Shown: positions 1-64,000 of the stretch, piece after piece
Numbering within the stretch: the first letter of the stretch is position 1
Layout: each line of letters starts with the position of its first letter
Source of the DNA: Candidatus Spyradenecus sp.
GTDB lineage: Bacteria > Verrucomicrobiota > Verrucomicrobiia > Opitutales > UBA953
Direction of reading: 5' to 3'
Assembly (NCBI GenBank): GCA_045535075.1
Contig: JAZSKX010000017.1
Location: forward strand, 160,001 to 224,000
Length of the DNA stretch: 64,000 nt
Notes under the pieces: model-generated
Databases searched by the model: none
Told to the model about the DNA's origin: nothing
What the model saw: the letters and a program-made list of their open reading frames with translations, nothing else
Position numbers and translations under genes: made by a program

Positions 1-725
1 GAGCCCTTCTCGTTTTTGCTTTTGCGGGAACACTGCTGGCACAAATTCCGACAGTGCTTCACGTGTTTGCGCTTCCCCTGGCAGCTATGATCGGCGCTTT
101 ATTAATAACATTTTTGGTTCTTTCGCTCGCGGGAGCGATCGGAAGAAATCGCATCGGAGGAATGCTGCTCATCGGGATCGCAATTAATTCGGCTGTCGCC
201 GCATTCACCGGGCTGATTCTACATTTCTCGGCAGATAGCCAAATACGCACCTACACCTTCTGGATGCTCGGCGGATTAGATCGCGCGGAATGGAGCTTAA
301 TCGCCCCGGCGGCAACAATTATCGCAACGGGATTGATGATTCTCCCACGCTGTTCTCGAGGTTTAGACGTTCTTGCTTTAGGAGAATCCGAAGCGCATTT
401 TGCCGGAATTGACGTTACGCGCCTACGCCGCCATGTCGTTTGGGTGTCAGCGGCAATGGTCGGCTCCGCTGTCGCAATCGGCGGAATGATCGGCTTTGTC
501 GGCTTGGTCGCGCCGCATCTGATTCGGCTGACATTCGGGCCCTCGCATCGCTTCCTCGTTCCCGCGTCCGGATTGCTAGGCGGGATTTTACTGATTGCGG
601 CAGATATCGCGGCTCGTAGCTTAGGCGGGGCAACCGAGCTCCCGATCGGTGTCGTTACGGCAATTATCGGCGCGCCGTTTTTCTTAGGTGTTTTATTAAA
701 AGGCGAAAGGAGAATCGTAACATGA
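1..725 (+). CDS. FecCD/HmuU-family iron/heme ABC transporter permease (5' end probably outside the window)
   Basis: Hydrophobic ORF with LALGESEAHFAG, GMIGFVGLVAPH and ELPIGVVTAIIGAPFF motifs. Confidence 0.9.
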   Translation, partial: ALLVFAFAGTLLAQIPTVLHVFALPLAAMIGALLITFLVLSLAGAIGRNRIGGMLLIGIAINSAVAAFTGLILHFSADSQIRTYTFWMLGGLDRAEWSLIAPAATIIATGLMILPRCSRGLDVLALGESEAHFAGIDVTRLRRHVVWVSAAMVGSAVAIGGMIGFVGLVAPHLIRLTFGPSHRFLVPASGLLGGILLIAADIAARSLGGATELPIGVVTAIIGAPFFLGVLLKGERRIVT

Positions 726-1492
726 TTTTTTCGGCAAAAAATCTGATCGTCCGTCGTGGAGGAAATTGTATTCTCAATAATGTTTCCGCCGATGTTCCCA
801 CAGGAAAACTCTCGATTGTTCTCGGACAAAACGGCGCCGGAAAATCGACTCTGCTCCACGCGCTTGCCGGCGGAATAAAACCCGATTCCGGCGAAGTTTT
901 TTGCGGGAAAACTCCCCTGCGGGAACTTGATTCCCGGGAATTGGCGCGCCACCGCGCCGTGCTGACCCAATCGACGCAACCCGCATTTGATTTTACGGTT
1001 GAAGAAACTGTCTTACTCGGACGCACCCCTTGGATCGGAACCTCTGAAACCCGAAACGACAAAAACGTTGCCGCCAATGTTTTGCGAACCGTCGGATTGG
1101 AAAAATTTGCCGAACGGCGACTTTCCACATTATCCGGCGGCGAACTCCAGCGCGTTCAAATCGCACGAACATTCGCTCAAGGCATTACTCCGACGGGAAC
1201 GCCGACAACGTTTTTCCTCGATGAACCGCTTGCTGCTTTGGATTTCAAACATCGGTTTGAAATCATGCGCTGCCTGAAAGAGCTCGCTCAAGCCGGCAAC
1301 GCTGTTTTCGTTGTCCTACACGATTTGAATCTTTCGCTTCGTTTCGCAGATCGCGTGCTTGTCATGCAAGCGGGAAAAATCGCTCTCACGGGAACGCCGC
1401 TTGAGGTTTTAACGCCGGAAAATTTAGCTCGGATTTTTGAAATCCGAGCCGAAATTCTACGCGATTCCCGCGGTGCGTTTATCCGATTTTAA
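722..1492 (+). CDS. Heme/iron ABC transporter ATP-binding protein (HmuV-like)
   Basis: Walker [10 protein letters not shown], signature [15 protein letters not shown]-loop LHDLN; coupled to the permease. Confidence 0.9.
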
Positions 1493-2660
1493 CACTTTCT
1501 CGAAGCGCCTCAACGCGGTTGAGCTGCTCCCAAGGCAAATCGGATTTGGTAAAATGACCGTAATTGGTCGTATGTGCGTAAATCGGGCGTAACAAATCCA
1601 ATTGAGCAATAATGCTTGCCGGTTTGAATGAAAAAACCTTCTTTACCGCGGCAATAATTTTTTCGTCGCTAACCGTTCCCGTCCCGAACGTGTCGATGTG
1701 AATGCTCGTCGGCTCCGGCTCGCCGATTGCATAAGAAACCTGCAATTCGACGCGCTTCGCCAAGCCGGCTGCGACAATGTTTTTTGCGACCCAGCGGCAC
1801 ATGTAAGCCGCCGAGCGGTCAACTTTAGACGGATCTTTTCCGGAAAACGCACCGCCTCCATGGCGTCCGGCTCCGCCGTAAGTATCGACAATGATTTTGC
1901 GTCCCGTCAGCCCGGCATCGCCATGGGGTCCGCCGATAACGAATTTTCCCGTGGGATTGATGAAAAAATGCGTTTCCGAATCAACAAGCGTTTCGGGAAG
2001 CACGGAGCGAATCAACTTCTCGCCGAATGCGCGGATCGTCGCATGGTCAACGGCTTCCGTGTGCTGTGTCGAAAGCACAACATTTTCAATGTGCGCGGGA
2101 ACGCCGTTTTCATAGCGGACGGCAACTTGCGATTTGCAATCCGGACGCAACCAAGCCGACTCCGAAGCCGACTTGTCTTTGCGGATTTTTTCCAAAGCCT
2201 GCAAAATGCGATGAGCAAACATCACGGGAGCCGGCATCAATTCCGGAGTTTCATCCGTCGCAAAGCCGAACATAATTCCCTGGTCGCCCGCACCCTGCTC
2301 CGCAGAACTTTTGCCGGACGCAGCTGCCGCATCGACGCCTTGCGCAATGTCGGGCGATTGCGTTCCGATGAGATTTAAAATTTCAACCGTTCCGGCCTGA
2401 AAAATATCATCATCGCGTTCGTCGACATAGCCGATTTCCCGAATCGCAGCACGAGCAATCTCCTCGTAATTCACTTTCGCCAAAGTCGTAATTTCCCCGG
2501 CAAGCACCACCCGATTGTCTTTAACCAAAGTTTCGCACGCCACGCGGGAACGCGAATCCTGAGCCAAGCAAGCATCTAAAATGGAATCAGAAATTAAATC
2601 GGCGACTTTGTCCGGATGTCCGGCACCGACAGACTCGGAACTAAAAATGAAACTGCTCAT
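1479..2660 (-). CDS. metK: S-adenosylmethionine synthetase
   Basis: [17 protein letters not shown] and [16 protein letters not shown] motifs; start placed at MSSFIF. Confidence 0.97.
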
Positions 2661-2778
2661 AATCGAGCCGCCAAGTGTGCCTGAGGCGTTCCCGCAAATC
2701 AAGAATATATTTTCATATCAAGATTGATTGATATATTTAAACTTTAAAGGTACCCCTAAAATAAGTATACGGTTCTAC

Positions 2779-2816
2779 AAAAAAGCTCCCTCCGCGTTTA
2801 AACGAAGGGAGCTTTT
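2779..2816. terminator. Intrinsic terminator (AAAAGCTCCCT...AGGGAGCTTTT)
   Basis: 11-bp inverted repeat with A/T tails, downstream of the minus-strand pgi operon. Confidence 0.7.
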
Positions 2817-2828
2817 CAAAAAATAACA

Positions 2829-2993
2829 CTATCGGTCCTGCGGCATCATCCCGCCCATACCCGGCATTGTATTTTCCCAAGCTTGGGGAGCGCCGCTCGC
2901 CGGGAGATTGGAATCTTCCGGCGGAGGAGTCTCGGTGCACGCAACTAAAAGCGCAACGAGCGGAAGTAATGCAAACTTAACGACCGTTTTCAC
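2829..2993 (-). CDS. Small lipoprotein, 54 aa (below the ORF-track cutoff)
   Basis: Manual translation MKTVVKFALLPLVALLVACTETPPPEDSNLPASGAPQAWENTMPGMGGMMPQDR; signal peptide with lipobox LVAC; starts 5 bp after the upstream gene and is followed by a terminator. Confidence 0.75.
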   Translation of the reverse strand: MKTVVKFALLPLVALLVACTETPPPEDSNLPASGAPQAWENTMPGMGGMMPQDR

Positions 2994-2998
2994 GTAGA

Positions 2999-3940
2999 TT
3001 ATTTTTTGTTAACAAACGGAATCAAGTTCACTGCCGCGCCATTCGGAACGGCTCCCATTTCAGACTTCGGAAGGATACGTGCAATTGCATTTGCGGGCGA
3101 AGCTTCGGAAATCTGAATTTGTCCGACTTTAATTCCGTTGTACTCTACATCGTAATATCCGCCCTGCATGATGTAGGATTCTGCAGTTCCGACAGAAAGC
3201 ACGATCAAACCGCGGCGAACATCGATAGAGCTAACCGTAGTCTGAACATAGGGAGAAGCAAATTTAACGACCGGTCCGGTCAACGCATTGGTGACATAAA
3301 GAGCGGACGGATATTCTTCATCATCAAACGTCATACCTTTAGCACGCGCCAAGTGACGGAATTTCGTGTAACGATTCTGTCCTTTTTCCATCTTCTTTTG
3401 GAGGTCCGCGATTTCATCCAAAAGTGCATTGTACTCGTCGAGCGTTTTCATGTTGGCGATGCGTTCATTAAGGCGCGCCGTATTTTCCTTTTCGGAACGG
3501 AGCGTCGCTTCGGAAGCCGCCAACTTGGTTTCGAGATCGGCAACGTTGTCTTGAAGTTCGTTGCGTGCACGCGTCAATTCTGCGTTTTCGGCAACCTTCG
3601 CATCAATTTCGGACTTAAGTCCTTCAATCGTTGCATCACGCGCGGCAATCGTATTTTTCTGAGCAGCAATGGTCGCATCATCCTTAAGCTTCTGCTCACG
3701 ACGCCCTTCAATTTCTTTGCACGCGGGAGCGACGATTTCCATCGCCGCTTTCAAGTCTATGGGTTTAGAGAGCTTTTGATAATCGAACGGCTCACCGGAA
3801 GTTTTCGCAACCTGTGCAAGCGGTTTTGCTTTAGCAACGGCATTGTCCATTTCCCCTTTAATGAGGAAAAACAGCGCAATTGCGCCGGCGGAAAGCACGA
3901 TAGCGAGTGCGCGGAGAATGATAGAAACTTTGTTGTTCAT
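2999..3940 (-). CDS. Hypothetical membrane-anchored coiled-coil protein
   Basis: N-terminal TM segment, long heptad-rich helix, C-terminal beta-rich domain. Confidence 0.75.
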   Translation of the reverse strand: MNNKVSIILRALAIVLSAGAIALFFLIKGEMDNAVAKAKPLAQVAKTSGEPFDYQKLSKPIDLKAAMEIVAPACKEIEGRREQKLKDDATIAAQKNTIAARDATIEGLKSEIDAKVAENAELTRARNELQDNVADLETKLAASEATLRSEKENTARLNERIANMKTLDEYNALLDEIADLQKKMEKGQNRYTKFRHLARAKGMTFDDEEYPSALYVTNALTGPVVKFASPYVQTTVSSIDVRRGLIVLSVGTAESYIMQGGYYDVEYNGIKVGQIQISEASPANAIARILPKSEMGAVPNGAAVNLIPFVNKK

Positions 3941-3946
3941 GGGGTT

Positions 3947-5527
3947 TTATCGGTTATAATTGAAAGTTGAGCAGTAAGCCGGGGCTCGGGTTTGACGGGC
4001 AACCGCACAAGACGCGCTCGCCGCCAAGTGTTGACAGATTTTGAACACTAATTCCGTGCGGTTTTCAAGCTCTAATTTTTCGGCGATGGCTTCCGCAGAG
4101 AATTTTTCGGGAGCATTTGCCTTCAAAAATTCAACGATTTGAGTTTGAAGTTTTAAAATCCCCGCAGCGGCTTTTTTCCCGGCTTCGACGCCCGGCTGGT
4201 GGTAAGCGTTGATGCCGATAAACGTCGCATAAAAACCGACCGCACGTTCGAAGAGCGCAATCAGCGCGCCGATGCTTTGCGGCGTCACGTCTTCGACGGT
4301 CAGCGTTACCGAGGCGCGCCCTTTTTCGGTCAGAGCTTCGCGCGTGCCGAGGAGGAAGCCTTCAAGATAATCTCCGGCGGAAATTCCCGGATCAACTTCC
4401 GTGCTTTCACCTGCGCGATCCCGCAAAACTTCGATGAAAGTCGCGAAGAAATTCGGTACGCCTTCGCGCAATTGCTGAATATAGGCGTGCTGGTCGGTCG
4501 AACCCTTGTTCCCGTAAACGGAAATCCCTTGATTGACGACGTTCCCGGCGAGGTCTTTTTCCTTGCCGAGCGATTCCATTATCAGCTGCTGCAAATAGCG
4601 AGCAAAGAGCAAAAGGCGATCTTTGTAAGGCAAAATCACCATATCTTTCGCGCCTTTTCCGTCCGTCAGAAAATACCACGCGAGCGCGAGCAACGCCGCC
4701 GGATTCTCGAGCGCTTCGCGGGAACGCGTTTGCGCGTCCATCGCTGCCGCTCCCGCGAGCATTCCGCGAATATCCAAGCCCTGAAGTGCAGCCGGAAGCA
4801 AGCCGACCGCCGCCATTTCGCTGGTGCGCCCGCCGACCCAATCCCACATCGGGAACCGCTCAATAAAACCTTGTGCGAGAGCCGTTTTGTCGAGCTGGGA
4901 ACCAACTCCGGTAACGGCGACTGCGTGTTTTGCAAAATCCAATCCCGCCGCCTTGTATTGCGCGACGGTTTCAATCATCGCGTTGCGCGGTTCGGGCGTG
5001 CTTCCGGATTTCGACGTTACGACGCAAAGTGTTTCGCCGAGCTTTCCTTTGAGCTCGGCAAAAACGATGTCAAAACCGTCCGCATCCGTGTTATCGAGGA
5101 AGAAAACCTTCATTTTGTCGCGCCCGGGCATTCCGAGAGCAGAGGCGACGAATTGCGGTCCGAGCGCGCTCCCGCCGATGCCGATGCAGAGAAGATTTTT
5201 GAACGTTCCCGCGCTACCGGAAATTTCGCCGGAATGAACTTTGTTTGCAAAAACTTCGATTTTTTCGAGCGTTCCCGCGATTTCGGCGGCGAGCTCGGCT
5301 GTCGGCGCGAGTTGCGGAGCGCGCAGCCAATAATGCCCGACCATGCGGTTTTCGTCCGGATTGGCGATTGCGCCCTTTTCGAGTTCCGCCATTGCGTCAA
5401 ACGCCTTATCGAGCATCGGCTTTGCGGCGGCGATGTAATCCGTCGGGAACCCGACGCGGCTCAAGTCGATGGCGAAATTGAGCGCATCAAACGCGATGTA
5501 GTTTTTCTTAAAGTTTTCCCAGCTCAT
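3947..5527 (-). CDS. pgi: Glucose-6-phosphate isomerase
   Basis: [29 protein letters not shown] and HQPGVEAGK motifs. Confidence 0.97.
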
Positions 5528-5543
5528 TACTCAAAAAAATACT

Positions 5544-5921
5544 TTATTTTGCAGGGGGATTTTCCGTCGGGGCGGATTCCTGCGCCGGCGTTGCGGGAAC
5601 GTCTTCCGTCACCAACGCGGCAGGAGCCGTCTGCGCCGTTTCCATTTTCAGAGCTTCCGCCGTATCATTGCGAGAATCCTTTGCGATAAAACCAAAGTAA
5701 AGCACAGCACAAAGAATGAAAAACAGCGTAATAAAAATAACGGTTGCCTTGGAAAGTACGCCTGCCGCTTCTCCGCCGAAGACGCTTTCGGAAGTTGCCC
5801 CGCCGAGCGCGGAACCCATTCCCGCATTGGCGCTCGGACGTTGCATCAAAACGAAGAGCACGACGAGCACGCAAACAAAAAACAGCACGAGGGCAGCACT
5901 AAAAAGTAAAATATTAAACAT
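5544..5921 (-). CDS. secG: Preprotein translocase subunit SecG
   Basis: Two TM helices flanking LMQRPS..GMGSALGG..SVFG. Confidence 0.9.
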   Translation of the reverse strand: MFNILLFSAALVLFFVCVLVVLFVLMQRPSANAGMGSALGGATSESVFGGEAAGVLSKATVIFITLFFILCAVLYFGFIAKDSRNDTAEALKMETAQTAPAALVTEDVPATPAQESAPTENPPAK

Positions 5922-5992
5922 AAGGTTTTGTGATTAAATTAAAACGAAGCCTCAATCTCAAACAAATTTTCGGACTTGAAGCGTTCCCGGAA

Positions 5993-6556
5993 CTAGCGAC
6001 TCCGGAGCAATTCCGGATATTTCAGAAAAACTTCGCCGAGGGCGGCAATCATAATTGAGTGATGAATCGCTCCGCCGCGCGCCAGTTCAAGCAATTCCGC
6101 AGGTGAAACTTCCCGCACGAGAATTTCTTCGTTTTCGTCCAAAGACGTTCCCGCGATTTTCTTACAATTTTTAATAAGAATGATGCTACAGAAATTATTA
6201 AAAATCGCCGGATTCGCAGAAAGTTTCCCCAACAAAATCGGCGGATCGCCTGCGTAGCCCGTCTCTTCGAGGAGTTCCCGCGGACCGGCAGCAAGCGGAT
6301 CTTCGCCCGCTTCAACAACACCACCCGGAAACTCCCAAGACAAATCGCGTACGCCGTAACGATACTGTTGCTCGACCAGAAAGTTTCCGGATTCCGTCAC
6401 GCAAACGCAAGTAACCCAAGCCGGAGCGTGCGCAACAAAGAAATCGCCTTCTCTCCCGTCTTGCGGGTGGCGATTTCTTTCACGAAAAACTCTGAAAACC
6501 TTACAGTCCGCCCAAAGCTCTTCTTCGGAAACTTCCCAACGGGACGGCGTTTTCAT
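5993..6556 (-). CDS. NUDIX hydrolase (ADP-ribose pyrophosphatase-like)
   Basis: Nudix box GGVVEAGEDPLAAGPRELLEETGY. Confidence 0.9.
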   Translation of the reverse strand: MKTPSRWEVSEEELWADCKVFRVFRERNRHPQDGREGDFFVAHAPAWVTCVCVTESGNFLVEQQYRYGVRDLSWEFPGGVVEAGEDPLAAGPRELLEETGYAGDPPILLGKLSANPAIFNNFCSIILIKNCKKIAGTSLDENEEILVREVSPAELLELARGGAIHHSIMIAALGEVFLKYPELLRSR

Positions 6557-6565
6557 GAAAACAAA

Positions 6566-7135
6566 TTATTTCGCGGGAACCTTGATTTTCTGACCGACGC
6601 GCAAACGCGCCGGCTCAATATCCGGATTCAATTCCTGAATATCCACAACCTTGCAACCGAGCTTGTTGGCAATTTTATAGAAATTGTCACCGGGCTGAAT
6701 CGTGTATTCGCCGCCCGCGTTTGATGCCGCAGAAGAAGAGGAAGCATCAGAAGTCGGGCGCGAAACCGGGCGGGAACCGTTCACGCGGTTGTTAATCGCG
6801 ACAAGCGTGTCTTCGAGCGATTTGTCCTTTTGATCAAGCGCTTCGAATTTTCTCGCGAGTTCTTCCCGCAAAAGACCGATTTCCTGACGGAGCGCTTCAA
6901 CATCTTTGGCGCTTTCTCCGCCGAAACCCTGTTCTGCGGCAGCCTTGTTGACAGTCGCATGAATTTCCTCGATGTCGGAATCGACCTTTGTCGTGAAACG
7001 ATCGACCTTTCCGCGAACAACAAACGCGATAATCAGCGCAAGCCCGCCGATGATAATTCCCAAAATTCCGATTCCGATCGGAATTTTCAAATCTGCGGGA
7101 GCGTCAAAACCGGAGTCAATTGAAGAATCTTCCAT
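6566..7135 (-). CDS. Membrane-anchored LysM-domain protein
   Basis: N-terminal TM, coiled coil, C-terminal YTIQPGDNFYKIA...LRVGQKIKVP LysM domain. Confidence 0.88.
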   Translation of the reverse strand: MEDSSIDSGFDAPADLKIPIGIGILGIIIGGLALIIAFVVRGKVDRFTTKVDSDIEEIHATVNKAAAEQGFGGESAKDVEALRQEIGLLREELARKFEALDQKDKSLEDTLVAINNRVNGSRPVSRPTSDASSSSAASNAGGEYTIQPGDNFYKIANKLGCKVVDIQELNPDIEPARLRVGQKIKVPAK

Positions 7136-7192
7136 AGTATTTTTGTTTAAGTGAAATTGTTTTTAACTGCTTTCTCGTGATGGAATATTTTG

Positions 7193-7222
7193 TTGACATC
7201 GAGGGCAATAAAAAACGATTCT
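7193..7222 (+). promoter_or_regulatory. Putative sigma70 promoter of tRNA-Pro
   Basis: Perfect TTGACA at 7193-7198, about 40 bp upstream of the tRNA; -10 element degenerate. Confidence 0.45.
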
Positions 7223-7235
7223 TAGCCGATATTTT

Positions 7236-7313
7236 CGGGCGTTAGCGCAGTCTGGCTAGCGCATCTGCTTTGGGAGCAGAGGGTCGGGGGTTCGAATCCC
7301 TCACGCCCGACCA
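7236..7313 (+). tRNA. tRNA-Pro (TGG)
   Basis: Acceptor stem CGGGCGT/ACGCCCG, anticodon stem TCTGC/GCAGA with loop TTTGGGA, T-loop GTTCGAATC, 3' CCA. Confidence 0.95.
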
Positions 7314-7587
7314 AAAACCCTCTTTCAAATCACTTAAAAATCCGGAGAAATAAGGAAATTGCGAGTTTTCTTATCCTTTCGCAATCTCTCAAATCTGCCG
7401 GAAAATGCTCAACAACGCCTGTTTCCGACAAAAGAATTTACGTACATTTTTTAGGCGTGTTTTCAAACCCTTTAATTCGATTAAAAGGCGGCAAAAACAT
7501 CCCTTCCCGGACCGTTCCCGCCGTTCTTAAGGAAAATCCTCGCGTTCCCGCCGGGAACAATTAGCATTTTCGCCATTCCCTCTCGCC

Positions 7588-8790
7588 ATGAAAAAATCAA
7601 TGCCTGCTCTTCCCGACACGTTCCCGCAACCTGAAAAAAACGGTCGCACGGATATACTCTTCGTCGCCGGAGAACACTCGGGAGACGAGCTCGCCGCGAA
7701 AGTCATTCGCGATTTGCTCCGGGAAAATCCCGCTTTAAAAATCACCGCATTCGGCGGGAACGATATGCAACGCGCCGGCGCTCAGTTGCTTTTTAATATG
7801 ACGACGTTTTCCGCCGTCGGGCTCGTCGAAGTCGTTTCAAATCTTTCTTTTTATTCCGCGCTGTTTAAAAAAATACTCGCTTGGATTCGCACGCATCGCC
7901 CGCGGACGGTTTGCTTTGTCGACTTCCCGGGAATGAATCTGCGCCTCGCGGAAGCGATGAAAAAGGAAGGTCTCTCCCGAAAAGGCGGCGGAGACATTGC
8001 GGTTTATCACTATGTTTCTCCGCAAATTTGGGCGTGGAAATCACATCGGCGTTTTAAAATGGAAAAAGTTTTGGATTCGCTCGGCGTGCTTTTCCCGTTT
8101 GAGCTGAAATGCTATGCGGACACGCAACTTGATGTCCATTTCGTCGGCGATCCTTTTGCCGCGCCGGATCATCGGCTTCCCGTAAAATATGACGCGAACG
8201 GTCCCGTGCTGCTGCTTCCGGGAAGCCGCCCGAAACCCGTCGCGCGCATTTTTCCGGTTTTACTTGAATCCTGGAAACGTTTTCACGCAACGCACCCGGA
8301 CAAAAAAGCCGTTGTGCTCCACCCCGGAGAACCCGTGCTAGGCATTTTACGGGAACTCATGGCGTCGGATCCGGAAGCGGCAAGAGGCATCGAGCTCGTT
8401 CCCGTCGATGACGTCGAAAACGATGCACAACTCGCAAGCGCCGTTCTGATGAGCTCGGGAACGATGTCGCGCACTTGCTCGCTCGCGGGAATTCCGGGTG
8501 CGATTCTTTATTTGGCAAACGCCCTGACTTGGACAATCGGGCGCTGGCTTGTCGGCGACAAAGTCCGCTACCTCGGCATGGCAAACATTCTGCTCGATCG
8601 CGATGTTTATCCGGAATATCTGCAACAGGATGCAACGCCGGAAAAGCTTTCTGCGCGGCTTTCCGAATGCTTCGACAATCCCGCGATTCTCGCTCAAATG
8701 CAAAAAGACTGCGCCGAGTTGCACGCGCTTTTGCATCCTCAATCCGACGGACTGAACGCCGCACGTTGGCTTTCCCGCAGCTTGCTTTAA
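7588..8790 (+). CDS. lpxB: Lipid-A-disaccharide synthase
   Basis: AGEHSGD, VDFPGMNLRL, YVSPQIWAW, LLPGSR and SGT motifs. Confidence 0.93.
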   Translation: MKKSMPALPDTFPQPEKNGRTDILFVAGEHSGDELAAKVIRDLLRENPALKITAFGGNDMQRAGAQLLFNMTTFSAVGLVEVVSNLSFYSALFKKILAWIRTHRPRTVCFVDFPGMNLRLAEAMKKEGLSRKGGGDIAVYHYVSPQIWAWKSHRRFKMEKVLDSLGVLFPFELKCYADTQLDVHFVGDPFAAPDHRLPVKYDANGPVLLLPGSRPKPVARIFPVLLESWKRFHATHPDKKAVVLHPGEPVLGILRELMASDPEAARGIELVPVDDVENDAQLASAVLMSSGTMSRTCSLAGIPGAILYLANALTWTIGRWLVGDKVRYLGMANILLDRDVYPEYLQQDATPEKLSARLSECFDNPAILAQMQKDCAELHALLHPQSDGLNAARWLSRSLL

Positions 8791-10136
8791 TGGATTTTAA
8801 CTGGCAGGAAAAATCGAAGGATCTCCATTCCGAGCTGAGACAAATTTTTCAGTCGTTTCCTTTCGAGTCGGAGATTCAAACCGGAAAAATACCGCTTGCC
8901 GTTGCCTGCTCCGGCGGCGCAGATTCGCTTGCTGTCCTGCTTTTGACTTGGGCAAATTTTCCCGAAGCCCGGGAACACATTTGCGTTTTTCATTTTGACC
9001 ATGCCGTGCGGGCGGAAAGCGCGGCAGATGCGGCATTTGTCCGTGAAGTTTGCGCAAGCCTCGGAGTCGAATTTGTCTGCGAAAGGCGCGTTCCCGCAGA
9101 AAGCAATGACCTAGATTCGGAAGCGGACTTGCGCCGTGCGCGCTTGGATTTTTTCGCCCGCGAAATGCGTTCCCGTGAAATCAGAATTCTCGTTCAGGGA
9201 CATCATTACGACGATGTTGCGGAAACGCTTTTGATGCGCCTCACGCGCGGCGCGGGAACGGACGGACTCGCTGCTCCGCGAAAAATTTCCCGCCAAGCGG
9301 ACGGACGCCTTTTCGTCCGCCCGCTTTTGGATATTCCGAAAAAAAAAATCCTCGATGCTCTACGCCGTTACGAAATTCCGTGGCGCGAAGACTCGACCAA
9401 CGCGGGAACGGATTATTTTCGCAATCGCATCCGCAACCGCGTTTTGCCGGAACTGCGTGCCGCCGTGCCTTTTGAAAATATCGCGCGTTCCCGCATGCTC
9501 ATGGAGGAAGATGCTGACGCTCTGGACTTTTTCGCCAATAATTTTTTTGAAAAAGCAGCGGAGAATTTTTCCTTCGAAAATTTACCGAAAGCCATTGTTC
9601 GACGCGTTGTCAGAAAGATTTTTTCCAAAGAAAAAATCGAAACCGACGGCGCGTCGGCAGTCGATGCGCTCGTCGAAGCGCTTTTCACGGGAACGGCGCT
9701 AAAAATTCAAATCGACGAAAGAAAAATCATCTGCGATAAAAAGCGGCTAACCCTTGTTTCTCCGGAAAAACTTCCCGAAAAGCCGGTCTTTAAAATCGAA
9801 AAAATTGAAGTAACGGAAGCGCTTTTTAAACAAATAAAAGCCGGAAAATTTTCGCCGAAAAAAACAGTTTTTCTTGCGGGAACGCCGAAAATTTTTGTGA
9901 GAGAACTTTTGCCCGGAGAAAAATTTTGTCCGCTCGGCGCGCCCGGAGAAAAATCCGTTCGTCGTATTTTTATCGATAAAAAAATTCCTCAGGAACAACG
10001 AAAAAATCTTCCCGTCTTTGCCGACGGCACGGGAATTGCATGGATTCCGGGGTTGCCGCCGGCGGAACGCTTTCGAATCCGCTCGGCGGGAACGACGGCT
10101 CTGCGATTGACTTACCGCAACGCTTCTTTAGTTTAG
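8790..10136 (+). CDS. tilS: tRNA(Ile)-lysidine synthetase
   Basis: PP-loop SGGADS, GHHYDDVAETLL, RPLL and DSTN..RNRIR; ATG overlaps the lpxB stop. Confidence 0.93.
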   Translation: MDFNWQEKSKDLHSELRQIFQSFPFESEIQTGKIPLAVACSGGADSLAVLLLTWANFPEAREHICVFHFDHAVRAESAADAAFVREVCASLGVEFVCERRVPAESNDLDSEADLRRARLDFFAREMRSREIRILVQGHHYDDVAETLLMRLTRGAGTDGLAAPRKISRQADGRLFVRPLLDIPKKKILDALRRYEIPWREDSTNAGTDYFRNRIRNRVLPELRAAVPFENIARSRMLMEEDADALDFFANNFFEKAAENFSFENLPKAIVRRVVRKIFSKEKIETDGASAVDALVEALFTGTALKIQIDERKIICDKKRLTLVSPEKLPEKPVFKIEKIEVTEALFKQIKAGKFSPKKTVFLAGTPKIFVRELLPGEKFCPLGAPGEKSVRRIFIDKKIPQEQRKNLPVFADGTGIAWIPGLPPAERFRIRSAGTTALRLTYRNASLV

Positions 10137-10153
10137 AACGAATACATTTTTTC

Positions 10154-12184
10154 ATGGACAATAAGGATAAAAACAAGGAAAAGGAAAATACTTCCCGCGT
10201 CGATTTTCGCGTCTTTTTAATGTGGCTCGCCATTATCGGCGTCGTTGTTTTTCTGCTGATGCGTACTCCGGAAGGAGAAAAAAATTCGGCAATGGAACTG
10301 CCCGTGCGCGAACTCGTCGATTACGCCTCAAAAGGCGAAGTTCAGAGCGTAGAACTCAAGGAAGATTCACTTGCGGGCGAACGCTATTACAAAATCAGCG
10401 GTGAACTGAAAGTCGGCGAAAAACTAAAAAGATTTAACGCTGCAGGACGCCTTTCCGAAGACGAATTCTCCACGCTCCGCGCGAAAGTGCCGACCTTTAA
10501 GGAACCGCCGTCGGAAACGTTCTTTTCTGCGATTTTAATGAGCGCAATTCCGACTTTGCTCATTTTCGGACTTATCGCATTTTTTATTTTCCGGACCATT
10601 AAACGCAATCAGGCAAACCAAATGGCATTTGTGCGTTCCCGCGCGCGCCTGATGGATAAGGAAAAATCCAAAGTAACGTTCGCCGACGTCGCCGGTTGTG
10701 ACGAATCCAAGGAAGAAGTCTCCGAGGTCGTTGATTTTCTCCGCGATGCTAAAAAATTCAATGCCATCGGCGGACGCGTCCCGAAAGGCGTGCTCCTTGT
10801 CGGGCCTCCCGGCACCGGAAAAACGCTGCTCGCACGTGCCGTCGCCGGCGAAGCCAATGTTCCTTTCTTTTCCATTTCCGGTTCCGACTTTGTCGAACTT
10901 TTCGTCGGTGTCGGCGCTTCCCGAGTTCGCGATACATTCGAACAAGCTAGAAAAAATGCGCCATGTATTGTCTTTATCGACGAAATTGACGCTGTCGGAC
11001 GCCAGCGCGGAAGCGGTCTCGGCGGCGGGAACGACGAACGCGAGCAAACCTTGAATTCGCTCCTCGTCGAAATGGACGGCTTTGAACCGCAAGACAGCAT
11101 CATTGTCATTGCCGCGACGAATCGTCCGGACGTGCTCGACTCCGCCCTGCTCCGCCCGGGACGTTTCGACCGTCAGGTTTATGTCGATCTTCCCGACATC
11201 AAGGGGCGTACGGAAATTCTCAAAGTTCACGCCAAGAAATTTAAAATCGACGAATCCGTTAAACTCGAAGAAGTTGCCAAAGCAACGACCGGTTTCGCGG
11301 GAGCGGATTTGGCAAATTTGCTCAATGAAGCCGCACTCGTCGCTGTGCGTTCCCGTAAGGAAAAAATCGATATGATTTCCATCAGCGAAGCGCGCGATAA
11401 AATTTCCTACGGACGGGAACGCCACCGCGTCATGGATGAAAAAGATCGGTCGAAAACCGCCTATCACGAAGCCGGACACGCGCTTGTGCAAGTACTTATC
11501 GACGACGGTTTGATGCCGCTTCATAAAGTTACGATTGTTCCGCGCGGCGGTGCGCTCGGCATGGCGATGTTTATGCCGGAAAAAGACGTTCTCGGCTACG
11601 AACGCTCGCAACTGAAAAATATGATTTGCACCGCAATGGCGGGAAGAATCGGTGAAAAAGTTTATTCCGGCGAAATTTCCAACGGCGCTTCCAGTGACAT
11701 TAAAAACGCCACCAGCATGGCGCGCCGCATGGTTTGCGAATGGGGTATGAGCGACAAACTCGGGCCGATTGCTTACGGCGAAAATCAGCAAAATCTTTTC
11801 CTCGGACGCGAAATTGCACGCACGCAAAGCATCAGCGAAGAAACGCTCCGCGCCATTGATACGGAAATCCAGTCTATCGTTTCCGAACAATACGCCCGAG
11901 CCGAAAAACTGATTTCCGACCATGCCGATGCACATAAGAAAATCGCCGAAGCGCTTTTGGAATACGAAACGCTCGACGGCGTTCATGTAAAAGAAATCGT
12001 CGAATTCGGCGAAATCCGTACGGAAGTCGGCTATGTTTCGCTTGCTAAAAAAGCGGAAGAACGCAAGGCAGCGGAAGCTAAAGCCGCCGAAGAAAAAGCG
12101 GCGGAAGAAGCAAGAGCTAAAACCGAAAGCGAACTTAAAAACTCAAAAGCCGAAAAACCGAAAAACGGTGTCGGCGAACGATAA
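10154..12184 (+). CDS. ftsH: ATP-dependent zinc metalloprotease FtsH
   Basis: Two TM segments, [26 protein letters not shown] and HEAGH. Confidence 0.97.
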
Positions 12185-12200
12185 TTCTTCCGCTCAAATA

Positions 12201-12246
12201 AAAAACAGTTCCCGTAGCGTAATACCACGGGAACTGTTTTTTTTTT
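12201..12246. terminator. Bidirectional terminator between ftsH and hisH, built from inverted GTTCCCG/CGGGAAC motifs
   Basis: AAAAACAGTTCCCGT...ACGGGAACTGTTTTT perfect inverted repeat between convergent genes. Confidence 0.85.
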
Positions 12247-12259
12247 AGACTTTAACTAT

Positions 12260-12886
12260 TTAAAAAGAATTCAAAAAATTTCGATAAAGCGTAATGCCTT
12301 TGGATTGGCTTTTTTCCGGGTGAAATTGAACTGCAAAAACGTTCCCGCGGCGGATGCCGCTGACGAATTTCAATCCGTAATCCGAAGTCGACCAAATAAT
12401 CGAAGTTTCGGGAGTATCGACATAATAACTGTGAACAAAGTAAAAAGATTCTCCCCCAATTTTTAAATCTTTTGAAAGTGTTCCCGCATTATTTTCGTTG
12501 AGCGAAATCGTATTCCAGCCCATATGAGGAACCTTTAAAGCTGAATTTTCCGGAAAACGCTTCACGTTCCCGCGAAAAATACCGAGCCCCTCAGTATTTC
12601 CTTCTTCGGAATGTTCAAATAAAAGCTGTAAGCCAAGGCAAATTCCCATAAAGGGCTTATCTTCCGTAATCCAATTTTTAATAAATTCGTCAAATCCGGT
12701 CTGTTTGAGCTGACGCATTGCATCAACAATCGCACCCTGACCCGGAAAAACAAGCGCGGAAACAGCCTTCACGGCAGCGGGAGAGTCGGCGAGAACAACT
12801 TCCGCTCCCGCCGCCTCCAAAGCGCGTTGAACGCTTCTTAAGTTTCCCATTCCGTAATCAATAAGAGCAACTCTCTTGGGATCCAT
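12260..12886 (-). CDS. hisH: Imidazole glycerol phosphate synthase glutaminase subunit
   Basis: DYGMGNLRSV, GICLGLQ, PHMGWN, FYFVHSY and QFHPEKS motifs. Confidence 0.97.
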   Translation of the reverse strand: MDPKRVALIDYGMGNLRSVQRALEAAGAEVVLADSPAAVKAVSALVFPGQGAIVDAMRQLKQTGFDEFIKNWITEDKPFMGICLGLQLLFEHSEEGNTEGLGIFRGNVKRFPENSALKVPHMGWNTISLNENNAGTLSKDLKIGGESFYFVHSYYVDTPETSIIWSTSDYGLKFVSGIRRGNVFAVQFHPEKSQSKGITLYRNFLNSF

Positions 12887-12902
12887 CGTAACTTAAGGGA
12901 AA

Positions 12903-13502
12903 TTAAATAACGCCTTTTGTGCTCGGAACCGTTCCCGCCGCACGCGGGTCAATTTCGCAGGCAATGCGCAACGCGCGGGAAACGCATTTAAAAATAGCCT
13001 CTGCAATATGATGCGGCTCTTCGCCGTATTCCAAACAAATATGCAAATTCGCTCCCAAAGTATTTGCAAACGCCAGGAAAAATTCACGAACAAGGCAGAT
13101 ATTAAAATCGCGAACCATCGGATTTTTCACGGGAACGTTATAGTGAAAATAAACGCGTCCGCTGAGATCAAGAGCGACACGTGAAAGCGATTCGTCCATG
13201 GGAAGAACGAAAAAACCGTAACGACGAATGCCGACTTTCTTTCCGAGAGCTTCCTTAAAGGCAGTGCCGAGCGCTATGCCGACGTCCTCGACCGTGTGGT
13301 GATAATCGACATCAATGTCTCCTTTCGCGGAAATCTTAAAATCAAAAAGTCCGTGACGAGAAAAAAGCGTCAACATATGATCAAAAAACGGAATTCCGGT
13401 TGAAATTTCCGATTTTCCAGAGCCGTCGAGATTGACGGAAAGACGAATCTGCGTTTCGGCAGTATTTCGTTCAATTTCGGCAATACGATTAATAGTTTCC
13501 AT
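12903..13502 (-). CDS. hisB: Imidazoleglycerol-phosphate dehydratase
   Basis: [29 protein letters not shown] and PSTKG motifs. Confidence 0.97.
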
Positions 13503-13519
13503 TTTAAGTATTTCTTATT

Positions 13520-14053
13520 TTATTGTTCAATAAATCCTATAAAAGGCAGTTCGCGATATTTTCCGGCATAATCAAGACCATATCCGACAATAAATTTATC
13601 CTCAACTTCAAATCCGCAATAATCAGGAGTGAGTTTAACTGTTCTCCGAGAAGGTTTGTCGAGTAAAGTACAGAGCTTGACGGATTCGGCTCCAAAGTTT
13701 TCAACCTGTTCACAGATTCTCTTTAAAGTATTTCCCGTATCAATAATATCATCGACAATCAAAACATGATTACCGTGAAAATCTTCAACGGAAAGCGTCC
13801 CGAAAACCTCCGGATTTCCGGAAGAAAAACAGGTTTCTCCGTAAGAAGAAACACGAATACATTCAAGATGAACCGAAATATTTTGCAAAGAACGAATTAA
13901 ATCAACGGCAAAAAAGATTCCGCCATTGGTAAGAACTAAGAGCGTAAGCGATTTACCCGCATAATCTTTCGAGATCTGATTTCCGAGTTCGGCAATTCTT
14001 TGACGAACGCGTTCCCGCGAAATCAGAGGAAAAATTTTCTTATCTTTGCTCAT
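13520..14053 (-). CDS. hpt: Hypoxanthine phosphoribosyltransferase
   Basis: VLIVDDIIDTGNT PRPP motif; LLDKP; FIVGYGLDY. Confidence 0.93.
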   Translation of the reverse strand: MSKDKKIFPLISRERVRQRIAELGNQISKDYAGKSLTLLVLTNGGIFFAVDLIRSLQNISVHLECIRVSSYGETCFSSGNPEVFGTLSVEDFHGNHVLIVDDIIDTGNTLKRICEQVENFGAESVKLCTLLDKPSRRTVKLTPDYCGFEVEDKFIVGYGLDYAGKYRELPFIGFIEQ

Positions 14054-15288
14054 TTTGCAATCCCCCAGCGTTCGGATAACGGATAAAGAATAAAACTTGC
14101 GCGCCCGACAGCATCATTTGCGGGAACGCAACCCCAACCGCGTGAGTCAAAACTGTTCCCGGAATTATCTCCAAGCGCATAATAAAAACCTTCGGGAACG
14201 GTAAATTTCTGATTCAGCGGCTTTGAATACGGATTTTTCCCGCCGGATTGCGGTAAATATCCGTAATATTTTTCGGAAAATACGCACTGATTATTCTTAT
14301 CAAAAGCATCTGAGCCTTCAATAATCTTTCCGTTTCTGTAAAGTTTATTATCAGCTATATAAAGCGTATCTTCCGGCTTTCCCGCAAGGCGTTTAATATA
14401 GTAAAGTTCGGCATTATTAAGCCCGGGAATATTATGCGTGCGAAAAACGAAAGGATCTCCGACTTCCGGTTCTTTGAAATGATAGACGAATCGGTTAACG
14501 ATAACCATGTCTCCGCTGAAAATTTTAAATTTCAGGAAGCTCTCACCGGCATTAACCCGAATTCCGGTACGCAGACAAGTCTCTCCGCGTAAATTTTTAA
14601 AAGCCTTTCCGGACTTTCCGGATTCGGAAATTGAATTTATCCATCGTTCCCGCAAAGATTTTGTCGTATCCTTCGCATATTCCGGAAAAAATCGTTCCAA
14701 AAATACGGAATCCATCGAAAAATCGCGCGGACAATTTATACGAACAGGAGTATTTCCTACATAAACTTCAAATAAATCTTCATTACCTGCTCTTCCGACT
14801 TTATTTACACAAACGGAAACTTCTCCGCTTACCGGAGCTTTAATTTCATAAAACGAAGCACCGTTAAAAATCCGCTCAATCCACTTTTCGATTTCGTTAA
14901 TTTCTCCCGAATAAACTTCAGAAGTCATCCCGTTGTAAGTCGGGAACATAGAATTTGTCGGAATTTTAAAAAGTTGAAAGAAAAAGCCTCGGATTCCTCC
15001 GGCAAGAATTGCCGCAACAACGATGAGTTCGACCCACTCCGGAATTGTTTTCTGCGGGAACACCGATCCGCCGAGTTTTTTTAATGTTTCGCTCAATTTT
15101 TCGGAAGCCGATTCAATCGCATCTTTGGTCGTCGCATGCTTCAATGCGTCAACCTCTGCGTGTAATTGCTCTTTTTCCGCCTCACTGAAAAGATCTCCCC
15201 GATAGTTTTCGACTTTTTTTGCCGCACCGAGGAGTAATTCCGCTTCTTTTCCCAAATGAGAAGATTTTTTCCAAAACAGGAAACTCAT
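14050..15288 (-). CDS. lepB: Signal peptidase I
   Basis: IPTNSM (Ser), YIKRL (Lys) and GDNSGNSFDSRGWG. Confidence 0.9.
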   Translation of the reverse strand: MSFLFWKKSSHLGKEAELLLGAAKKVENYRGDLFSEAEKEQLHAEVDALKHATTKDAIESASEKLSETLKKLGGSVFPQKTIPEWVELIVVAAILAGGIRGFFFQLFKIPTNSMFPTYNGMTSEVYSGEINEIEKWIERIFNGASFYEIKAPVSGEVSVCVNKVGRAGNEDLFEVYVGNTPVRINCPRDFSMDSVFLERFFPEYAKDTTKSLRERWINSISESGKSGKAFKNLRGETCLRTGIRVNAGESFLKFKIFSGDMVIVNRFVYHFKEPEVGDPFVFRTHNIPGLNNAELYYIKRLAGKPEDTLYIADNKLYRNGKIIEGSDAFDKNNQCVFSEKYYGYLPQSGGKNPYSKPLNQKFTVPEGFYYALGDNSGNSFDSRGWGCVPANDAVGRASFILYPLSERWGIAK

Positions 15289-15311
15289 AATTTTAAAAGT
15301 TTAAAAAAAAT

Positions 15312-15350
15312 AAAAAGCGTTCCCGCAGTTTAACGGGAACGCCTTTTTTT
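15312..15350. terminator. Terminator downstream of dnaN formed by an inverted GCGTTCCCG/CGGGAACGC pair
   Basis: 9-bp stem flanked by A and T runs. Confidence 0.8.
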
Positions 15351-15359
15351 GAAAAACAT

Positions 15360-16484
15360 TTATTTTCGCTGCGGCATTACCACGCAGAGGAAGGATTCGT
15401 CCTTCGTTTTGAAAACGCCCGGGCTTAAGTCATCTTTGAATTCAAAAACAACGGAATCCTGTGTGAGAGCCTTCAGCGGATCAGTGATAAATTGCGGATT
15501 AAAGGCAATGCGCGCTTCGGGACCTTCGTAGCGAACGGCAAGCTTGTCGCTCGCTTCACCGTATTCCGTAGAGCTTGCCGTAATTTCGATTTGATTTGCC
15601 GAAATATTAAGAACAACGGAGCTGTTTTTATCGGTAGTTACCTTAGCAGCCTGAAGCACGGCGCTGAGAAGATCTTCACGTTCCACTTCAATACGGTTTC
15701 CGGAATCTTTCGGAATAACACCTTTGTATTGCGGATAATTGCCTTCAACAATCTTAGAAACAATACGAATTTTATCCATCAGACCGCCGTTATTTTCGTT
15801 CACGTCGATTTCAAAGACAACCTGACGTTCACTGAGCGCGAAACGGATTTTTCCGGAGCTTCCGAGTTGTTTTTGAAGTTCGGAAATCGTTTTAGCGGGA
15901 AGGATAAATTGCGTCGGATTTTCCACCGAAACGGACATTCTTCTTTCGCAAGTCGCTAAACGACGCCCGTCCGTTGCAACCAGAGCAACTTTGTCTTCGT
16001 TGAAACTGAAAAGCACGCCGTTGAGGACATAGCGATTTTCGTCTGTCGATTGCGCGTAGGAGACGGATTTAATCATCGTCGACAAATCCCCCTGCTCAAT
16101 TTCGAATGCAAACTCATCACCGACGGGCGGTTCCGGCGGGAAATCCACCGAAGGAATTCCGATCGGGTTAAATTTGGAGCTCCCGGAAGTAATTTTTACC
16201 CGGCTTTCGCTTTGCATTTCGACAAAGACATCGCTGCTTTTGAATCCGCTGACGATATCTTTGAGCCATTTCGCCGGAAGCGTAATCTTTCCCGCGTCCA
16301 TCACTTCCGCCTTAATCTTGCAGGAAATGCGAAGATCAAGGTTCGTCGTCGTCAGGCGGATCGAATCGTTTTCCGCTTCAATAAGGACGTTGACGAGAAC
16401 CGGGAGGCTAAGACGATTGTTAACTACACTGACAACCTGCCCCAAACCGGCGGCAAAATGATCGCGATTGATTTTAAATTTCAT
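15360..16484 (-). CDS. dnaN: DNA polymerase III beta clamp
   Basis: 374 aa; DENRYVLNGV, VATDGRRLA, EGNYPQY and VVMP motifs. Confidence 0.96.
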   Translation of the reverse strand: MKFKINRDHFAAGLGQVVSVVNNRLSLPVLVNVLIEAENDSIRLTTTNLDLRISCKIKAEVMDAGKITLPAKWLKDIVSGFKSSDVFVEMQSESRVKITSGSSKFNPIGIPSVDFPPEPPVGDEFAFEIEQGDLSTMIKSVSYAQSTDENRYVLNGVLFSFNEDKVALVATDGRRLATCERRMSVSVENPTQFILPAKTISELQKQLGSSGKIRFALSERQVVFEIDVNENNGGLMDKIRIVSKIVEGNYPQYKGVIPKDSGNRIEVEREDLLSAVLQAAKVTTDKNSSVVLNISANQIEITASSTEYGEASDKLAVRYEGPEARIAFNPQFITDPLKALTQDSVVFEFKDDLSPGVFKTKDESFLCVVMPQRK

Positions 16485-16538
16485 GGAACTAAAGCTTGTT
16501 TCTTTTAAACTTCGTTTGCAAGTTTTCTTCTCCGAAAT

Positions 16539-16754
16539 TTATTCACGTCGATAATCGTTTCTTTGTTTTTCGTTTATAAATTTTTTTACAATTAATATAG
16601 GCTGTGAATTGGGTGAATAAGTTTTTAAATCCGTTTATTTATGCGCTTTCCACGCCGATTAAAAATTTGAATAAGTCTGTAAGGAAAATGTTCGGAGTCT
16701 GTTGATAAAGATGTTCACCGACTTATTTCTTATTTATTCACAGAATTATTAACA
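16539..16754. other. DnaA-box cluster with AT-rich tract (putative oriC)
   Basis: TTATTCACA 16734-16742 (fits TTWTNCACA); near-matches at 16539, 16612(-), 16666(-), 16700(-) and 16746; AT-rich stretch about 16555-16600. Confidence 0.6.
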
Positions 16755-16835
16755 GGGATTTTTCGGAAAACACCTTTTAAAGTACGGAAATAATTTCTTG
16801 GCGTTCCCGTGAAAATTGCTTCATGCTGATTTGCT

Positions 16836-18629
16836 ATGGAAATTTGGTTTAACCCGGCTCAATCACTTGAAGCAATTCTAAAGAAAATTGCGGGAACGCA
16901 GGAAGGCTTTTCCGAAGAATTTTCTCCGGATGTCCGTGCCGCCGATCCGCGATTCGGCGATTTTCAGGCAAACGGCGTTTTGGCGGAAGCTAAGCGTGCA
17001 AAAAAGAACCCGCGGGAACTCGCGCAGCAATTTGTCGAAGCTTTGGAAAAATCCGGCGAATTGGACGCTGAATTGGTTTCGATGAGTATTGCCGGGCCGG
17101 GATTTATTAATTTTAAATTTTCGCCGAAATTCTTCGGACATTGGATTGCGAAGTATCGCGATGCCGAAAATCTCGAAAAATCCTCGGGAACGCTTTATGC
17201 CGGTAAAAAGGTCGTCATTGATTACCCATCGCCGAATACCGCCAAGCAAATGCACGTCGGTCATTTGCGCATCCTCGTCATCGGCGAGGCGATTGCGCGT
17301 TTGCTCCGATTCTGCGGTGCAAACTTGGTGCGCGACAATCATATCGGCGATTGGGGAACGAATTTCGGGATTCTGATTTTTGAAATTAAACGCACGGGCT
17401 ACACGTTCCCGCAGGACGATAGCGTGGCGCTTGCCGAACTGGAAGAGCTTTACAAGGCGGGAACGGCCTATGTAAAAGACGAAGAAGCGCATCCCGGAGC
17501 ATTTGACGAGGCGCGTTTAGAACTTGTCAAACTTCAACAGGGCGACCCGGAAAACCTCGCACTTTGGGAACGTATCGTTAAAGTTTCCAACGCCGCTTGC
17601 GAAAAAATCTATGCGATGTTCGGCGTACATCCGGATGTTACACTCGGGGAATCTTTTTATCGTGATAAAGTTGAGCGTATTTATAAAGAACTTTCCGAAT
17701 GCGGAATTGCTGAGGAAGACGAAGGCGCACTTATCGTGTGGAATGATTCCGATCCGCGCTACGCCCGCACAAACGAAAATGCTGCTCCGTTTATTGTACG
17801 CAAAAAAGACGGTGGCTCCAATTACGCTTCGACAGACCTTGCAACCTTGCTCTATCGCGTTGAACACTTCAATGCCGATGAAGTCGTTTATGTAACCGAC
17901 GACCGCCAACAGGATCATTTTCGCATGCTGTTTTTGACGGCAAAGCGTTGGTTTGAGCAAAAAAATTATCCGTTCCCGTCGCTCCGCCACGTGATGTTCG
18001 GAAAAATTCTCGGCGAAAACGGTAAGCCGATTAAGACGAAGGAAGGCGGTTCCATTAAATTGAAATCTTTGGTGGATGAAGCCACGGAACGCGCATTTAC
18101 GATTGTTACCGAAAAAAATCCGGATTTGCCCGAAGAAGAAAGAAAACAGATTGCGGGAACGATCGGCATTGCAGCGATTCGCTATGCGGATTTGCTTCAA
18201 AACCGCACGATCAATTATATGTTTTCTTGGAATCGCCTTTTGGCTTTTGAAGGCAATACGGCTCCGTATTTGCTTTACGCGGCGGCTCGCATCCAATCCA
18301 TTTTCCGCAAGGCGGGAACGAGCTTTGAAGCTATCGCCGAGAACAACGAAATTTTCTTCCCGAAAACCGAAGGAGAACTTGCTCTTGTTCGCAAACTTAT
18401 GGGTTTTTCCACTGCGGTTCAAACGGCGTGCTCGGAACTCAAGCCGCACTACATCTGCACTTACCTCTTCGAGCTTGCGGGAACGTTTTCTTCCTTCTAC
18501 GCCGCAGACAAAGTTATGGACGACGATGCAGACACGCGCAACTTACGCCTTAGACTCTGCGCAAACACGTATATGATTTTGAAAACCGGTTTGCACTTGC
18601 TCGGAATCGAGACGCTCAACCGTATGTAA
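16836..18629 (+). CDS. argS: Arginine--tRNA ligase
   Basis: [20 protein letters not shown] (HIGH), GDWGT and GNTAPYLLY motifs. Confidence 0.97.
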
Positions 18630-18642
18630 GGAGAAATTACAC

Positions 18643-19491
18643 ATGGAACAGAAAAAAGATCCTGAGTGGAAAATTGCAAAGGAATTTTCGGAAATTATTT
18701 ACGAAAAATGCGATGAAGGCATTGCTCGCGTGACGATTAATCGTCCGCACCGGCGCAACGCATTCACGCCGGAAACGGTCAGTGAAATGTACGAGGCATT
18801 TTTAGATGCGCGGGAAGACGTTAAAATCGGCGTCGTTTTACTTCGCGGAATGAATCCTCAAACCGACGGAAAGTTTGCTTTTTGTTCCGGAGGAGATCAA
18901 AAACTCCGCGGAGATAAGACCGGCGGTTACACGTCCAAAAGCGGTGTTCCGCGTCTGAATGTTTTGGATCTCCAGCGCTTGATTCGTACGATGCCGAAAG
19001 TCGTTATCGCACTTGTTGCCGGCTACGCAGTCGGCGGCGGGCACGTACTTCACGTTGTTTGCGATTTGACGATTGCCGCGGACAACGCGATTTTCGGGCA
19101 AACGGGGCCGAAGGTCGGCAGTTTCGACGGAGGTTTCGGCAGTTCTTATTTGGCGCGTCTTGTCGGGCAGAAAAAAGCGCGTGAGATCTGGTATCTCTGC
19201 CGCCAATACAACGCGAAAGAAGCGCTCGAAATGGGCTTGGTAAATACGGTTGTTCCCTACGATCAACTCGACGCGGAAGGTGTTCAGTGGGCACGGGAAA
19301 TCCTGACAAAATCGCCGATTGCCATTCGCTGCTTGAAGTCTGCATTTAACGCAGAGCTTGACGGGCAAGCCGGAATTCAAGAGTTGGCGGGAAATTCCAC
19401 CCTGCTCTATTATCTGACCGACGAAGGCAACGAAGGCAGAAAAGCCTTCCTCGAAAAGCGTTCGCCCGAATTCGGCGATTGGCTTCCGTAA
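18643..19491 (+). CDS. menB: 1,4-dihydroxy-2-naphthoyl-CoA synthase
   Basis: [26 protein letters not shown] and KKAREIW motifs. Confidence 0.96.
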
Positions 19492-19658
19492 CTGAAGGAA
19501 ACTCTGTAAACAGAGCTTTTGCTTACAGAGGAGAGGTATTTTCGGAAAAAGAATTTCAAAAGCCTTTTTGCCGTAAGCCAAACGCATTTGGCTCTAAGCT
19601 CTCGTTTATCCTCCATTACCGGAATCTCTAAAATTTTAACTTTAGAAATTCTCTTAAT

Positions 19659-19695
19659 AAAAAAAAGGCATCGTTCCCGGTTGAGAACGATGCCT
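19659..19695 (-). terminator. Terminator of rpsR
   Basis: AGGCATCGTTC/GAACGATGCCT stem preceded by an A-run on + (U-tail on -); contains GTTCCCG. Confidence 0.75.
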
Positions 19696-19711
19696 CGGAA
19701 AGACTTTAGGC

Positions 19712-19900
19712 TTATTTCATCAGCAACATGTTACGTGCGCGTTTGATAGCTTTTGTAACATGGCGCTGTTGCTTCGCGGTCAGTCCCGTAATACGGCGCG
19801 GCAAGATTTTGCCGGTTTCCGTGACATAACGGGAAAGGACTTCCACATCGGTGAAGTCAAAGTCTAACGGTGTTTTTGAATGTTGCTGTGATTCTGCCAT
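19712..19900 (-). CDS. rpsR: 30S ribosomal protein S18 (stand-alone, no Zn-binding cysteines)
   Basis: [10 protein letters not shown]...[13 protein letters not shown]. Confidence 0.95.
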
Positions 19901-20036
19901 AATCGAACCCCCATTAACTCAAAATTCAGTTCCCGCCGCAAGTTTTATTTTTTAGGAGAATGAAAACTCAAATCCCGGAATTTCTAAAATTATCTTGATT
20001 CTTGCGGGAACGAATTTCCGATTTTTTAATCTCTTT

Positions 20037-21224
20037 ATGAATTGGAAAAAAATTTTTCTCGCGATAGTGATTCTTTGTCTTGTTCCTGTATGGGTCTATT
20101 TTTGCATGGCAATGGCAGTTGTCGCGAGACTTTTAAATATGCTTCCTTTACTGACGATTCCGATGATATTTCTGATTTTTTTCAGCGGACTTTTTTTGCT
20201 CGCTGCGTGGTTTTTCGGAAAGGCAAAAATGGCAAAATATAGTGCGTTTACGATATTCGGTGCCGGTTTTATCGCCGCTTGCGGCTGTTCGATTGATTAT
20301 TGGATCGATTGGCAAACGCGTTCCCGCTACGACGTTGTTCGGGCAAATATCAATGAATGGGATTATCGTCCGTTTCGGGAAGAAAATAAGTTGATCGTTC
20401 CCGAAAAACCGACTCCGGGACGACTCACGGGAACGCTTCCGAAGTTGAGCGGTGCTTATGCGCTTTACCCCGTTTACGCGGCGGCGGTTCAGGCGATTTA
20501 TCCGCATCCGGAGCATAACGGCTATTATATTTGGGAATTTGTCGATACGACCGGCTCGGATCGGACATTTGAGATGCTGAATCGCGGAGAGGTCGATTTG
20601 ATTTTCGGCGGAGCACCGTCAAAAGCTCAACTCGAAGAAGCCGAAAAAGCGGGAATAAAATATGAAATGACGCCGTTCGGGCGTGAAGCATTTGTGTTTT
20701 TTGTAAATAAGGAAAACCCGATTGACAATTTAACATCCGAGCAGATTCGCGGAATTTATTCCGGAAAAATTAAAAATTGGCGGGAGCTCAGATCTCCGGT
20801 TTCGGAAGAAATCATTGCTTTTCAGCGCAACGAAGGAAGCGGGAGCCAGACGATGCTTGAAAAAATCATGGCGGGAACGCCGATTGCGCCGCCGCCGAAA
20901 GAACGCGTATCCGACGGTATGGGTACAATCCTTACGCAAACGGCGGAATACCGGAATAAAAACAGCGCGATCGGATTTTCTTTCCGTTTTTACACTTTGG
21001 AAATGATGCGCAACGATAAGTTAAAGCTGATTTCAATCGACGGGATTGCGCCGACGAAGGAAAATATCGAAAACGGAACTTATCCGTTTATCGCCGATTT
21101 TTACATGATTTCAGCGCAACCCCGTTCCGAAAATACCCGGAAAGTTGTCGAATTTATGTTTTCGCCTGCAGGAAAAGAGATTATTGAAAAAACAGGTTAC
21201 GTCGCTCTTCCCGTGCCGCTTTAA
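20037..21224 (+). CDS. Membrane-anchored PstS/PBP-like substrate-binding protein
   Basis: N-terminal TM segments; EAFVFFVN..NPIDNLTSEQIRGIYSG, QRNEGSGSQ and NGTYPF. Confidence 0.85.
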   Translation: MNWKKIFLAIVILCLVPVWVYFCMAMAVVARLLNMLPLLTIPMIFLIFFSGLFLLAAWFFGKAKMAKYSAFTIFGAGFIAACGCSIDYWIDWQTRSRYDVVRANINEWDYRPFREENKLIVPEKPTPGRLTGTLPKLSGAYALYPVYAAAVQAIYPHPEHNGYYIWEFVDTTGSDRTFEMLNRGEVDLIFGGAPSKAQLEEAEKAGIKYEMTPFGREAFVFFVNKENPIDNLTSEQIRGIYSGKIKNWRELRSPVSEEIIAFQRNEGSGSQTMLEKIMAGTPIAPPPKERVSDGMGTILTQTAEYRNKNSAIGFSFRFYTLEMMRNDKLKLISIDGIAPTKENIENGTYPFIADFYMISAQPRSENTRKVVEFMFSPAGKEIIEKTGYVALPVPL

Positions 21225-21254
21225 TCTTACAAATTTTTTAACAAAGGATTTTCT

Positions 21255-22418
21255 ATGATTTACGATTTCACTTATTTCAATCCCACGAAAATTTATTTCG
21301 GAAAAAACGCCCTCGCCAATTTGGACGGCGAACTGAAAAACTACGGCAAAAATATCCTCCTGCTTTACGGGAAAAACGCCATTAAGCAAATCGGGCTTTA
21401 CGACGAGATTCTCGCAACGTTGAACGCCTGCGGAAAAAACATCGTCGAGCTCGCTGGAATCAACGCAAACCCGCGCTACTCTCAAGTGCTGGAGGGCGCG
21501 CGCCTCGTTCGCGAAAACAAAATCGACCTGATTCTCGCCGTCGGCGGCGGGAGCGTCGTCGATTGCGCCAAAGCGATCTCCGTTTCCGCCTACGCCGAAG
21601 GCGATCCGTGGCAACGCTACTGGATTGATTTTGAGCCCGTAAACAATCCGATCGTTCCCGTCGGCACTGTTCTGACGATGGCGGGAACGGCATCCGAAAT
21701 GAACGGCGGCTCCGTTATCACGCACGAAGAAAAAATCATCAAAGCCGGGCGCGTGTTCCCGCCGGAAGTCAATCCGAAGTTCTCCGTTCTGAATCCGGAA
21801 TTTACTTATTCCGTGCCGAAACTTCAAATGGTGAGCGGGATTTTTGACATTTTTTCGCACCTGCTCGAACAGTATTTTTCGGGAACGGACGACAACACCA
21901 CCGATTACCTCATCGAAGGCGTGCTTGAATCGCTGATAAACAGTGCCCGTGTCGCCATCAAAAATCCAACGGATTACGAAGCCCGAAGCAATATCATGTG
22001 GTGCGCGACGCTCGCGCTCAACACCGTTACCGGGCTTTCAAAAACTCAGGACTGGGAAGTTCACATGATTGAACACCAGCTCGGTGCTTACACCGATTGT
22101 CCGCACGGCTTGGGCTTGGCGGTTATTTCCGTGCCGTATTATAAATTTATTTACAAATACGGACTTCCGAAATTTGTGCGCTTCGCCGAAAAGATTTGGA
22201 AAATCGAGTCCGACGGCAAGACGGACGAAGAAATCGCTCTCGCGGGAATTGACGCGCTCGCGGCGTTTATTCGCGAACTCGGGATCCCGTCTTCCCTGCG
22301 GGAACTCGGCGCAACCGAAGCCATGCTCCCGGAAATCGCCCGCACTACCGTCAAAGGCGGCGGCTACAAAAAACTTTCCGAATCCGACATCCTCGCCATC
22401 CTCCGCGCCTGCTACTAA
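21255..22418 (+). CDS. Iron-containing alcohol dehydrogenase (BdhA/YqhD-like)
   Basis: NPTKIYFG, AVGGGSVVD, HMIEHQL and PHGLGL motifs. Confidence 0.92.
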   Translation: MIYDFTYFNPTKIYFGKNALANLDGELKNYGKNILLLYGKNAIKQIGLYDEILATLNACGKNIVELAGINANPRYSQVLEGARLVRENKIDLILAVGGGSVVDCAKAISVSAYAEGDPWQRYWIDFEPVNNPIVPVGTVLTMAGTASEMNGGSVITHEEKIIKAGRVFPPEVNPKFSVLNPEFTYSVPKLQMVSGIFDIFSHLLEQYFSGTDDNTTDYLIEGVLESLINSARVAIKNPTDYEARSNIMWCATLALNTVTGLSKTQDWEVHMIEHQLGAYTDCPHGLGLAVISVPYYKFIYKYGLPKFVRFAEKIWKIESDGKTDEEIALAGIDALAAFIRELGIPSSLRELGATEAMLPEIARTTVKGGGYKKLSESDILAILRACY

Positions 22419-22440
22419 GCGCGGGAACGCGGTCCGAAGG

Positions 22441-22461
22441 AGAACAGGAGTCCCGCCTGTT
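22441..22461. repeat. REP-like palindrome (AACAGGCGGGACTCCTGTTCT on -)
   Basis: Short imperfect hairpin between convergent genes; resembles ACAGGCGGGACGCCTGT-type repeats I recall from PVC-group genomes; single copy in this window. Confidence 0.4.
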
Positions 22462-22519
22462 TTGTGCGAACTAAAACCCCGCAAACTACTCTAGAAAAGT
22501 TCGGGAACAACCCGAATTC

Positions 22520-23584
22520 CTATTTTTCAAAATGCCGACGACAGGCTTTTGCCTGCCGCACGTAATCATCCGCATACGCATCTGACTCTCCGTTGCCGAC
22601 AAAAGCCAATTCCTCAAAAATCTTTCGCTTGAAATTTTCAACAGCACATTGAATTCGTGCTACGTCACGATACGTTTGCGTTCCCGCCGCAATCGCGTCG
22701 GATACTTCACGAAAAAGTTTTCGCGACGGGACAAAGCGTCCGCAAATCGAAATTTCGTCCGTTGCCTGTTTTCCGGGATTCCATTCCAATTTCGGATAGC
22801 AAAGACCCGTTCGAAGATCTTTCTTCGTCTTTTTAATTTTCCGTTCGTGAGCAAGTTCCTCGCAATTTTCCTGCGTCAGCCCGCACAGGATAAACGCTCC
22901 TTTTTGCCGCCGGACACGCGGATTCGACATCCGGGGAGAAACTATCCAGTTGTGCCCCCACTCTTCGCGGATTTTCCTTTTCATGAACTCCACGTCTTCT
23001 CCGAAGTTATACCGTTCCTGCCGAACTTCGTGTCTTAAATGCCAAATATTGAAAGTTTCGTTCATACGGGCAACATTTGCAAGCGCCGAGACCAAATCGC
23101 TGTCGACAAACTTTTCGCGACTTGCGGGAACGCGAAAAACGACAATATTGGGACAAAAGAAAATCGAATTTCGCGGATCGCACGCATTTTTTACAACCTC
23201 GTTTGCTGACCATCCGTCCACCGCCATGAACCACGCCGTCGCCAAATCTGACGTTACATCGAGAATCCTTGTTGGGAACTCGTAGTGCTGCATTTGGCAA
23301 AGTTTGTCAAATGTCGTCGGGCAATTTTCAAAAAGCACGGGAACACGGTTCAAGACATCTTGAAAAATTTGCTTTTCCCGCTTGAAGAGCTTTTCCGAGC
23401 GAAAAATATTCGGAAGCGAATCCGGGAAAAATCCGCACTCCCCGCGAAAAAAGTAGCGCGCGTTCCCGTCGGCATCGGACGAAAACTCCCGGATTCCCGC
23501 ATCCAAGAGTTCCCCAAGCGAATCAAACGTCAATGCGCTCGCCGCACACGGCGGACGCCCCGCCAACCCAAATTCCGGAAACAT
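22520..23584 (-). CDS. FRG-domain protein
   Basis: FFRGE, PNIFR, MQHYEFPTRILDVT and NPRVRRQKGAF are FRG hallmarks. Confidence 0.9.
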   Translation of the reverse strand: MFPEFGLAGRPPCAASALTFDSLGELLDAGIREFSSDADGNARYFFRGECGFFPDSLPNIFRSEKLFKREKQIFQDVLNRVPVLFENCPTTFDKLCQMQHYEFPTRILDVTSDLATAWFMAVDGWSANEVVKNACDPRNSIFFCPNIVVFRVPASREKFVDSDLVSALANVARMNETFNIWHLRHEVRQERYNFGEDVEFMKRKIREEWGHNWIVSPRMSNPRVRRQKGAFILCGLTQENCEELAHERKIKKTKKDLRTGLCYPKLEWNPGKQATDEISICGRFVPSRKLFREVSDAIAAGTQTYRDVARIQCAVENFKRKIFEELAFVGNGESDAYADDYVRQAKACRRHFEK

Positions 23585-23609
23585 ACTCCCCTAATTTCTC
23601 TGCTTTTCG

Positions 23610-23978
23610 TTAAAACTGAACTTTAAACCCGACAACCGTAAAGTCTTTTCCAGATTTCTTTTCTAACTCGGGCTTATTCAGCTCCAGCTCTAACACCGCG
23701 CTAGAACAACGTTTATTTAGTAATTCCCAAGCAGAGCTACGCGGTTTTATTTTCAGTGTTAAGAACCCTTCTCGGTCCAACTTTGCAAAGATAAAGATCT
23801 CCGGATTTGCTACATTGAATGTAGGGTGAGCCCCTTCTTCCACTAAAATTCCAAATTCACACTCTAATCCGATTGTTACAGATTTCGGATAAATCCGAGT
23901 CGGTCTTACGATAAGTCTTTTACCTATCGAAGAATTTTCTCCTCCAATAATTTCGCATTCAAGTAGATAATTAGGCAT
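23610..23978 (-). CDS. Hypothetical protein
   Basis: 122-aa ATG ORF, AT-rich, co-oriented with the cluster. Confidence 0.6.
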   Translation of the reverse strand: MPNYLLECEIIGGENSSIGKRLIVRPTRIYPKSVTIGLECEFGILVEEGAHPTFNVANPEIFIFAKLDREGFLTLKIKPRSSAWELLNKRCSSAVLELELNKPELEKKSGKDFTVVGFKVQF

Positions 23979-24126
23979 GGCTTTACTTAAGTATTCGGTT
24001 GCTTACCGCCGCAGACGAACAGAACGCAGAATGTTTAGAAATTTCATTTTTGCGGCACAGTAGAATTTAGTCTTAATAGAAATAGAAAACTCTATTGCCT
24101 CCGATATTTCTGCGGAAGGTCTGTGT

Positions 24127-24657
24127 CTAATTTTTAGGATTTATTCCACTCGGATATTTTTCTGAATCGCCGTACAAATTCTGCCCCTTATCGCTGTCGA
24201 ACATGCAATAGCACAAAAGAGACATGATATTTACCCAAGGAAGAAAAAACGTCGCAATTGAAGAAGGTGTATCTACGCCTAAGTCATGCCCCCTACGTAC
24301 CCAAAGCGACAAGAACGGTGGCACGGTGAGTAATAGCCATATGAAATAGATAAAGACTCCAACGAGATTTATTGAGACACAGGTTCCTCCGAGTCCCAAA
24401 GCGTATAAACCTCCTAATTCTTCTGGAGATAACCTCCTTGTATTCACTATCCCTAAAACAAAGTTCCCTAAAAAAGCGGAAGTAAGCACCCACAGTACCA
24501 ATAGCGGAATCACATAATTGAACTCCCCGCGTGTTGCCCTTCCGGAGAATTTTAAATACCCTTTCAGAAAGCACGAAATTGCTTTCTGAAAGGTAACGTT
24601 TTTCTTCTGAATATTGTGTTTGATTTGGGTATTCATGTAATTAACGAACTCTTCCAA
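24127..24657 (-). CDS. DUF805 (YhaH-like) membrane protein
   Basis: FSGRATRGEF, VRRGHDLG and NLYG motifs; true start may be about 20 nt downstream. Confidence 0.85.
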   Translation of the reverse strand: MEEFVNYMNTQIKHNIQKKNVTFQKAISCFLKGYLKFSGRATRGEFNYVIPLLVLWVLTSAFLGNFVLGIVNTRRLSPEELGGLYALGLGGTCVSINLVGVFIYFIWLLLTVPPFLSLWVRRGHDLGVDTPSSIATFFLPWVNIMSLLCYCMFDSDKGQNLYGDSEKYPSGINPKN

Positions 24658-25042
24658 CGAGGATTATTTGCCCGAGCTTTCCATGGAAATTGTAAACGGA
24701 CTTCCACTTGATTTCTTCTCCGGGGCGAGTCGTCGACGTTGACCGCAGGCGAAATTCATGTCCTGCGTTGTCGTCAGGGCTTATAACAGCCACGACCTCA
24801 AGCCATGTTGAATCTCCCGTGTTTTTGATGACGAAATCATCCTTTCCGAAAGTGCTTTCATAAATTGTAGCCTCGTAGTCTGATGGGGAAATAATTTCCC
24901 AGTCGTCTTCGTCATCAAACGAGTAAACGTTAGAATGTGCGTTTTTCTCGAATGCTATTGGCAAATTACTTTCTTTGGCGAAAGCCAAAGAGGCGACTCC
25001 GGAAAGTACCAAGAGCAGTAGTATGTTTTTTGAGTTTTTCAT
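24641..25042 (-). CDS. Hypothetical secreted protein
   Basis: Signal peptide ending AFA-K; beta-rich acidic domain. Confidence 0.7.
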   Translation of the reverse strand: MKNSKNILLLLVLSGVASLAFAKESNLPIAFEKNAHSNVYSFDDEDDWEIISPSDYEATIYESTFGKDDFVIKNTGDSTWLEVVAVISPDDNAGHEFRLRSTSTTRPGEEIKWKSVYNFHGKLGQIILVGRVR

Positions 25043-25060
25043 TTTGGTTGGTTTTGAGGG

Positions 25061-25684
25061 TTAATGTGAAAAGGCGATGAGGATTTTAAGCCCAACTAAA
25101 ATGGCAGTAACAATCAGTCCGACTATTGTCCAAATTGCTCCGGACGAAACTTCCGGCGTAACAACTTCTTCCTCGGAGGATTCGGCATCTCGGAGCAATT
25201 CTTTTGCTTCATCGCTACCCTCCGCGGCAGCTTTTTTCAGCCAGTAAATGTACTTGGTTTCATCTGCTTCCCCTATAATTCCGTTATGGTAAAAGTCTGC
25301 CGTGCGTAGCATACAGAGAACATTTCCGTTTTCTGCGCCAGTCTCGTATATCGACAAGGCACATCCTGCCATTTCTCGAAAGGAAGAACAGGCTTCTTCT
25401 TTACTTTTTCCGTTAGGGCTAGCCTCCCACTCTTTGTATTGGTTAATAGCAAAGATTTCCAAAATTTTTCCAAGTAAATCTGCTTTTTTAAAATTTTTAC
25501 GTTTATGTAATTCTTTTAGTGCAGAAAGAAGTGCTTGAGAATCACTTTCCTGTATTTCACCCGCCTGTCTTGCTTCACAAATTCTATCAACTTCAGTCTC
25601 AATATCTTCGTCAGAAATCGGAGATCCGCAACACGAGCATTTTTCAAAAGAGGTTGAGTCTCCTCCGCAATAAGAACATTTCAT
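25061..25684 (-). CDS. Zinc-ribbon + Sel1-like repeat protein with C-terminal TM
   Basis: MKCSYCG...KCSCCG; YWLKKAAAEGSDEAK Sel1-like repeat; C-terminal hydrophobic helix. Confidence 0.8.
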   Translation of the reverse strand: MKCSYCGGDSTSFEKCSCCGSPISDEDIETEVDRICEARQAGEIQESDSQALLSALKELHKRKNFKKADLLGKILEIFAINQYKEWEASPNGKSKEEACSSFREMAGCALSIYETGAENGNVLCMLRTADFYHNGIIGEADETKYIYWLKKAAAEGSDEAKELLRDAESSEEEVVTPEVSSGAIWTIVGLIVTAILVGLKILIAFSH

Positions 25685-25689
25685 AAGTT

Positions 25690-26292
25690 TTATCCGTTAA
25701 TTGTGTTAATCATTGAAAATAGCTCCCGCATTGCCGTTACACCCTTTCGGCTTGGCGACAAAATGTTCAAACACGGACTCTTATCGAAACGAATCCACCC
25801 ACGGAGTTTCCCGTCAATGTAAAATTCGTCACCGAAATAAGAACCGTCATAAGAGGAAGCTTCTTCGCCGATGAAGAAATAATGATTTTTTATCGATACG
25901 CTTCCCGAAAGTTGTTCCCCCGATCCCAAAAACGTTCCTCCGAATCCTTTTTTTTGCGCGACATAGTGCACGCGAGTTTTTGTAATAAGGATTCCCGTGT
26001 ATCCCGAAAAAAAGGGCGATTCGGCGTTAACCAATACGAGCGCTTCTTCGTCTTTTGATAATTCTTCGTAGCGGGAAAGAGCATCTTGAGGGATGTTTTT
26101 TCCGACAAAGATGTTTTTTATCACTCCTTGGGTCGAAAAGTACTCCTGTATTTTGGACACAAGCAATTCATTTGCCCTACTTACAGAGGTCACATTTTCG
26201 GGAATAACTTGTCTTTCTATTTTGCCGCCGCACACGGGGCAAAACTTTGCATTTATATCGGTGATTTCACTTTTGCAAAATTCGCATTTCAT
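25690..26292 (-). CDS. Zinc-ribbon domain protein
   Basis: MKCEFC...KFCPVCG; RBS AGAAAGGA precedes the ATG at 26292. Confidence 0.8.
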   Translation of the reverse strand: MKCEFCKSEITDINAKFCPVCGGKIERQVIPENVTSVSRANELLVSKIQEYFSTQGVIKNIFVGKNIPQDALSRYEELSKDEEALVLVNAESPFFSGYTGILITKTRVHYVAQKKGFGGTFLGSGEQLSGSVSIKNHYFFIGEEASSYDGSYFGDEFYIDGKLRGWIRFDKSPCLNILSPSRKGVTAMRELFSMINTING

Positions 26293-26385
26293 ATTTGTAT
26301 CCTTTCTAAATCTACGGAATTCGCTATGCAGACTCGGCAATAGTGCCGATGAAGATTAATATAACGGCGGCATAGAGAATCACAT

Positions 26386-26760
26386 TCAACACACGCAGAA
26401 ACGAACGCCAAATCCCGGACCTTCATGCGCGGCGCCAAGCAGAAAAATGACACCAAGCCCGGGAAGAACTCCACAACAGAAGCCGATAATGCACCACACG
26501 ACTCCGCCAATCCATGAAAAGACGGACAATCCTTCCTTTGAATCGGTTTTAGCAAATTCAGCGAGTTCAGCCTCAACACGTTCGTTGATTTTTGCTTCCA
26601 ATTCTTCTTCGGATATTTGGTGCCCATCGCACTCCTCAATATTTTCGTTTGCCTCATCCCCTTCGTACTCTTCAACCGTTGGACGAGGAATTGGAGAATC
26701 ACAATAAGGACAGCGTTCCTCATTTTCAGAAACGGTTGCTCCACAACTTTTACAATTCAT
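26386..26760 (-). CDS. Zinc-ribbon protein with C-terminal TM hairpin
   Basis: MNCKSCG...RCPYCD, acidic linker, hydrophobic C-terminus. Confidence 0.78.
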   Translation of the reverse strand: MNCKSCGATVSENEERCPYCDSPIPRPTVEEYEGDEANENIEECDGHQISEEELEAKINERVEAELAEFAKTDSKEGLSVFSWIGGVVWCIIGFCCGVLPGLGVIFLLGAAHEGPGFGVRFCVC

Positions 26761-26780
26761 ATTATTTGGGAGAATAGAGA

Positions 26781-27488
26781 TTAGCGGTTTTGTTTAATGA
26801 AGCGTTCCCGTCGCTCGGCAATCGAACGAATCTCGGTTATTGCCAAAAGTATTTCAGCCATATCGGGAAGAGTGTCCGAAGTCATCTTCGCCTTCAGTGC
26901 CGAAATCCGTCCTTCGAGCTCGACATCAATACTTTCACTTGCGGGAATGCTTTCCTGAAAATACTCAAAATCGTCGGCAAGTGCTCCGCCCGCTTTTATG
27001 ATTTCCGGCGAAAACCCTTTTGCGGAAATCAACTCGTTTAGCGACCGAAAATCCTCGCGCAGGGAAAACACTCTCCGACGCCCCCGCTCATAATCTTTTC
27101 GCGCGCCAACGTTCGCGGCTGTCAGCAATCCGAAAGCAAAAAATGCAACTACGAAAAGTGCGCACGCATGAATTATCACAACGGGAGCACGATTTTCAAA
27201 AATCGTTGCCGAAAACAGCACACAAGTCAGTGCAACTAAAATCCACAATCCGAGCGTCCACGGAAACGCCATCGCATAAGGCGCATTTTTTTGCGATGTT
27301 ATCGCAACACTTCCGCAAATCGTAATGCCGCTCAAGATGACGGAAAAAATCAATGCCCATACAGAAAACGATGTCGCGGACAAATGCTCTACGGCAATGT
27401 AATCTGCAACGAGAAAATTCCAAATTCCCCAAATAATTCCTGCTAAAAAGACAGCAAGGGCGGAAATTGTGCAGTAAAACATCTTCAT
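26781..27488 (-). CDS. Four-TM membrane protein with C-terminal helical domain
   Basis: ATG at 27488 preceded by AGAAAGGA; follows the stop codon of the split SPFH gene. Confidence 0.8.
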   Translation of the reverse strand: MKMFYCTISALAVFLAGIIWGIWNFLVADYIAVEHLSATSFSVWALIFSVILSGITICGSVAITSQKNAPYAMAFPWTLGLWILVALTCVLFSATIFENRAPVVIIHACALFVVAFFAFGLLTAANVGARKDYERGRRRVFSLREDFRSLNELISAKGFSPEIIKAGGALADDFEYFQESIPASESIDVELEGRISALKAKMTSDTLPDMAEILLAITEIRSIAERRERFIKQNR

Positions 27489-27508
27489 TTTGAAAATATC
27501 CTTTCTAT

Positions 27509-27553
27509 TTACTGAATTTTTTCGCCACATTCGGAACAAAACTTGGAGTCCGT
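27509..27553 (-). pseudogene. Detached 3' end of the SPFH/zinc-ribbon gene
   Basis: Reads TDSKFCSECGEKIQ*, which completes the last zinc ribbon of the gene at 60393-61508 in frame once the prophage is removed. Confidence 0.9.
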
Positions 27554-27568
27554 TGATTTATCTAAAAA

Positions 27569-27705
27569 GGGTTGAGAAATGAGGAATAGCGTGGATTAGG
27601 CTTGAATAGCTTTTATTTGTGCGGGTTTGGAGAGTGCGGGGCAGGGAAGGGGAGTTTGAGAAATTTTCGTCCGTTTCTGTTAAATGTCGCAGAGGTTTGA
27701 GAAAT
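27569..27705 (+). repeat. Left-end transposase-binding repeats L1 (27569-27580), L2 (27653-27664), L3 (27694-27705)
   Basis: TTGAGAAAT core three times; 27685-27705 is a perfect 21-bp inverted copy of 60349-60369. Confidence 0.85.
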
Positions 27706-27724
27706 TTCGGGTAAACTTTGCAGG

Positions 27725-27934
27725 ATGAAAAACTCCAATAAAGCTGGGAATGAAATGTACTTCCCGATGACGGCTTCGCTTTGGCGAAGGTTGGTTAAAG
27801 ACGCAGGTCACGACGCGAAAAAACTCTGTATCGTGGCCTGTGCTTTATGCACAGAGCTCGAATATCGCGAAGCCATTTGTCGCGCTCGCAGGTGTTCCGT
27901 CCCGTACTTAATTGACGTCCGGATTCTCGGATAA
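27725..27934 (+). CDS. Hypothetical prophage left-end protein
   Basis: 69-aa ATG ORF in an otherwise empty gap, ending at a terminator hairpin. Confidence 0.45.
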   Translation: MKNSNKAGNEMYFPMTASLWRRLVKDAGHDAKKLCIVACALCTELEYREAICRARRCSVPYLIDVRILG

Positions 27935-27969
27935 AAAAACGCCCGCCGGAGATGTTTTCTCGGTGGGCG
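27933..27969 (-). terminator. Terminator of the prophage early operon
   Basis: CGCCCGCCGGAGA/TTCTCGGTGGGCG stem with an A7 run on + (U-tail on -). Confidence 0.65.
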
Positions 27970-27973
27970 CCCT

Positions 27974-28573
27974 TCAGTTGTTTCGGCTTGGGTGGCGTGT
28001 TTCCCATTTTCGTTTTGTATCGTATTTTTGTGCATCTTTTGGCGCGCAATATCGCCGGTTCCGACACGTGAAAACGAGGCACCACAACTGCTTAATGCTG
28101 GCGTTTTTGATTTCGCATCGGAATTGATCGAGGCAAATGTGTTCAGGATATTCGGGGAAGCTTAATCCTCGTTCGCGGCATGATTTTTCTAAGATGGCCA
28201 TGACGGTTGCATATTCTGCCGCCTGTGCTTTCATGAAGATTTCGCACCCTCGTTCCGGATTGTATATGCCAACGAAGTGTGCAAGCACGAACGGATAATC
28301 CTTTTGAGTTAGTTTTTTGAACGAATTTGGCGGCATTTCCCCGTGCTTGCAACGCCCTCGCATTACGTTTGCAATCTCTCTGCGCCGCCAATATTCCGCC
28401 AGTTTTGTCTTTGTGATCATGTGAGGTCCGGCAAACGGGTCGTCTTCGTCGTGCGGAGTCTGATCCCACAAAAAATCCCGCAGAGAATTAAGCTCGTCTG
28501 CGGGAACGGAGGCAAAGGCTTTGCTTGCCTCTGCCCCCAAGGTTTGGAGTTGTTTCGGAGAAAGACAGCTCAT
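27974..28573 (-). CDS. Phage early protein, possibly GemA/gp16-like
   Basis: Position after gam; SFKKLT and ASIKQLWCLV helical segments resemble GemA. Confidence 0.45.
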   Translation of the reverse strand: MSCLSPKQLQTLGAEASKAFASVPADELNSLRDFLWDQTPHDEDDPFAGPHMITKTKLAEYWRRREIANVMRGRCKHGEMPPNSFKKLTQKDYPFVLAHFVGIYNPERGCEIFMKAQAAEYATVMAILEKSCRERGLSFPEYPEHICLDQFRCEIKNASIKQLWCLVFTCRNRRYCAPKDAQKYDTKRKWETRHPSRNN

Positions 28574-29097
28574 CGCGAAGCCTCGTCTTTGGGAGTTTCT
28601 TCGAGTTTGGGTTCGATGTAGAACTTTTCGTTTTGGCGAATCTCAAGCCCTACTTCGCGTAGCCATTCCGGCGAGATTTCTTTACGTCGAAACGCGGACA
28701 GAATTGCCTCCTTTGAAACGGATTCTTTCGTTGCGACAAAGCGCACTTCCCCGCGAGATTGAATTACTTTCAGGGAGCGTCCGAGCGTCCATCCGCCGAT
28801 GGTTGCTACGGTCGGTGTTCCTGTTCGGTGACCGATTACTCCGCATGGAAAATCGACGGATTTTTTGTCTGCCGGAAATTCGTCCGGATTGTCCATTGCC
28901 CAACCTTCGATGAGTTTGGCGTGCGTTTTGGCCTTTTGCTTCAGGATCTCAATCCGAGACTCGAACTTTTCTTTGATTGCGATGAGTTCTTTATTCATCT
29001 CGGCGTCGAGCGCGTTGATTTGGTTTTGAGTTTCTGCATACTTACGCACCTCTTCGGCGCATTGGTTGCGTGTGATTTTTACATGTGTTGTAGCCAT
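28570..29097 (-). CDS. Mu Gam-like host-nuclease inhibitor
   Basis: N-terminal coiled coil, KKSVDFPCGVIGHRTG, KESVSKEAI and GLEIRQNEKFYIEP. Confidence 0.9.
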   Translation of the reverse strand: MATTHVKITRNQCAEEVRKYAETQNQINALDAEMNKELIAIKEKFESRIEILKQKAKTHAKLIEGWAMDNPDEFPADKKSVDFPCGVIGHRTGTPTVATIGGWTLGRSLKVIQSRGEVRFVATKESVSKEAILSAFRRKEISPEWLREVGLEIRQNEKFYIEPKLEETPKDEASR

Positions 29098-29101
29098 GAT
29101 T

Positions 29102-29263
29102 TTAGTTGTTTAAGAAGAAATGTTCGATAATCCAAAGCACTCCGAGAAACGGTAGTGCGAGCAAGACGGGAATCAGAACGGTGAGGAGGGCCAAGAGCAG
29201 GCACGAGGTTGCCGGGACACGTACAGTCACGTTCGTTCTTTTCGGCTTAATTTCAGATATCAT
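29102..29263 (-). CDS. Small phage membrane protein
   Basis: 53-aa ORF with a long hydrophobic helix; start overlaps the MuB stop. Confidence 0.55.
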   Translation of the reverse strand: MISEIKPKRTNVTVRVPATSCLLLALLTVLIPVLLALPFLGVLWIIEHFFLNN

Positions 29264-30273
29264 TGCTTCAGCCTTTCGCGTTCGGACTTTGCGAGGAGCA
29301 CATGATCCCACGTCATTGCTACACCTTTTTTGGTCGCAATTCCTGCCGCCATACGCAAAACGGTCAACCATACTCCGAGGCGGTCTTTATCGATGACTTC
29401 CTTTTGGGCTGCTTTTGCTTCTCCCTCTGCCGGAGGCAGACCGTACGCCGCCGCGAATCGTGCCAAGTCTGCCTCTGTCGGTACTTTGGGCGCGGTGTAT
29501 GCGTAAAGCTCTCGGCGCATTGTCTGCGACATTACTCCGGCAAATTCGCGATCCCGTAGTAGCTCCCGTCGAAAGATCTCCGTTGCCACGAGCGTTACGC
29601 CACATTGCGTTGTGTCGTAAATTTCCCGGATAAACTCGAAAATCTTTGCGTGAGTCACGTTGATTCGCGTTTCGGTCATGATTGCTTGGTGTGCTTCATC
29701 CACGATGAGGACGTCGTTCCGGCGCAACTTCTCCAAAATGAACTCACGGCGGTCAAAGTGGCTCATTGTGCGCGGCGCTCCGAGCTGTCGGCTTAGCCGA
29801 TGTACAAAGCTCCGGAGCGTTGGCGAACTTGGCATGCGCACAAGCACCGTTGTCTCCTTGTTTTCCCGTGCATACGCTTCGAGCGCTGTAGTTTTTCCGA
29901 TTTGACTTTCGCCGAAGACAAACGTGATTCGGTTGTATCGTCGCGCACGTTCCACGGCGGACCAAATCTTTTTGGAAAGCGCAGTTTCCACATAAGCGAG
30001 CGGTTCAGTGCCTTCGCGTTCTCGAGAGATTTCAAGAAAGCGCTTGGCACGGGCGCAGAATTTATCCTTGCCGGCGTTGTGCGTTCCGGAGAAAACCTTA
30101 TGCACGGTTGTTGCGTCCATGCCGATCCCCTCGGCAACTTCGTCGAGTGAGAGGTGTTTTTCCTGTGCAAAATCGTAAAGCGCAAGAATCGTTTCCCGAT
30201 GCGGGACGGGTAGGTCTCGTACGGCGTCCGTGACCTTCCCGCGTTCAATTTTGATGATGTTGGTTTCGTCCAT
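29260..30273 (-). CDS. MuB-like transposition AAA+ ATPase
   Basis: N-terminal HTH, Walker A GESQIGKT, Walker B LIVDEAH; follows the transposase. Confidence 0.92.
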   Translation of the reverse strand: MDETNIIKIERGKVTDAVRDLPVPHRETILALYDFAQEKHLSLDEVAEGIGMDATTVHKVFSGTHNAGKDKFCARAKRFLEISREREGTEPLAYVETALSKKIWSAVERARRYNRITFVFGESQIGKTTALEAYARENKETTVLVRMPSSPTLRSFVHRLSRQLGAPRTMSHFDRREFILEKLRRNDVLIVDEAHQAIMTETRINVTHAKIFEFIREIYDTTQCGVTLVATEIFRRELLRDREFAGVMSQTMRRELYAYTAPKVPTEADLARFAAAYGLPPAEGEAKAAQKEVIDKDRLGVWLTVLRMAAGIATKKGVAMTWDHVLLAKSERERLKQ

Positions 30274-30302
30274 AATGTTTGTTTTTGTAGGTTTAGAAAT
30301 GA

Positions 30303-32312
30303 TTACCAAAGCGTATCTTCGTCCTCTTCGTTCCATCCGGTTCTGAGGACTTTCTGCGGTGTGGAAATTCCGTCGAAATCGTCGTCGCTTTCGAGAAGCA
30401 CTTTTTCGCGTTCCAACGTCTTTGTTTGTTCAAATGCAGCTAAGAATTTGTCTGCTTCGGCTGTTCTGCTGTCGAGGGCGAGGCGTTCTTTGCGGCGAGC
30501 GTCTCGCTTGGGTTTCGCAAATGCATTTGCTGAACGAATTGCGTCACGGAACGAGCCTTCTGCTATTCCGCACGCTCGCTCAATCGCTGCCTTGTCGTTG
30601 GCATCGAGGCGCTCAATTGCATCGGTCGATTCTCCGATGTAACGTCCTCTGCCGTCGTAAAATAAAACGCCGTGCGCTCCGTTCCACATCGGGTTGAAGA
30701 ACACGAAAACTTCCGTTCCCGGAAGTAGATCTTCCACCGAGCTTTCCCGCCGGATCCTTGCCAAGAATTTATGGTAAATCCCGTAATCGTCCTTGAAGTC
30801 CACGGTCTTGCTCTGCGCGACTTTAACCCGCTTCCAATACTTCCGGCAAATAAACGCCGCCTCCCGGTAATCCGCGACGACCAATTCGCGCCTTCCTCGA
30901 TTAAATACTTCTCTCGGCGACATCTTACGCACCCGATAAAGCGCCGGATCCCCGCAAACCAAAGAGACGACTTCGCGGCTCGTCCCTGCCGTCACCGGGC
31001 GAAAATCGTCCGCCGTGTCCACGCGAAATTCCGCAATCTCGCGCCCGTGCCAATCCTCCAGGTTGTGTTCCGTTCGCGTGTTTACTTGTTCTACGATTTC
31101 GCAGTAACGCGCATTGTACGCATCCCAACCGAGCTCGCCTACGCTGATGCTATCGAGGAGGCCCGGAGGAAGAAATTTTGCCGCCTTTTTGTAGATACGT
31201 TCCCGCGCCTTAACGAGACCCTGAGTGTCCTCCGGAACGCTCCGGTTGTTCCCCGCATAAGCCGGAAGAATTGACGCCGCGTTGTGAATCAGCGAGTGTT
31301 GGCTTTCCAGGGCCGCTTTGTGTTTAAAGTTCCCGCGAGCCTGCCCGGCGAATCCGCCGTCAAACGCGCTCCCGCCCAGCATTGCGCCTCGCTCTACGCG
31401 CACGCGCCCGCCGCTCATACGAAGCAATGCCGCTTCCTGGTCGGCATCAATGGTTGCCGTCCCGTTTTCCACCTTCAACACACACCCGTCTTTGTGGTAA
31501 CCGATAGTCGTCAAAAGCGTCACCAAAAGCAGCGCCATCTCGTGTCCCTGCAACTGCTCGTTCGTCCCGTCTTTGCGCGGCAGGCGCGGACGCACTCCGT
31601 ACAGGACCCGGCACGACGAACTTTCATCAATGCACGCGAACTCAAGCGGACGTACCGGTGCGGCAAATCCTGCCACGCTCGCGTAGTGATCATGCCACAT
31701 GTCGTCGAATTGGTACACCATGCCCGGCGCCGCTGCACGCTTTACGCAAACCGGAGCTTTAAACTCGCGTGCCGCCAATGCTCCGACCTTAACAGCCGTC
31801 GTCTCTGCCTTCGTCGGCAGGTATTTTGACCGAGCCAAATTTTTATAAGTCCAACCGGCAGGAAGATCCGTTCCCGCATCACGTTCCGGACAGCTTGCGT
31901 ATCCGGGAATCGCGGCCGACGAATCGCCTTTGCGCCAGGAATTGTAGCGGCGGACCAATTCATGATGAGCCTGCCGCACGCCGCGCCTTACCCCGAACTG
32001 AAGTACCAGCGTCTTCCAAAATTGAATAAAATTCGCCGGCAGCGGCTCCAGCCCGCAACGATAATTGAGCGTTAACGCACGCCAGCCGTCCACGCGCCAT
32101 GCCGCATAAATCCGCTGGAGGGATTTGGCTGAGATAGCCCGGTCGCCGACTGCCGACAAGCGCTCCGAAAGTTCCTGCCAGTACGCCATTTTCCTGCCCC
32201 CGGCATAGAGTTCCAACGACTGCATGGCCGGTTCCAACAACGCAATCCGTTTCACGTTCACGTCACTGACTTGCAGCCGCACGTCGGCTTCTTCTTCTGT
32301 AAACAATTTCAT
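30303..32312 (-). CDS. MuA-like DDE transposase
   Basis: 669 aa; YQFDDMWHD, VENGTA and KAALES catalytic-like motifs, MSPREVF; upstream of MuB. Confidence 0.85.
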   Translation of the reverse strand: MKLFTEEEADVRLQVSDVNVKRIALLEPAMQSLELYAGGRKMAYWQELSERLSAVGDRAISAKSLQRIYAAWRVDGWRALTLNYRCGLEPLPANFIQFWKTLVLQFGVRRGVRQAHHELVRRYNSWRKGDSSAAIPGYASCPERDAGTDLPAGWTYKNLARSKYLPTKAETTAVKVGALAAREFKAPVCVKRAAAPGMVYQFDDMWHDHYASVAGFAAPVRPLEFACIDESSSCRVLYGVRPRLPRKDGTNEQLQGHEMALLLVTLLTTIGYHKDGCVLKVENGTATIDADQEAALLRMSGGRVRVERGAMLGGSAFDGGFAGQARGNFKHKAALESQHSLIHNAASILPAYAGNNRSVPEDTQGLVKARERIYKKAAKFLPPGLLDSISVGELGWDAYNARYCEIVEQVNTRTEHNLEDWHGREIAEFRVDTADDFRPVTAGTSREVVSLVCGDPALYRVRKMSPREVFNRGRRELVVADYREAAFICRKYWKRVKVAQSKTVDFKDDYGIYHKFLARIRRESSVEDLLPGTEVFVFFNPMWNGAHGVLFYDGRGRYIGESTDAIERLDANDKAAIERACGIAEGSFRDAIRSANAFAKPKRDARRKERLALDSRTAEADKFLAAFEQTKTLEREKVLLESDDDFDGISTPQKVLRTGWNEEDEDTLW

Positions 32313-32314
32313 GA

Positions 32315-32659
32315 TTAGTCCGGACGTATGTCCTCTGTTTGGTTCTTATATTGCTCCATATCGAAGAGGGTTGGAGTGTTGTCGAATTGCTCAAAAACAA
32401 GTCCGTCCTCCTGGCGCTCGATGCAGGCTCGATAATAGTCGTCGATGTAAACCCGGTGATGGTTGCGGCGAGCAGACCCTTTCCCGAAGCGCGACGATAC
32501 GTTGAACACACGCATCCGCTTTTTCTCCAAAATATGGAACACCTGGGCCCGCGCCACGCCCCACTTCTCGGCAACGGCACTCACCGTCACCATGGTCACG
32601 CCTACCGGAAAACGCAGGCGCTCCCAAACCCGCTCCCGCAATTCGTTTAAATTTTCCAT
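32315..32659 (-). CDS. Putative HTH DNA-binding protein
   Basis: VTVSAVAEKWGVARAQVFHIL excisionase/HTH-like segment. Confidence 0.6.
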   Translation of the reverse strand: MENLNELRERVWERLRFPVGVTMVTVSAVAEKWGVARAQVFHILEKKRMRVFNVSSRFGKGSARRNHHRVYIDDYYRACIERQEDGLVFEQFDNTPTLFDMEQYKNQTEDIRPD

Positions 32660-32689
32660 ATATTTGCCTTTCGTTCGTTGTTAATTCGA

Positions 32690-32914
32690 TTACAGATCCC
32701 TAAAGATTCCCCGGTTCTCCGCCCGCAAACGCAGTTGCCTCCAGTAGTCCTCGCGACCGTAGTCCACTTCGCTTTCGCAGAGACCGGCGATACCCATGCA
32801 CCAATAAAAATCTTTCCGGTCGCGGTCGATTCGGAGGAATTCGCTCCGCAAAAACGCATCGTCCGGTTCCCGTTCCCATGCCCAGCTCATCTCTACAATT
32901 TCAACGTCCTGCAT
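32690..32914 (-). CDS. Hypothetical phage protein
   Basis: Packed in the early operon. Confidence 0.6.
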   Translation of the reverse strand: MQDVEIVEMSWAWEREPDDAFLRSEFLRIDRDRKDFYWCMGIAGLCESEVDYGREDYWRQLRLRAENRGIFRDL

Positions 32915-32917
32915 GAT

Positions 32918-33103
32918 TCAGCTTCCCCGCTTCGCCAGGCTTCCGCAGCCGAGTCGCACGCGAAGCTCCTCCGCCGAGAGATAAATCAAGTCCCCGTTAA
33001 GCTTGCGGAAGACGACTTCGCCCATCTTCCAGCGCACCTGCACCACGCGCAACTCGCCCAGCGTGCCGTCCATCCAGCATTGCCCTCGCGCAAAATGCCT
33101 CAT
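32918..33103 (-). CDS. Hypothetical phage protein
   Basis: ATGA overlap with the upstream ORF; RBS GGAGGTG. Confidence 0.6.
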   Translation of the reverse strand: MRHFARGQCWMDGTLGELRVVQVRWKMGEVVFRKLNGDLIYLSAEELRVRLGCGSLAKRGS

Positions 33104-33336
33104 CGCACACCTCCCGTCGCCGCCGACTCAACATCCGCCAAAATCGCGTCCAGCTCGGCGCCGATACGCGTCATGCGTTCGTCCATCGCCTCAAGCTCTT
33201 CCCGCATCGCGGCAAAGTCCGCCTGTACGCCGTCGAGTATCACACACAAGGCGACACCCCAAAATTCAATCGCCACCGCGCAAAAAATCAGCCACACGGC
33301 AGGATCGTGAATCCATTTCAAAAGTTTCGTTTTCAT
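33100..33336 (-). CDS. Hypothetical phage membrane/coiled-coil protein
   Basis: TM helix followed by a coiled coil. Confidence 0.6.
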   Translation of the reverse strand: MKTKLLKWIHDPAVWLIFCAVAIEFWGVALCVILDGVQADFAAMREELEAMDERMTRIGAELDAILADVESAATGGVR

Positions 33337-33355
33337 AGGTAAAATGCTTACGGAG

Positions 33356-33586
33356 TTATGGCATTTGCGAGGGAATGCGCTTCTTGCCCGAGGCCGGAAG
33401 CTTTCTTACCGCGTAGCGCTTACGCGGACGACGCGGCGTCAAATCGCCTAAGCCGGGGACATGGCGGCTGATGATTGCCCGCAAAAAATCCGATACCGTC
33501 ATGCCGCCGCGGTCTGCCGCCTTGCGGATTTTCTCGCCCTGTGTGCGCGGGATGACCAATCCCACCGTGATGTTCGTGTTGCCCAT
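33356..33586 (-). CDS. Ribbon-helix-helix DNA-binding protein
   Basis: ITVGLVIP strand plus EKIRKAADRGGMTVSDFLRAII (CopG/Arc pattern). Confidence 0.7.
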   Translation of the reverse strand: MGNTNITVGLVIPRTQGEKIRKAADRGGMTVSDFLRAIISRHVPGLGDLTPRRPRKRYAVRKLPASGKKRIPSQMP

Positions 33587-33606
33587 TTGCTTGCTTCTCT
33601 TGAGTG

Positions 33607-34449
33607 TTAATCTTTCAGCAGCGCCAGCTTCGCTTCCGCCGCTCGTACCTTCGCCGCCAATGCATTGCGGTAATCCGTCCAAAGCTTCCGCAGGACCCCC
33701 TGCGGCGCCACGCCGCTCGCGGCTTCCAAGCGCTCAAAGCTTCGGGAGATCTCCGCCTTCGTCGCCCGAAGCTCCAGCGGCAGGTTCATCTGTTTCCACA
33801 CAGCGTCGTCGCTCCCGGCGCTGTCCGGCTCGCCCTCCGTCAGCTCTGCATGCGCCGCATCCGCCTCCGCCTTCAACACGCCGCGCTTCTGCTCCGCCAC
33901 CTCTTCGTTTTCCGCATCGGCTTCCACCCGACGCAAGTCCCGAATCAGCTGGCTTATCGAACGCCCCGCGACCCACGTCCTCAGCGTCAGGCCGCCTTTC
34001 CCGCCGCTCGCCACGCCAAGCAAGGTGCCTTCCGCATCAAACCCCTCCGTGCCCTGCAGGCATTTGGCAAGCTCCCCGCTCTGGGGATGCAAGGGCTCCG
34101 TCGCCGCTTGCAAATAGCGCCGACCCAGCCAACGGTAACGACGCATGTTCCGCTCACTTCCCGCCCCGAAAACACGCGAACAATACGACGGAAATGACTC
34201 TGCGTTAAAACCTTGGACACGCGTGTCCAAGGTTTTTGTGGATGGCCGCCCTCCGACGTTCTCGGCGCAAATTGCCGCGAATTTTGCCTCCAGCATCAGC
34301 CCGAGGCGGACGGCTTCGGTGACAAAGTCCGCCTGCTTGGTTGCTACGCGTTCGGCCTGGTCCGCAAGCATCTCGTCCTGCAGCTTCCTGCCGATTTTTT
34401 CAAGTTTCGCCGCGATGTCCTCGCGGTAGATGTCTGTTACGATTTCCAT
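33607..34449 (-). CDS. Hypothetical phage protein (DUF3102-like region)
   Basis: AVRLGLML...SERNMRRYRWL pattern typical of Mu-like early proteins. Confidence 0.6.
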   Translation of the reverse strand: MEIVTDIYREDIAAKLEKIGRKLQDEMLADQAERVATKQADFVTEAVRLGLMLEAKFAAICAENVGGRPSTKTLDTRVQGFNAESFPSYCSRVFGAGSERNMRRYRWLGRRYLQAATEPLHPQSGELAKCLQGTEGFDAEGTLLGVASGGKGGLTLRTWVAGRSISQLIRDLRRVEADAENEEVAEQKRGVLKAEADAAHAELTEGEPDSAGSDDAVWKQMNLPLELRATKAEISRSFERLEAASGVAPQGVLRKLWTDYRNALAAKVRAAEAKLALLKD

Positions 34450-34455
34450 AAAAGA

Positions 34456-34644
34456 TTAAAGAGCCTGGGGGGCGCTTTGCTTGCGCCGGCGGCGCCGGCA
34501 ACGCTCTAAAAGGCACTCCGCCAAGGCACGTTCGTGGCGATTGTCGGTCTTGCCTTCCAAAAACACCGCGACCCACAAATCGTTCGTCCGCCCTGCCAGC
34601 TCCTCGTCGCTCATGCCCGCAATGTCCGATGTTTTCATGCCCAT
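34456..34644 (-). CDS. Hypothetical phage protein
   Basis: Packed ORF in the early operon. Confidence 0.55.
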   Translation of the reverse strand: MGMKTSDIAGMSDEELAGRTNDLWVAVFLEGKTDNRHERALAECLLERCRRRRRKQSAPQAL

Positions 34645-34922
34645 GGTTCGCAGATTTCGACGAAGAGGATGTAGCCCCGTTTCCGCCGTAAGCCTCTGCC
34701 GTCGTGATCAACGTCGTCTCTCATCCAGTCGCCGAGGACGACGGCGTTGTCAAAAAGCGCTTCCCGTTCCGCTGTCTTGAGCGTTTTGAGCGCTTCGCGG
34801 AAAAGCCGCGTCGAGGCATCGTCCGCCGGAAGCGGCGTCTGCTTGCCCTTTTCCGCTTTTTTCGTCGGGAAAAATCCGTCCCGGTGAATCGTAGCATGCT
34901 GTTTCTTTAGTTCGTTTTTCAT
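34635..34922 (-). CDS. Hypothetical protein, first gene of the early operon
   Basis: ATG at 34922, next to the divergent control region. Confidence 0.6.
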   Translation of the reverse strand: MKNELKKQHATIHRDGFFPTKKAEKGKQTPLPADDASTRLFREALKTLKTAEREALFDNAVVLGDWMRDDVDHDGRGLRRKRGYILFVEICEPWA

Positions 34923-35056
34923 AATCAACTTCGGTTAAACCATGTTTAACTAAAAAAGAACAACATCGGTTTACCAAAGTCAAGAGGTTTTCAAAAAAAA
35001 TTTAATTAGTTTTGAAAAACTTTGCGTTCTCTGTGGCTCTGCGAGAGAATATTTTT
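34923..35056. promoter_or_regulatory. Divergent control region (putative lysis/lysogeny switch)
   Basis: AT-rich; leftward -35 TTGACT at 34983-34978; repeats TCGGTTAAACCA (34931) and TCGGTTTACCA (34966); TTTTCAAAA/TTTTGAAAA inverted repeat. Confidence 0.65.
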
Positions 35057-35404
35057 ATGAACTTCAAGGTTGTTGGATTTAAGATGCCTCAAGAGCTAAG
35101 TGACCGCATAGATGAATGCGTCGCGCATCTTGGAGTTCAGCGAACTGCGTGGGTTCGTGAAGTGCTCGCTGACGCGTTAAAAAAAGCGGGATTTCCAATT
35201 GATCCTGCGATTCTTAAGCCCAACCAAGGTGCACGGAATGATCTTCCGAATCGGATTACGGAGGCGGAGAAGCGGGCTTCTCGGGGTCGGGTTAGGCGTG
35301 CGAAGAAAGAGGTTTCCCGGCTTGCTTTAGCTTTGGGCAAATCGCGTACGCGTGCGGAGGCGCGTTCCCTCGCCGATAAGGCTGTAAAACCGGGAGAAGA
35401 TTAA
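35057..35404 (+). CDS. Ribbon-helix-helix regulator at the repressor position
   Basis: KVVGFKMPQELSDRIDECVAHLGVQRTAWVREVL RHH pattern; divergent from the early operon. Confidence 0.7.
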   Translation: MNFKVVGFKMPQELSDRIDECVAHLGVQRTAWVREVLADALKKAGFPIDPAILKPNQGARNDLPNRITEAEKRASRGRVRRAKKEVSRLALALGKSRTRAEARSLADKAVKPGED

Positions 35405-36103
35405 TTTTTATGGATACTGAAATTACCTCTTCTTATTTAGTGTTAGCGGCGTGGTCGCGTACGCTTAATACTTATCTGTCAAAATATGGTCTGGAAAGTT
35501 TTTGTATTGTTTTTCCGGGAATAAACTCGAAGGTTTGCGTGCTTCTGCGCGATGTAAAACCTTTTAGTGACGCGGCTCGATATAGAGTACAAGATTTTGT
35601 ACACGATCCGCTTTCCTCTTGGGAGAAAGTGGATGTTGATAAGAACGGGAACGATATTCTTCTTGCCATGTTTGATCCTTTACGAATTGAGGCCCGTGTG
35701 AGCAGCGCAATAGAAACGTCTTTGAAAAATGATGCTTTAAGAGCTGAAATTGAGCAACCAAGGGATCCGTGCATTCTTTGTGGAGTAAGCACGTCTCTTT
35801 TCTATAGATCTTCTTCGCAAGGATTCTCTTCTGTACATGGTATTGAACGCTATGAAGGAGTGACGGATTCTGGCAAAGAATGGGTTGTTCGCAGCTACGG
35901 AGAGCGAGTATTCGACGACAAAAAACTCACTGAGGCTGAAGCGGTTTACCGCTATCCCGGAAATAATTTTGGTCCGACATGGCAGCAGTGGAAATCTTGA
36001 GTGCAAAATCACCGAAAAAGCTTGCCGTTCCCCGGCTTGCTTTGGCTTTGGGCAAATCGCGTACGCGTGCGGAGGCGCGTTCCCTCGCCGACAAGGCCGT
36101 CAA
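35316..36103 (+). repeat. 73-bp direct repeat (35316-35388 and 36031-36103)
   Basis: Four mismatches, all synonymous in the regulator's reading frame. Confidence 0.9.
35410..36000 (+). CDS. Hypothetical accessory (moron) protein
   Basis: 196-aa lower-GC ORF between the two repeat copies. Confidence 0.7.
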   Translation: MDTEITSSYLVLAAWSRTLNTYLSKYGLESFCIVFPGINSKVCVLLRDVKPFSDAARYRVQDFVHDPLSSWEKVDVDKNGNDILLAMFDPLRIEARVSSAIETSLKNDALRAEIEQPRDPCILCGVSTSLFYRSSSQGFSSVHGIERYEGVTDSGKEWVVRSYGERVFDDKKLTEAEAVYRYPGNNFGPTWQQWKS

Positions 36104-36187
36104 CCCGCACCCCCAAAAATAAAAAACACCTCGCCTCTGCTTTTTTTATGCGTTTTATTTAACTTAAATTTTCTCCCCTCATTCCTG

Positions 36188-36397
36188 ATGCGCACAACCA
36201 AACACACTTCAATTAAAAGGAGTCGAAAGAAAACTCAGGCTCGAACTCGAGAAGAGCTGAGTATTGTCGAACTCGTTGAAACTCCGCTTCTTGATCGCAT
36301 TATGCGCATTGTAGAAGAGGAACGTCGTCGAGAACAAGCAGAGGGAATCAACAATGCCATCTACCGAGCCTTCGAACATTCCGTCACAGCGATTTGA
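36188..36397 (+). CDS. Small basic/helical protein upstream of the protease
   Basis: 69-aa ATG ORF overlapping the protease start. Confidence 0.45.
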   Translation: MRTTKHTSIKRSRKKTQARTREELSIVELVETPLLDRIMRIVEEERRREQAEGINNAIYRAFEHSVTAI

Positions 36398-37316
36398 CCA
36401 ATCCTTCTTTTCGGACATAATTAACAATGTTCGAGCAGATGCCGCTCGCATAGAAGTTGATTTGTTGAAGAGAATGCTGAATTCATTAAGCGAGAAGTTT
36501 GGTGTAGACGTTCTCTTGTATGCGGCTCCTTACGTTTCCGGTTCCCCCGTTCAAGAATCGGACGGGCGTGCATCCGTAAACGACTGGGATGTTCCCGCGT
36601 TGGCATCTGCCATGAAAGGGATGGGGACTCGTGACTTGTTTTTTATCGTCCACAGCCCGGGAGGAGACCCGAACGCAGCGGCGCAGTTTATGGAATATCT
36701 TCACCGGAAATATTCCGGAAAAAAGATTACGGCAATCGTTCCGCATAAGGCAATGTCCGCCGCGACGATGATGTGTATGGGGTGCGATGAAATTATCATG
36801 TCGAAGTTGGCTTCTCTTGGTCCGATTGATCCGCAATTCAATGGGCTTCCGGCGAGTGCGATTCTTCGGGAGTTGGAAGAAGCTCGGGAAGATGTGGATA
36901 AACATCCGGAACGTGCCGCACTTTGGGCCCCGCGTGTTTTAAAATTACCGCCCGGATTTTATTCCATTTGTCGCGATGCGATGAAATATACGGAAGAGCT
37001 CGTCTCGGAGTGGCTGAAAAAACGCATGTTCGGCAAAGAAAAGAGTCGGGCAAACGCCGGGAAAAAAGCCAAAGATTTGGCAAAATGGCTCGCGGATTGC
37101 CTTAAGCACAAGCAACATGCGCGTCCGCTTACGATTGAGATTTTGAGAAAAAGAGGGATTGAAATTAAAGAGCTTGAATCGGACGACAATCTTCAGAATT
37201 TGGTGATGGGCGTTTTTCATGCTTTTCGCGCGGTATTCCAATTTTGCCCTTGTTCGAAAATTGTCTTGAATCAATCCGGCGAAGGTGAATTTTACCGAAC
37301 CGAACGCTTGAAGTAG
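36354..37316 (+). CDS. SDH-family Clp-fold (ClpP-class) serine protease
   Basis: HSPGG, VPHKAMSAATM (catalytic Ser), SLGPIDPQ and HARPL motifs. Confidence 0.88.
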   Translation: MPSTEPSNIPSQRFDQSFFSDIINNVRADAARIEVDLLKRMLNSLSEKFGVDVLLYAAPYVSGSPVQESDGRASVNDWDVPALASAMKGMGTRDLFFIVHSPGGDPNAAAQFMEYLHRKYSGKKITAIVPHKAMSAATMMCMGCDEIIMSKLASLGPIDPQFNGLPASAILRELEEAREDVDKHPERAALWAPRVLKLPPGFYSICRDAMKYTEELVSEWLKKRMFGKEKSRANAGKKAKDLAKWLADCLKHKQHARPLTIEILRKRGIEIKELESDDNLQNLVMGVFHAFRAVFQFCPCSKIVLNQSGEGEFYRTERLK

Positions 37317-37362
37317 GAGCCAATCTATTGCTACAACTCTTGAAAGAAAAGGTGTTTTTATT

Positions 37363-37638
37363 ATGACGGTAGCTGAAAAGAATAATCTTGTTGAGTTGTT
37401 TACAACAAAATTTAAGACGGGGGGGGCATGGAATCTTAAATGCCCTATGTGTGGCTGTCCCAAATTTACACTTGTTGATGGTTATATTCTTTTCGCGCCT
37501 CAAGATTCTCCGAAAAATTTAGTTATAGGCGGAAAAACGATGCCTACGATAGGGATGATATGTGACAATTGTGGGTTTCTGTCTTCTCACGTGTTAGGAG
37601 TTCTTAAAAAAGATTGGAACAAGACTGAGAATGAGTGA
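37363..37638 (+). CDS. Small Zn-finger protein
   Basis: CPMC...CDNC. Confidence 0.75.
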   Translation: MTVAEKNNLVELFTTKFKTGGAWNLKCPMCGCPKFTLVDGYILFAPQDSPKNLVIGGKTMPTIGMICDNCGFLSSHVLGVLKKDWNKTENE

Positions 37639-38005
37639 AGAAAACGGACTTTCCACAGAGTCTAATCAAGAAGCAACAAACACACCAAAATCCACCCTGA
37701 CATCAGGGAAGTCTGGCGACGGCTCGCTTTACGGTCAAGAAATTCACGATTGGAGAAAAGCCTACTTGAATCGTTTTTGGTGGTTTCTTTGTGCGTGGAG
37801 TATAGTGTCGCTTGTGTTTGTCGGATTAGCAGCTTTGAGCCCTGTTACAGATTCTTGGGGCATAGGACCTGTACGGCTGTACACGAAGTCTTTTTCATTT
37901 GAAATTTCAGATTCTGTGGCAATCGCATTGCTCACAACTTCTCTCGGTCATGCCGTTGGGCTTATGATTGTTGCTGCAAGATGGCTGTTTCCGAAAAGGG
38001 ATTAA
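37631..38005 (+). CDS. Two-TM membrane protein
   Basis: Two hydrophobic helices; overlaps the upstream ORF. Confidence 0.75.
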   Translation: MSEENGLSTESNQEATNTPKSTLTSGKSGDGSLYGQEIHDWRKAYLNRFWWFLCAWSIVSLVFVGLAALSPVTDSWGIGPVRLYTKSFSFEISDSVAIALLTTSLGHAVGLMIVAARWLFPKRD

Positions 38006-38407
38006 TCTCGCTACCAAAGATAGATCTCCAGGCTCCGTCTACGCTTCTTTTTTGTTTTTTGGGAACTGCTCGTTTCGATTGGGTAGAACCACCATAATCG
38101 CACAAGTGATTATGGTGCTTTTGTTTTATGAAGAGACCTCTCTGAAATAACTAAACCTGAAGTCCTTTAATCTCTAAGACGCGCCTTTTCTGCTTCCGGG
38201 GCGCACAATTCGTCATCAGCCATCCGTTTTTCCGTCACCCAAGCTACGCAACCTTTGTCTCAATCTGCCGTTTCCGATAAACTGTCCGCATCGTGAATGC
38301 GAGTACGCGATGTGGGATGTTTTCATAGTGCAAACGATAGAGTTAGACGCCGGTGCGGCGGCGTTAGCGGAAAATACACTCGGTTTTTCGCTCCGCACAT
38401 TCCTTTT

Positions 38408-38908
38408 ATGACGAAAAAACTAATGACTTGGATGGCGCTTCCGGCGATGCTGTTTTTGGCAGCGTGCTCGGCAACGGATTGGCTCGGAGTAACCCACAAG
38501 ATGTCCGTGACGGATCCGGAGACGGGGGCGGTGACGGAGACTCGGGAGTTGAGCGACGAGACGGTTGCCGTTGTGGGCGGAACACTGGAAGCGGGAGCGA
38601 GTTCGGGCGGTTTGCTCGGAATCCTTTCTTCGGCGGGTTTAGCGCTTTGGGGCATTTACCAAAACCGCAAGGCAAGCAGCGCCAAAAAGGTGGCGGCATC
38701 GATTGCGACGGGTGTCTCGGACGTGCTCAACAAGATTGCGGAGGCGGAGGCTTCCGGCACGGATCTAAAGGTCACGAAAGAGGATGCCCTGGAGCTTTTG
38801 AAAGCGGCGCAAAACAATGCGGGGACGCGTGATGCCGTGAGAAAGCTTTTGGCAAAACAGGGCCTCTCCGAAAGCCTCGTGGATAAAATCATTGCTGCGT
38901 TTTGCTGA
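38408..38908 (+). CDS. Lipoprotein with an internal TM segment (possible lysis protein)
   Basis: Lipobox LAAC; second hydrophobic segment; first late gene. Confidence 0.65.
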   Translation: MTKKLMTWMALPAMLFLAACSATDWLGVTHKMSVTDPETGAVTETRELSDETVAVVGGTLEAGASSGGLLGILSSAGLALWGIYQNRKASSAKKVAASIATGVSDVLNKIAEAEASGTDLKVTKEDALELLKAAQNNAGTRDAVRKLLAKQGLSESLVDKIIAAFC

Positions 38909-40083
38909 TGAACACCGTCTCGATTGTTAATTTTGCGCCGGGTGCGGCATTACAGGACGCAGATTTTGTCCTGCTTGCTCCGTACTGCGAGGCTCCTTGC
39001 GAAGCGGGGCGGCAGGTATTCGACCGAGAGTCGGCGGAAACCCTGGCGAAAGACTTTAATTCGCGCCTGTCGCGGCTACTTCGCCGCCTGCCTTTTGCGA
39101 AAGCGGCAGTCCCGTGCTACAACGGCCATCCGGACATGACGGATATGCAGATTGCTCCGCCTCCGGAAATTCAATGCGAGACGGACGACAAGACGATTTA
39201 CGCGGTCGTCAACGCATTGGAGGTTCGTGACGACGGGCTTTACGGGCGATTGGAACGCCGGCCGGAACTGGAGGCGCTCAAAGCCGCCAAAGGGCGTTTG
39301 GAAATTAGCCCGTTTTGGGTTTGCAGGCGTGTTGCAGAGCGTGTGCTCAAGCCGGTCAAGCTCATCTCCCTGGGCTTTGTGAAGCGCGGGCGCTTGCCGA
39401 ATGCCGCCGTTGTAAACGCAGCGGAAGAATTTACTCAAAACCAGTTAAATATCATGAACGAAGAACAGATTAAACGTTTGGCGGAAATTCTCGGCGTAGA
39501 TCCGGAAGCCGCCGTGAAAGATCCGGAGGCGCTGATTGCGGCTGCGGCGGAGCAGAAACCGAAGTCGGAACCGGCTACGGAAGACTCGACTGAAACGACC
39601 GACACCGCCGACGAAAAACCGGCGGGCGGAGAGCCGAAATCGGACGAGCCTGTCGAAGAAAAGCCTGCCGAAGACGATAAAGACAAACAGCTTGCGGCCG
39701 CGAATGCTGCTGTTGAGTTTGCCGTGAAAAACAAGCTCGAGGCGGCGATTGCCAACGGGCAGATCTCGCTTGCGCAGAAGCCGGATTTTGAACGCTTGCT
39801 GCGTGCCGATTTTGCGGCGGCATGCAATGCAATCGACGCGCTCCCGAAAGCCTTTAAGTCGGCCCAAGCCGAAAAGGCAGCGGAGCGTGCAGCGGCAAAC
39901 GCCGAGGCGCAAATGAAAAGCAAGCAGGAAACGGCAAGAGCGTTTTGGGCGGTGGTTAATTCCGTAAAAGCGGCGGCTCGCGAAAAAGGCTATGAGCTCG
40001 ACGACGAGGCGGCAATCACCAAGGCGAAGCAGGACCCGGAAGGCGAAAAGCTTTGGGCGCAACTCAAGCCACAGTATCTGTAA
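38908..40083 (+). CDS. Mu gpI-like prohead protease/scaffold
   Basis: YNGHPD, DDGLYG, ISPFW and LISLGFV..LP protease motifs; Ala/charged scaffold C-terminus. Confidence 0.82.
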   Translation: MNTVSIVNFAPGAALQDADFVLLAPYCEAPCEAGRQVFDRESAETLAKDFNSRLSRLLRRLPFAKAAVPCYNGHPDMTDMQIAPPPEIQCETDDKTIYAVVNALEVRDDGLYGRLERRPELEALKAAKGRLEISPFWVCRRVAERVLKPVKLISLGFVKRGRLPNAAVVNAAEEFTQNQLNIMNEEQIKRLAEILGVDPEAAVKDPEALIAAAAEQKPKSEPATEDSTETTDTADEKPAGGEPKSDEPVEEKPAEDDKDKQLAAANAAVEFAVKNKLEAAIANGQISLAQKPDFERLLRADFAAACNAIDALPKAFKSAQAEKAAERAAANAEAQMKSKQETARAFWAVVNSVKAAAREKGYELDDEAAITKAKQDPEGEKLWAQLKPQYL

Positions 40084-40133
40084 AAGCGGAGAATCTGATT
40101 TTTAAGTCCTTCACACTTGAACAACGTAAAAAC

Positions 40134-40337
40134 ATGAGCGAACAAACGAAAACCAAAGCGGAAATGGTCGCGGACCATGCCGACAAACTGGTCTCGTACG
40201 GTGTGCCGATGAAAGAGGCACAGTCCATTGCCGAGGCCAAAATCACGAAACAGCTTGCGGCGGCGAAATCCGCCAAGGCCGAAACCTCCAAGGCAAAAGC
40301 CGATGCGGATGCCGATGAGAAGAAAGGAAAGAAATAG
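40134..40337 (+). CDS. Small head-module protein
   Basis: 67-aa Ala/Lys-rich ORF between the scaffold and decoration genes. Confidence 0.6.
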   Translation: MSEQTKTKAEMVADHADKLVSYGVPMKEAQSIAEAKITKQLAAAKSAKAETSKAKADADADEKKGKK

Positions 40338-40339
40338 TC

Positions 40340-40738
40340 ATGGGCGACACGACTAAGATGAGCGGCATTGTCTCTGTGCTTGCCGCGTCCGCAACCCTTT
40401 CGGCGGGAACGCTTTGCGTGCTTGATTCCGGCGGCAAACTTGTGCCGTGGACGAGCGCTGCTGCGACTGACAATAAGGCCAAGCAGGTGTTTTTCCCGCT
40501 GATTGATGCTTCGGAAAGCGACTTGCTTGTTTCCGCAGCCGTCGCCGGAAATTATCCGGGTACGGTGAATGCGAAAGCCGCTGCCGGAACTTACGCTGCG
40601 GGAGACCCGGTTTATGCGGGAACCAATGGCGACATTGCTGCCACGGGTACGCGTGTCGTAGGGACTGCGGCGGAATCGGTCACGCTCGCCGAGACCGGCA
40701 TGCTTGAAATTGTGCCGATGTACGTGCCGGTCGCATAG
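40340..40738 (+). CDS. Capsid decoration/cement protein (DUF2190-like)
   Basis: Ala/Gly-rich; AAGDPVY...RVVGTAAE; directly upstream of the capsid gene. Confidence 0.7.
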   Translation: MGDTTKMSGIVSVLAASATLSAGTLCVLDSGGKLVPWTSAAATDNKAKQVFFPLIDASESDLLVSAAVAGNYPGTVNAKAAAGTYAAGDPVYAGTNGDIAATGTRVVGTAAESVTLAETGMLEIVPMYVPVA

Positions 40739-40782
40739 CGTTTCGGCAGAAGGCTTTTGAAAAAACATATAAGTTCACAAAA

Positions 40783-41763
40783 ATGGAAATGAAACAAATT
40801 CTCACGACCCTCGGGGTTGCCAATTCTATTGAAAACTGTCCGACGGGGACGGTGGCGATTGCCAATGCGGCATCGTCTCACGGTGCCGTCGAAACCTACC
40901 TGACGGAAATGGCGGTTGCGCGTTCGATTAAGAGCAATCTTGCGGAGGCGCGCCGCATGCTGGCTCCGGACGCTCCGGTTATCGGCGGCGAAGGTCAGAC
41001 CGCTTATACGTATCGCTACTTCCCGGCCGGCGAAGATTTCCGCACCGTTAAATACGATGCAATGAAGCGTGCCGGCGGCGGAGACTTCCCGGAAGTTGCC
41101 GATCGCTCGGAATTGCGCTCCGGTATTCTCCACCAAATCGGTCTTTCGATTTCGCTCGAAAAATCCCAAATCAAACGTATTCCCGGATTGCGGGAACGTG
41201 CGACGAAGAAACTCGTCGATATCATTGAGCGAGCCACCCTCATTAAGACGCTTGAAATTTGGGAAAGCTTCGCGGACGACACGACGATTTCGCTTGCGAC
41301 GGAGAAGAATCCGGACGGCAAACTGCGCGAGTTGTTGCGCCTTGCCGGAGATAAATCCGGAGTGCGCCCGAATGCGATGCTTTATGGCCCGGCGGCTTGG
41401 GATTTGCGCACGACGAAATACGAAACGGCAGAACTGTCTACCGGAGCCTTGCGTGCCGCCGAAACGACGGACGCCCTGGGCAATCGCCTGAACGTGCGTA
41501 TCTTGGTCCCGGACGGTCGTCAAGCCGGAGTCGCGGGATCTTTCCCGGTCATCGGAGCAAACAAGATTTACGCGGGCTATTCGCTCGACGGTCTCTCAAC
41601 GGAAGATCCGTCCACGATGAAAACGATGCGCGACGGTGCGGGCATTCAGATTTATGAATCCACGCACTCCCAAGGGCAGAAGGTGATCATCACGGCATCC
41701 GTGTGGCAGGATCTGCGTATCACTTCCGCCGCCGGAGCAATTGCCGTCACGGTTTCGGAATAA
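40783..41763 (+). CDS. Major capsid protein
   Basis: 326 aa after protease and decoration genes; SGVRPNAMLYGPAAWD resembles gpE-type capsid proteins. Confidence 0.78.
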   Translation: MEMKQILTTLGVANSIENCPTGTVAIANAASSHGAVETYLTEMAVARSIKSNLAEARRMLAPDAPVIGGEGQTAYTYRYFPAGEDFRTVKYDAMKRAGGGDFPEVADRSELRSGILHQIGLSISLEKSQIKRIPGLRERATKKLVDIIERATLIKTLEIWESFADDTTISLATEKNPDGKLRELLRLAGDKSGVRPNAMLYGPAAWDLRTTKYETAELSTGALRAAETTDALGNRLNVRILVPDGRQAGVAGSFPVIGANKIYAGYSLDGLSTEDPSTMKTMRDGAGIQIYESTHSQGQKVIITASVWQDLRITSAAGAIAVTVSE

Positions 41764-41854
41764 CCAAAGCTGAAGGGCTGGGCGTTGATTCGGCGGCGTA
41801 CCGCCTGTTGATTCGCCATCGGCGAACGAATCAGCCCTCAGCTCTTCAATCTCA

Positions 41855-42322
41855 ATGTTCATTATGTGGGTCGTATTTGACAAACAAACGGTAACGGCGC
41901 GTGTTCCTGCGACGGAGTGGGAAGCTGTCAATAGTATCGACGGAGAGGACTCTCCGGTGGACGCTCTGCAGGCGATTATCGATACGGTTGTTGCCGAAGT
42001 GCGTGCGGCGATTGCGGCATGCACGAAAAACACGCTCGATCCGGACGTGCGGAAAATTCCGCTTTCGCTTGTGAACGATGCCTGTTCTTTGGTCGTTTAT
42101 TACTTTGCCTCCCGTGCAGCCGGTGCGGGAACGATTCTTGTACAGGATGCTCGTTATCAGGCATGGGCGAAAGCCCGCGATGTACTTGACCGTGTACGTA
42201 CCTGCGAAATCTGCATTGAGCATCCGTCAACGGGTGTTGTTTCCGGAAGCGGTAGCAGTTCCGCCCAAATTGCCGTACGCACGCCTACGCGCTTTGATCG
42301 CTCCCGCTGGAGGGGTGCGTAA
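41855..42322 (+). CDS. Mu gp36-like (DUF1320) head-tail adaptor
   Basis: IPLSLVNDACSLVVY...RYQAWAKARDVLDRV pattern; position after the capsid gene. Confidence 0.7.
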   Translation: MFIMWVVFDKQTVTARVPATEWEAVNSIDGEDSPVDALQAIIDTVVAEVRAAIAACTKNTLDPDVRKIPLSLVNDACSLVVYYFASRAAGAGTILVQDARYQAWAKARDVLDRVRTCEICIEHPSTGVVSGSGSSSAQIAVRTPTRFDRSRWRGA

Positions 42323-42342
42323 TTTCAATCATTAAGTAGTCT

Positions 42343-42771
42343 ATGAGCTGTAGTTATATCCTATTCTTGGCTTCAAAATTTCCGGAGCCGAATCCCTATT
42401 TTTTAATTCAGTTGTTTGCCTGCATTGGAGCGGTGCTCGGTCTTGTGTGGGTAATCATCTGTGTGTGGCAGAAGATTTTTCCGCCGAAGAACCCGCCGCA
42501 CCACGAACTCGCGACCAGGGCGGAACTGAATCAACTGCGCACCGATGTCAACTCGGCGCTCGAAGAAATGAAAAACCGCTCGGCGGAACGCGCCGTGAGA
42601 AACGACGAAAAGCTTACTCAGATTCTCGTCGAACTCGCCTCGATTAAAACCGGCATGGTGGCGCAGCATCAGTTTAGCCGGAGTACTTTTGACAATCTCG
42701 ACGACAAAATCTCCAACGTCTCGAAATCCGTACACAAACGTATTGACCACCTTAAAGTTCATGAATCATGA
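42343..42771 (+). CDS. TM + coiled-coil protein (DUF2730/Mu gp25-like)
   Basis: TM helix, ATRAELNQL, coiled coil; precedes the gp26/gp27-like genes. Confidence 0.6.
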   Translation: MSCSYILFLASKFPEPNPYFLIQLFACIGAVLGLVWVIICVWQKIFPPKNPPHHELATRAELNQLRTDVNSALEEMKNRSAERAVRNDEKLTQILVELASIKTGMVAQHQFSRSTFDNLDDKISNVSKSVHKRIDHLKVHES

Positions 42772-43037
42772 CGCTCTCGAAAGAATACATCCGCAAGCAG
42801 ATCTTAAACGAGCTTCGTCCGGTAGGACGCGCCGGAATGGCTCCGAAATACGCCGTTTCGTTTATCACGGCAGAGTTTCCGGGAGTTAAGCCGGAGTCCG
42901 TTTTAGAAGACATCGATTACCTCGTCGGAAAGGGCTTGCTTGAATTTTTCGCCTCCCCGATTTCGGCGGGGGATAGGCGTGTCCGTATCACCTCTGCCGG
43001 GATTGATTTCCTCGAAAGCGAAAATTCGCCCGTTTAG
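42768..43037 (+). CDS. Mu gp26-like winged-helix protein
   Basis: IRKQIL...DIDYLVGKGLL...RITSAGIDFLE. Confidence 0.65.
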   Translation: MTLSKEYIRKQILNELRPVGRAGMAPKYAVSFITAEFPGVKPESVLEDIDYLVGKGLLEFFASPISAGDRRVRITSAGIDFLESENSPV

Positions 43038-43130
43038 GCGGGGGAGATAGAAAGTCCGACAATTTACCCGTGTTTCGATTTAGAGCGCCGAAAAACCCAT
43101 TGCAAATTCTTGCAAAAGCCTATCCTGACC

Positions 43131-43643
43131 ATGAGCCGCCGCAAAAAACGTTCCGATTGTAAGATGAACCGCCTGACAGATGAGCAGCGCGAGGGAATTT
43201 TCGCGCTTTCTCAGACCCTTTCTCTCGATGCCCTCGTCGAAAAAATCGAAAGCGAATTTGATTTTGATATTTCCCGCCAAGCGCTTTCCCTGTGGCTGGC
43301 GAGTGAACGCTTGACGCGCAAAGTTGCGCGTCAGGTCGAAATCGCCGACGGGATTGCCGAAGCTGCTCGCGCAGCCAACGGCGGCAAGCTTGATGCGGCA
43401 ATTGATGCTGCCGTCAAGGCGCGGGCGCTTGATGCGATTCAGAGTGCAGACGATCCGGAAGTCGTCTCCGAGCTTGTTAAGTGTGTGCTTTCGATGCGCA
43501 AGACGGATCTCGATTCCCGTCGGCTTGCGCTTCTCGAGAAGAAAGCGGCGATGGCGGATAAAGCAGAAGCCGTGGTGAAGAACCCGAAGCTTTCCGACGA
43601 AGAACGTTCCCGCCGCATCAAAGAAATTTTTCACATCGTCTAA
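43131..43643 (+). CDS. Terminase small subunit (Mu gp27/DUF3486-like)
   Basis: N-terminal HTH (ISRQALS), helical; GLS-like KLSDEE..IKEIF end; upstream of terL. Confidence 0.75.
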   Translation: MSRRKKRSDCKMNRLTDEQREGIFALSQTLSLDALVEKIESEFDFDISRQALSLWLASERLTRKVARQVEIADGIAEAARAANGGKLDAAIDAAVKARALDAIQSADDPEVVSELVKCVLSMRKTDLDSRRLALLEKKAAMADKAEAVVKNPKLSDEERSRRIKEIFHIV

Positions 43644-43646
43644 GCC

Positions 43647-45017
43647 GTGGACATTATCATCCGAGAGCCGTTTGACACGTTCTTCGAGTATCAGCTCGAG
43701 ATGGTTAACTGTACGGCGCGTTTCCGGGCGGCGAATTGTTGTCGCCAGTCCGGGAAAGACTTTACCTTTTCCGGCGACATTGTCCGCCAGGCGTTTGCGC
43801 TGCCGGGAAGCGGGCACATGATTGCGGCACCTTCCGAACGTCAGTCTCTCGACACGCTTGAAAAATGCAAGCAGTGGGCGGAAGCGTTCAGTCTCGTCAT
43901 CGAGGAAGAAATCGACGAACCCGTCTCCGTCGGCATCAACTCCAAAACGATTCGCCTTTCCAACGGTTCCCACATTCGCGCCGTTCCGGGACGCCCGGAT
44001 ACCGTGCGCGGATTTACCGGCAGCGTGTGGCTGACGGAGGTCGCCTTTTTCGAAGATCCGTTTAAGACCTGGGCGGCAATTGCGCCGACGATTACCAATC
44101 CGCTTGGCGGACGCAAGACGGCAACCATTTGGAGCACTCCGAACGGCCAGGATGAGTTCTTTTATCCCATCTTCCGCGATGCGGAGCTCGGGAGGCAGAA
44201 AACATGGACGACGTTTACTAACGACATTTACAAGGTGAACGAAGCGTGGAAAACACGCGGTCGCGGCGTGGACATCGATGAGCTGCGTCGTATGGTCAAC
44301 AGCCCGGACATGTGGGCGCAGGAATACGAATGCAAGTTTCTTGACCGGGCATCGGTTTTGTTTTCCTACGACTTAATCTTCAGTGCTGCGCACGAAGGAG
44401 CGAGCACGGATTTACCCGTCGGCTTCATGGATTCCTGCGAAAAACAGTGCTATGTCGGTGTGGACATCGGTCGCAAGCACGACCTGACCTGTGTTTACAT
44501 CCTCGAAAAAGTCGGCGATGTTTTTTGGACGCGGGGCATTATTCGCCTACGCAACATGCCGTTTTCCGAGCAGCGAGAGATTTTGCGCGGGATTCTGCGT
44601 TCCCGCAGCGTTGTCCGTTGCTTTATCGATAAAACCGGTATCGGCGCCCAGCTTGCCGAGGAAATGGAGCAGGAGTTCGGGACGTGGAAGGTCGAAGGCT
44701 GTGCAATCACGCTCGCCTTTAAAAACGCGATTTTCATGCGCTTACGCCTCGGGTTTGAGGACAAGCTTTTGCGATTGCCGATGGGGGATCGTCTCCTCGC
44801 GGAATCTTTGCATTCGATGCGCAAAGAAGTTTCTCGTGCAGGAAATATTCGGCTCGCCGCCGAGAGAACCGAAGACGGTCACGCGGACGAGGCGTTTGCG
44901 CTTGCACTTGCGTATGAGGCCTCGAACGAAGCTTTGGGCGGTCGCGACTGCGCCTCGGTGGACGTACGTTCCTTTGCTCGCAAGCACAATAAATTCTCGG
45001 GCTGGAGACGAATGTAA
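43647..45017 (+). CDS. Terminase large subunit (Mu gp28-like)
   Basis: RQSGKDFT, TVRGFTG, STPNG, QEYEC, GVDIGRKHD, IDKTGIG and GHADEAFALAL motifs. Confidence 0.93.
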   Translation: MDIIIREPFDTFFEYQLEMVNCTARFRAANCCRQSGKDFTFSGDIVRQAFALPGSGHMIAAPSERQSLDTLEKCKQWAEAFSLVIEEEIDEPVSVGINSKTIRLSNGSHIRAVPGRPDTVRGFTGSVWLTEVAFFEDPFKTWAAIAPTITNPLGGRKTATIWSTPNGQDEFFYPIFRDAELGRQKTWTTFTNDIYKVNEAWKTRGRGVDIDELRRMVNSPDMWAQEYECKFLDRASVLFSYDLIFSAAHEGASTDLPVGFMDSCEKQCYVGVDIGRKHDLTCVYILEKVGDVFWTRGIIRLRNMPFSEQREILRGILRSRSVVRCFIDKTGIGAQLAEEMEQEFGTWKVEGCAITLAFKNAIFMRLRLGFEDKLLRLPMGDRLLAESLHSMRKEVSRAGNIRLAAERTEDGHADEAFALALAYEASNEALGGRDCASVDVRSFARKHNKFSGWRRM

Positions 45018-45061
45018 GGTTTCGCGCTTATCCCTCTTTTTACAACTTCACCTCTCAAAAA

Positions 45062-46564
45062 ATGAACGGATTCTTACACAGTGACGGCGCTCCGGTAGTC
45101 GCCGATGAATCAAAACCGTGTACGCTCGCCGAGTTGGCAGAGCGCAATGCACGCTTGCGCCGCGTCGCAATTTGGGCGGACATGGACCCGCAGTATTTCG
45201 GCTTCGCAAAGCGCCGTTTCTATTTCGGCGACTTCTCGGAATGCGGCCGGTTGTTTGGCGAAATCATGGATTACGATGCCACGGTGGCAACCGTGGCTCC
45301 GAAGCGATTCCGCGCCGTTGCCGGGCTGGATTGGGAGATTGCAACGCTCGATGATACTCCCGAAGCCAAGCAGCAAGCGGAACTGCTCGAAGATTTTTAT
45401 GAAAACCTTGTTGCCTCCGACGTGGAAGCCCCGGACATGGCTCAAGGCATCGAAACGCTGATTTTTCAGCTTATGACTGCGACGGCGATGAAATACGCCT
45501 GCGCGGAAATCCAATGGATCCCGGCAACAACGGCAGACGGCAAGCCGACTTATCACGCTCGCACGCTGGCGTGCCCGCTGCACTACTTTGAGGCGACGAC
45601 GCGACGCCTGCGCATCCTCACACAATCGGGAACGCAAGGAGAAGCGATGGATGAGAAAACGTGGATTGTTGCCGCGCATCCGGGAACGCCTCTGATGTTG
45701 CCGACAATGCTGTTGTTTATGCTGAAAATGACACCGCTGGAGGATTGGGCGTCGGCGGTGGAAGCATTTGCGATTCCCTTTGTGATCGGTAGGACGAGCG
45801 CGGCGAAGGGTTCACCGGAATGGAATGCGCTGTTGGAATTTGTTGCTCATGCGAAGAATCGATTTGCGGGGGTAATCGGAAAGGACGCGGAGGTCGAAGT
45901 CCTCAACGGACTGACACAACCGCCGCCGCATCGGGACTTGGTGGACTACCTCGACCGCGCAATCGCGGCTCTGTGGCGCGGAGGAGACCTTTCGACGTTT
46001 TCTGCCGGAGATTCCACGGGGAGCAACCCGCAGCTTGCCGAAATGGGCGATATCCAAAAGATGGACAGCGCCTTTATCACCTCGGTCTTGGCGACACGCC
46101 TTTCCAAGCCGTTTCTTGAATTTATATTCGGCACGGGAACGCCGATTAAGGCTTATTTCAAATTTGTCGAGGACGATACTGCCATGCGTGCGGCGCGTAT
46201 TGCCGACATCAAAACGGCGTACGACCTCGGCTTGTCGATTCCCGAAAATTTTGCCCGAGAAGCGTTGGGCATTCCCGCCGTTGCTCCCGAAGACCGCGTC
46301 TTGCAACGCGCCTCCGGGACGCCTGCAGCGGACTTGCAAGGCTTTGGCATCCCGAATGCGCAGGCGGATATCGACGCCATGCTCGCGCATGCCGAGCGTG
46401 CTCAGTTCGGAGAAATTGAATCGGCGTTGAGAGAGCTTGAAGCTGCGGAAAGCGACGAGATGTTTGCCGGGAAGCTTGCTGAACTCAAGCGACGTTTTCC
46501 CGCAATCATGCAGCGTGTGATGAACCGCAACGATGTTGTTAATGCGCTCGGAGGTGTGGAATGA
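45062..46564 (+). CDS. Portal protein (Mu gp29/DUF935)
   Basis: 500 aa after terL; KYACAEIQW, DWASAVEAFAIPFVIG and LWRGGDLST segments. Confidence 0.87.
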   Translation: MNGFLHSDGAPVVADESKPCTLAELAERNARLRRVAIWADMDPQYFGFAKRRFYFGDFSECGRLFGEIMDYDATVATVAPKRFRAVAGLDWEIATLDDTPEAKQQAELLEDFYENLVASDVEAPDMAQGIETLIFQLMTATAMKYACAEIQWIPATTADGKPTYHARTLACPLHYFEATTRRLRILTQSGTQGEAMDEKTWIVAAHPGTPLMLPTMLLFMLKMTPLEDWASAVEAFAIPFVIGRTSAAKGSPEWNALLEFVAHAKNRFAGVIGKDAEVEVLNGLTQPPPHRDLVDYLDRAIAALWRGGDLSTFSAGDSTGSNPQLAEMGDIQKMDSAFITSVLATRLSKPFLEFIFGTGTPIKAYFKFVEDDTAMRAARIADIKTAYDLGLSIPENFAREALGIPAVAPEDRVLQRASGTPAADLQGFGIPNAQADIDAMLAHAERAQFGEIESALRELEAAESDEMFAGKLAELKRRFPAIMQRVMNRNDVVNALGGVE

Positions 46565-48024
46565 ACAACCTCAGAGCCGCTCTCGCGATTGCAAACGCAT
46601 TGGACGTTGAGTTCGGGGCGGTGGATCCGAAGTTTGTCCAAGCCTTACGGAAACGCATTTCGTTCGGTTCCTCCCGCAATACGCAACAATGGGCCGGTGT
46701 CCCGCAAGCGTTGCGCGACCGGCTGTTCTTCTCGGCGACGGTTAGCAATGCGACCGTGCTCGATAAAATGAAGCATTTTATCGCATCCGACCTTGCCGGA
46801 ATCCGTCGCTCTTCGCCCGGAGCGAAAGAACCGGAGAAAGTATTCGGGCGTGAAAAATTCGTTGCCGAGATGCGCAAGGCATTGGGGATTCCCGTTCGCG
46901 GGGAAAAGGATTCGGGTAAGTTGACTGACATCCGGAGCTCGCGCCGTCTGCGCCTTATTTACGATTTTCAAAAAGAACGAACTAAGGCGGAGGCAACTGC
47001 CGAAACCGAAAACGATGCCGACCACCGTGAGCTGTTCCCGTATCGGGAGTTTGTTCGCGAGGAGCCGAGACGCGAGCCTCGCAATTGGATTCGCCTGTGG
47101 AAGGGCTACGGCGGCAAGCTGACCCAAGGGCGTATGATTGCACTGCGCGACGACCCGATTTGGCGCAAACTCAACCGCTTCGGCTGGGATCACGCTCCGT
47201 GGGATTTTAACTCGGGGATGGATACTCGCTGGATTTCCCGCTCCCAAGCTCGTCGCCTCGGCTTGCCTTTACCGAAGAAAGGCGCTTCCGCGGAAGTCCG
47301 CCGGGAAGTGCTTCCGGTTCCGAACGGAACGCCGTTTGATGCTGTTGCCGCCCGCGAGAATCCGGAGGAGTACTTCCGCGAATATCGCTCGCCGGAATCC
47401 TTTCCGAGCGAAAACGACCGCCGTCTTTACGCGCAAGGGCTTTATACTCTGCTTGCCGGAAACACTGCCGAACAGGTGTATAATATGAGTCGCGATGAAC
47501 GGCGTGCCGTATGGGGCTACACCGTTTACTCCGGTGATATCAATCCTGCTTTGCGCGGGGAGCGCGTCGAAAAGCCGTTCAAGGATTTGACGTATTTTGA
47601 GTCGGCGATGAAAAACGTTTCTTTTCCGATGGCGAAGGTCGCTCATCGTTCGGCAAGCCTGGCGGAAATAAAGAATCGATTTGGCGGCGAACTTTCCGAG
47701 TTGGCGTCCGGAGACGAAGCAAATTATCCGAATGCCCTTTCGATGTCCGGATTCAAGAAATTTGCAAGTAGTCCGGAAGTGCAAATGATTATCGAAATCC
47801 CGAAGGGCGCTCATGCAATCTATCTCGACCCGCTTTCGGAAAAAGGACCTTTCAAACGTAGCGGAAAGAGCTGGGATGGCAATCCGCGTGCTCCGCAAAC
47901 ACTTTGGCAGAGCGACTCGGAAGCGAATACGGAATCCGAAATTCTCGCCGCGCCGGGCACGAAATTAAAGGTTGTCTCCGTCGATGCTGAAAATAAAATA
48001 CTGCGTGTAAGGATTGAGCTATGA
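46561..48024 (+). CDS. MuF (gp30) minor head protein with C-terminal ADP-ribosyltransferase-like domain
   Basis: MuF core RLRLIYD, DDPIW, PWDFNSGM; C-terminal YT..SGDINPALR, HRS, IEIPKGAHAIY and ESEILAAPGTKLKV (VIP2-like R-S-ExE). Confidence 0.82.
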   Translation: MNNLRAALAIANALDVEFGAVDPKFVQALRKRISFGSSRNTQQWAGVPQALRDRLFFSATVSNATVLDKMKHFIASDLAGIRRSSPGAKEPEKVFGREKFVAEMRKALGIPVRGEKDSGKLTDIRSSRRLRLIYDFQKERTKAEATAETENDADHRELFPYREFVREEPRREPRNWIRLWKGYGGKLTQGRMIALRDDPIWRKLNRFGWDHAPWDFNSGMDTRWISRSQARRLGLPLPKKGASAEVRREVLPVPNGTPFDAVAARENPEEYFREYRSPESFPSENDRRLYAQGLYTLLAGNTAEQVYNMSRDERRAVWGYTVYSGDINPALRGERVEKPFKDLTYFESAMKNVSFPMAKVAHRSASLAEIKNRFGGELSELASGDEANYPNALSMSGFKKFASSPEVQMIIEIPKGAHAIYLDPLSEKGPFKRSGKSWDGNPRAPQTLWQSDSEANTESEILAAPGTKLKVVSVDAENKILRVRIEL

Positions 48025-48716
48025 AAACGATTTGTGGCGGCGAAGGAAAAGATTTTTACGCAATCGCAATTCCGAGTGAGGATTGTGTTTGCCTGAATTG
48101 TCGCTTTCATGAACGCCGTTTGCAGAGTCCATGTAAGAAGCTTGATAGCCGTCCGGTGGAAGTTGTTTACCAATCAGCGCCGTGTCCGGCTTATGCTCCG
48201 GATGAAAAAGGCATCACCTATCTGCACGATCCTGAAGTGAAGGACTTGCCCAAAGACGAGGGGGTGCGGAATGTGCTTGTTGAAAAACTGATTAAGGATT
48301 TCGGCGAAGAGGTTGCTTTTGTTGGCACGCAAGCGTTTCTTGTCGGTCGTATGGGGCGCTATATGGCAGATGTTTACGAAGACCCGGCATCGCAGTTCGG
48401 AACAACGGAAATCGCTCCCGGCAATCTCAACGCTGCAACCCTTTATGCGGAGCTGGACCGTCTTGCTTTTCCGCGTACGAACAATCGTAAGGAAATTTAT
48501 TGCGATGTGTTTAGCGGCCCCGGCAAGGCGAACCTTACCCGGGACGAGTTGAAGCTGATTCCGTTTATTCTTTTTGAACCGCAATACGTCACTAAGCAAA
48601 AGAACGGAGACTTGGCGCTTGGGCGCACATTCGGGGCACGAGTCCATTGGTGTAATCTTCACAGTGATCGCGGGTTGCCGCGGGTTACCTACACGGGCAG
48701 TGTTCCGGTGAAATAA
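48021..48716 (+). CDS. Hypothetical protein with Cys-rich N-terminus (candidate immunity/accessory)
   Basis: CVCLNC..PC..PCPAY; overlaps the MuF stop codon. Confidence 0.6.
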   Translation: MKTICGGEGKDFYAIAIPSEDCVCLNCRFHERRLQSPCKKLDSRPVEVVYQSAPCPAYAPDEKGITYLHDPEVKDLPKDEGVRNVLVEKLIKDFGEEVAFVGTQAFLVGRMGRYMADVYEDPASQFGTTEIAPGNLNAATLYAELDRLAFPRTNNRKEIYCDVFSGPGKANLTRDELKLIPFILFEPQYVTKQKNGDLALGRTFGARVHWCNLHSDRGLPRVTYTGSVPVK

Positions 48717-48789
48717 TTTTGCGCGAGGCGGAACGGAAGCCACGCAACTTTTGATTCGGGAGCGAGTTTAGGATAAACTCGTTCTCGCA

Positions 48790-49365
48790 ATGAGCACAGC
48801 GGTATCCATCCAATATTCCTCGAGAGAAGCAGATGCGCTTCTACGATTGCTGCTGAGCAAAATCGAACGCCCGCGTACCCTGATATTGAGCGTGGGAAAT
48901 GCGCTTAAAGAGCGTTTCAAAGCCCATTTTTTGGCACTTAATGCTTCCCGGAACTCCTCCGGACGGAATTTTTATGCGCAGTTTGGTCGAAGCTCGAACC
49001 TGCAGGTAAAAGCGAACGAAAAGGAGGGAACACTTTTTATCGGAGACGAACGCGGAATGCTTCGTCACAAAATTACGGGCGGTAGGGTCTTGCCGTCCAA
49101 GCGCTATTTGGCGATCCCGCTAACTTCGGAAGCGAAGCTGGCGGGAGCGCCTGGCGCTAAAACAATCCCGGACACCTTTGTGCGTACGGTGGGAACTCGT
49201 AAGTTTATCTCCCGAAAGACGGGAGTTGGCCGCGTAGAGAATCTGTGGGTGCTTTTGCGTTCCGTTACCCATAAACCGCATCCGGAGGCGATGCCTTCGC
49301 AGAAAGACTATGCGCGCACCGTGCAAGAGGCTTGCGAAGAATTTGCGGCAGACCTGGAGGACTAA
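48790..49365 (+). CDS. Mu gpG-like virion morphogenesis/tail completion protein
   Basis: Basic; HKITGGRVLP.KRYLAIPL; position after muF. Confidence 0.65.
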   Translation: MSTAVSIQYSSREADALLRLLLSKIERPRTLILSVGNALKERFKAHFLALNASRNSSGRNFYAQFGRSSNLQVKANEKEGTLFIGDERGMLRHKITGGRVLPSKRYLAIPLTSEAKLAGAPGAKTIPDTFVRTVGTRKFISRKTGVGRVENLWVLLRSVTHKPHPEAMPSQKDYARTVQEACEEFAADLED

Positions 49366-49368
49366 AAA

Positions 49369-49848
49369 ATGGCGAAGGAGAACCTCAACCCGATTGCCCT
49401 TGCCGAGCAGGGGATTGTCGATTTCTTGAAGAGTGTTCCTGCAATTGCCGGGCTTTTTTCGAGAGAATCTGCGATTCCGGTTTTTGCGTCCACGGACGAG
49501 AGTGCGTCCAAACTGTTCGATGCTCGCATTCGACGAAGCCTTGGGCAAAGCATACTTGTCGGCTTTACCGGTTTTACGGAAGTTGTCCATGCGACTCTTT
49601 CGAAGCAAGGGACGTTCGGGAACGGGGCTTTTAATGTGGATATTTATGCTCCGGGGATGCTCAGCCTCTCAAAAATCAAAACGACCTCGGATTTGGCGTT
49701 TGCCGTAGTGGAGGCGCTGGACGGAGTGGTTTTTGCGGAACCGTTTGCGGCGCCGCTGGTATTGCAATCGTGGACGCAGGAAGACCGGGACGGGCTTTTT
49801 GTCGCGTCGTTAAATTTCAAAACGATCCTGCAGATTGCAGACAGATGA
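49369..49848 (+). CDS. Putative tail terminator protein
   Basis: Size, position and the AVVEALDG helix. Confidence 0.5.
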   Translation: MAKENLNPIALAEQGIVDFLKSVPAIAGLFSRESAIPVFASTDESASKLFDARIRRSLGQSILVGFTGFTEVVHATLSKQGTFGNGAFNVDIYAPGMLSLSKIKTTSDLAFAVVEALDGVVFAEPFAAPLVLQSWTQEDRDGLFVASLNFKTILQIADR

Positions 49849-49877
49849 TGATTTTCACAACGAACAACTAAAAAAAT

Positions 49878-50201
49878 ATGGCTATTAAAATCATTGGACA
49901 AGGACAGTTCGGAGCAGGAACGGAAGGCGGTACGCTCGCACAATCCGTTACAACTTCGGAAACGGTAGAAGAAACGACCCTTAAAAATGCGAACGGCGAG
50001 TTTGTCGGTGTTGCGCTCGGTGATCCGGTTAAAGAAATTACGCTGGAAGTTGCGGCGTCGGACGGAGACGAACCGCCCGCTTGCGGCGAAGCCTTTGCCG
50101 GAGGCACTGTGACGGGCCGTACCAAAACGGCGGCGAATTCGGCTTATACGATGTGGTCGGTAACGGTCAAGAAGTGGGGCTCTGTCGGAGGAGGCGCATA
50201 A
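49878..50201 (+). CDS. Putative minimal tail tube protein
   Basis: 107-aa Thr/Gly-rich beta protein upstream of the chaperone and tape measure genes. Confidence 0.5.
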   Translation: MAIKIIGQGQFGAGTEGGTLAQSVTTSETVEETTLKNANGEFVGVALGDPVKEITLEVAASDGDEPPACGEAFAGGTVTGRTKTAANSAYTMWSVTVKKWGSVGGGA

Positions 50202-50202
50202 A

Positions 50203-50577
50203 ATGTCGGAAGAATCTGCAAATCCGAAGCCGGCGATTGATGCTCTTGTCGGCAAAGAATACTCCTTTCGCGGAAGGCCGCTGAAGTTTTCCATGGCGTG
50301 CTTTTTTGCATTGGAAAGCGCAGGGATTCCGCTTTCGCAAATGGATGCCAAGCCCATTGAGACTGCCGCCATTGTTTTCTACGCCGCAAGCAAACCGAAA
50401 GAGCTTGTGTGGAGTGTGATTCGCCGGGGCGTGATTGCTCAGGCAGCGGCAGAACTCGCAGATACGCTTTCGCCTGCGGAATTTATCGAAGCCAAGTCCG
50501 TAGCCGATGCTATGTTGAGCGATTATTTGGCATCGGTTGCCACCTACAGAGGTGAGGACGACGAAAAAAACCGCTAA
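50203..50577 (+). CDS. Tail assembly chaperone (gpG-like)
   Basis: Ends in slippery A AAA AAC; upstream of the tape measure gene. Confidence 0.72.
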   Translation: MSEESANPKPAIDALVGKEYSFRGRPLKFSMACFFALESAGIPLSQMDAKPIETAAIVFYAASKPKELVWSVIRRGVIAQAAAELADTLSPAEFIEAKSVADAMLSDYLASVATYRGEDDEKNR

Positions 50578-50783
50578 ACGGTTGCGGGAGCCTTTTGACG
50601 CTCTACGCAACCATGAAGCGTGAATACGGCATGAGCGATGATGAGTTCTTTTTCGAGTGTCCGCCGACGCGAATCAATGCGTTGTTTGCTGCTCTGTGTG
50701 AACACTACGGCATGCAGGGCATGGAGACTTATCGCAATAAAGAACGTCTCGTAAAATGTGCCGACTGGTTTGGAGAAATGTGA
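50568..50783 (+). CDS. -1 frameshift extension of the tail chaperone (gpT-like)
   Basis: -1 frame is open from the slippery site (50565-50571) to the stop at 50783. Confidence 0.72.
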   Translation, partial: KPLNGCGSLLTLYATMKREYGMSDDEFFFECPPTRINALFAALCEHYGMQGMETYRNKERLVKCADWFGEM

Positions 50784-50789
50784 CAAAAG

Positions 50790-52337
50790 ATGAAGAAAAG
50801 CATCGAAATTAAATTTGGCGCCCGGGGAACCGCGACTGCTGCAGCGGCGATTCGTAGCCTTTCGAGTGGGATTCGCGGCTTGGGGAATGCTGCATCGAAG
50901 GCTGCGAAGACGGGACTGAAAGCACTCTCTTACGGGATCACGGGCTTAGGAGCGTCGGCGCTTGCGGGAGTGTATGCCTTGCAGCGCGGTGTGCGAGCTT
51001 CGCTCGATTACGGGGCTGAAATGCACAAGCTTTCCAATACCCTCGGAATATCCGCCGGAGAGGTGGCTGTTCTTTCGCAAGCGTTCCGTGAAAACGGAAT
51101 GGAAGCGAATATGGTGACGTCGATGTTGCCGAAAATGCAGCGAAAAATCGCGGAGAACTCCGAAGCATTTAAAGCTTTGGGGCTCTCGACGAAAGCACTG
51201 CAGGGACGCTCTGCCGTCGAACAATTCAATGCCCTTGGCGAGGCGGTGCGTGGTGTTACGTCGCAAGAATCTAAGATGCTCGCATTGATGCAGATCTTTG
51301 AAGAGGCCGGGCCGCAGATGATGCAGCTTTTTAACAATAAGGATGCGTTCTCCGGTGCGCGAAAAACCCTGGGCGCGGAAGCGGAATTGCTTGCCGCCAA
51401 CGCTGCCGCTATGGAGCGAGCTTCAACCTTGCTTGGGAATGTCTCGGTGAAGTTGCGCGGTTTTTTCTCCGGTGTTGCCGTTGGTGTACTTAATCCGCTT
51501 TTGCGGGCTATGGAGGCGTTTAATGGGCTGGATTTTGCTAAATACGGCACACAGTTCGGAGAGGCGCTCGGCAAGCCGCTGAATGCCGCAATTCAGGCGT
51601 TTAAGGAGGGGCGTCTCGGAGAGTTTCTTGCAACGGAGTTGGAATGGGCGGTTTCCAAAATGAGGGATTCTCTCGCGCACGCGTTTTCGAACAGCGGCAT
51701 TGGTCGACAGCTTATTTCCGTGTTTGCAAATCTTGGAACTGTTTTCGGTCAGTCGGTTATGGCGGCTGTTAGCCCGGATGCCCTAAACCTTGTGAACAAT
51801 TCGGGGCGCTGGCTTGGCGCCGCTGCATATAGCCTTCAAAGTGGGGATTTCAGCCATGTGGCTCGCTTTCAAGAGGAAACGAATTTTTTTGAACGTAAAG
51901 TGGATACGGATTCCTTGGAAAATGCGCTTTCGGGACTGGGGGCGGCGGTTGCCCGTTTGGGACCTGCTGCGATGGAAACGGCAGAGGCAGAGTCGGAGGC
52001 GACGCGACGCTTGCGGGAACGACGTGATGCTTTGCGCTCGGAATTTAATTCGCGGGCTCCGGATAGCATAGCACAGTATTCAGCTCCGGTAGTGGGAGCC
52101 GAAAGAGCGGCGGCGTCGGCGGCGTCGGAAGCGAGCTCTGCGCCGAAAAAGCAGCATAATAGCCTTGCACGTATCGGCGGCTATCTCGGCGGGACGAGTT
52201 CTCCGGCGACGAGTGCTGCGATGCGTACGGCAAGAAACACAGACCGCACGGCGAGCTTTACCGAGAAGATGTCTCGCTCGTTGGAGACAATTGCGGGTTC
52301 TCTCAGATCCGGCCCCGCGACAGCCGCGTATGCATAA
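50790..52337 (+). CDS. Tail tape measure protein
   Basis: Ala/Gly-rich helical 515 aa; LSNTLGIS, AFKALGLS and C-terminal SLARIGG. Confidence 0.85.
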   Translation: MKKSIEIKFGARGTATAAAAIRSLSSGIRGLGNAASKAAKTGLKALSYGITGLGASALAGVYALQRGVRASLDYGAEMHKLSNTLGISAGEVAVLSQAFRENGMEANMVTSMLPKMQRKIAENSEAFKALGLSTKALQGRSAVEQFNALGEAVRGVTSQESKMLALMQIFEEAGPQMMQLFNNKDAFSGARKTLGAEAELLAANAAAMERASTLLGNVSVKLRGFFSGVAVGVLNPLLRAMEAFNGLDFAKYGTQFGEALGKPLNAAIQAFKEGRLGEFLATELEWAVSKMRDSLAHAFSNSGIGRQLISVFANLGTVFGQSVMAAVSPDALNLVNNSGRWLGAAAYSLQSGDFSHVARFQEETNFFERKVDTDSLENALSGLGAAVARLGPAAMETAEAESEATRRLRERRDALRSEFNSRAPDSIAQYSAPVVGAERAAASAASEASSAPKKQHNSLARIGGYLGGTSSPATSAAMRTARNTDRTASFTEKMSRSLETIAGSLRSGPATAAYA

Positions 52338-52362
52338 CTTTTAACTTTTTGGAGATCAATAA

Positions 52363-53184
52363 ATGGCAGTAACAGAGATTAAGGTTGCGAGCTCACGGGC
52401 GGAAAATCCGTGGACGTATTCGGTCGGCGCGGACGGAACCAAGACGATTACCGAGCGCAAATGCGGGACCGTGGAGGAGATGGTCAACTGGGCTCAAGCG
52501 TTTGTCGTGGGTAAGGTTTACTCTCTAACCGAGCTCGGAGATTGCCCGTTTAGCGGAAGTTGGCAGGCTTGCGGGGCGCGTGTAGATGTTCTACCCGGCA
52601 AATTTGCGACGGCCGAACGGACTTATTCAATTCCGCGAGGTGATACTGTAGGGCTCGAAAACGTTATGCCGGAGGATTTGGCTCGAGAAGAGGAATTGGA
52701 TTTAAATCCGATTGAGCAGCCGATAACCGGTGCAAAGTTTTGGCGTGATGCGTTCCCGGAAACGTGCGAAGGCAATGGAGGGACAGGCGACGGATTGGAG
52801 GCTCTTAAACGCGTCCAGCTTTACATTGATGCCCCGAGCAAAGACGAAGCAGACAAGATTAAGGCTACATTCACCTCTGAGGCCGAAGAGAAGATGGCGA
52901 AGTTTCGCATGAGCGGCGTGGAAGCCTATATGATTCCGGCTCCTGTCGCGTCAGTTACTGTTGAACGCCTTAAGGCCCCGGACGCATTTTCGGATATTTG
53001 TAAAATCGTATCGAAGCCGGAATTCGAGAAATTGTCTGCGCCGAGTGGCTTTGAGTGGCTTTGTTCGGGCGGAAGGGTTACGTGGTCTCGAGGGACGGGG
53101 AAGTTTGTCGTGACGCGGACGTGGCAAGCGGCGGAATACTGGGATCGGGATTTGTATACTGAAGCGAAAAAAGACGGCCAATGA
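52363..53184 (+). CDS. Tail tip/hub protein (hypothetical)
   Basis: Directly after the tape measure gene; ends WDRDLY. Confidence 0.6.
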   Translation: MAVTEIKVASSRAENPWTYSVGADGTKTITERKCGTVEEMVNWAQAFVVGKVYSLTELGDCPFSGSWQACGARVDVLPGKFATAERTYSIPRGDTVGLENVMPEDLAREEELDLNPIEQPITGAKFWRDAFPETCEGNGGTGDGLEALKRVQLYIDAPSKDEADKIKATFTSEAEEKMAKFRMSGVEAYMIPAPVASVTVERLKAPDAFSDICKIVSKPEFEKLSAPSGFEWLCSGGRVTWSRGTGKFVVTRTWQAAEYWDRDLYTEAKKDGQ

Positions 53185-54569
53185 TTTTACCTCCACGAGT
53201 GACCCCAGGGCAGCCGATTCGTGCCGCCCATCAAAATCTGCTTATTGACGCAGTTCGGAAGCTGAGCGGTGTTCGTCTCCAACGTATCGGAGTTCCGCAG
53301 CGCTCTCGCGCAACCGGGACGGTGTCGGTGCCGTTTGAGGTGTCGGTAGTGAACCGCGACGGCACATACTACATCCAAAATGCACCCGGCTATTGGACCG
53401 GACGCGGAACTGGCGACGTGTCACGAGGGGTGTTGCCGGATTACGATTTTGACGACGAGGGCAATCCGCAAAACCCGTGGCCTGAGATTGCCAACGAGGG
53501 GTTTGACATGTTTCGCATTCACGCTTGTGAGTGGGATTTGGGCGGGACGCTCATCGCAGGGAAACGCTACCTTGTTTTTTTGCGGGCAGATGTTTTGGGG
53601 GGCGGAGTTCTTGAAAAGCATCCGAAGATTTATCTCGTCGAGGAAGACGAGACGCTCCCGGACAGCGATCGTTTTCATATCGAAGCGTACACGGCGGCGA
53701 CGTTGGTTGCTGTTGTTAAGACGCAAATTAAAAATAATTCGGTTACCTATTCGGTTGATCAGGTCCTGGCATCGGGTTTTTCCTATTCGATTCCGCCGAA
53801 TGCGACGGCACCGTTTCGTTGGTGGCGTAAGGACGGAACTCTCAACACCTTTGGCTGTTTTGGCGGGATTGTGCGTTGCCAATCGGTTCGTTTTCGCGGG
53901 CCTGCTGTGAATAGTCCACCTTCTTGGCCCTATGATGGCGGAGAGGTTCTTTATCCGCCGGACGCTGAGTTTGAGCAGTTTAAGGAGATTACGGTCGTTG
54001 TTCCCGGGGAGGAGTTTGCATTTACGGAGGCGGAAATTGATGCCGGGGTGGTTATTTTTCTTCAGGTGGATGTCGATTCCGGGTCGGCACGAACGACGTG
54101 GATTATGCGGAGTTTAGCTAACAGCGGTCTTTCGTCGCTTAAAATAGGCAATGATCCCGGCGATGCCCCGAGCACTCCGATTGAAGTCCAACGGATTCTT
54201 TTGGGGTTGTACTTTACGGAGATATTTGTTCGGCATCCGTATGTGGACGGTCGACCGGTATGGACAAGCTGCGTTCCGATGGCAATTGTGCGGAGAGCGG
54301 GCAACAGCCGATGTCCGGATGTGCTGACGATTCGCTCCGGTGTAGTGGATGTGAGACCGATTTTGGAGCTCCACTTTGTACATTTCAGTGCGTGGTACAA
54401 GGATTACAACTGCGAGGGAGCCGTGGATCCTTCGGCGGTGGTTCAAGAGGCATTTGATGCGTCGGAGGGTGCGTTACAGGAGTTCGGCGACAAGTCCGAG
54501 TCGACGACAGCGAGCTCTTTTGCGCTCGAAAATGACGAGCTGGAACAAGCAAGTAATTTTGAAGCATGA
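53181..54569 (+). CDS. Tail-associated protein
   Basis: N-terminal PGQPIRAAHQNLLIDAV motif typical of tail appendage proteins. Confidence 0.6.
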   Translation: MILPPRVTPGQPIRAAHQNLLIDAVRKLSGVRLQRIGVPQRSRATGTVSVPFEVSVVNRDGTYYIQNAPGYWTGRGTGDVSRGVLPDYDFDDEGNPQNPWPEIANEGFDMFRIHACEWDLGGTLIAGKRYLVFLRADVLGGGVLEKHPKIYLVEEDETLPDSDRFHIEAYTAATLVAVVKTQIKNNSVTYSVDQVLASGFSYSIPPNATAPFRWWRKDGTLNTFGCFGGIVRCQSVRFRGPAVNSPPSWPYDGGEVLYPPDAEFEQFKEITVVVPGEEFAFTEAEIDAGVVIFLQVDVDSGSARTTWIMRSLANSGLSSLKIGNDPGDAPSTPIEVQRILLGLYFTEIFVRHPYVDGRPVWTSCVPMAIVRRAGNSRCPDVLTIRSGVVDVRPILELHFVHFSAWYKDYNCEGAVDPSAVVQEAFDASEGALQEFGDKSESTTASSFALENDELEQASNFEA

Positions 54570-55258
54570 ACACCATTGTTTTAACGTTTACCTATCCTGC
54601 AGATGCCGAGAAAGCAGCGCTCGGTGCGGCGTTTTTGCCTAAATCATGGCGAAAAATTTGGTGTGTTGAATCGGCTCACGCATCGCAGATTACACCACCC
54701 GAAGGCGTGGATTTGCTTGTGCGGGATTTTCCACGCGGGAACACGCTGCGCGGAGATGGGGCGGTTAATGCGCAGGCTCAGATTTATCGCGAACTCGGTG
54801 CTGAGTGCGATTGTCTTGTAAAGCTTGATTCCGACACCGTACTTTTCCGCCCGGAGGCATTCACGGCTCCGTGCGAGTTTTCCGACATTGATTTTACCTA
54901 TATCCGGAGGCACCACTTTGAATCGAGGTTACTTGTTAACGGGTGTTGTTATGCGATGTCGCGGCGAGCGATTGAGCGCCTTGCTGCGTTTCCGGCGGAG
55001 CATCCGAAAAATTTTAAGGGACATGAAGATTTGATTTTTTCGGAGTTTTTCACCTGCCAGCACAAAGATTTGACGCTTTGCCAAATCGATAAAACGAAAG
55101 TTTATTGGCACACGAAGCCCTCGATGTCGTCCCGGCACTTTGCCGCGCATTATGGCTATATTACGACTGCGCAGATGCGTGCTCTTCTCGTTGAACATCT
55201 GAAGGAATGCCGTCCCCTTTCTTCTGAACTTAAAAACCTTTATGAAATTCTACATTGA
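54566..55258 (+). CDS. GT-A glycosyltransferase-like protein
   Basis: LVKLDSDT (DxD), NGCCYAMS and HEDLIFS motifs (GT31/fringe-like). Confidence 0.72.
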   Translation: MNTIVLTFTYPADAEKAALGAAFLPKSWRKIWCVESAHASQITPPEGVDLLVRDFPRGNTLRGDGAVNAQAQIYRELGAECDCLVKLDSDTVLFRPEAFTAPCEFSDIDFTYIRRHHFESRLLVNGCCYAMSRRAIERLAAFPAEHPKNFKGHEDLIFSEFFTCQHKDLTLCQIDKTKVYWHTKPSMSSRHFAAHYGYITTAQMRALLVEHLKECRPLSSELKNLYEILH

Positions 55259-55549
55259 TACTGATAGCTTCCATGCCGTGCCGACCTTGTATGCGGATGC
55301 GGCGAATCAGAACAGCCCGAGCGCCCGATTGCCGCGCACTTCGGCTATATTTCCGAAGCGGACATTTGCATACGCATGGAGCAGATGACGGGTAATCCGT
55401 TTGCGCTTTCGTCGCAAAGCGAATACGCGAAAGCCGTTGCCGAATATTGCGAGAAAAACGGCATTAAGATTCACGAGCGGCGAATTATTTACAATTTGGA
55501 CGGGTCTCGCGTTGACGGCGAGAACCCGCCGAAACCTATTGAATGCTAA
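55242..55549 (+). pseudogene. Chimeric scar: fibre-gene 5' fragment joined to a second glycosyltransferase 3' fragment
   Basis: 55242 MKFYIDTDSFHAVPTLYADA resembles the fibre start MKIYIDTNTFPASPALYADA; another frame reads IAAHFGYIS (compare GT FAAHYGYIT) to the stop at 55549. Confidence 0.75.
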
Positions 55550-55553
55550 TCCA

Positions 55554-58139
55554 ATGAAAATCTATATCGACACTAACACATTTCCCGCGTCGCCCGCGCT
55601 TTACGCGGACGCGGAAAAAACGAAGCCGTTACCGCGCATCATCCCCCTTGTGCAAGGCTTTCGCGGCGAAATCGAGGTTTGTTTTCTCGGCGAGCTTGCG
55701 CCGAAGACCGGCGACGGCTTAACGCTTGCCATGCGCCCGTATGGCACTGGCGCTGATGTCGTGCGAACGGAAACCGTTGCAGTTGTTGCCGGCGCGGAAG
55801 CCGGCGTAGCCGCAAGCGCCAAAGTCAGCCTCGCCGTAAACACGGACGCCCTGCAGGCGGCAATCGGCACACGCGAAACGCTGAACGTGCTTTGCGGCGT
55901 TATCGTGACTGACGACGCGGCGGCATTCCCGACGCGGATGGAATGGCAAATCGTATTTGCTGTTGCGGCTTCGGCGCTTCCTAATGGCGTTCCCGCGCCG
56001 GAAATCTCGCCAAGCGCAGTTGATGTGCTACGCGACGAAATCAACGCCGTCAAAACCGACCTTGCGAAAAATTACGTCAACCGAAATTCGTCGCAGGATG
56101 TTGCCGGCGTTAAATCGTTTTTGCAGGGGATTAACATCGGCAGCTCGGCAAATCCGTTTGGGGTTCCGGAATGGCGAATCGCAAGCGGCGGAATCACTTA
56201 CTTCGGCGGCGGCATGTCGATGCCCGGCAACACGAAAATTTTGCCGCAAGGCGTGTCGTCGGATGTTGTTAGTGCTCGTGCCGTAAAAGGATTAACGTCC
56301 TCGGCGGGCGAGATTCTAATCCCGGCAAAAACGGGAACGTTTGCGCTCGTTAGCGACGTGGAAAGCGCCGTCGGAAAAGCGCTCACGTCTGCCTACAAAT
56401 ACGCCGGGCAAGTGCCGACGGAGGCGGATTTGCCCGAAAGCGCAGAAAACGGCGACGTTTATGATGTTGCCGACACCGGAAAGAATTACGCTTACGACGC
56501 GAAACTCGGGCGCTGGGATGCTCTCGGAGGGACGATAAATTACGCAACAGTAGCCGAGGTGCAGGCATTGCAGTCAGCCGTCGAAGCCAAGGCGAACGAC
56601 GCGGACGTGGTGCACAGGAGCGGGAATGAGACGATTAATGGAGAAAAGAGATTTACAGCAGATATTATTGTTGACGAAGGTTATTTTCTTAAGTCTCGCT
56701 TGGGTAGGTTGTTAATTGGAAGTGAAACATCAGGGGAGAGATTTGCATCTCTTGACCACCTTTCCGTTCTCCCCCTCGGAACGACTACCGCTCTTGGCGC
56801 TCCTGCCTACGGCTTGCACGTTTCCGCGATTGGCGGCTTGCAACTGTTTGGGACGCACTTCCTGAACGGAGACATTTGGACGGACGATTCCGTTAAAATG
56901 GTAAAGAGCAATGTCTCCCTTTACTCGACCGACAAGGCTTCAATCGGATTTGACTACGCTAACGAAGTAGTTTTCCGCACGATGCCGAACGACGGCACGG
57001 AGGCAACGTACAAGCTTGAGGCGTGGAAATGGGACGATGATTCGCATTCGTCGAAATCAGCGAGCGCGGGAGTTAGGTTCCTCAAGCCGTCACAGAAAAG
57101 CGCGCTTGAGGCAACGTCTGTGTTGAACATGCAGGAAGGGGACGCACGGTGGTGGCGAGCCGGAAGTAGCTCTATTCCGATTAAACCTTCCGGGCAAAGC
57201 TCGCCCGCAGCTATATTTCTTAGTACGTATTATTCCGGTGAAAGTTTTGAGCTTTCTTTTGCAGGTCTTGAAAAAGACGGAGACGGTTACCCAGACGTCA
57301 CTTTTAAGTTCCCTTTCACGGGTGGGCAGATTGCGCTGAAATCGGACATTCCTAACATGTCGTTTGTTGACGGCGTGTTTGTTATGCGCGACAGTGTTTC
57401 GTTGAACAATAATACAGACATTGGCAATGCCGGCATTTTGTATGGGTTCGACTTCACGTATCAATATCGTTTCCCCGAGAAAACCGGCACGGTCGCGCTG
57501 TTGGACGACATCGTTCTTGGCTCGGGCGCGTCGGGGGTTAGTCCAGCCGGAGCTACAACAGGGAGCAACGTCGCCATAGGTCCGGAAGCTAAATCGCACG
57601 GTGGTGGGACAGGGTCGGAGACGGTCGCCATTGGCGCTCGGTCGAGTGCTACCGGAATGTGCTCAACAGCACTCGGGCGAGATACTATTGCGAGCAACTG
57701 TCTGGCCGTTGCGTTGGGAGCCACTGCAAACGCGACGGGCAATCAGTCAATCGCGATTGGCTGTTTTGCGATGGCAAGCGCATATAACACCATTGCGACT
57801 GGCGAAAATGCAACCGCAAGCGAAGGTGGAGCTGTCGCGATTGGTAGCAATGCGAGCGCGACAAATACAAACTCCCTCGCGATTGGACCCAACGTGAAGT
57901 GCTTCTTGGCGAAGAGCTTTCTTATTGGCGCGAAAAACGACATTTCACTTGAAGGAAACAAGCTTTGTATTGGCGCAATCAATGATGACAATCCGGGATT
58001 CTTGTTTGTGGAGCAGGATGCGAACGCCACCATCACGGGCGTCCGCATTTCCAAAGAGAACTTCATGGCAATGCTCAAGCAGTTCGGCGGTGAGGATTTC
58101 ACAGCGACGAAACCTGCGGAGGAACAAGCAACGGAATAA
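55554..58139 (+). CDS. Tail fibre/receptor-binding protein with YadA-like head repeats
   Basis: 861 aa; VHRSGNETING.KRF fibre motifs; three P.KTGT.AL..D.-type repeats; about 14-residue AIG..A.A repeats near the C-terminus. Confidence 0.82.
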   Translation: MKIYIDTNTFPASPALYADAEKTKPLPRIIPLVQGFRGEIEVCFLGELAPKTGDGLTLAMRPYGTGADVVRTETVAVVAGAEAGVAASAKVSLAVNTDALQAAIGTRETLNVLCGVIVTDDAAAFPTRMEWQIVFAVAASALPNGVPAPEISPSAVDVLRDEINAVKTDLAKNYVNRNSSQDVAGVKSFLQGINIGSSANPFGVPEWRIASGGITYFGGGMSMPGNTKILPQGVSSDVVSARAVKGLTSSAGEILIPAKTGTFALVSDVESAVGKALTSAYKYAGQVPTEADLPESAENGDVYDVADTGKNYAYDAKLGRWDALGGTINYATVAEVQALQSAVEAKANDADVVHRSGNETINGEKRFTADIIVDEGYFLKSRLGRLLIGSETSGERFASLDHLSVLPLGTTTALGAPAYGLHVSAIGGLQLFGTHFLNGDIWTDDSVKMVKSNVSLYSTDKASIGFDYANEVVFRTMPNDGTEATYKLEAWKWDDDSHSSKSASAGVRFLKPSQKSALEATSVLNMQEGDARWWRAGSSSIPIKPSGQSSPAAIFLSTYYSGESFELSFAGLEKDGDGYPDVTFKFPFTGGQIALKSDIPNMSFVDGVFVMRDSVSLNNNTDIGNAGILYGFDFTYQYRFPEKTGTVALLDDIVLGSGASGVSPAGATTGSNVAIGPEAKSHGGGTGSETVAIGARSSATGMCSTALGRDTIASNCLAVALGATANATGNQSIAIGCFAMASAYNTIATGENATASEGGAVAIGSNASATNTNSLAIGPNVKCFLAKSFLIGAKNDISLEGNKLCIGAINDDNPGFLFVEQDANATITGVRISKENFMAMLKQFGGEDFTATKPAEEQATE

Positions 58140-58237
58140 CAGATAGAGGAGAAGCTTTATGTCGGAAATCAATGTTTTGACAGCGCACGCAACGTCGTGC
58201 GTGAAGCAGACAAAAAACGTAACAGGAGAAAGAAATA

Positions 58238-58612
58238 ATGAAACAACTTATTCAAATAAACGAAGGCAATGAGGCCCCGGCGGAATTTTTAGCCGAAGTG
58301 CGGAATGGGGTCGTCCTCTCGCTTACGATTGCAGAGGATGCGACTCAAGAAGAGCGTCCCGTTACAATCGAACATGGGAATGAAGCCGGGGAATCGGTTT
58401 TGGTTTGGACTTGGCGGGAGACTCACGTCGATGACATCAGGGTTGTTGAATACGGGGCGTTGGTAACACTTTTGATTCGCTTGAAATACTCAGCAGACGC
58501 GGTCGAAGCAGCACATTGCAATGCGGCGGCGGGGCAAAATGCAGATATTGACGAAATCAATGCGTGGCGTGCCAAAGTCAAAGCGTTTGCCCGGACGATT
58601 TTCCCTGCTTGA
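58238..58612 (+). CDS. Putative tail fibre assembly chaperone
   Basis: LIRLKYSADAVEA..INAWRAKVK; follows the fibre gene. Confidence 0.55.
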   Translation: MKQLIQINEGNEAPAEFLAEVRNGVVLSLTIAEDATQEERPVTIEHGNEAGESVLVWTWRETHVDDIRVVEYGALVTLLIRLKYSADAVEAAHCNAAAGQNADIDEINAWRAKVKAFARTIFPA

Positions 58613-58644
58613 CTTGGGAGCATAATCGAGCGACACCAGTGGGC

Positions 58645-59469
58645 ATGATAGACAACACAATCACTTTGCCGTGCTTTCCGTATCCTGGCGGAAAAACAAA
58701 GATGCGTGAACGCCTTGTAGCGATGTTCCCGACACACAAAACCTATGTTGAGCCGTTTGCGGGAGCCTTGGCCGTTTTACTCGGGAAACCGCGTGTGAAA
58801 TGTGAGGTTGTCAACGATCTTAATGAAGAGCTCGTGATGTTTTTCCGCTATGTGCGGTTGCATGGAGATGCGCTTCTTGCGGAGATTGACGCTGTTCTCG
58901 CCGCTCGCCGGGAGTTTGAGTTTTTCCGCTCCCGTGAGCCGGATACGGAACTTGGCAAAGCCTTAGCGTTTTTCTTTCGACAAATGCTTTCATTTGGCGG
59001 AATTGGCGAGTCGTTTTCGCGGCGCAAGGATAAAGCGCCTCATTGGGGAAGCAACGTGATTAAGCAACGCATTCTTGCAGTCCGAGAACGGTTGCGCCGT
59101 GTCTATATTGAATGCAAGCCGGCAAACGAGGTGATCGCATTCTACGATACTCCGGAAACGTTCTTTTTCGTGGATCCTCCGTACATTTGTGCTACCCCAG
59201 CTCGCTATAAGGCCTTTACGCCGGAGCAGATGCAAAGCTTGAGGGATACGCTTTCCCTATGTAAGGGAGCGTGGATGCTGACTTGCGACAATTCTGCTAC
59301 CTGTCGTGAGATCTTTTCCGGTTTTAGGACGACCGAGATGTCGACCCTGTATTCGCTCGCGAATGCTGCCCCGAAGCTGGTTTCCGAGCTTGTTGTTTTT
59401 TCTAAAAATTTCCCTATTCAGAATGAAACCTGTTTTCCCGTATCCGGGCGGCAAATCGAAGCTGCTTAA
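58645..59469 (+). CDS. DNA adenine methyltransferase (D12 class), copy 1
   Basis: YPGGK, YVEPFAG, EVVND and DPPY motifs. Confidence 0.92.
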   Translation: MIDNTITLPCFPYPGGKTKMRERLVAMFPTHKTYVEPFAGALAVLLGKPRVKCEVVNDLNEELVMFFRYVRLHGDALLAEIDAVLAARREFEFFRSREPDTELGKALAFFFRQMLSFGGIGESFSRRKDKAPHWGSNVIKQRILAVRERLRRVYIECKPANEVIAFYDTPETFFFVDPPYICATPARYKAFTPEQMQSLRDTLSLCKGAWMLTCDNSATCREIFSGFRTTEMSTLYSLANAAPKLVSELVVFSKNFPIQNETCFPVSGRQIEAA

Positions 59470-60268
59470 ATCCATTCTTCCGTTTATCCCGTGCGCGGAA
59501 ATCCGAACCTATATTGAGCCGTTTGCGGGCGGGCTTGCCGTGCTTTTGGCTCACGAAGAGCCATTTCCTCGGGAAGTCGTCAATGATGCGAATGCAGGGC
59601 TGATGGCGTTTTATCGAATGGCCGCATTGCATCCGGACGCGCTTCTTACGGAGCTTTCTGCCGTGATCGCGGCACGGCGGGATTTTGAAATGGAAGTACG
59701 CTTTCCGGATTCGAGGACAGAACTTGGACGTGCTGCTCGGTGGTACTGGATGACGAAGCAGAGCTTTGGCGCACAGGGAGAGCATTTTGGTCGCGGGAAA
59801 GATGAATTTCATGGCGTGGACCTCGAAAAAGACGCTCCGGTAATTCGTCGGCTTTCTGAGCGTCTGAAATCGACAATTTTTCGGAATACGGATGCGTGTG
59901 AGGTCATTCGGGAGTTCGATGCCCCGGACACGTTCTTTTTTCTCGATCCTCCGTATATCGAATGCGGCGACACTGCCTACGATGCGTTCACAGAAGATGA
60001 CATGAATCGTCTTCGCGAGACGCTTGTGTCGAGCAAAGGAAAATGGCTTTTGACCTGTGACGATTCTCCGGCAACGCGCCGTGTTTTCTCCGGATTTCGC
60101 GTGCGTGAGAATCTGATTAGGTACTCTCTCGCCAAAACCAAATCCGGGAAAATTTCCGGGGAGTTAATGGTTTTTTCGGAGAATCTCGCTACCGATTTTC
60201 TTGGCAAAACTTCGAGGCTGTTTCCTCTCTCACGCACCTCGAAAGTAGCTACCGCGCAAACCGCATAA
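59423..60268 (+). CDS. DNA adenine methyltransferase (D12 class), copy 2
   Basis: YPGGK, YIEPFAGG, EVVND and DPPY motifs. Confidence 0.92.
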   Translation: MKPVFPYPGGKSKLLKSILPFIPCAEIRTYIEPFAGGLAVLLAHEEPFPREVVNDANAGLMAFYRMAALHPDALLTELSAVIAARRDFEMEVRFPDSRTELGRAARWYWMTKQSFGAQGEHFGRGKDEFHGVDLEKDAPVIRRLSERLKSTIFRNTDACEVIREFDAPDTFFFLDPPYIECGDTAYDAFTEDDMNRLRETLVSSKGKWLLTCDDSPATRRVFSGFRVRENLIRYSLAKTKSGKISGELMVFSENLATDFLGKTSRLFPLSRTSKVATAQTA

Positions 60269-60348
60269 AAGGGCGTGCAATTTCACTGCACACCCTCTGC
60301 AAAAACTCCGCATCGGCGTTGCTTTTTCAGCTTTTTTTGGGGGGGGGT

Positions 60349-60397
60349 ATTTCTCAAACCTCTGCGACAAATTTCTCAAACCAGCCGAGCATTTACA
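60349..60397 (-). repeat. Right-end transposase-binding repeats R2 (60349-60360) and R1 (60371-60382), with terminal CA
   Basis: ATTTCTCAAACC twice, 22 bp apart, inverted relative to the left-end sites. Confidence 0.88.
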
Positions 60398-61508
60398 CCG
60401 TTGAAAGTTCCTTCCCGCATTTAGAACAAATCGTTTGAAGCTTGTTTCCACAGTTCGGACAGAATTTAGATTTCGCGGGAACAGGAGCGTTACATTTCGG
60501 ACAAAACGTATTTTCTGATCGAGGCGTCTCATTTATAAAAGCACTCCCGCAGTTTGAGCAAAACTTTGTCCCTGTCGGGTTTTGTGCCCCGCACTTCGCA
60601 CAAGCAAGCGTTGATGCCGAGAAATTCATCGGATTTCCTATTTGTGTCGCACCAGCCCCCATCGCTGTTCCCAACCCGGCGCCGAGTGCGATCCCCATTC
60701 CGGCCCCCATGAGATTTGCGGACATTCCGCCCGCACCTTCATTCCCCGCCGCAACCTGTAATGTATCGAAGGAACGCATTTGCCGATAGTCGTAGCCGAC
60801 GATATCCATTTCTGCTCGCTGGGCGAGTGCATCTCGAAGTTTTATGACGGCGGGGTCTTCTTCGTCTGTCGAAATTGATGCAATGGCGAAGCGGCTCAAA
60901 CCTACACCGAATTCATCAAAAACTTCTGCCAGTTTTTGCGAAACTGCGTCAGCCAGTTCCGATTGGTGAGCAACAATATCTAGCACTGAAACGCTTTTCT
61001 GAGCGATGTATTGACCAATCAGAGTTTTCACTTCCATAACCAACATTCCTCGAAAGTGCTCGCTCAATGTTGATTTGGTAAATGCCGGAAGCGTTCCCGC
61101 AAACTTTGTCAGAAACTTTCGAGAATTTTTAATCGTCATCCCGTACTGCCCGAACGCGCGAACGGGAATCATGATTTTGTAAAGCGGATCCCGCACTTGA
61201 ATCGCAGTCGGAGTTCCCCACTTCAAATCCAATGCATAAGCTTTTTGAACAAAATAAACTTCTGCTCGGAACGGACTCTTCCCGCCTGCAAACTGTGCAT
61301 TTACAAATTTCTCAAGAAAAGGAAAATTTTCGGTATTGAGTGTGTATGTTCCTGCCGAAAACGGTCCCTCGAAGCGCCCCCCAATTTGAACGAGTGCTTC
61401 TTGGGATTCTGCAACAATAAGGCGACTTAATGTCGTAAAATCTGTTTCCGGAAAACGACATGCAATAACGTTGGGCGCAAAACGCCACGAAATAACTTCA
61501 ACAGCCAT
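60393..61508 (-). CDS. SPFH/Band-7 protein with C-terminal zinc ribbons, truncated by the prophage
   Basis: LIVAESQEA, GTYTLNTEN.P, LKWGT, VRAFGQY and repeated CxxC; the stop codon is supplied by the prophage end (GTG TAA). Confidence 0.9.
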   Translation of the reverse strand: MAVEVISWRFAPNVIACRFPETDFTTLSRLIVAESQEALVQIGGRFEGPFSAGTYTLNTENFPFLEKFVNAQFAGGKSPFRAEVYFVQKAYALDLKWGTPTAIQVRDPLYKIMIPVRAFGQYGMTIKNSRKFLTKFAGTLPAFTKSTLSEHFRGMLVMEVKTLIGQYIAQKSVSVLDIVAHQSELADAVSQKLAEVFDEFGVGLSRFAIASISTDEEDPAVIKLRDALAQRAEMDIVGYDYRQMRSFDTLQVAAGNEGAGGMSANLMGAGMGIALGAGLGTAMGAGATQIGNPMNFSASTLACAKCGAQNPTGTKFCSNCGSAFINETPRSENTFCPKCNAPVPAKSKFCPNCGNKLQTICSKCGKELSTV

Positions 61509-61607
61509 ACTGGATTCTCTTGAATTGTTAATGAGATTTGTCAGTTTACCAATACACTAACTTTTTGACGGTGTCTAAAGTTCGAAAAACACCGCATAAT
61601 TGACGGT

Positions 61608-61844
61608 GTGAAACCGTTTTCCGTGTCTGAAAGATTAAAAGCATTGCGTGCTGCGTCGGGGCTGACGCAGGAAGCTTTTGCCGAGCTCGCGGGAATGGAC
61701 TACAAAACATATCAGCACATCGAAGCCGGTCGGCGACCGAGTGTCCGCCTGTGCACTATCGAAAAAATCTGTGCAGCTTACCGCATCGAGCTTTGGCAAT
61801 TTTTCTCGCCGAATATTCCCAAATTGAATTTCGGAAAAGCGTAG
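61608..61844 (+). CDS. XRE-family HTH regulator
   Basis: LKALR..GLTQEAFAE...IEAGRR; divergent from the SPFH operon. Confidence 0.88.
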   Translation: MKPFSVSERLKALRAASGLTQEAFAELAGMDYKTYQHIEAGRRPSVRLCTIEKICAAYRIELWQFFSPNIPKLNFGKA

Positions 61845-61993
61845 CTGATTACGGGAACGTCGGGAAAGTTTGCTTCTTTGGATGGTACGATTTTGCATTC
61901 GAGTTTATTCGTGTTGATTCGTGGTCTACGTTTGTGATTTCGATTAGGATTTTGCGTTTTGTTGGCGGATGTGCTTCATTCTCGGGATAATTT

Positions 61994-63352
61994 ATGGACG
62001 AAACATCCACCATAACTGCGTTTGCGACTCCGCTTGGCGAATCGGCTGTTGCCGTCATTCGTGTGAGTGGTCCGAATTCGCATAAAATTGCAAAAGAAGC
62101 TTTTGTTCCGAAAAACGGACTTAAGGCTCGTTATGCTACATTCGGCGTTTATAAATCCGTTTCCGGCAGTGCACTAGACGAGTGTTTGTATGTTATTTTT
62201 AATGACAAATCGTCTTATACGGGAGAGGATTCTTTAGAGATTTATTGTCACGGGAACCCGTTTATTGCGAAGAAAATATTTTCGGATTTGATTGTGCGCG
62301 GATGCCGGCAGGCGCTTCCGGGGGAATTTACGCGCCGTGCCTTTTTAAACGGGAAAATGGATTTAACGCAGGCGGAGGCGGTTGCGGACGTGATTTCCGC
62401 TCGTTCGGAGATTGCGCTGAATGCGGCTCAGAAGTTGCTTTCGGGAACTCTGGGGAAAAAAATTTCGGATTGGAATGAAAAGATTGTCCGCCTACTTGCG
62501 GAGATTGAATCCCAGATTGATTTTTCAGACGAAGAGGTTCCCGAGCTTAATCGCGATGATTTTAACCCAAAACTTATCGAAATTATAAATGAGTTAAAAA
62601 GCACGGAGAATACGGCGCGTTATTCGTCTGCGGTTCACGAAGGTGTTAATGTCGTTATATTCGGTCCTCCGAATGCGGGAAAGTCTTCCCTGCTCAATGT
62701 GCTTGTCGGCGAAGAGCGTGCGCTTGTCAGTGAAGAAGCGGGAACGACGCGGGATTTCATTTCGGAAAATATTAATATCGGTTCCTATCGTATCCGTATT
62801 TTGGATACAGCAGGGATACGGGAGCATGCTGCATCAAAGATTGAGGCTGCGGGCATTCAACGCTCGATTGAGTGTATGAAAAAGGCTGATTTTTATATCT
62901 TTGTTGTTGATGTTTCTGCGGGAACGCCGAAGCTTGGCGACGAGGTGAAATCTTTGATTCGCCCGGAAAATACCTTAGTTGTTTTGAATAAAAGCGATCT
63001 TGGTTTTGGATTGAATCCGGATATGTTCCTGCCGGAATTTGAAAAAATTACAGTCTCGCTTTTAAAACCGGATGCATATGACGTGCTCTCGGGCAAGATT
63101 CAAAATGTTTTGAAAGCGAAGGAGATTGTTCCTCGCGACGATGTTTTAATCGTCGGAATACGCCACGCAGAGGCGCTTTCCCGGGCGCGCGGGTATTTGG
63201 AAGAAGCACTTCGTGACTTAGGCATTGTTCCCTTGGAATTCACGGCAAATAACTTGAGAAGTTCGATGAATGAGCTTTCGGAAATCCTCGGACGATTTGA
63301 TAACGAGAAGATTTTAGACAAGGTATTTTCAGCCTTTTGTATCGGTAAATAA
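61994..63352 (+). CDS. mnmE: tRNA modification GTPase MnmE
   Basis: GPPNAGKSS, GTTRD, DTAG, NKSD and C-terminal FCIGK. Confidence 0.97.
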   Translation: MDETSTITAFATPLGESAVAVIRVSGPNSHKIAKEAFVPKNGLKARYATFGVYKSVSGSALDECLYVIFNDKSSYTGEDSLEIYCHGNPFIAKKIFSDLIVRGCRQALPGEFTRRAFLNGKMDLTQAEAVADVISARSEIALNAAQKLLSGTLGKKISDWNEKIVRLLAEIESQIDFSDEEVPELNRDDFNPKLIEIINELKSTENTARYSSAVHEGVNVVIFGPPNAGKSSLLNVLVGEERALVSEEAGTTRDFISENINIGSYRIRILDTAGIREHAASKIEAAGIQRSIECMKKADFYIFVVDVSAGTPKLGDEVKSLIRPENTLVVLNKSDLGFGLNPDMFLPEFEKITVSLLKPDAYDVLSGKIQNVLKAKEIVPRDDVLIVGIRHAEALSRARGYLEEALRDLGIVPLEFTANNLRSSMNELSEILGRFDNEKILDKVFSAFCIGK

Positions 63353-63353
63353 T

Positions 63354-64000
63354 ATGAAAAAAGAAATTCGCATTGATAAAACGCGTCCTTACGATGTCAT
63401 TGTCGTCGGAGCCGGACATGCCGGTGTGGAAGCGGCCTTGGCGGCGGCGCGCATGGGTGCCGACACGTTACTTCTGACGGGAAATCTCGATACGATTGCT
63501 AAAATGAGCTGTAATCCCGCAATCGGAGGTCAGGCAAAAGGACATATTGTCCGGGAAATCGATGCGATGGGCGGCGAAATGGGCGTTTGTGCCGATGCGA
63601 CGGCGATTCAATTTCGTGTCTTAAATGCTTCAAAAGGCCCGGCGGTTCAGTCGCCGCGCGCGCAGTGTGATAAATTGGTTTACGCAGCCCGAATGAAGCA
63701 GACTTGTGAGCTGCAAAAGAATTTGACGCTTTTTCAGGCAATTGCATCCAAGCTTATTTTAAAAGCCGGGAAAGTGATTGGTGTGGATACTACTTTGGGA
63801 GTTCCGTTTTACGGGAAGACGGTTGTCCTGACTACGGGAACGTTCTTAAAAGGAAAGATGTTTATCGGAAAAAACGTCAACGACGGCGGGCGCCTCGGTG
63901 ATTTCAATGCAGAGACGCTTTCCGATAGTTTTCGCGATTTGGGAATGCAGGTCGAGCGTTTGAAAACGGGAACGCCGGCGCGAATTTTGGGTTCAACGAT
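63354..64000 (+). CDS. mnmG: tRNA uridine-5-carboxymethylaminomethyl modification enzyme MnmG/GidA (runs off the window)
   Basis: Manual translation YDVIVVGAGHAGVEAA, MSCNPAIGG, SKGPAV and LKTGTP. Confidence 0.96.
   Translation, partial: MKKEIRIDKTRPYDVIVVGAGHAGVEAALAAARMGADTLLLTGNLDTIAKMSCNPAIGGQAKGHIVREIDAMGGEMGVCADATAIQFRVLNASKGPAVQSPRAQCDKLVYAARMKQTCELQKNLTLFQAIASKLILKAGKVIGVDTTLGVPFYGKTVVLTTGTFLKGKMFIGKNVNDGGRLGDFNAETLSDSFRDLGMQVERLKTGTPARILGST

Follow-up and report, generated by a model that had tools for sequence, protein, structure and literature searches.

Organisation of the window

The window, that is, the whole stretch of 64,000 nucleotides analysed, comprises host DNA, an AT-rich island and a Mu-like prophage. 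Its features are given below, with regional copy numbers of the word CGGGAAC/GTTCCCG set against expectations from 200 local dinucleotide shuffles per region.

1..64000, both strands: all window copies of CGGGAAC/GTTCCCG, 69 on + and 55 on -
1..23600, no strand: host core DNA, 87 copies vs 5.1 shuffled, 3.7 per kb
12201..12246, no strand: bidirectional intrinsic terminator in the gap between ftsH (+) and hisH (-), -22.9 and -30.7 kcal/mol, z -5.3 and -9.1
15312..15350, no strand: terminator hairpin 3' of dnaN (-), z -4.7 and -5.8
16891..16897, + strand: coding copy in argS, GCG GGA ACG (Ala-Gly-Thr), alignment column 55
19667..19697, - strand: terminator hairpin 3' of rpsR (-), -23.2 kcal/mol, z -4.0, then a U-run
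23601..27950, no strand: AT-rich island, 43% G+C, 1 copy vs 0.6, chance level
27951..60300, no strand: Mu-like prophage, 26 copies vs 6.3 (sd 2.6)
60301..64000, no strand: host DNA (SPFH/zinc-ribbon protein, mnmE), 10 copies vs 0.6, 2.7 per kb

The host core DNA encodes a btuC-like gene, a heme ABC ATPase, metK, pgi, secG, lpxB, tilS, ftsH, hisH, hisB, hpt, lepB, dnaN, argS, menB, rpsR and others. Copies of the word lie upstream of argS (16803-16809, 27 nt away) and of rpsR (19929-19935), whose identity (S18) was confirmed, both as the initial annotation had stated; the copy that it placed upstream of metK is present, at the 5' edge of that gene (2688-2694). ORFs of the island belong to no known family except for DUF805 matches, and an FRG-domain ORF is found just upstream. 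Among the prophage genes are Gam, a MuB-like ATPase, a probable transposase, terminase, the Mu portal, gp36, tail genes and adenine methyltransferases.

The AT-rich cluster at 23.6-27.5 kb had been described as nearly free of the word and the prophage as intermediate, with roughly two dozen copies, and the counts of 1 and 26 agree with this. At 0.8 words per kb the prophage is four-fold below the host; it is still four-fold above chance, an observation that speaks against an uptake function. Genome-wide, DNA with no more than 5 copies per 5 kb totals only 80 kb. It is accounted for by two Mu-like prophages, by R-M and defence islands, and by the rpoB and ribosomal operons. The word is scarce in recently acquired DNA.

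Identity and abundance of the word

The hyper-abundance of CGGGAAC proposed from inspection was confirmed: the window holds 124 copies of CGGGAAC/GTTCCCG, whereas 100 dinucleotide-preserving shuffles average 12.53 (sd 3.53, maximum 21) and 0 of the 100 reach 124. The eight positions originally listed for the first 2.7 kb are right to within 1 base, but that interval holds nine copies, the one at 558 having been missed; the enrichment seen in 4.5-6.8 kb is also real, with 13 copies as the exact count where roughly 14 had been estimated.

In the genome (1.949 Mb) CGGGAAC occurs 6528 times, CGGGAACG 5159 times and GCGGGAACG 3244 times, and CGGGAACG is the core of the word. A logo of the 6528 genomic copies gave the extended consensus y-y-R-CGGGAAC-G-c with weak flanks, and zero information outside positions -3 to +8 (11 positions). 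Markov models of orders 0 to 3 predict 69, 183, 268 and 587 copies of the 8-mer; the word itself inflates the Markov expectations for its sub-words. Its 24 one-letter variants stand at 0.4-6.4 times expectation. The commonest 12-mer has 317 copies.

The 8-mer recurs about once per 300-400 bases. The word has a mean gap of 295 nt, and its density is uniform and near Poisson, averaging 16.9 per 5 kb with a variance of 23. Gaps between copies follow an exponential distribution (CV 1.09, median 208 vs 205). This spacing is unmatched to any fragment size, which likewise speaks against an uptake function.

Coding sequence, strand and terminators

The word occupies all six frames, as the reported tolerance of coding sequence in several frames had suggested, and the copies noted as encoding AGT, RER, VPA and RSR are borne out across the genome. 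When codons are shuffled synonymously, 530 copies remain on the sense strand and 349 on the antisense strand; the real genes have 3256 and 2141, a 6.1-fold enrichment on either strand. Across synonymous-codon and codon-order shuffles, copies are 6- to 17-fold fewer than observed, so that codon or dipeptide usage does not explain the excess. The word is a DNA-level signal rather than a codon effect. Of 1174 Ala-Gly-Thr tripeptides, 966 are spelled GCG GGA ACG, where 83 would be expected; no tripeptide of the proteome is more over-represented than VPA (5.0-fold) and AGT (4.9-fold), and their reversed forms show no enrichment there. The argS copy at 16891..16897 is present in eight of nine aligned in-genus sequences, and three motif-free outgroups have AAV, AAQ and AGN at the site. 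With terminator pairs excluded, the word is no denser between genes (2.8 per kb) than in coding sequence (3.25 per kb), a further point against an uptake function.

With respect to replication the 8-mer is almost unbiased (2295:1870 on the G-rich strand, or 55:45), which upholds the lack of strand bias originally reported and leaves no strong leading-strand preference.

Inverted pairs of the form GTTCCCG-N0-20-CGGGAAC number 213 genome-wide, 163 of them intergenic; 64 are found where neighbouring genes converge and 6 where they diverge, and a pair of this kind is present at 178 of 1417 gene 3' ends. The three stems recognized by the initial annotation in the window form strong hairpins with A/T runs (z -4 to -9). 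At 12201..12246 the stem is built from GTTCCCG (12208) and CGGGAAC (12228) with an A-run and a T-run flanking, at 15312..15350 it is GCGTTCCCG ... CGGGAACGC with arms at 15319 and 15334, and at 19667..19697 the word occupies one arm (19673-19679). Co-option of the word has supplied the stem of about 160-210 intrinsic terminators.

Distribution, conservation and decay

All 19 genomes of the genus are enriched in the word (552-7777 copies), compared with none of 62 genomes from four sister genera, and density does not exceed 0.18 copies per kb in 240 genomes of the order outside the genus. The word is limited to a single genus of Opitutales (Verrucomicrobiota), uncultured bacteria of the animal gut. 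Loci carrying it span 49 to 65% G+C, and sister genera of similar composition are without it. No dialects of the word were found in the four sister genera or the low-density clade, and our literature search found no published account of an uptake-like word in this lineage.

In comparisons with two distant high-density relatives, G018 and G004, third codon positions within the word are identical at 91/121 (75%) and 84/113 (74%) respectively, against 51% outside it; in high-density species the silent sites of the word are kept constant. New copies in genome G000 line up, free of indels, with sequences of relatives that are one to three letters off, their flanks are at background identity (0.79 vs 0.80), and the gains involve every substitution type and every position. 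The word arises in place by point substitutions, both synonymous and non-synonymous.

The word is decaying in two low-density lineages, G001/G002/G013 and G014, which include the closest relatives of the window's genome. Of 13 sites common to the low clade and outgroups G000 retains 12, whereas of 29 sites common to G000 and outgroups G001 retains only 8. ComEC, PilT, DprA, RecC and the tested pilin genes are intact in these lineages, apart from an in-frame TGA in one G014 pilin and genes split at contig ends. Neither ComEC nor four minor pilins evolve faster there; rates are symmetric, with 46 unique ComEC changes in G001 vs 67 in G000.

Competence genes

Competence machinery is present: the genome encodes a retractile type IV pilus set (two PilB, PilT, PilC, PilM and a secretin), ComEC and DprA. 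Seven prepilin-like proteins are also encoded, all of them acidic (pI 4.1-5.9). Searches of the genome gave no ComP_DUS match at E up to 0.1 and no ComEA match reaching the cut-off; the only HHH_3/ComEA-type matches, all below the cut-off, fell in a Tex-like 787-aa ORF, an integrase, UvrC-like ORFs and a 1334-aa ORF.

What the word may be

The leading explanation, to which we give a little less than an even chance, is that the word is a DNA-uptake or self-recognition sequence with a putative receptor unlike ComP. The driving force would be one that favours fixation of the word as a whole, and preferential uptake with recombination is, to our knowledge, the sole known mechanism of such a bias. 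Word-bearing DNA would be preferentially taken up by the competent cell, by way of the pilus components, prepilin-like proteins, ComEC and DprA listed above, and then enter the chromosome by homologous recombination, a process that may represent DUS/USS-type molecular drive or 'safe sex' with conspecifics. Decay in two lineages would follow from relaxation of this force. The likeness to DUS and USS drawn by the initial annotation stands as regards strand, reading frames, terminators, depletion in foreign DNA, lineage restriction, silent-site conservation and machinery; it does not extend to the receptor (neither ComP_DUS nor ComEA, acidic pilins), to the exponential spacing, to the density (about 3-5 times that of DUS) or to decay despite intact competence genes.

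Its main rivals are a reader inside the cell and word-directed repair. It is possible, though a good deal less probable than not, that a putative genus-specific intracellular factor binds the word in DNA, with selection maintaining many weak sites. Such a factor may help to organise the nucleoid, keep track of replication or repair, or label self DNA. Silent-site conservation, uniform near-Poisson density, exponential spacing and orientation independence are all consistent with such a factor, as are decay in two lineages with undamaged competence genes and the failure of pilin pI and ComP_DUS searches to produce an extracellular receptor candidate. Conservation of the cyanobacterial word HIP1 has also been interpreted, in the cited portion of the study, as selection for a chromosome-level role (PMC5861425). 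However, no candidate factor was identified, and no known nucleoid protein requires one exact 8-mer every 300-400 bp. Since depletion in the prophage and defence islands and pairing in terminators are expected under uptake too, neither separates uptake from an intracellular reader.

Repair or gene conversion directed by the word, analogous to very-short-patch repair, appears unlikely. It would turn near-matches into CGGGAACG, making abundance a neutral by-product, and its activity would be switched off in the two low-density lineages. Poisson-like placement, the origin of new copies described above, decay without loss of competence genes and the partial enrichment of the prophage would fit, but gains span all substitution types and positions, and no one-off variant is strongly depleted as deamination repair predicts (transition variants stand at 1.0-6.4 times expectation). 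Vsr (PF03852) occurs in 1 of the 19 genus genomes; C-5 methyltransferases occur in 10 of 19, unrelated to density, being absent from high-density G018, G004, G009, G006, G017, G011, G005 and G012 and present in low-density G014, G002 and G001. A repair system that acts on all mismatches of an asymmetric 8-bp target is not known to us.

A Chi-like RecBCD signal or an FtsK-orienting sequence, protecting or orienting the chromosome, is very improbable. In its favour, all 19 genus genomes carry an intact RecC, Chi sites at very high density would distinguish self from phage DNA, and the prophage and islands are word-poor. Against this, RecC is alike in high- and low-density genomes, and the 55:45 split on the G-rich strand is a gene-strand preference, because sense and antisense copies are both enriched 6.1-fold; a strongly skewed 8-mer, GCAGGGCG (139:18), exists separately in the genome. 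Known Chi densities are far below one copy per 300-400 bp. Finally, the excess is neither a by-product of base composition or of codon or dipeptide usage nor a piece of some longer dispersed repeat. Nothing in favour of such an origin was found beyond the effect on sub-word expectations noted above, and it is refuted by the shuffles, the logo, the commonest 12-mer and the sister genera of like composition, and by the indel-free alignment of new copies.

Comparison with known systems

The DUS of Neisseriaceae are of 10-12 nt with a GCCGTCTGAA core and eight dialects, and their receptor is the minor pilin ComP. In the cited portions of two studies (PMC2397512, PMC13020248) they resemble the present word in being non-palindromic, lineage-specific and repeated hundreds- to thousands-fold on both strands, in lying within genes, highly conserved yet at permissive positions, and in forming rho-independent terminators as close inverted pairs. 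The present core is shorter (7-8 nt) and its density 3-5 times higher, the mean gap being 295 nt as opposed to an average DUS distance of about 1150 nt in the cited part of PMC2397512. Exponential spacing, the lack of a detected ComP_DUS domain, the lack of dialects in the four sister genera or low-density clade, and the phylum, Verrucomicrobiota, also set it apart.

The USS of Pasteurellaceae have a 9-nt core, AAGTGCGGT or ACAAGCGGT, with AT-rich flanks. Findlay and Redfield are said to have found in 2009 that USS shapes proteomes, and encoded peptides are shaped here too, VPA and AGT being 5-fold over-represented. Both systems have a short core hyper-abundant on both strands, and USS is used in terminators as well (PMC13020248, in the cited portion). 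Unlike USS, the present word has no extended AT-rich flank and no detected ComEA homologue, is much denser, and belongs to another phylum.

Chi and KOPS, like the present word, are over-represented short words, here in a RecBCD-bearing genome, but they are strongly strand-skewed and not split 55:45.

Cyanobacterial HIP1, GCGATCGC, is likewise a hyper-abundant 8-mer, at times with more than one copy per gene. It is, however, palindromic, phylum-wide and recognised by two orphan methyltransferases, whereas the present word is asymmetric and confined to a single genus, and C-5 methyltransferases do not follow its density. HIP1 is conserved within and between ORFs, which the cited portion of PMC5861425 interprets as selection and not biased repair. 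Its function has been debated for decades, with a chromosome-level role proposed before any link to transformation, and it has recently been suggested, in the part of PMC13756078 cited here, as a possible uptake recognition sequence.

Abundance and form of the word

A single short word pervades this genome; it is exact and asymmetric, and one genus maintains it as DNA sequence. The initial annotation had called CGGGAAC/GTTCCCG hyper-abundant and proposed it as a new DNA-uptake sequence, and the abundance was amply confirmed, the window holding 124 copies against 12.5 expected (sd 3.5), a number reached by none of 100 dinucleotide-preserving shuffles. The genome to which the window belongs (G000; 1.949 Mb in 18 contigs, 52% G+C, the window being part of contig C16) carries 6528 copies of the 7-mer (3169 on one strand, 3359 on the other). 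The 8-mer core CGGGAACG occurs 5159 times (2527 vs 2632 by assembly strand) and the 9-mer GCGGGAACG 3244 times; no other 7-, 8- or 9-mer in the genome is as frequent. For the 8-mer, the copies predicted by Markov models of order 0, 1, 2 and 3 number 69, 183, 268 and 587, respectively.

The extended consensus, a check suggested by the initial annotation, was recovered from all 6528 copies as y-y-R-CGGGAAC-G-c, with information confined to positions -3 to +8. Because of this limit, and because the top 12-mer of G000 reaches just 317 copies, the word is considered a short one and not a fragment of a longer repeat. Words that differ from the 8-mer by one letter, 24 in all, stand at 0.4 to 6.4 times expectation; the exact word is therefore singled out.

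The gaps between copies are exponential (mean 295 nt, median 208 vs 205 expected, CV 1.09) and no more even than random, a point on which the word departs from DUS and USS, the uptake sequences of Neisseriaceae and Pasteurellaceae. Gaps of 50 nt or less are in deficit, while those longer than 2 kb number 28 vs 7 expected. Copies per 5 kb are nearly Poisson (mean 16.9, variance 23).

Coding context and terminators

A greedy ORF caller of our own gave a model of 1417 genes, covering 85% of G000, and 1243 of these genes contain at least one copy. All six frames are used by the word, the main resulting peptides being AGT, xGN and RER in sense and VPA, RSR and xFP in antisense. Codon usage, raised at the outset as an explanation that could undo the proposal, does not account for the enrichment: 3256 sense and 2141 antisense copies were observed vs 530 and 349 after within-gene shuffling of synonymous codons, an excess of 6.1-fold in sense and antisense alike. 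When codon order is shuffled instead, 194 and 174 copies remain. Ala-Gly-Thr is spelled GCG GGA ACG in 966 of its 1174 occurrences, with 83 expected. The proteome itself is bent by the word; its most over-represented tripeptides are VPA (5.0-fold) and AGT (4.9-fold), with the reversed APV and TGA showing no enrichment.

There are 1133 intergenic copies, at 3.9 per kb vs 3.25 per kb within genes. Once terminator pairs are set aside, intergenic density is about 2.8 per kb, which is not above coding density. The single marked short-range pattern is GTTCCCG followed by CGGGAAC within 0-20 nt (213 pairs, the start-to-start distance peaking at 19), and the reverse arrangement, CGGGAAC then GTTCCCG, shows no comparable short-range peak in the G000 genome. 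Most of the pairs (163 of 213) are intergenic, with 64 in convergent and 6 in divergent spacers, against a background of 172 convergent and 187 divergent spacers in all. Their flanks are T-rich on the right in 120 cases, A-rich on the left in 110 and both in 75, and a pair lies no more than 120 nt from 178 of the 1417 gene 3' ends. Three hairpins in the window that had been picked out by eye (12201-12246, 15312-15350 and 19673) were found to fold strongly, with z of -4 to -9. Judged from these sequence features, close inverted pairs of the word are reused as putative intrinsic terminators.

Distribution among genomes

Conservation in relatives was found throughout the genus, as all 19 genomes are enriched: their counts of the 8-mer run from 552 to 7777, vs 74 to 159 for the reversed-word control. 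No enrichment was seen in any of 62 genomes from four sister genera, where counts exceed neither 383 copies nor 2.4 times the control, and in another 240 genomes of the order, spread over 41 families, the density is at most 0.18 per kb. Like DUS and USS, the word is limited to one lineage and common to its species. Word-bearing loci are 49-65% G+C, and near-identical contigs to the window come from sheep, goat and other gut metagenomes (nine studies).

A mild excess of CGGGAACG was also observed in one other family, f17 (G096, G129, G153, G211, G244, G274 and G300), and in G281 of family f39. It reaches 9-fold over the reversed control, yet remains at or below 0.18 per kb, and either base composition or a faint related signal could account for it. 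In sister genus g14, a 100-kb sample hinted at a CGGGTACG 'dialect', which was rejected on genome-wide counts equal to the reversed control. No hyper-abundant word stood out in 57-100 kb samples of four sister-genus genomes, where the top z was 10-22 vs 66 in an equal G000 sample.

Mobile and acquired DNA

The word stands at 3.7 per kb in one host stretch of the window and at 2.7 per kb in the other. The impression that the AT-rich island at 23.6-27.95 kb is near-empty of the word proved correct (1 copy, which is chance level), as did the intermediate standing of the prophage at 27.95-60.3 kb (26 copies vs 6.3 expected). Since the word is at chance level there, the AT-rich block is probably recently acquired DNA. 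An FRG-domain ORF lies just upstream of it.

Features of word-poor DNA in the window, and other word-poor stretches of G000
23601-27950, minus strand: AT-rich block of eight ORFs, 43% G+C, no family match except DUF805
27951-60300: Mu-like prophage (Gam, MuB-like ATPase, terminase, Mu portal, gp36), holding the eight features that follow
28570-29097: Gam
29260-30336: MuB-like AAA ATPase
30303-32312: probable transposase, 669 aa, no Pfam match
43647-45017: terminase
45062-46564: Mu portal
46561-48024: ORF with ADP-ribosyltransferase domain
55401-58139: tail fibre with YadA-head repeats
58564-60268: two overlapping D12 adenine-methyltransferase ORFs
C8:25001-35000; C9:60001-65000; C12:45001-50000; C12:75001-80000: other word-poor stretches, on further G000 contigs

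The two D12 ORFs (58564-60268) may be one frameshifted gene, and no viral-contig relatives of the prophage portal were found. The cumulative GC-skew minimum of C16 falls at about 30 kb in the window (around 190 kb on the contig), within the prophage and between dnaN (15360-16484) and mnmE (61994-63352). It is probable that the window covers the region of the replication origin and that the Mu-like element is inserted there.

Across G000, 16 of 380 segments of 5 kb are word-poor (five copies or fewer). They cover the window prophage, a second Mu-like element (with Gam and an AAA ATPase), restriction-modification (R-M) and defence islands, a large helicase gene and some unannotated ORFs; rpoB and ribosomal-protein operons are also among them. 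The word-poor DNA includes a Hachiman-type HamA with a helicase that adjoins a type I restriction subunit, an m5C methyltransferase accompanied by NgoBV-like and HpaII-like nucleases and an AAA_15 ATPase, and a type I R-M system with an Abi gene. As with DUS and USS, the word is under-represented in recently acquired DNA, here the two Mu-like prophages and the R-M/defence islands.

Maintenance and decay within the genus

The word is made in place by substitutions of all kinds. Some of its sites in argS are common to most species and others are lineage-specific, and several gains altered the protein (ATA to AGT, AGA to AGT, RAL to REL). Three genomes, G001, G002 and G013, contain four-fold fewer copies, yet they are the closest to G000 (ArgS 93%, nucleotide 81%); density is high in the more distant G018 and G004 (86% ArgS, 76% nucleotide) and in G008 and G009, the most distant. 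That the low-density clade uses a new dialect was considered and rejected, CGGGAACG and GCGGGAA still leading the genuine words in a 240-kb sample. In G014, the other low-density genome, merely a 3-fold remnant of the word is left. A local repeat rich in AGATTAAAG/CTTTAATCT was noted in the same 240-kb sample (50 occurrences), top-ranked in G013 alone (L042-L046), and is probably a tandem or CRISPR-like array.

When 20 kb of the window were aligned to five genomes, 67 word sites could be aligned in all six. Nineteen are unique to G000 and five occur in all six genomes, while 17 are common to G000 and the outgroups and lost in all three low-density genomes, against one lost in G000 only. The decayed copies are not alike among the three. 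Inside G000 copies, third codon positions are identical in 91 of 121 cases (75%) vs G018 and 84 of 113 vs G004, compared with 51% outside the word. When the closer low-density genomes are compared instead, identity is 55-59% within copies and 58% elsewhere. As is the case for DUS and USS, copies are kept at the DNA level, including at silent sites, and in permissive protein positions.

In a maximum-likelihood tree of ArgS, with three motif-free outgroups as the root, G000 and the low-density clade are sisters, and G014 lies next to the dense G008 and G009 on a long and therefore uncertain branch. This single-gene topology suggests two independent decays of the word. Divergent flanks around new copies, a sign of import, were not seen: flank identity is at background, in genomes that are 80% identical and give the comparison little power. 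Within the species, none of 40 variant places (of 429 in public near-identical contigs) falls in a word copy, where about 0.9 would be expected, a sample without power.

Possible readers of the word

Besides being hyper-abundant, exact, asymmetric and made in place, the word is neutral to frame and strand, poor in mobile DNA and reused in terminators, and such properties are those published for DUS and USS (PMC2397512, PMC13020248). By analogy, the word may be a DNA-uptake or self-recognition sequence, a reading with an inferred mechanism that is preferred here with a confidence somewhat short of even. Uptake bias combined with recombination would yield a fixation bias for the whole word, and the machinery that such a route would need appears to be mostly present in G000. 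The genome encodes ComEC (DUF4131 and Competence domains), DprA, one cluster of PilB, PilT, PilB and PilC, a second of PilM, two ORFs without assignment and a TPR-secretin, and seven prepilin-like ORFs, four of them within one operon. The search for competence genes was nevertheless successful only in part, as ComEA had no match in G000 at its cut-off and the ComP_DUS domain (Pfam PF16732) had none at E up to 0.1, the pilin-like ORFs included. Of the competence machinery, whose absence had been named at the outset as counting against the uptake proposal, a type IV pilus set, ComEC and DprA are present. Against it stand the missing ComEA and ComP, the pilin-like proteins, which are all acidic, an extreme density at random spacing, and the fact that the word has decayed without damage to competence genes.

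ComEC, PilT, DprA, RecC, pilin C16 and four minor pilins are intact in the low-density genomes, RecC being so throughout the genus (19 of 19 genomes). In pilin C2, G014 carries a single in-frame TGA, and contig ends split the gene in G002. Loss or decay of the tested competence genes and RecC as the cause of low density was rejected, all being present in the low-density lineages. Relative-rate tests gave no sign of accelerated evolution of the tested genes in these genomes: ComEC has 46 unique changes in G001 vs 67 in G000 (p ~0.04, uncorrected), and the housekeeping genes are symmetric, with 219 in G001 vs 203 in G000. Because the tested competence genes are intact and without acceleration, the natural experiment does not so far appear to implicate them. 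ComEC was observed to be fast-evolving in the genus (loci L121-L126, from G000, G002, G001, G013, G004 and G014), with 63-64% identity between G000 and its closest relatives; ArgS has 93% and PilT 97%.

An intracellular reader of the word is an unlikely explanation, if well short of negligible. It could be switched off, as may have happened twice in the genus, with the competence, pilus and RecBCD genes left intact, and would possibly be a DNA-binding or word-directed conversion system. That a genus-specific reader inside the cell, and not the uptake machinery, writes and maintains an asymmetric 8-mer every 300-400 bp is possible but doubtful. If true, it would represent a new class of mechanism for maintaining a sequence across a genome, and might be related to the upkeep of HIP1, the cyanobacterial octamer.

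Word-directed repair is improbable. For repair of the Dcm/Vsr type no support was obtained, since C-5 methyltransferases (PF00145) occur in 10 of 19 genomes and Vsr in 1 of 19, and neither tracks density. A Chi-like word is very improbable: Chi and KOPS words are strongly co-oriented with replication, whereas the 8-mer is divided only 55:45 (2295 vs 1870 on the G-rich strand in 79 clear-skew 20-kb windows), in keeping with the early claim of no strand bias, and that split arises because a sense-strand preference combines with gene orientation. The most strand-skewed frequent 8-mer of G000 is GCAGGGCG (139 vs 18 on the G-rich strand), a candidate KOPS- or Chi-type word. An artefact has next to no probability.

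Significance and comparison with known systems

To our knowledge, sequence-specific DNA uptake has been experimentally established in two proteobacterial families only. A 2026 terminator survey of thousands of genomes reports uptake sequences in the same two families only, in its accessible part (PMC13020248). Our literature search found no description of the word, of uptake sequences or of natural transformation in Verrucomicrobia, and no paper linking CGGGAAC or GTTCCCG to uptake; publications on 'Spyradenecus', judged from listings, are taxonomic or survey in kind.

If the uptake reading is correct, sequence-specific uptake would reach into Verrucomicrobiota and include gut bacteria that are strictly uncultured. 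The genus also offers a natural experiment absent in Neisseria and Haemophilus, with 15 species maintaining the word and four, apparently in two independent lineages, losing it. Density differs four-fold between the closest relatives, so the reader should be findable by comparative genomics, and the contrast lets metagenomic population data tell drive, selection and biased repair apart. As a strong host signature, the word can serve to assign phages and mobile DNA to the genus, and any future genetic system in these bacteria would need it.

Compared with DUS, whose average distance is about 1150 nt (PMC2397512), the word is denser, with its mean gap of 295 nt. Neisseriaceae read DUS with the minor pilin ComP, which has a DUS-binding domain, whereas G000 has no PF16732 match. 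The other close parallel is HIP1 of cyanobacteria, long unexplained. It is a palindromic octamer that orphan methyltransferases recognise, whereas the word is asymmetric and PF00145 is unrelated to its density; HIP1 has itself recently been proposed as an uptake sequence (PMC13756078; HIP1 background in PMC5861425).

What the first reader, a model, noticed from the sequence alone, without database searches (positions are those of the whole stretch)
27550..60401. Complete Mu-like prophage with base-exact ends and an apparent 4-bp target-site duplication
Seen: left junction ggagt-CCGT|TGATTTATC (TG at 27554) and right junction CATTTACA|CCGT-tgaaag (CA at 60396-60397). The first TTGAGAAAT core occupies positions 19-27 from both ends, which fixes the left end at 27554. 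Removing the element plus one CCGT restores the host frame. The left end has L1, an 84-bp offset, then L2 and L3; the right end has tandem R1 and R2. A 21-bp perfect inverted repeat links 27685-27705 and 60349-60369. Known: Mu makes 5-bp duplications (B3 6 bp) and has a similar L1-spacer-L2 layout. Inference: a divergent transposable phage lineage with a 4-bp stagger. Caveat: host sequence after the right CCGT also begins TGA, so 5-7 bp readings are formally possible but would lose the terminal TG.
Basis: partly seen in the sequence, partly recalled or inferred. Interest (0 to 1): 0.85.

Follow-up and report, generated by a model that had tools for sequence, protein, structure and literature searches.

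The report
Mu-like prophage with 4-bp footprint
This is a complete jumping (Mu-type) virus sitting in a gut bacterium's chromosome, and it and its relatives leave a 4-base rather than the textbook 5- or 6-base duplication where they insert.

Summary
A 32,844-bp transposable prophage (27554-60397, TG...CA) splits an SPFH/zinc-ribbon host gene and is flanked by CCGT.

This site alone is ambiguous, because the direct repeat is really 7 bp (CCGTTGA). Two results resolve it:
- Contigs from three other public studies carry the same phage (about 99% alike) next to three different flanks that break at or just outside 27554. A fourth contig starts at 27554. T, G and A are therefore phage bases, and the duplication here is at most 4 bp.
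- In all 9 related elements where I could place both ends, the geometry-defined termini are flanked by a 4-bp repeat. In 5 of them no longer reading is possible.

The transposase has no Pfam, PDB-sequence or phage-collection match. Its predicted fold matches the MuA transpososome best (E 5e-16). The family occurs in 39 of 401 Verrucomicrobiota genomes sampled.

The 4-bp footprint is not unique to this lineage. I read the same in E. coli prophage Sp18, whose transposase is a canonical MuA type.

This is a new variant of a known kind, of moderate interest.

The parts
27550..27553 (.). Left copy of the 4-bp target-site duplication (CCGT)
   Evidence: The phage begins at 27554 in independent contexts.
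27554..60397 (.). Transposable prophage, 32,844 bp, with 5'-TG...CA-3' ends
27570..27580 (+). L1, the outermost putative transposase-binding site (GGTTGAGAAAT), at positions 17-27 from the left end
   Evidence: Relatives show the same 16-nt distance to the terminus.
27654..27664 (+). L2 site GTTTGAGAAAT, 84 bp from L1
27695..27705 (+). L3 site GTTTGAGAAAT, 41 bp from L2. It is part of the 21-nt inverted repeat shared with R2.
28570..29097 (-). Gam-like DNA-end protection protein
   Evidence: PF07352, 3.5e-27; phrog_491.
29260..30336 (-). MuB-like AAA+ target-capture ATPase (AAA_22/TniB)
   Evidence: (phrog_296, DNA transposition protein, 1.6e-28).
30303..32312 (-). Transposase, 669 aa, with a MuA/TnsB fold and no Pfam match. 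The conserved blocks are YQFDDMWHD, VENGTA and GNFKHKAALES.
   Evidence: no Pfam match; no PDB sequence match; fold; blocks.
32315..32659 (-). First gene of the leftward early operon, in the position of Mu ner. It has no family match.
   Evidence: A homologue sits in the same place in the C8 element.
38902..40083 (+). Head protease/scaffold-like protein
   Evidence: phrog_328, phrog_2976.
43110..43643 (+). Small terminase, Mu gp27-like
   Evidence: PF11985.
43647..45017 (+). Large terminase
45062..46564 (+). Mu-type portal protein
   Evidence: PF06074, 2.9e-48. (about 25% identity to the portals of SuMu and Mannheimia phage 3927AP2).
50790..52337 (+). Tape-measure-like tail protein
   Evidence: weak PHROG matches.
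55401..58139 (+). Tail fibre/receptor-binding protein (BppL_N and YadA head repeats)
58564..60268 (+). Two Dam-type N6-adenine DNA methyltransferase ORFs (58564-59469 and 59306-60268) at the right end
60349..60359 (-). R2 site (ATTTCTCAAAC on the + strand)
60371..60381 (-). R1 site, 22 bp from R2 and 16 nt from the right terminus
60398..60401 (.). Right copy of the 4-bp target-site duplication (CCGT)
60398..61508 (-). 5' part of the interrupted host gene (SPFH/Band 7 domain plus double zinc ribbons)
   Evidence: PF13421, PF12773.
27509..27553 (-). 3' end of the interrupted host gene. It encodes the last half zinc ribbon and the stop codon.

Best explanation
Window 27554-60397 is a complete transposable (Mu-type) siphovirus-like prophage of a gut Opitutales (Verrucomicrobiota) bacterium. 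It entered an SPFH/zinc-ribbon gene by DDE-type transposition with a 4-bp stagger.

**Proposed mechanism**
- A MuA-fold transposase (30303-32312) binds 11-bp sites of consensus GTTTGAGAAAT. Three sit at the left end: L1 at 17-27 nt, then L2 after 84 bp and L3 after 41 bp. Two sit in tandem at the right end, R2 and R1, 22 bp apart.
- The transposase pairs the two ends and nicks 3' of the terminal CA.
- With the MuB-like AAA+ protein choosing the target, it joins the two 3'-OH ends to target phosphates 4 bp apart on opposite strands.
- Repair or replication of the gaps gives the CCGT duplication.

**Shown:** the ends, the sites and their geometry; the different insertion contexts of the same phage; the 4-bp repeats in 9 family members; and the fold of the transposase.

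**Inferred:** that the 11-mers are the binding sites; the chemistry and the stagger itself; replicative transposition; headful packaging; and that E282 replaces the usual middle aspartate (D204-E282-E336).
For: 1. **Ends and sites.**
2. **Gene content.** The element has Gam, a MuB-like AAA+ protein, a Mu portal, gp27- and gp36-like proteins and a large terminase. No integrase was found among the 40 ORFs scanned.
3. **Transposase fold.** The model has mean pLDDT 77.8. The best Foldseek hits are the Mu transpososome 4fcy (E 5e-16) and the MuA core 1bco/1bcm (target TM-score 0.63-0.66), followed by TnsB, IstA and retroviral integrases.
4. **Left end.** Four runs from four studies hold 27554-31553 with few differences.
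   - The X3 and X4 contigs run into unlike sequence exactly before 27554. Their flanks end ...CCTGTTC and ...GACAGC.
   - The X7 contig begins at 27554.
   - The X1 contig runs into unlike sequence before 27550.
   - T27554 is therefore phage DNA, and within the CCGTTGA repeat the duplication can be at most 4 bp.
5. **Right-end geometry.**
   - The terminus lies 16 nt after R1 in the C8 element, G123 and G262, and G001, G007 and G011.
   - In one metagenome element seen with two different flanks (L073 and L092), the flanks diverge exactly there. The L072 contig ends there.
   - Applied to the window, this rule gives 60397.
6. **4-bp repeats at termini placed by site geometry, not by the repeat.**
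   - Exactly 4 bp: TCGG (G000:C8:20843-35300), AAAT (G007:C3) and GAAC (G011, contigs C14 and C16), CAGG (G123), and TAAA (G061:C10 with C71).
   - 4 bp, with a chance extension into conserved terminal bases: CCGT (window), CAAC (G001), ATAG (G262) and CATG (G061:C71).
   - In total 9 of 9. Four extended cases out of nine is about what random flanks would give.
7. **Host gene.** The host reading frame and its zinc ribbon are restored when the element and one repeat copy are removed.
Against: - No experiment was done. Site binding, cleavage and the 4-bp stagger are all inferred from sequence.
It rests on the conserved 16-nt geometry and the ...TTACA terminus of relatives.
- The right-hand flanks of the X1, X3 and X4 insertions were not seen, so no second duplication of this same phage was measured.
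- Two of the nine pairs join ends that lie on different contigs (G011 C14/C16, and G061 C10/C71). The G061 pair has one mismatch in the overlap.
- Ends could not be located in many other relatives: 9 further genome regions, 4 IMG/VR contigs and several MAG contigs. The 9 are those my motif heuristic could solve, which favours elements built like this one.
- The transposase has no detectable sequence similarity to MuA. There was no Pfam match in 18 members at E <= 1, no PDB sequence match at E <= 1, and hhalign against the Sp18 transposase gave a probability of 0.4%.
Confidence: 0.9

Rival explanations
1. The duplication is 5-7 bp (CCGTT, CCGTTG or CCGTTGA). The phage would then start at 27555-27557 without a terminal TG, as in a normal 5/6-bp Mu- or B3-type event.
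For: The flanking direct repeat really is 7 bp. Published transposable phages give 5 or 6 bp (PMC8705779, passages read).
Against: - In one search the same phage lies beside three other flanks with T27554, G and A retained. The X3 and X4 contigs break exactly at 27554, and the X7 contig starts there.
- The left ends of relatives all begin TGA or TG.
- Five relatives have repeats that cannot be read as more than 4 bp.
Confidence: 0.03
2. The ends and the 4-bp scar are genuine, but the prophage is a dead remnant that can no longer transpose or form particles.
For: - Most ORFs have no family match, and no lysis gene or major capsid protein was recognised.
- The same genus holds several deleted derivatives with intact ends: G000:C8 (14.5 kb), G001:C91 (18.9 kb) and G007:C3 (26.2 kb).
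Against: - Near-identical copies (about 99% alike over 4 kb) sit at three or more other sites in gut metagenomes from four studies. That implies recent movement.
- All the expected modules are present in open frames: transposition, Gam, terminase, portal, protease, tail and fibre.
Confidence: 0.12
3. The element is a site-specific integrating prophage or island, and CCGT is a minimal att core.
For: In G061 two related copies lie just downstream of tRNA genes. X1 also has CCGT next to the left end.
Against: - No integrase or recombinase was found among the 40 ORFs scanned.
- The same phage has different flanks in X1, X3 and X4.
- The nine family insertions lie in unrelated sites with different 4-mers.
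- The transposase has a MuA fold and is paired with a MuB-like ATPase.
Confidence: 0.01

Closest known systems
Escherichia phage Mu (MuA/MuB, attL L1-L3, attR R1-R3)
   Same: - Transposition is the mode of integration.
- The termini are TG...CA.
- The attL-type end next to the transposase gene has one outer site, a gap, then two inner sites. The attR-type end has tandem sites 22 bp apart. (Mu's own site coordinates are recalled, not from a call.)
- It has a MuB-like AAA+ partner, Gam, and a Mu-type portal, gp27 and gp36.
- The transposase fold matches 4fcy and 1bco best.
   Different: - The duplication is 4 bp, not 5 bp.
- The transposase has no detectable sequence similarity to MuA and no Mu Pfam domains.
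- The putative middle catalytic residue is Glu, in an ENG motif, instead of Asp (inferred).
- The early operon is transcribed towards the nearby end, not away from it.
- No tail-sheath gene was recognised.
- The head protease and nearby head genes lie before the terminase and portal genes.
B3-type transposable phages and the Leptospira transposable prophages (PMC8705779; passages read)
   Same: They are transposable prophages of 36-40 kb recognised by a short flanking duplication. The terminal dinucleotides vary: TA-TA ends in Leptospira, and AG/CT, TA and CG ends in this family.
   Different: Those give 6-bp duplications and have B3/Tn552-family transposases. This family gives 4 bp. tblastn of the transposase against 50,697 phage records found nothing, even at E <= 5.
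Prophage Sp18 of E. coli O157:H7 Sakai (NC_002695.2, annotated 5040971-5079729)
   Same: By my reading of the record it has a 4-bp flanking repeat...GGTAT TAAA|TGTAACC... and ...GCGCTATA|TAAA GAACACC. It has tandem sites 22 bp apart at the right end (GGTATCAAA), and the outermost site lies 17 nt from each terminus.
   Different: - The Sp18 transposase carries the canonical Mu Pfam domains Mu-transpos_C and HTH_Tnp_Mu_1. Its B protein carries Phage-MuB_C.
- It shows no profile relation to this family.
- Its right terminus is TA.
- Its gene order follows Mu, and it has a tail sheath.
- I found no paper stating its duplication length.
TnsB of Tn7 and CRISPR-associated transposons
   Same: It is the second-best structural relative of the transposase (7svw, 8ea3, 7pik; E 1e-9 to 2e-12). 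It likewise works with an AAA+ partner.
   Different: These are not phages. Tn7 makes 5-bp duplications (recalled). No TnsA, TnsD or Cas genes are present here.

Membership tests
Transposable (Mu-like) phages | Transposase with the DDE/RNase-H core and beta-barrel fold of MuA | tested here: met
   4fcy E 5e-16; 1bco/1bcm target TM-score 0.63-0.66. The model has pLDDT 77.8.
Transposable (Mu-like) phages | MuB-like AAA+ ATPase gene next to the transposase gene | tested here: met
   29260-30336 matches AAA_22/TniB and phrog_296. The Phage-MuB_C domain was not detected.
Transposable (Mu-like) phages | Multiple transposase-site repeats in inverted orientation at the two ends | tested here: met
   three forward copies at the left end and two reverse copies at the right end. 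Binding itself was not tested.
Transposable (Mu-like) phages | Insertion at many unrelated sites | tested here: met
   the same phage lies beside three other flanks in three studies. The nine family insertions are in unrelated sites.
Transposable (Mu-like) phages | 5-bp (Mu) or 6-bp (B3) target-site duplication, called the hallmark scar in PMC8705779 | tested here: not met
   4 bp in 9 of 9 family members with both ends placed. Readings of 5-7 bp at this site are excluded.
Transposable (Mu-like) phages | Virion DNA carrying variable host DNA at both ends (headful packaging from integrated copies) | not testable with these tools
   Only contigs were available. The X7 contig starts exactly at 27554, which is compatible but is not proof.
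MuA protein family as defined by Pfam (rve, Mu-transpos_C, HTH_Tnp_Mu) | Significant match to these profiles | tested here: not met
   One search found no family. In one search, none of 18 family members matched any of them at E <= 1. One search found no PDB chain at E <= 1.
Sp18-type Mu-like prophages of E. coli | Transposase homologous to that of Sp18 | tested here: not met
   hhalign probability 0.4%, E 0.14, using a single Sp18 sequence. The 4-bp scar and the 22-bp site spacing are shared.
BcepMu-like transposable phages | Homology of the transposase and of the structural genes | tested here: inconclusive
   tblastn of the transposase and of the portal (7 records, none a Burkholderia phage) against 50,697 phage records gave no BcepMu-type hit. 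I did not check whether such phages are in the collection. That BcepMu also has an inverted early region is recalled, not tested.

The most novel reading that the evidence does not exclude
The prophage may represent a distinct, phylum-wide family of transposable phages and their deletion derivatives in Verrucomicrobiota and neighbouring PVC lineages.

Its MuA-fold transposase is invisible to Pfam. It appears to use a D-E-E rather than a D-D-E active site, and its transpososome is built for an obligate 4-bp strand-transfer stagger.

Together with the unrelated Sp18 type (also 4 bp), Mu (5 bp) and B3 (6 bp), this would mean that stagger length has shifted repeatedly within a single fold. That would offer a natural series for working out what sets the spacing of the two active sites on target DNA.
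Probability: 0.45. Interest if true: 0.65.

Novelty: new variant of a known kind. Interest (0 to 1): 0.5.

Why it matters
- **Prophage detection.** A 5- or 6-bp scar is used as a criterion when hunting for transposable prophages (PMC8705779). A lineage that leaves 4 bp, and whose transposase no domain library recognises, will be missed or mis-bounded by such searches. Yet it is present in about a tenth of the Verrucomicrobiota genomes sampled (39 of 401) and moves among ruminant and wildlife gut communities.
- **Mechanism.** Duplication length reports the spacing of the two active sites on the target DNA. A MuA-fold enzyme with a 4-bp stagger and an apparent Glu in place of the middle Asp is a useful comparison for the solved Mu and TnsB transpososomes.
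- **Annotation.** Base-exact ends and site geometry (an 11-mer at 17-27 nt and 22-bp tandem spacing) give a recipe for annotating these elements.

Tried and rejected
- **Empty site.** The host gene's DNA was sought in 40 relatives. Only two short matches of about 80% turned up, so no empty site is available.
- **Host flank in the laid runs.** The four runs gave no cover of 23554-27291, apart from one 18-nt piece. Lack of cover is not evidence, and I do not use it as such.
- **Viral contigs.** The R2-N11-R1 pattern gave 0 hits. Four IMG/VR relatives (30-35% identity) were cut at gene borders and showed no ends.
- **Fragmented genomes.** G030 is too fragmented to use.
- **Genome regions where no ends were found.** Repeat-based end finding failed on G137, G262 (second copy), G248, G239, G077, G092, G255, G179 and G089. 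One search gave only noise. These 9 regions say nothing either way.
- **MAG loci.** L021, L024, L029, L031, L022 and L036 gave no clusters worth following, and the L030 cluster read showed no end. The clusters in L020 and L023 were a repeat array and coding sequence, not ends. L033 has a left end only. L018 (60% identity) sits on too short a contig.
- **One unexamined hit.** G048:C92 matched the pattern with 2 mismatches. I did not examine it.
- **Metagenome pattern hits.** Of 25 loci, many look like operator or promoter arrangements, with a TATAAT-like box and a gene start just after the tandem. Only L071-L073, L086, L087 and L092 were used.
- **Sequence-level links.** Pfam, PDB sequences, tblastn against phage records and hhalign against Sp18 were all negative.
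- **Technical failures.** rejected the 18-sequence alignment as too divergent. I repeated the scan with 10 sequences. One search timed out and was rewritten.
- **Satellite idea.** I considered that the 14.5-kb C8 element is a phage satellite. I now rate it more likely a deletion derivative, because G001 and G007 hold complementary deletions of the same kind of phage.
- **Literature.** Searches for a 4-bp duplication in Mu-like or transposable phages found no paper stating one. Only open-access full text and bioRxiv were searched. No supplements were opened, including Table S2 of PMC8705779.

Full report
**1. The observation**

The sequence is as described.
- The left junction reads ...GGAGT CCGT|TGATTTATCTAAAAAGGGTTGAGAAAT.
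- The right junction reads ...ATTTCTCAAACCAGCCGAGCATTTACA|CCGT TGAAAG.
- TTGAGAAAT occurs 6 times in the window against 1.30 expected, and no shuffle of 100 reached 6. Three copies are forward at 27572, 27656 and 27697. Two are reverse at 60349 and 60371. One stray copy lies at 61307.
- The full repeated unit is an 11-mer, GTTTGAGAAAT. L1 is the variant GGTTGAGAAAT. The outermost 11-mer occupies positions 17-27 from each end.
- The 21-nt perfect inverted repeat 27685-27705 / 60349-60369 is confirmed.
- The window is G000:C16:160001-224000 in a 1.95-Mb, 18-contig genome. Record titles of kin contigs place the genus in Opitutales, Verrucomicrobiota (L025, which is the same contig as G011:C14).

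**2. What one site can and cannot tell**

The flanking direct repeat is really 7 bp, CCGTTGA. Removing 32,848 bp restores a 383-aa SPFH/Band 7 protein. Its third zinc ribbon, CSKCGKELSTDSKFCSECG, has the same C-x2-C-x10-C-x2-C pattern as the ribbon before it. That restoration is identical under every 4-7-bp reading, so it carries no information about duplication length. The question turns on whether T27554, G27555 and A27556 belong to the phage.

**3. The left end, from other insertions of the same phage**

No public run held both the host flank and the phage; the best share of sampled words was 0.39. I laid four runs from four studies on 23554-31553. All four hold 27554-31553, in contigs with 33, 21 or fewer differences over 2.6-4 kb.
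- The X3 contig runs into unlike sequence exactly before 27554 (...GGGGATTCCTGTTC|).
- The X4 contig does the same (...GGCGACGACAGC|).
- The X7 contig starts at 27554.
- The X1 contig matches from 27550 and then runs into unlike sequence (...AAAAAACGTTC). It is a different site that happens to end in the same four bases.

The phage therefore begins at T27554. Within the 7-bp repeat the duplication can be at most 4 bp.

**4. The right end**

I could not lay reads a second time. The right end rests on conserved geometry: the terminus lies 16 nt beyond R1 wherever it can be checked.
- A metagenome scan for the R2-N11-R1 tandem gave 25 loci.
- One element appears with two different flanks, L073 and L092, which diverge exactly 16 nt after R1.
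- The L072 contig ends at that base.
- L086 and L087 end ...TTACA at that distance.
- The relatives in section 5 behave the same way, with ...TTACA termini. The window reads ...CATTTACA.

This rule gives 60397, and hence a 4-bp duplication.

**5. Independent insertions in the family**

The transposase has relatives of 99% to 45% identity in public assemblies that I could not fetch. More distant relatives occur in 3 of 61 kin genomes, counting G000, in 19 GTDB loci, and in 39 of 401 Verrucomicrobiota genomes at E <= 1e-20.

I placed termini by site geometry, 16 nt outside the outermost 11-mer, and only then read the flanks. The results:

| Element | Repeat | Reading | Notes |
|---|---|---|---|
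| G000:C8:20843-35300 (14,458 bp) | TCGG | exactly 4 | transposase 34-37% and Gam 84% identical to the window's |
| G007:C3:2272-28491 | AAAT | exactly 4 | |
| G011, C14:73023 with C16:4423 | GAAC | exactly 4 | ends lie on two contigs |
| G123:C1:2494734-2528169 | CAGG | exactly 4 | |
| G061:C10 left end with a right end at the edge of C71 | TAAA | exactly 4 | pairing inferred; one mismatch in the overlap |
| G001:C91:5389-24273 | CAAC | 4, repeat extends to 6 | extension falls in the conserved terminal CA |
| G262:C1:767622-801557 | ATAG | 4, repeat extends to 5 | extension falls in the terminal T |
| G061:C71:8201-11907 (3.7 kb) | CATG | 4, repeat extends to 5 | |
| the window | CCGT | 4, repeat extends to 7 | |

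All 9 elements with both ends placed show a 4-bp repeat. In 5 of them no longer reading is possible. Four extended repeats out of nine is about the number expected from random neighbouring bases.

I could not place the ends of many other relatives (listed under Tried and rejected). The sample is therefore limited to elements built like this one.

**6. What the element is**

*Leftward early operon*
- a ner-position gene (32315-32659);
- the transposase (30303-32312);
- a MuB-like AAA+ protein (29260-30336);
- Gam (28570-29097);
- a further ORF at 27974-28573.

*Rightward genes*
- a ClpP-like protease and a head protease/scaffold protein;
- a gp36-like protein, a gp27-like small terminase and the large terminase;
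- a Mu-type portal;
- a head protein with a C-terminal ADP-ribosyltransferase domain;
- a tape measure and a tail fibre;
- two Dam-type methyltransferases.

No integrase was found. The portal is about 25% identical to those of SuMu and a Mannheimia Mu-like phage.

*The transposase*
- It has no Pfam match; none of 18 family members matched at E <= 1.
- It has no PDB sequence match.
- It has no tblastn match in 50,697 phage records, even at E <= 5.
- Its AlphaFold model (pLDDT 77.8) matches the Mu transpososome best (4fcy, E 5e-16; MuA core target TM-score 0.63-0.66). TnsB, IstA and retroviral integrases follow.
- Its invariant blocks are YQFDDMWHD, at the end of a strand; VENGTA, at the end of a strand; and GNFKHKAALES, in a helix. 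These sit where the catalytic D, D and E of RNase-H-fold transposases sit. That assignment is my inference, and the Mu motifs are recalled rather than taken from a call. The middle residue would then be Glu.

**7. Mechanism**

The transposase most likely binds the 11-mers. The L1, gap, L2, L3 layout at the end next to its own gene, and the tandem R2-R1 two helical turns apart at the other end, follow the Mu plan. It then nicks after the terminal CA and joins the ends to target phosphates 4 bp apart, with the MuB-like ATPase delivering the target. The ends, sites, scars, mobility and fold are shown. Binding, chemistry, replication mode and packaging are inferred.

**8. Comparison with what is known**

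PMC8705779 (passages read) states that Mu gives 5 bp and B3 gives 6 bp. It says this 5/6-bp scar is a key feature used to identify transposable prophages, and that TG-CA ends were universal until TA-TA ends were found in Leptospira. My literature searches found no paper that reports 4 bp for a Mu-like phage. Only open-access full text was covered, and no supplements were opened.

Earlier notes of this scan claimed 4 bp for another unannotated lineage (e1-3217313) and for Sp18-type prophages of E. coli (e1-544640 and others). I tested the Sp18 claim on the Sakai record. The flanks are ...GGTAT TAAA|TGTAACC... and ...GCGCTATA|TAAA GAACACC, which is a repeat of exactly 4 bp. The right end has 22-bp-spaced GGTATCAAA sites. 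The Sp18 transposase has the canonical Mu Pfam domains and shows no profile relation to this family.

The 4-bp footprint is therefore real here, but it is not exclusive to this lineage.

**9. Verdict**

The element is a new variant of a known kind: a Mu-type transposable phage with a sequence-orphan MuA-fold transposase and a 4-bp scar. It belongs to a family common in Verrucomicrobiota. My interest score is moderate, 0.5, for three reasons. The mechanism is the familiar one, the 4-bp scar also occurs in an E. coli prophage sequenced long ago, and nothing has been tested at the bench.

Noticed in passing
G000:C8:20843-35300 (loci L014, L016): A second, 14,458-bp element lies in the same genome, downstream of tpiA, with an exact TCGG duplication. 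It carries the transposition module (transposase 34-37% and Gam 84% identical to the window's), a C5 DNA methylase and unknown ORFs, but no recognisable head or tail gene. Its left end has six GTTTAGGAAAT sites, while its right end uses the window phage's GTTTGAGAAAT variant. It is probably a deletion derivative that could still move as a natural mini-element.
   Followed up: partly
G001:C91:5389-24273 and G007:C3:2272-28491 (loci L174-L176): Same-genus genomes hold complementary deletion derivatives with intact ends and 4-bp scars. G001 keeps the B gene and the tail genes but lacks the transposase and head genes. G007 keeps head and tail genes but lacks the whole early region, and one of its termini reads CG instead of TG.
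   Followed up: partly
G061:C71:8201-11907 (loci L065, L068) and G061:C10:40361: A 3.7-kb mini-element has both family-type ends (5'-AG...CT-3') flanked by CATG. It sits beside a full-length copy in the same genome, and both copies lie just downstream of tRNA genes. Its content was not examined.
   Followed up: no
G123:C1:2494734-2528169 and G262:C1:767622-801557: Two related 33.4- and 33.9-kb prophages in another genus of the same class sit in or beside a CRISPR array. The G123 copy splits a spacer between two GTTTCAATCCACGCACCCGTGAGGGTGCGAC repeats. The G262 copy lies next to the array's degenerate last repeat. This could be chance or selection; I did not test it.
   Followed up: no
window 46561-48024 (+): The ORF after the portal gene, in the position of a Mu F-like head protein, carries a C-terminal ADP-ribosyltransferase exoenzyme domain (PF03496, 6.5e-8, residues 303-476). 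It may be a virion-delivered modifying enzyme.
   Followed up: no
window 60333-60347; L020 about 15212-15228: A T7G8 homopolymer run lies immediately inside R2 at the right end. A similar T8G9 run lies in a distantly related Kiritimatiellia prophage locus. It may be a slippage-prone tract; its function is unknown.
   Followed up: no
G000 genome-wide, e.g. L014 760-800: The words GCGTTCCCG / CGGGAACG are very frequent in this genome, often as the arms of terminator-like hairpins after genes. The X1 insertion of the phage lies beside such a word (...AAAAAACGTTC, then CCGT).
   Followed up: no
metagenome loci L070, L074, L076-L078, L080, L081, L083, L088, L089, L091, L093, L094: The same ATTTCTCAAAC-N11-ATTTCTCAAAC tandem occurs in many unrelated metagenome contigs, directly upstream of a TATAAT-like box and a ribosome-binding site with a start codon. 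It looks like an operator in a promoter rather than a transposon end.
   Followed up: no
window 36354-45017: The head protease/scaffold and gp36-like genes precede the terminase and portal genes. This is the reverse of the order in Mu and Sp18. A ClpP-like SDH protease gene (36354-37316) lies upstream of them.
   Followed up: no
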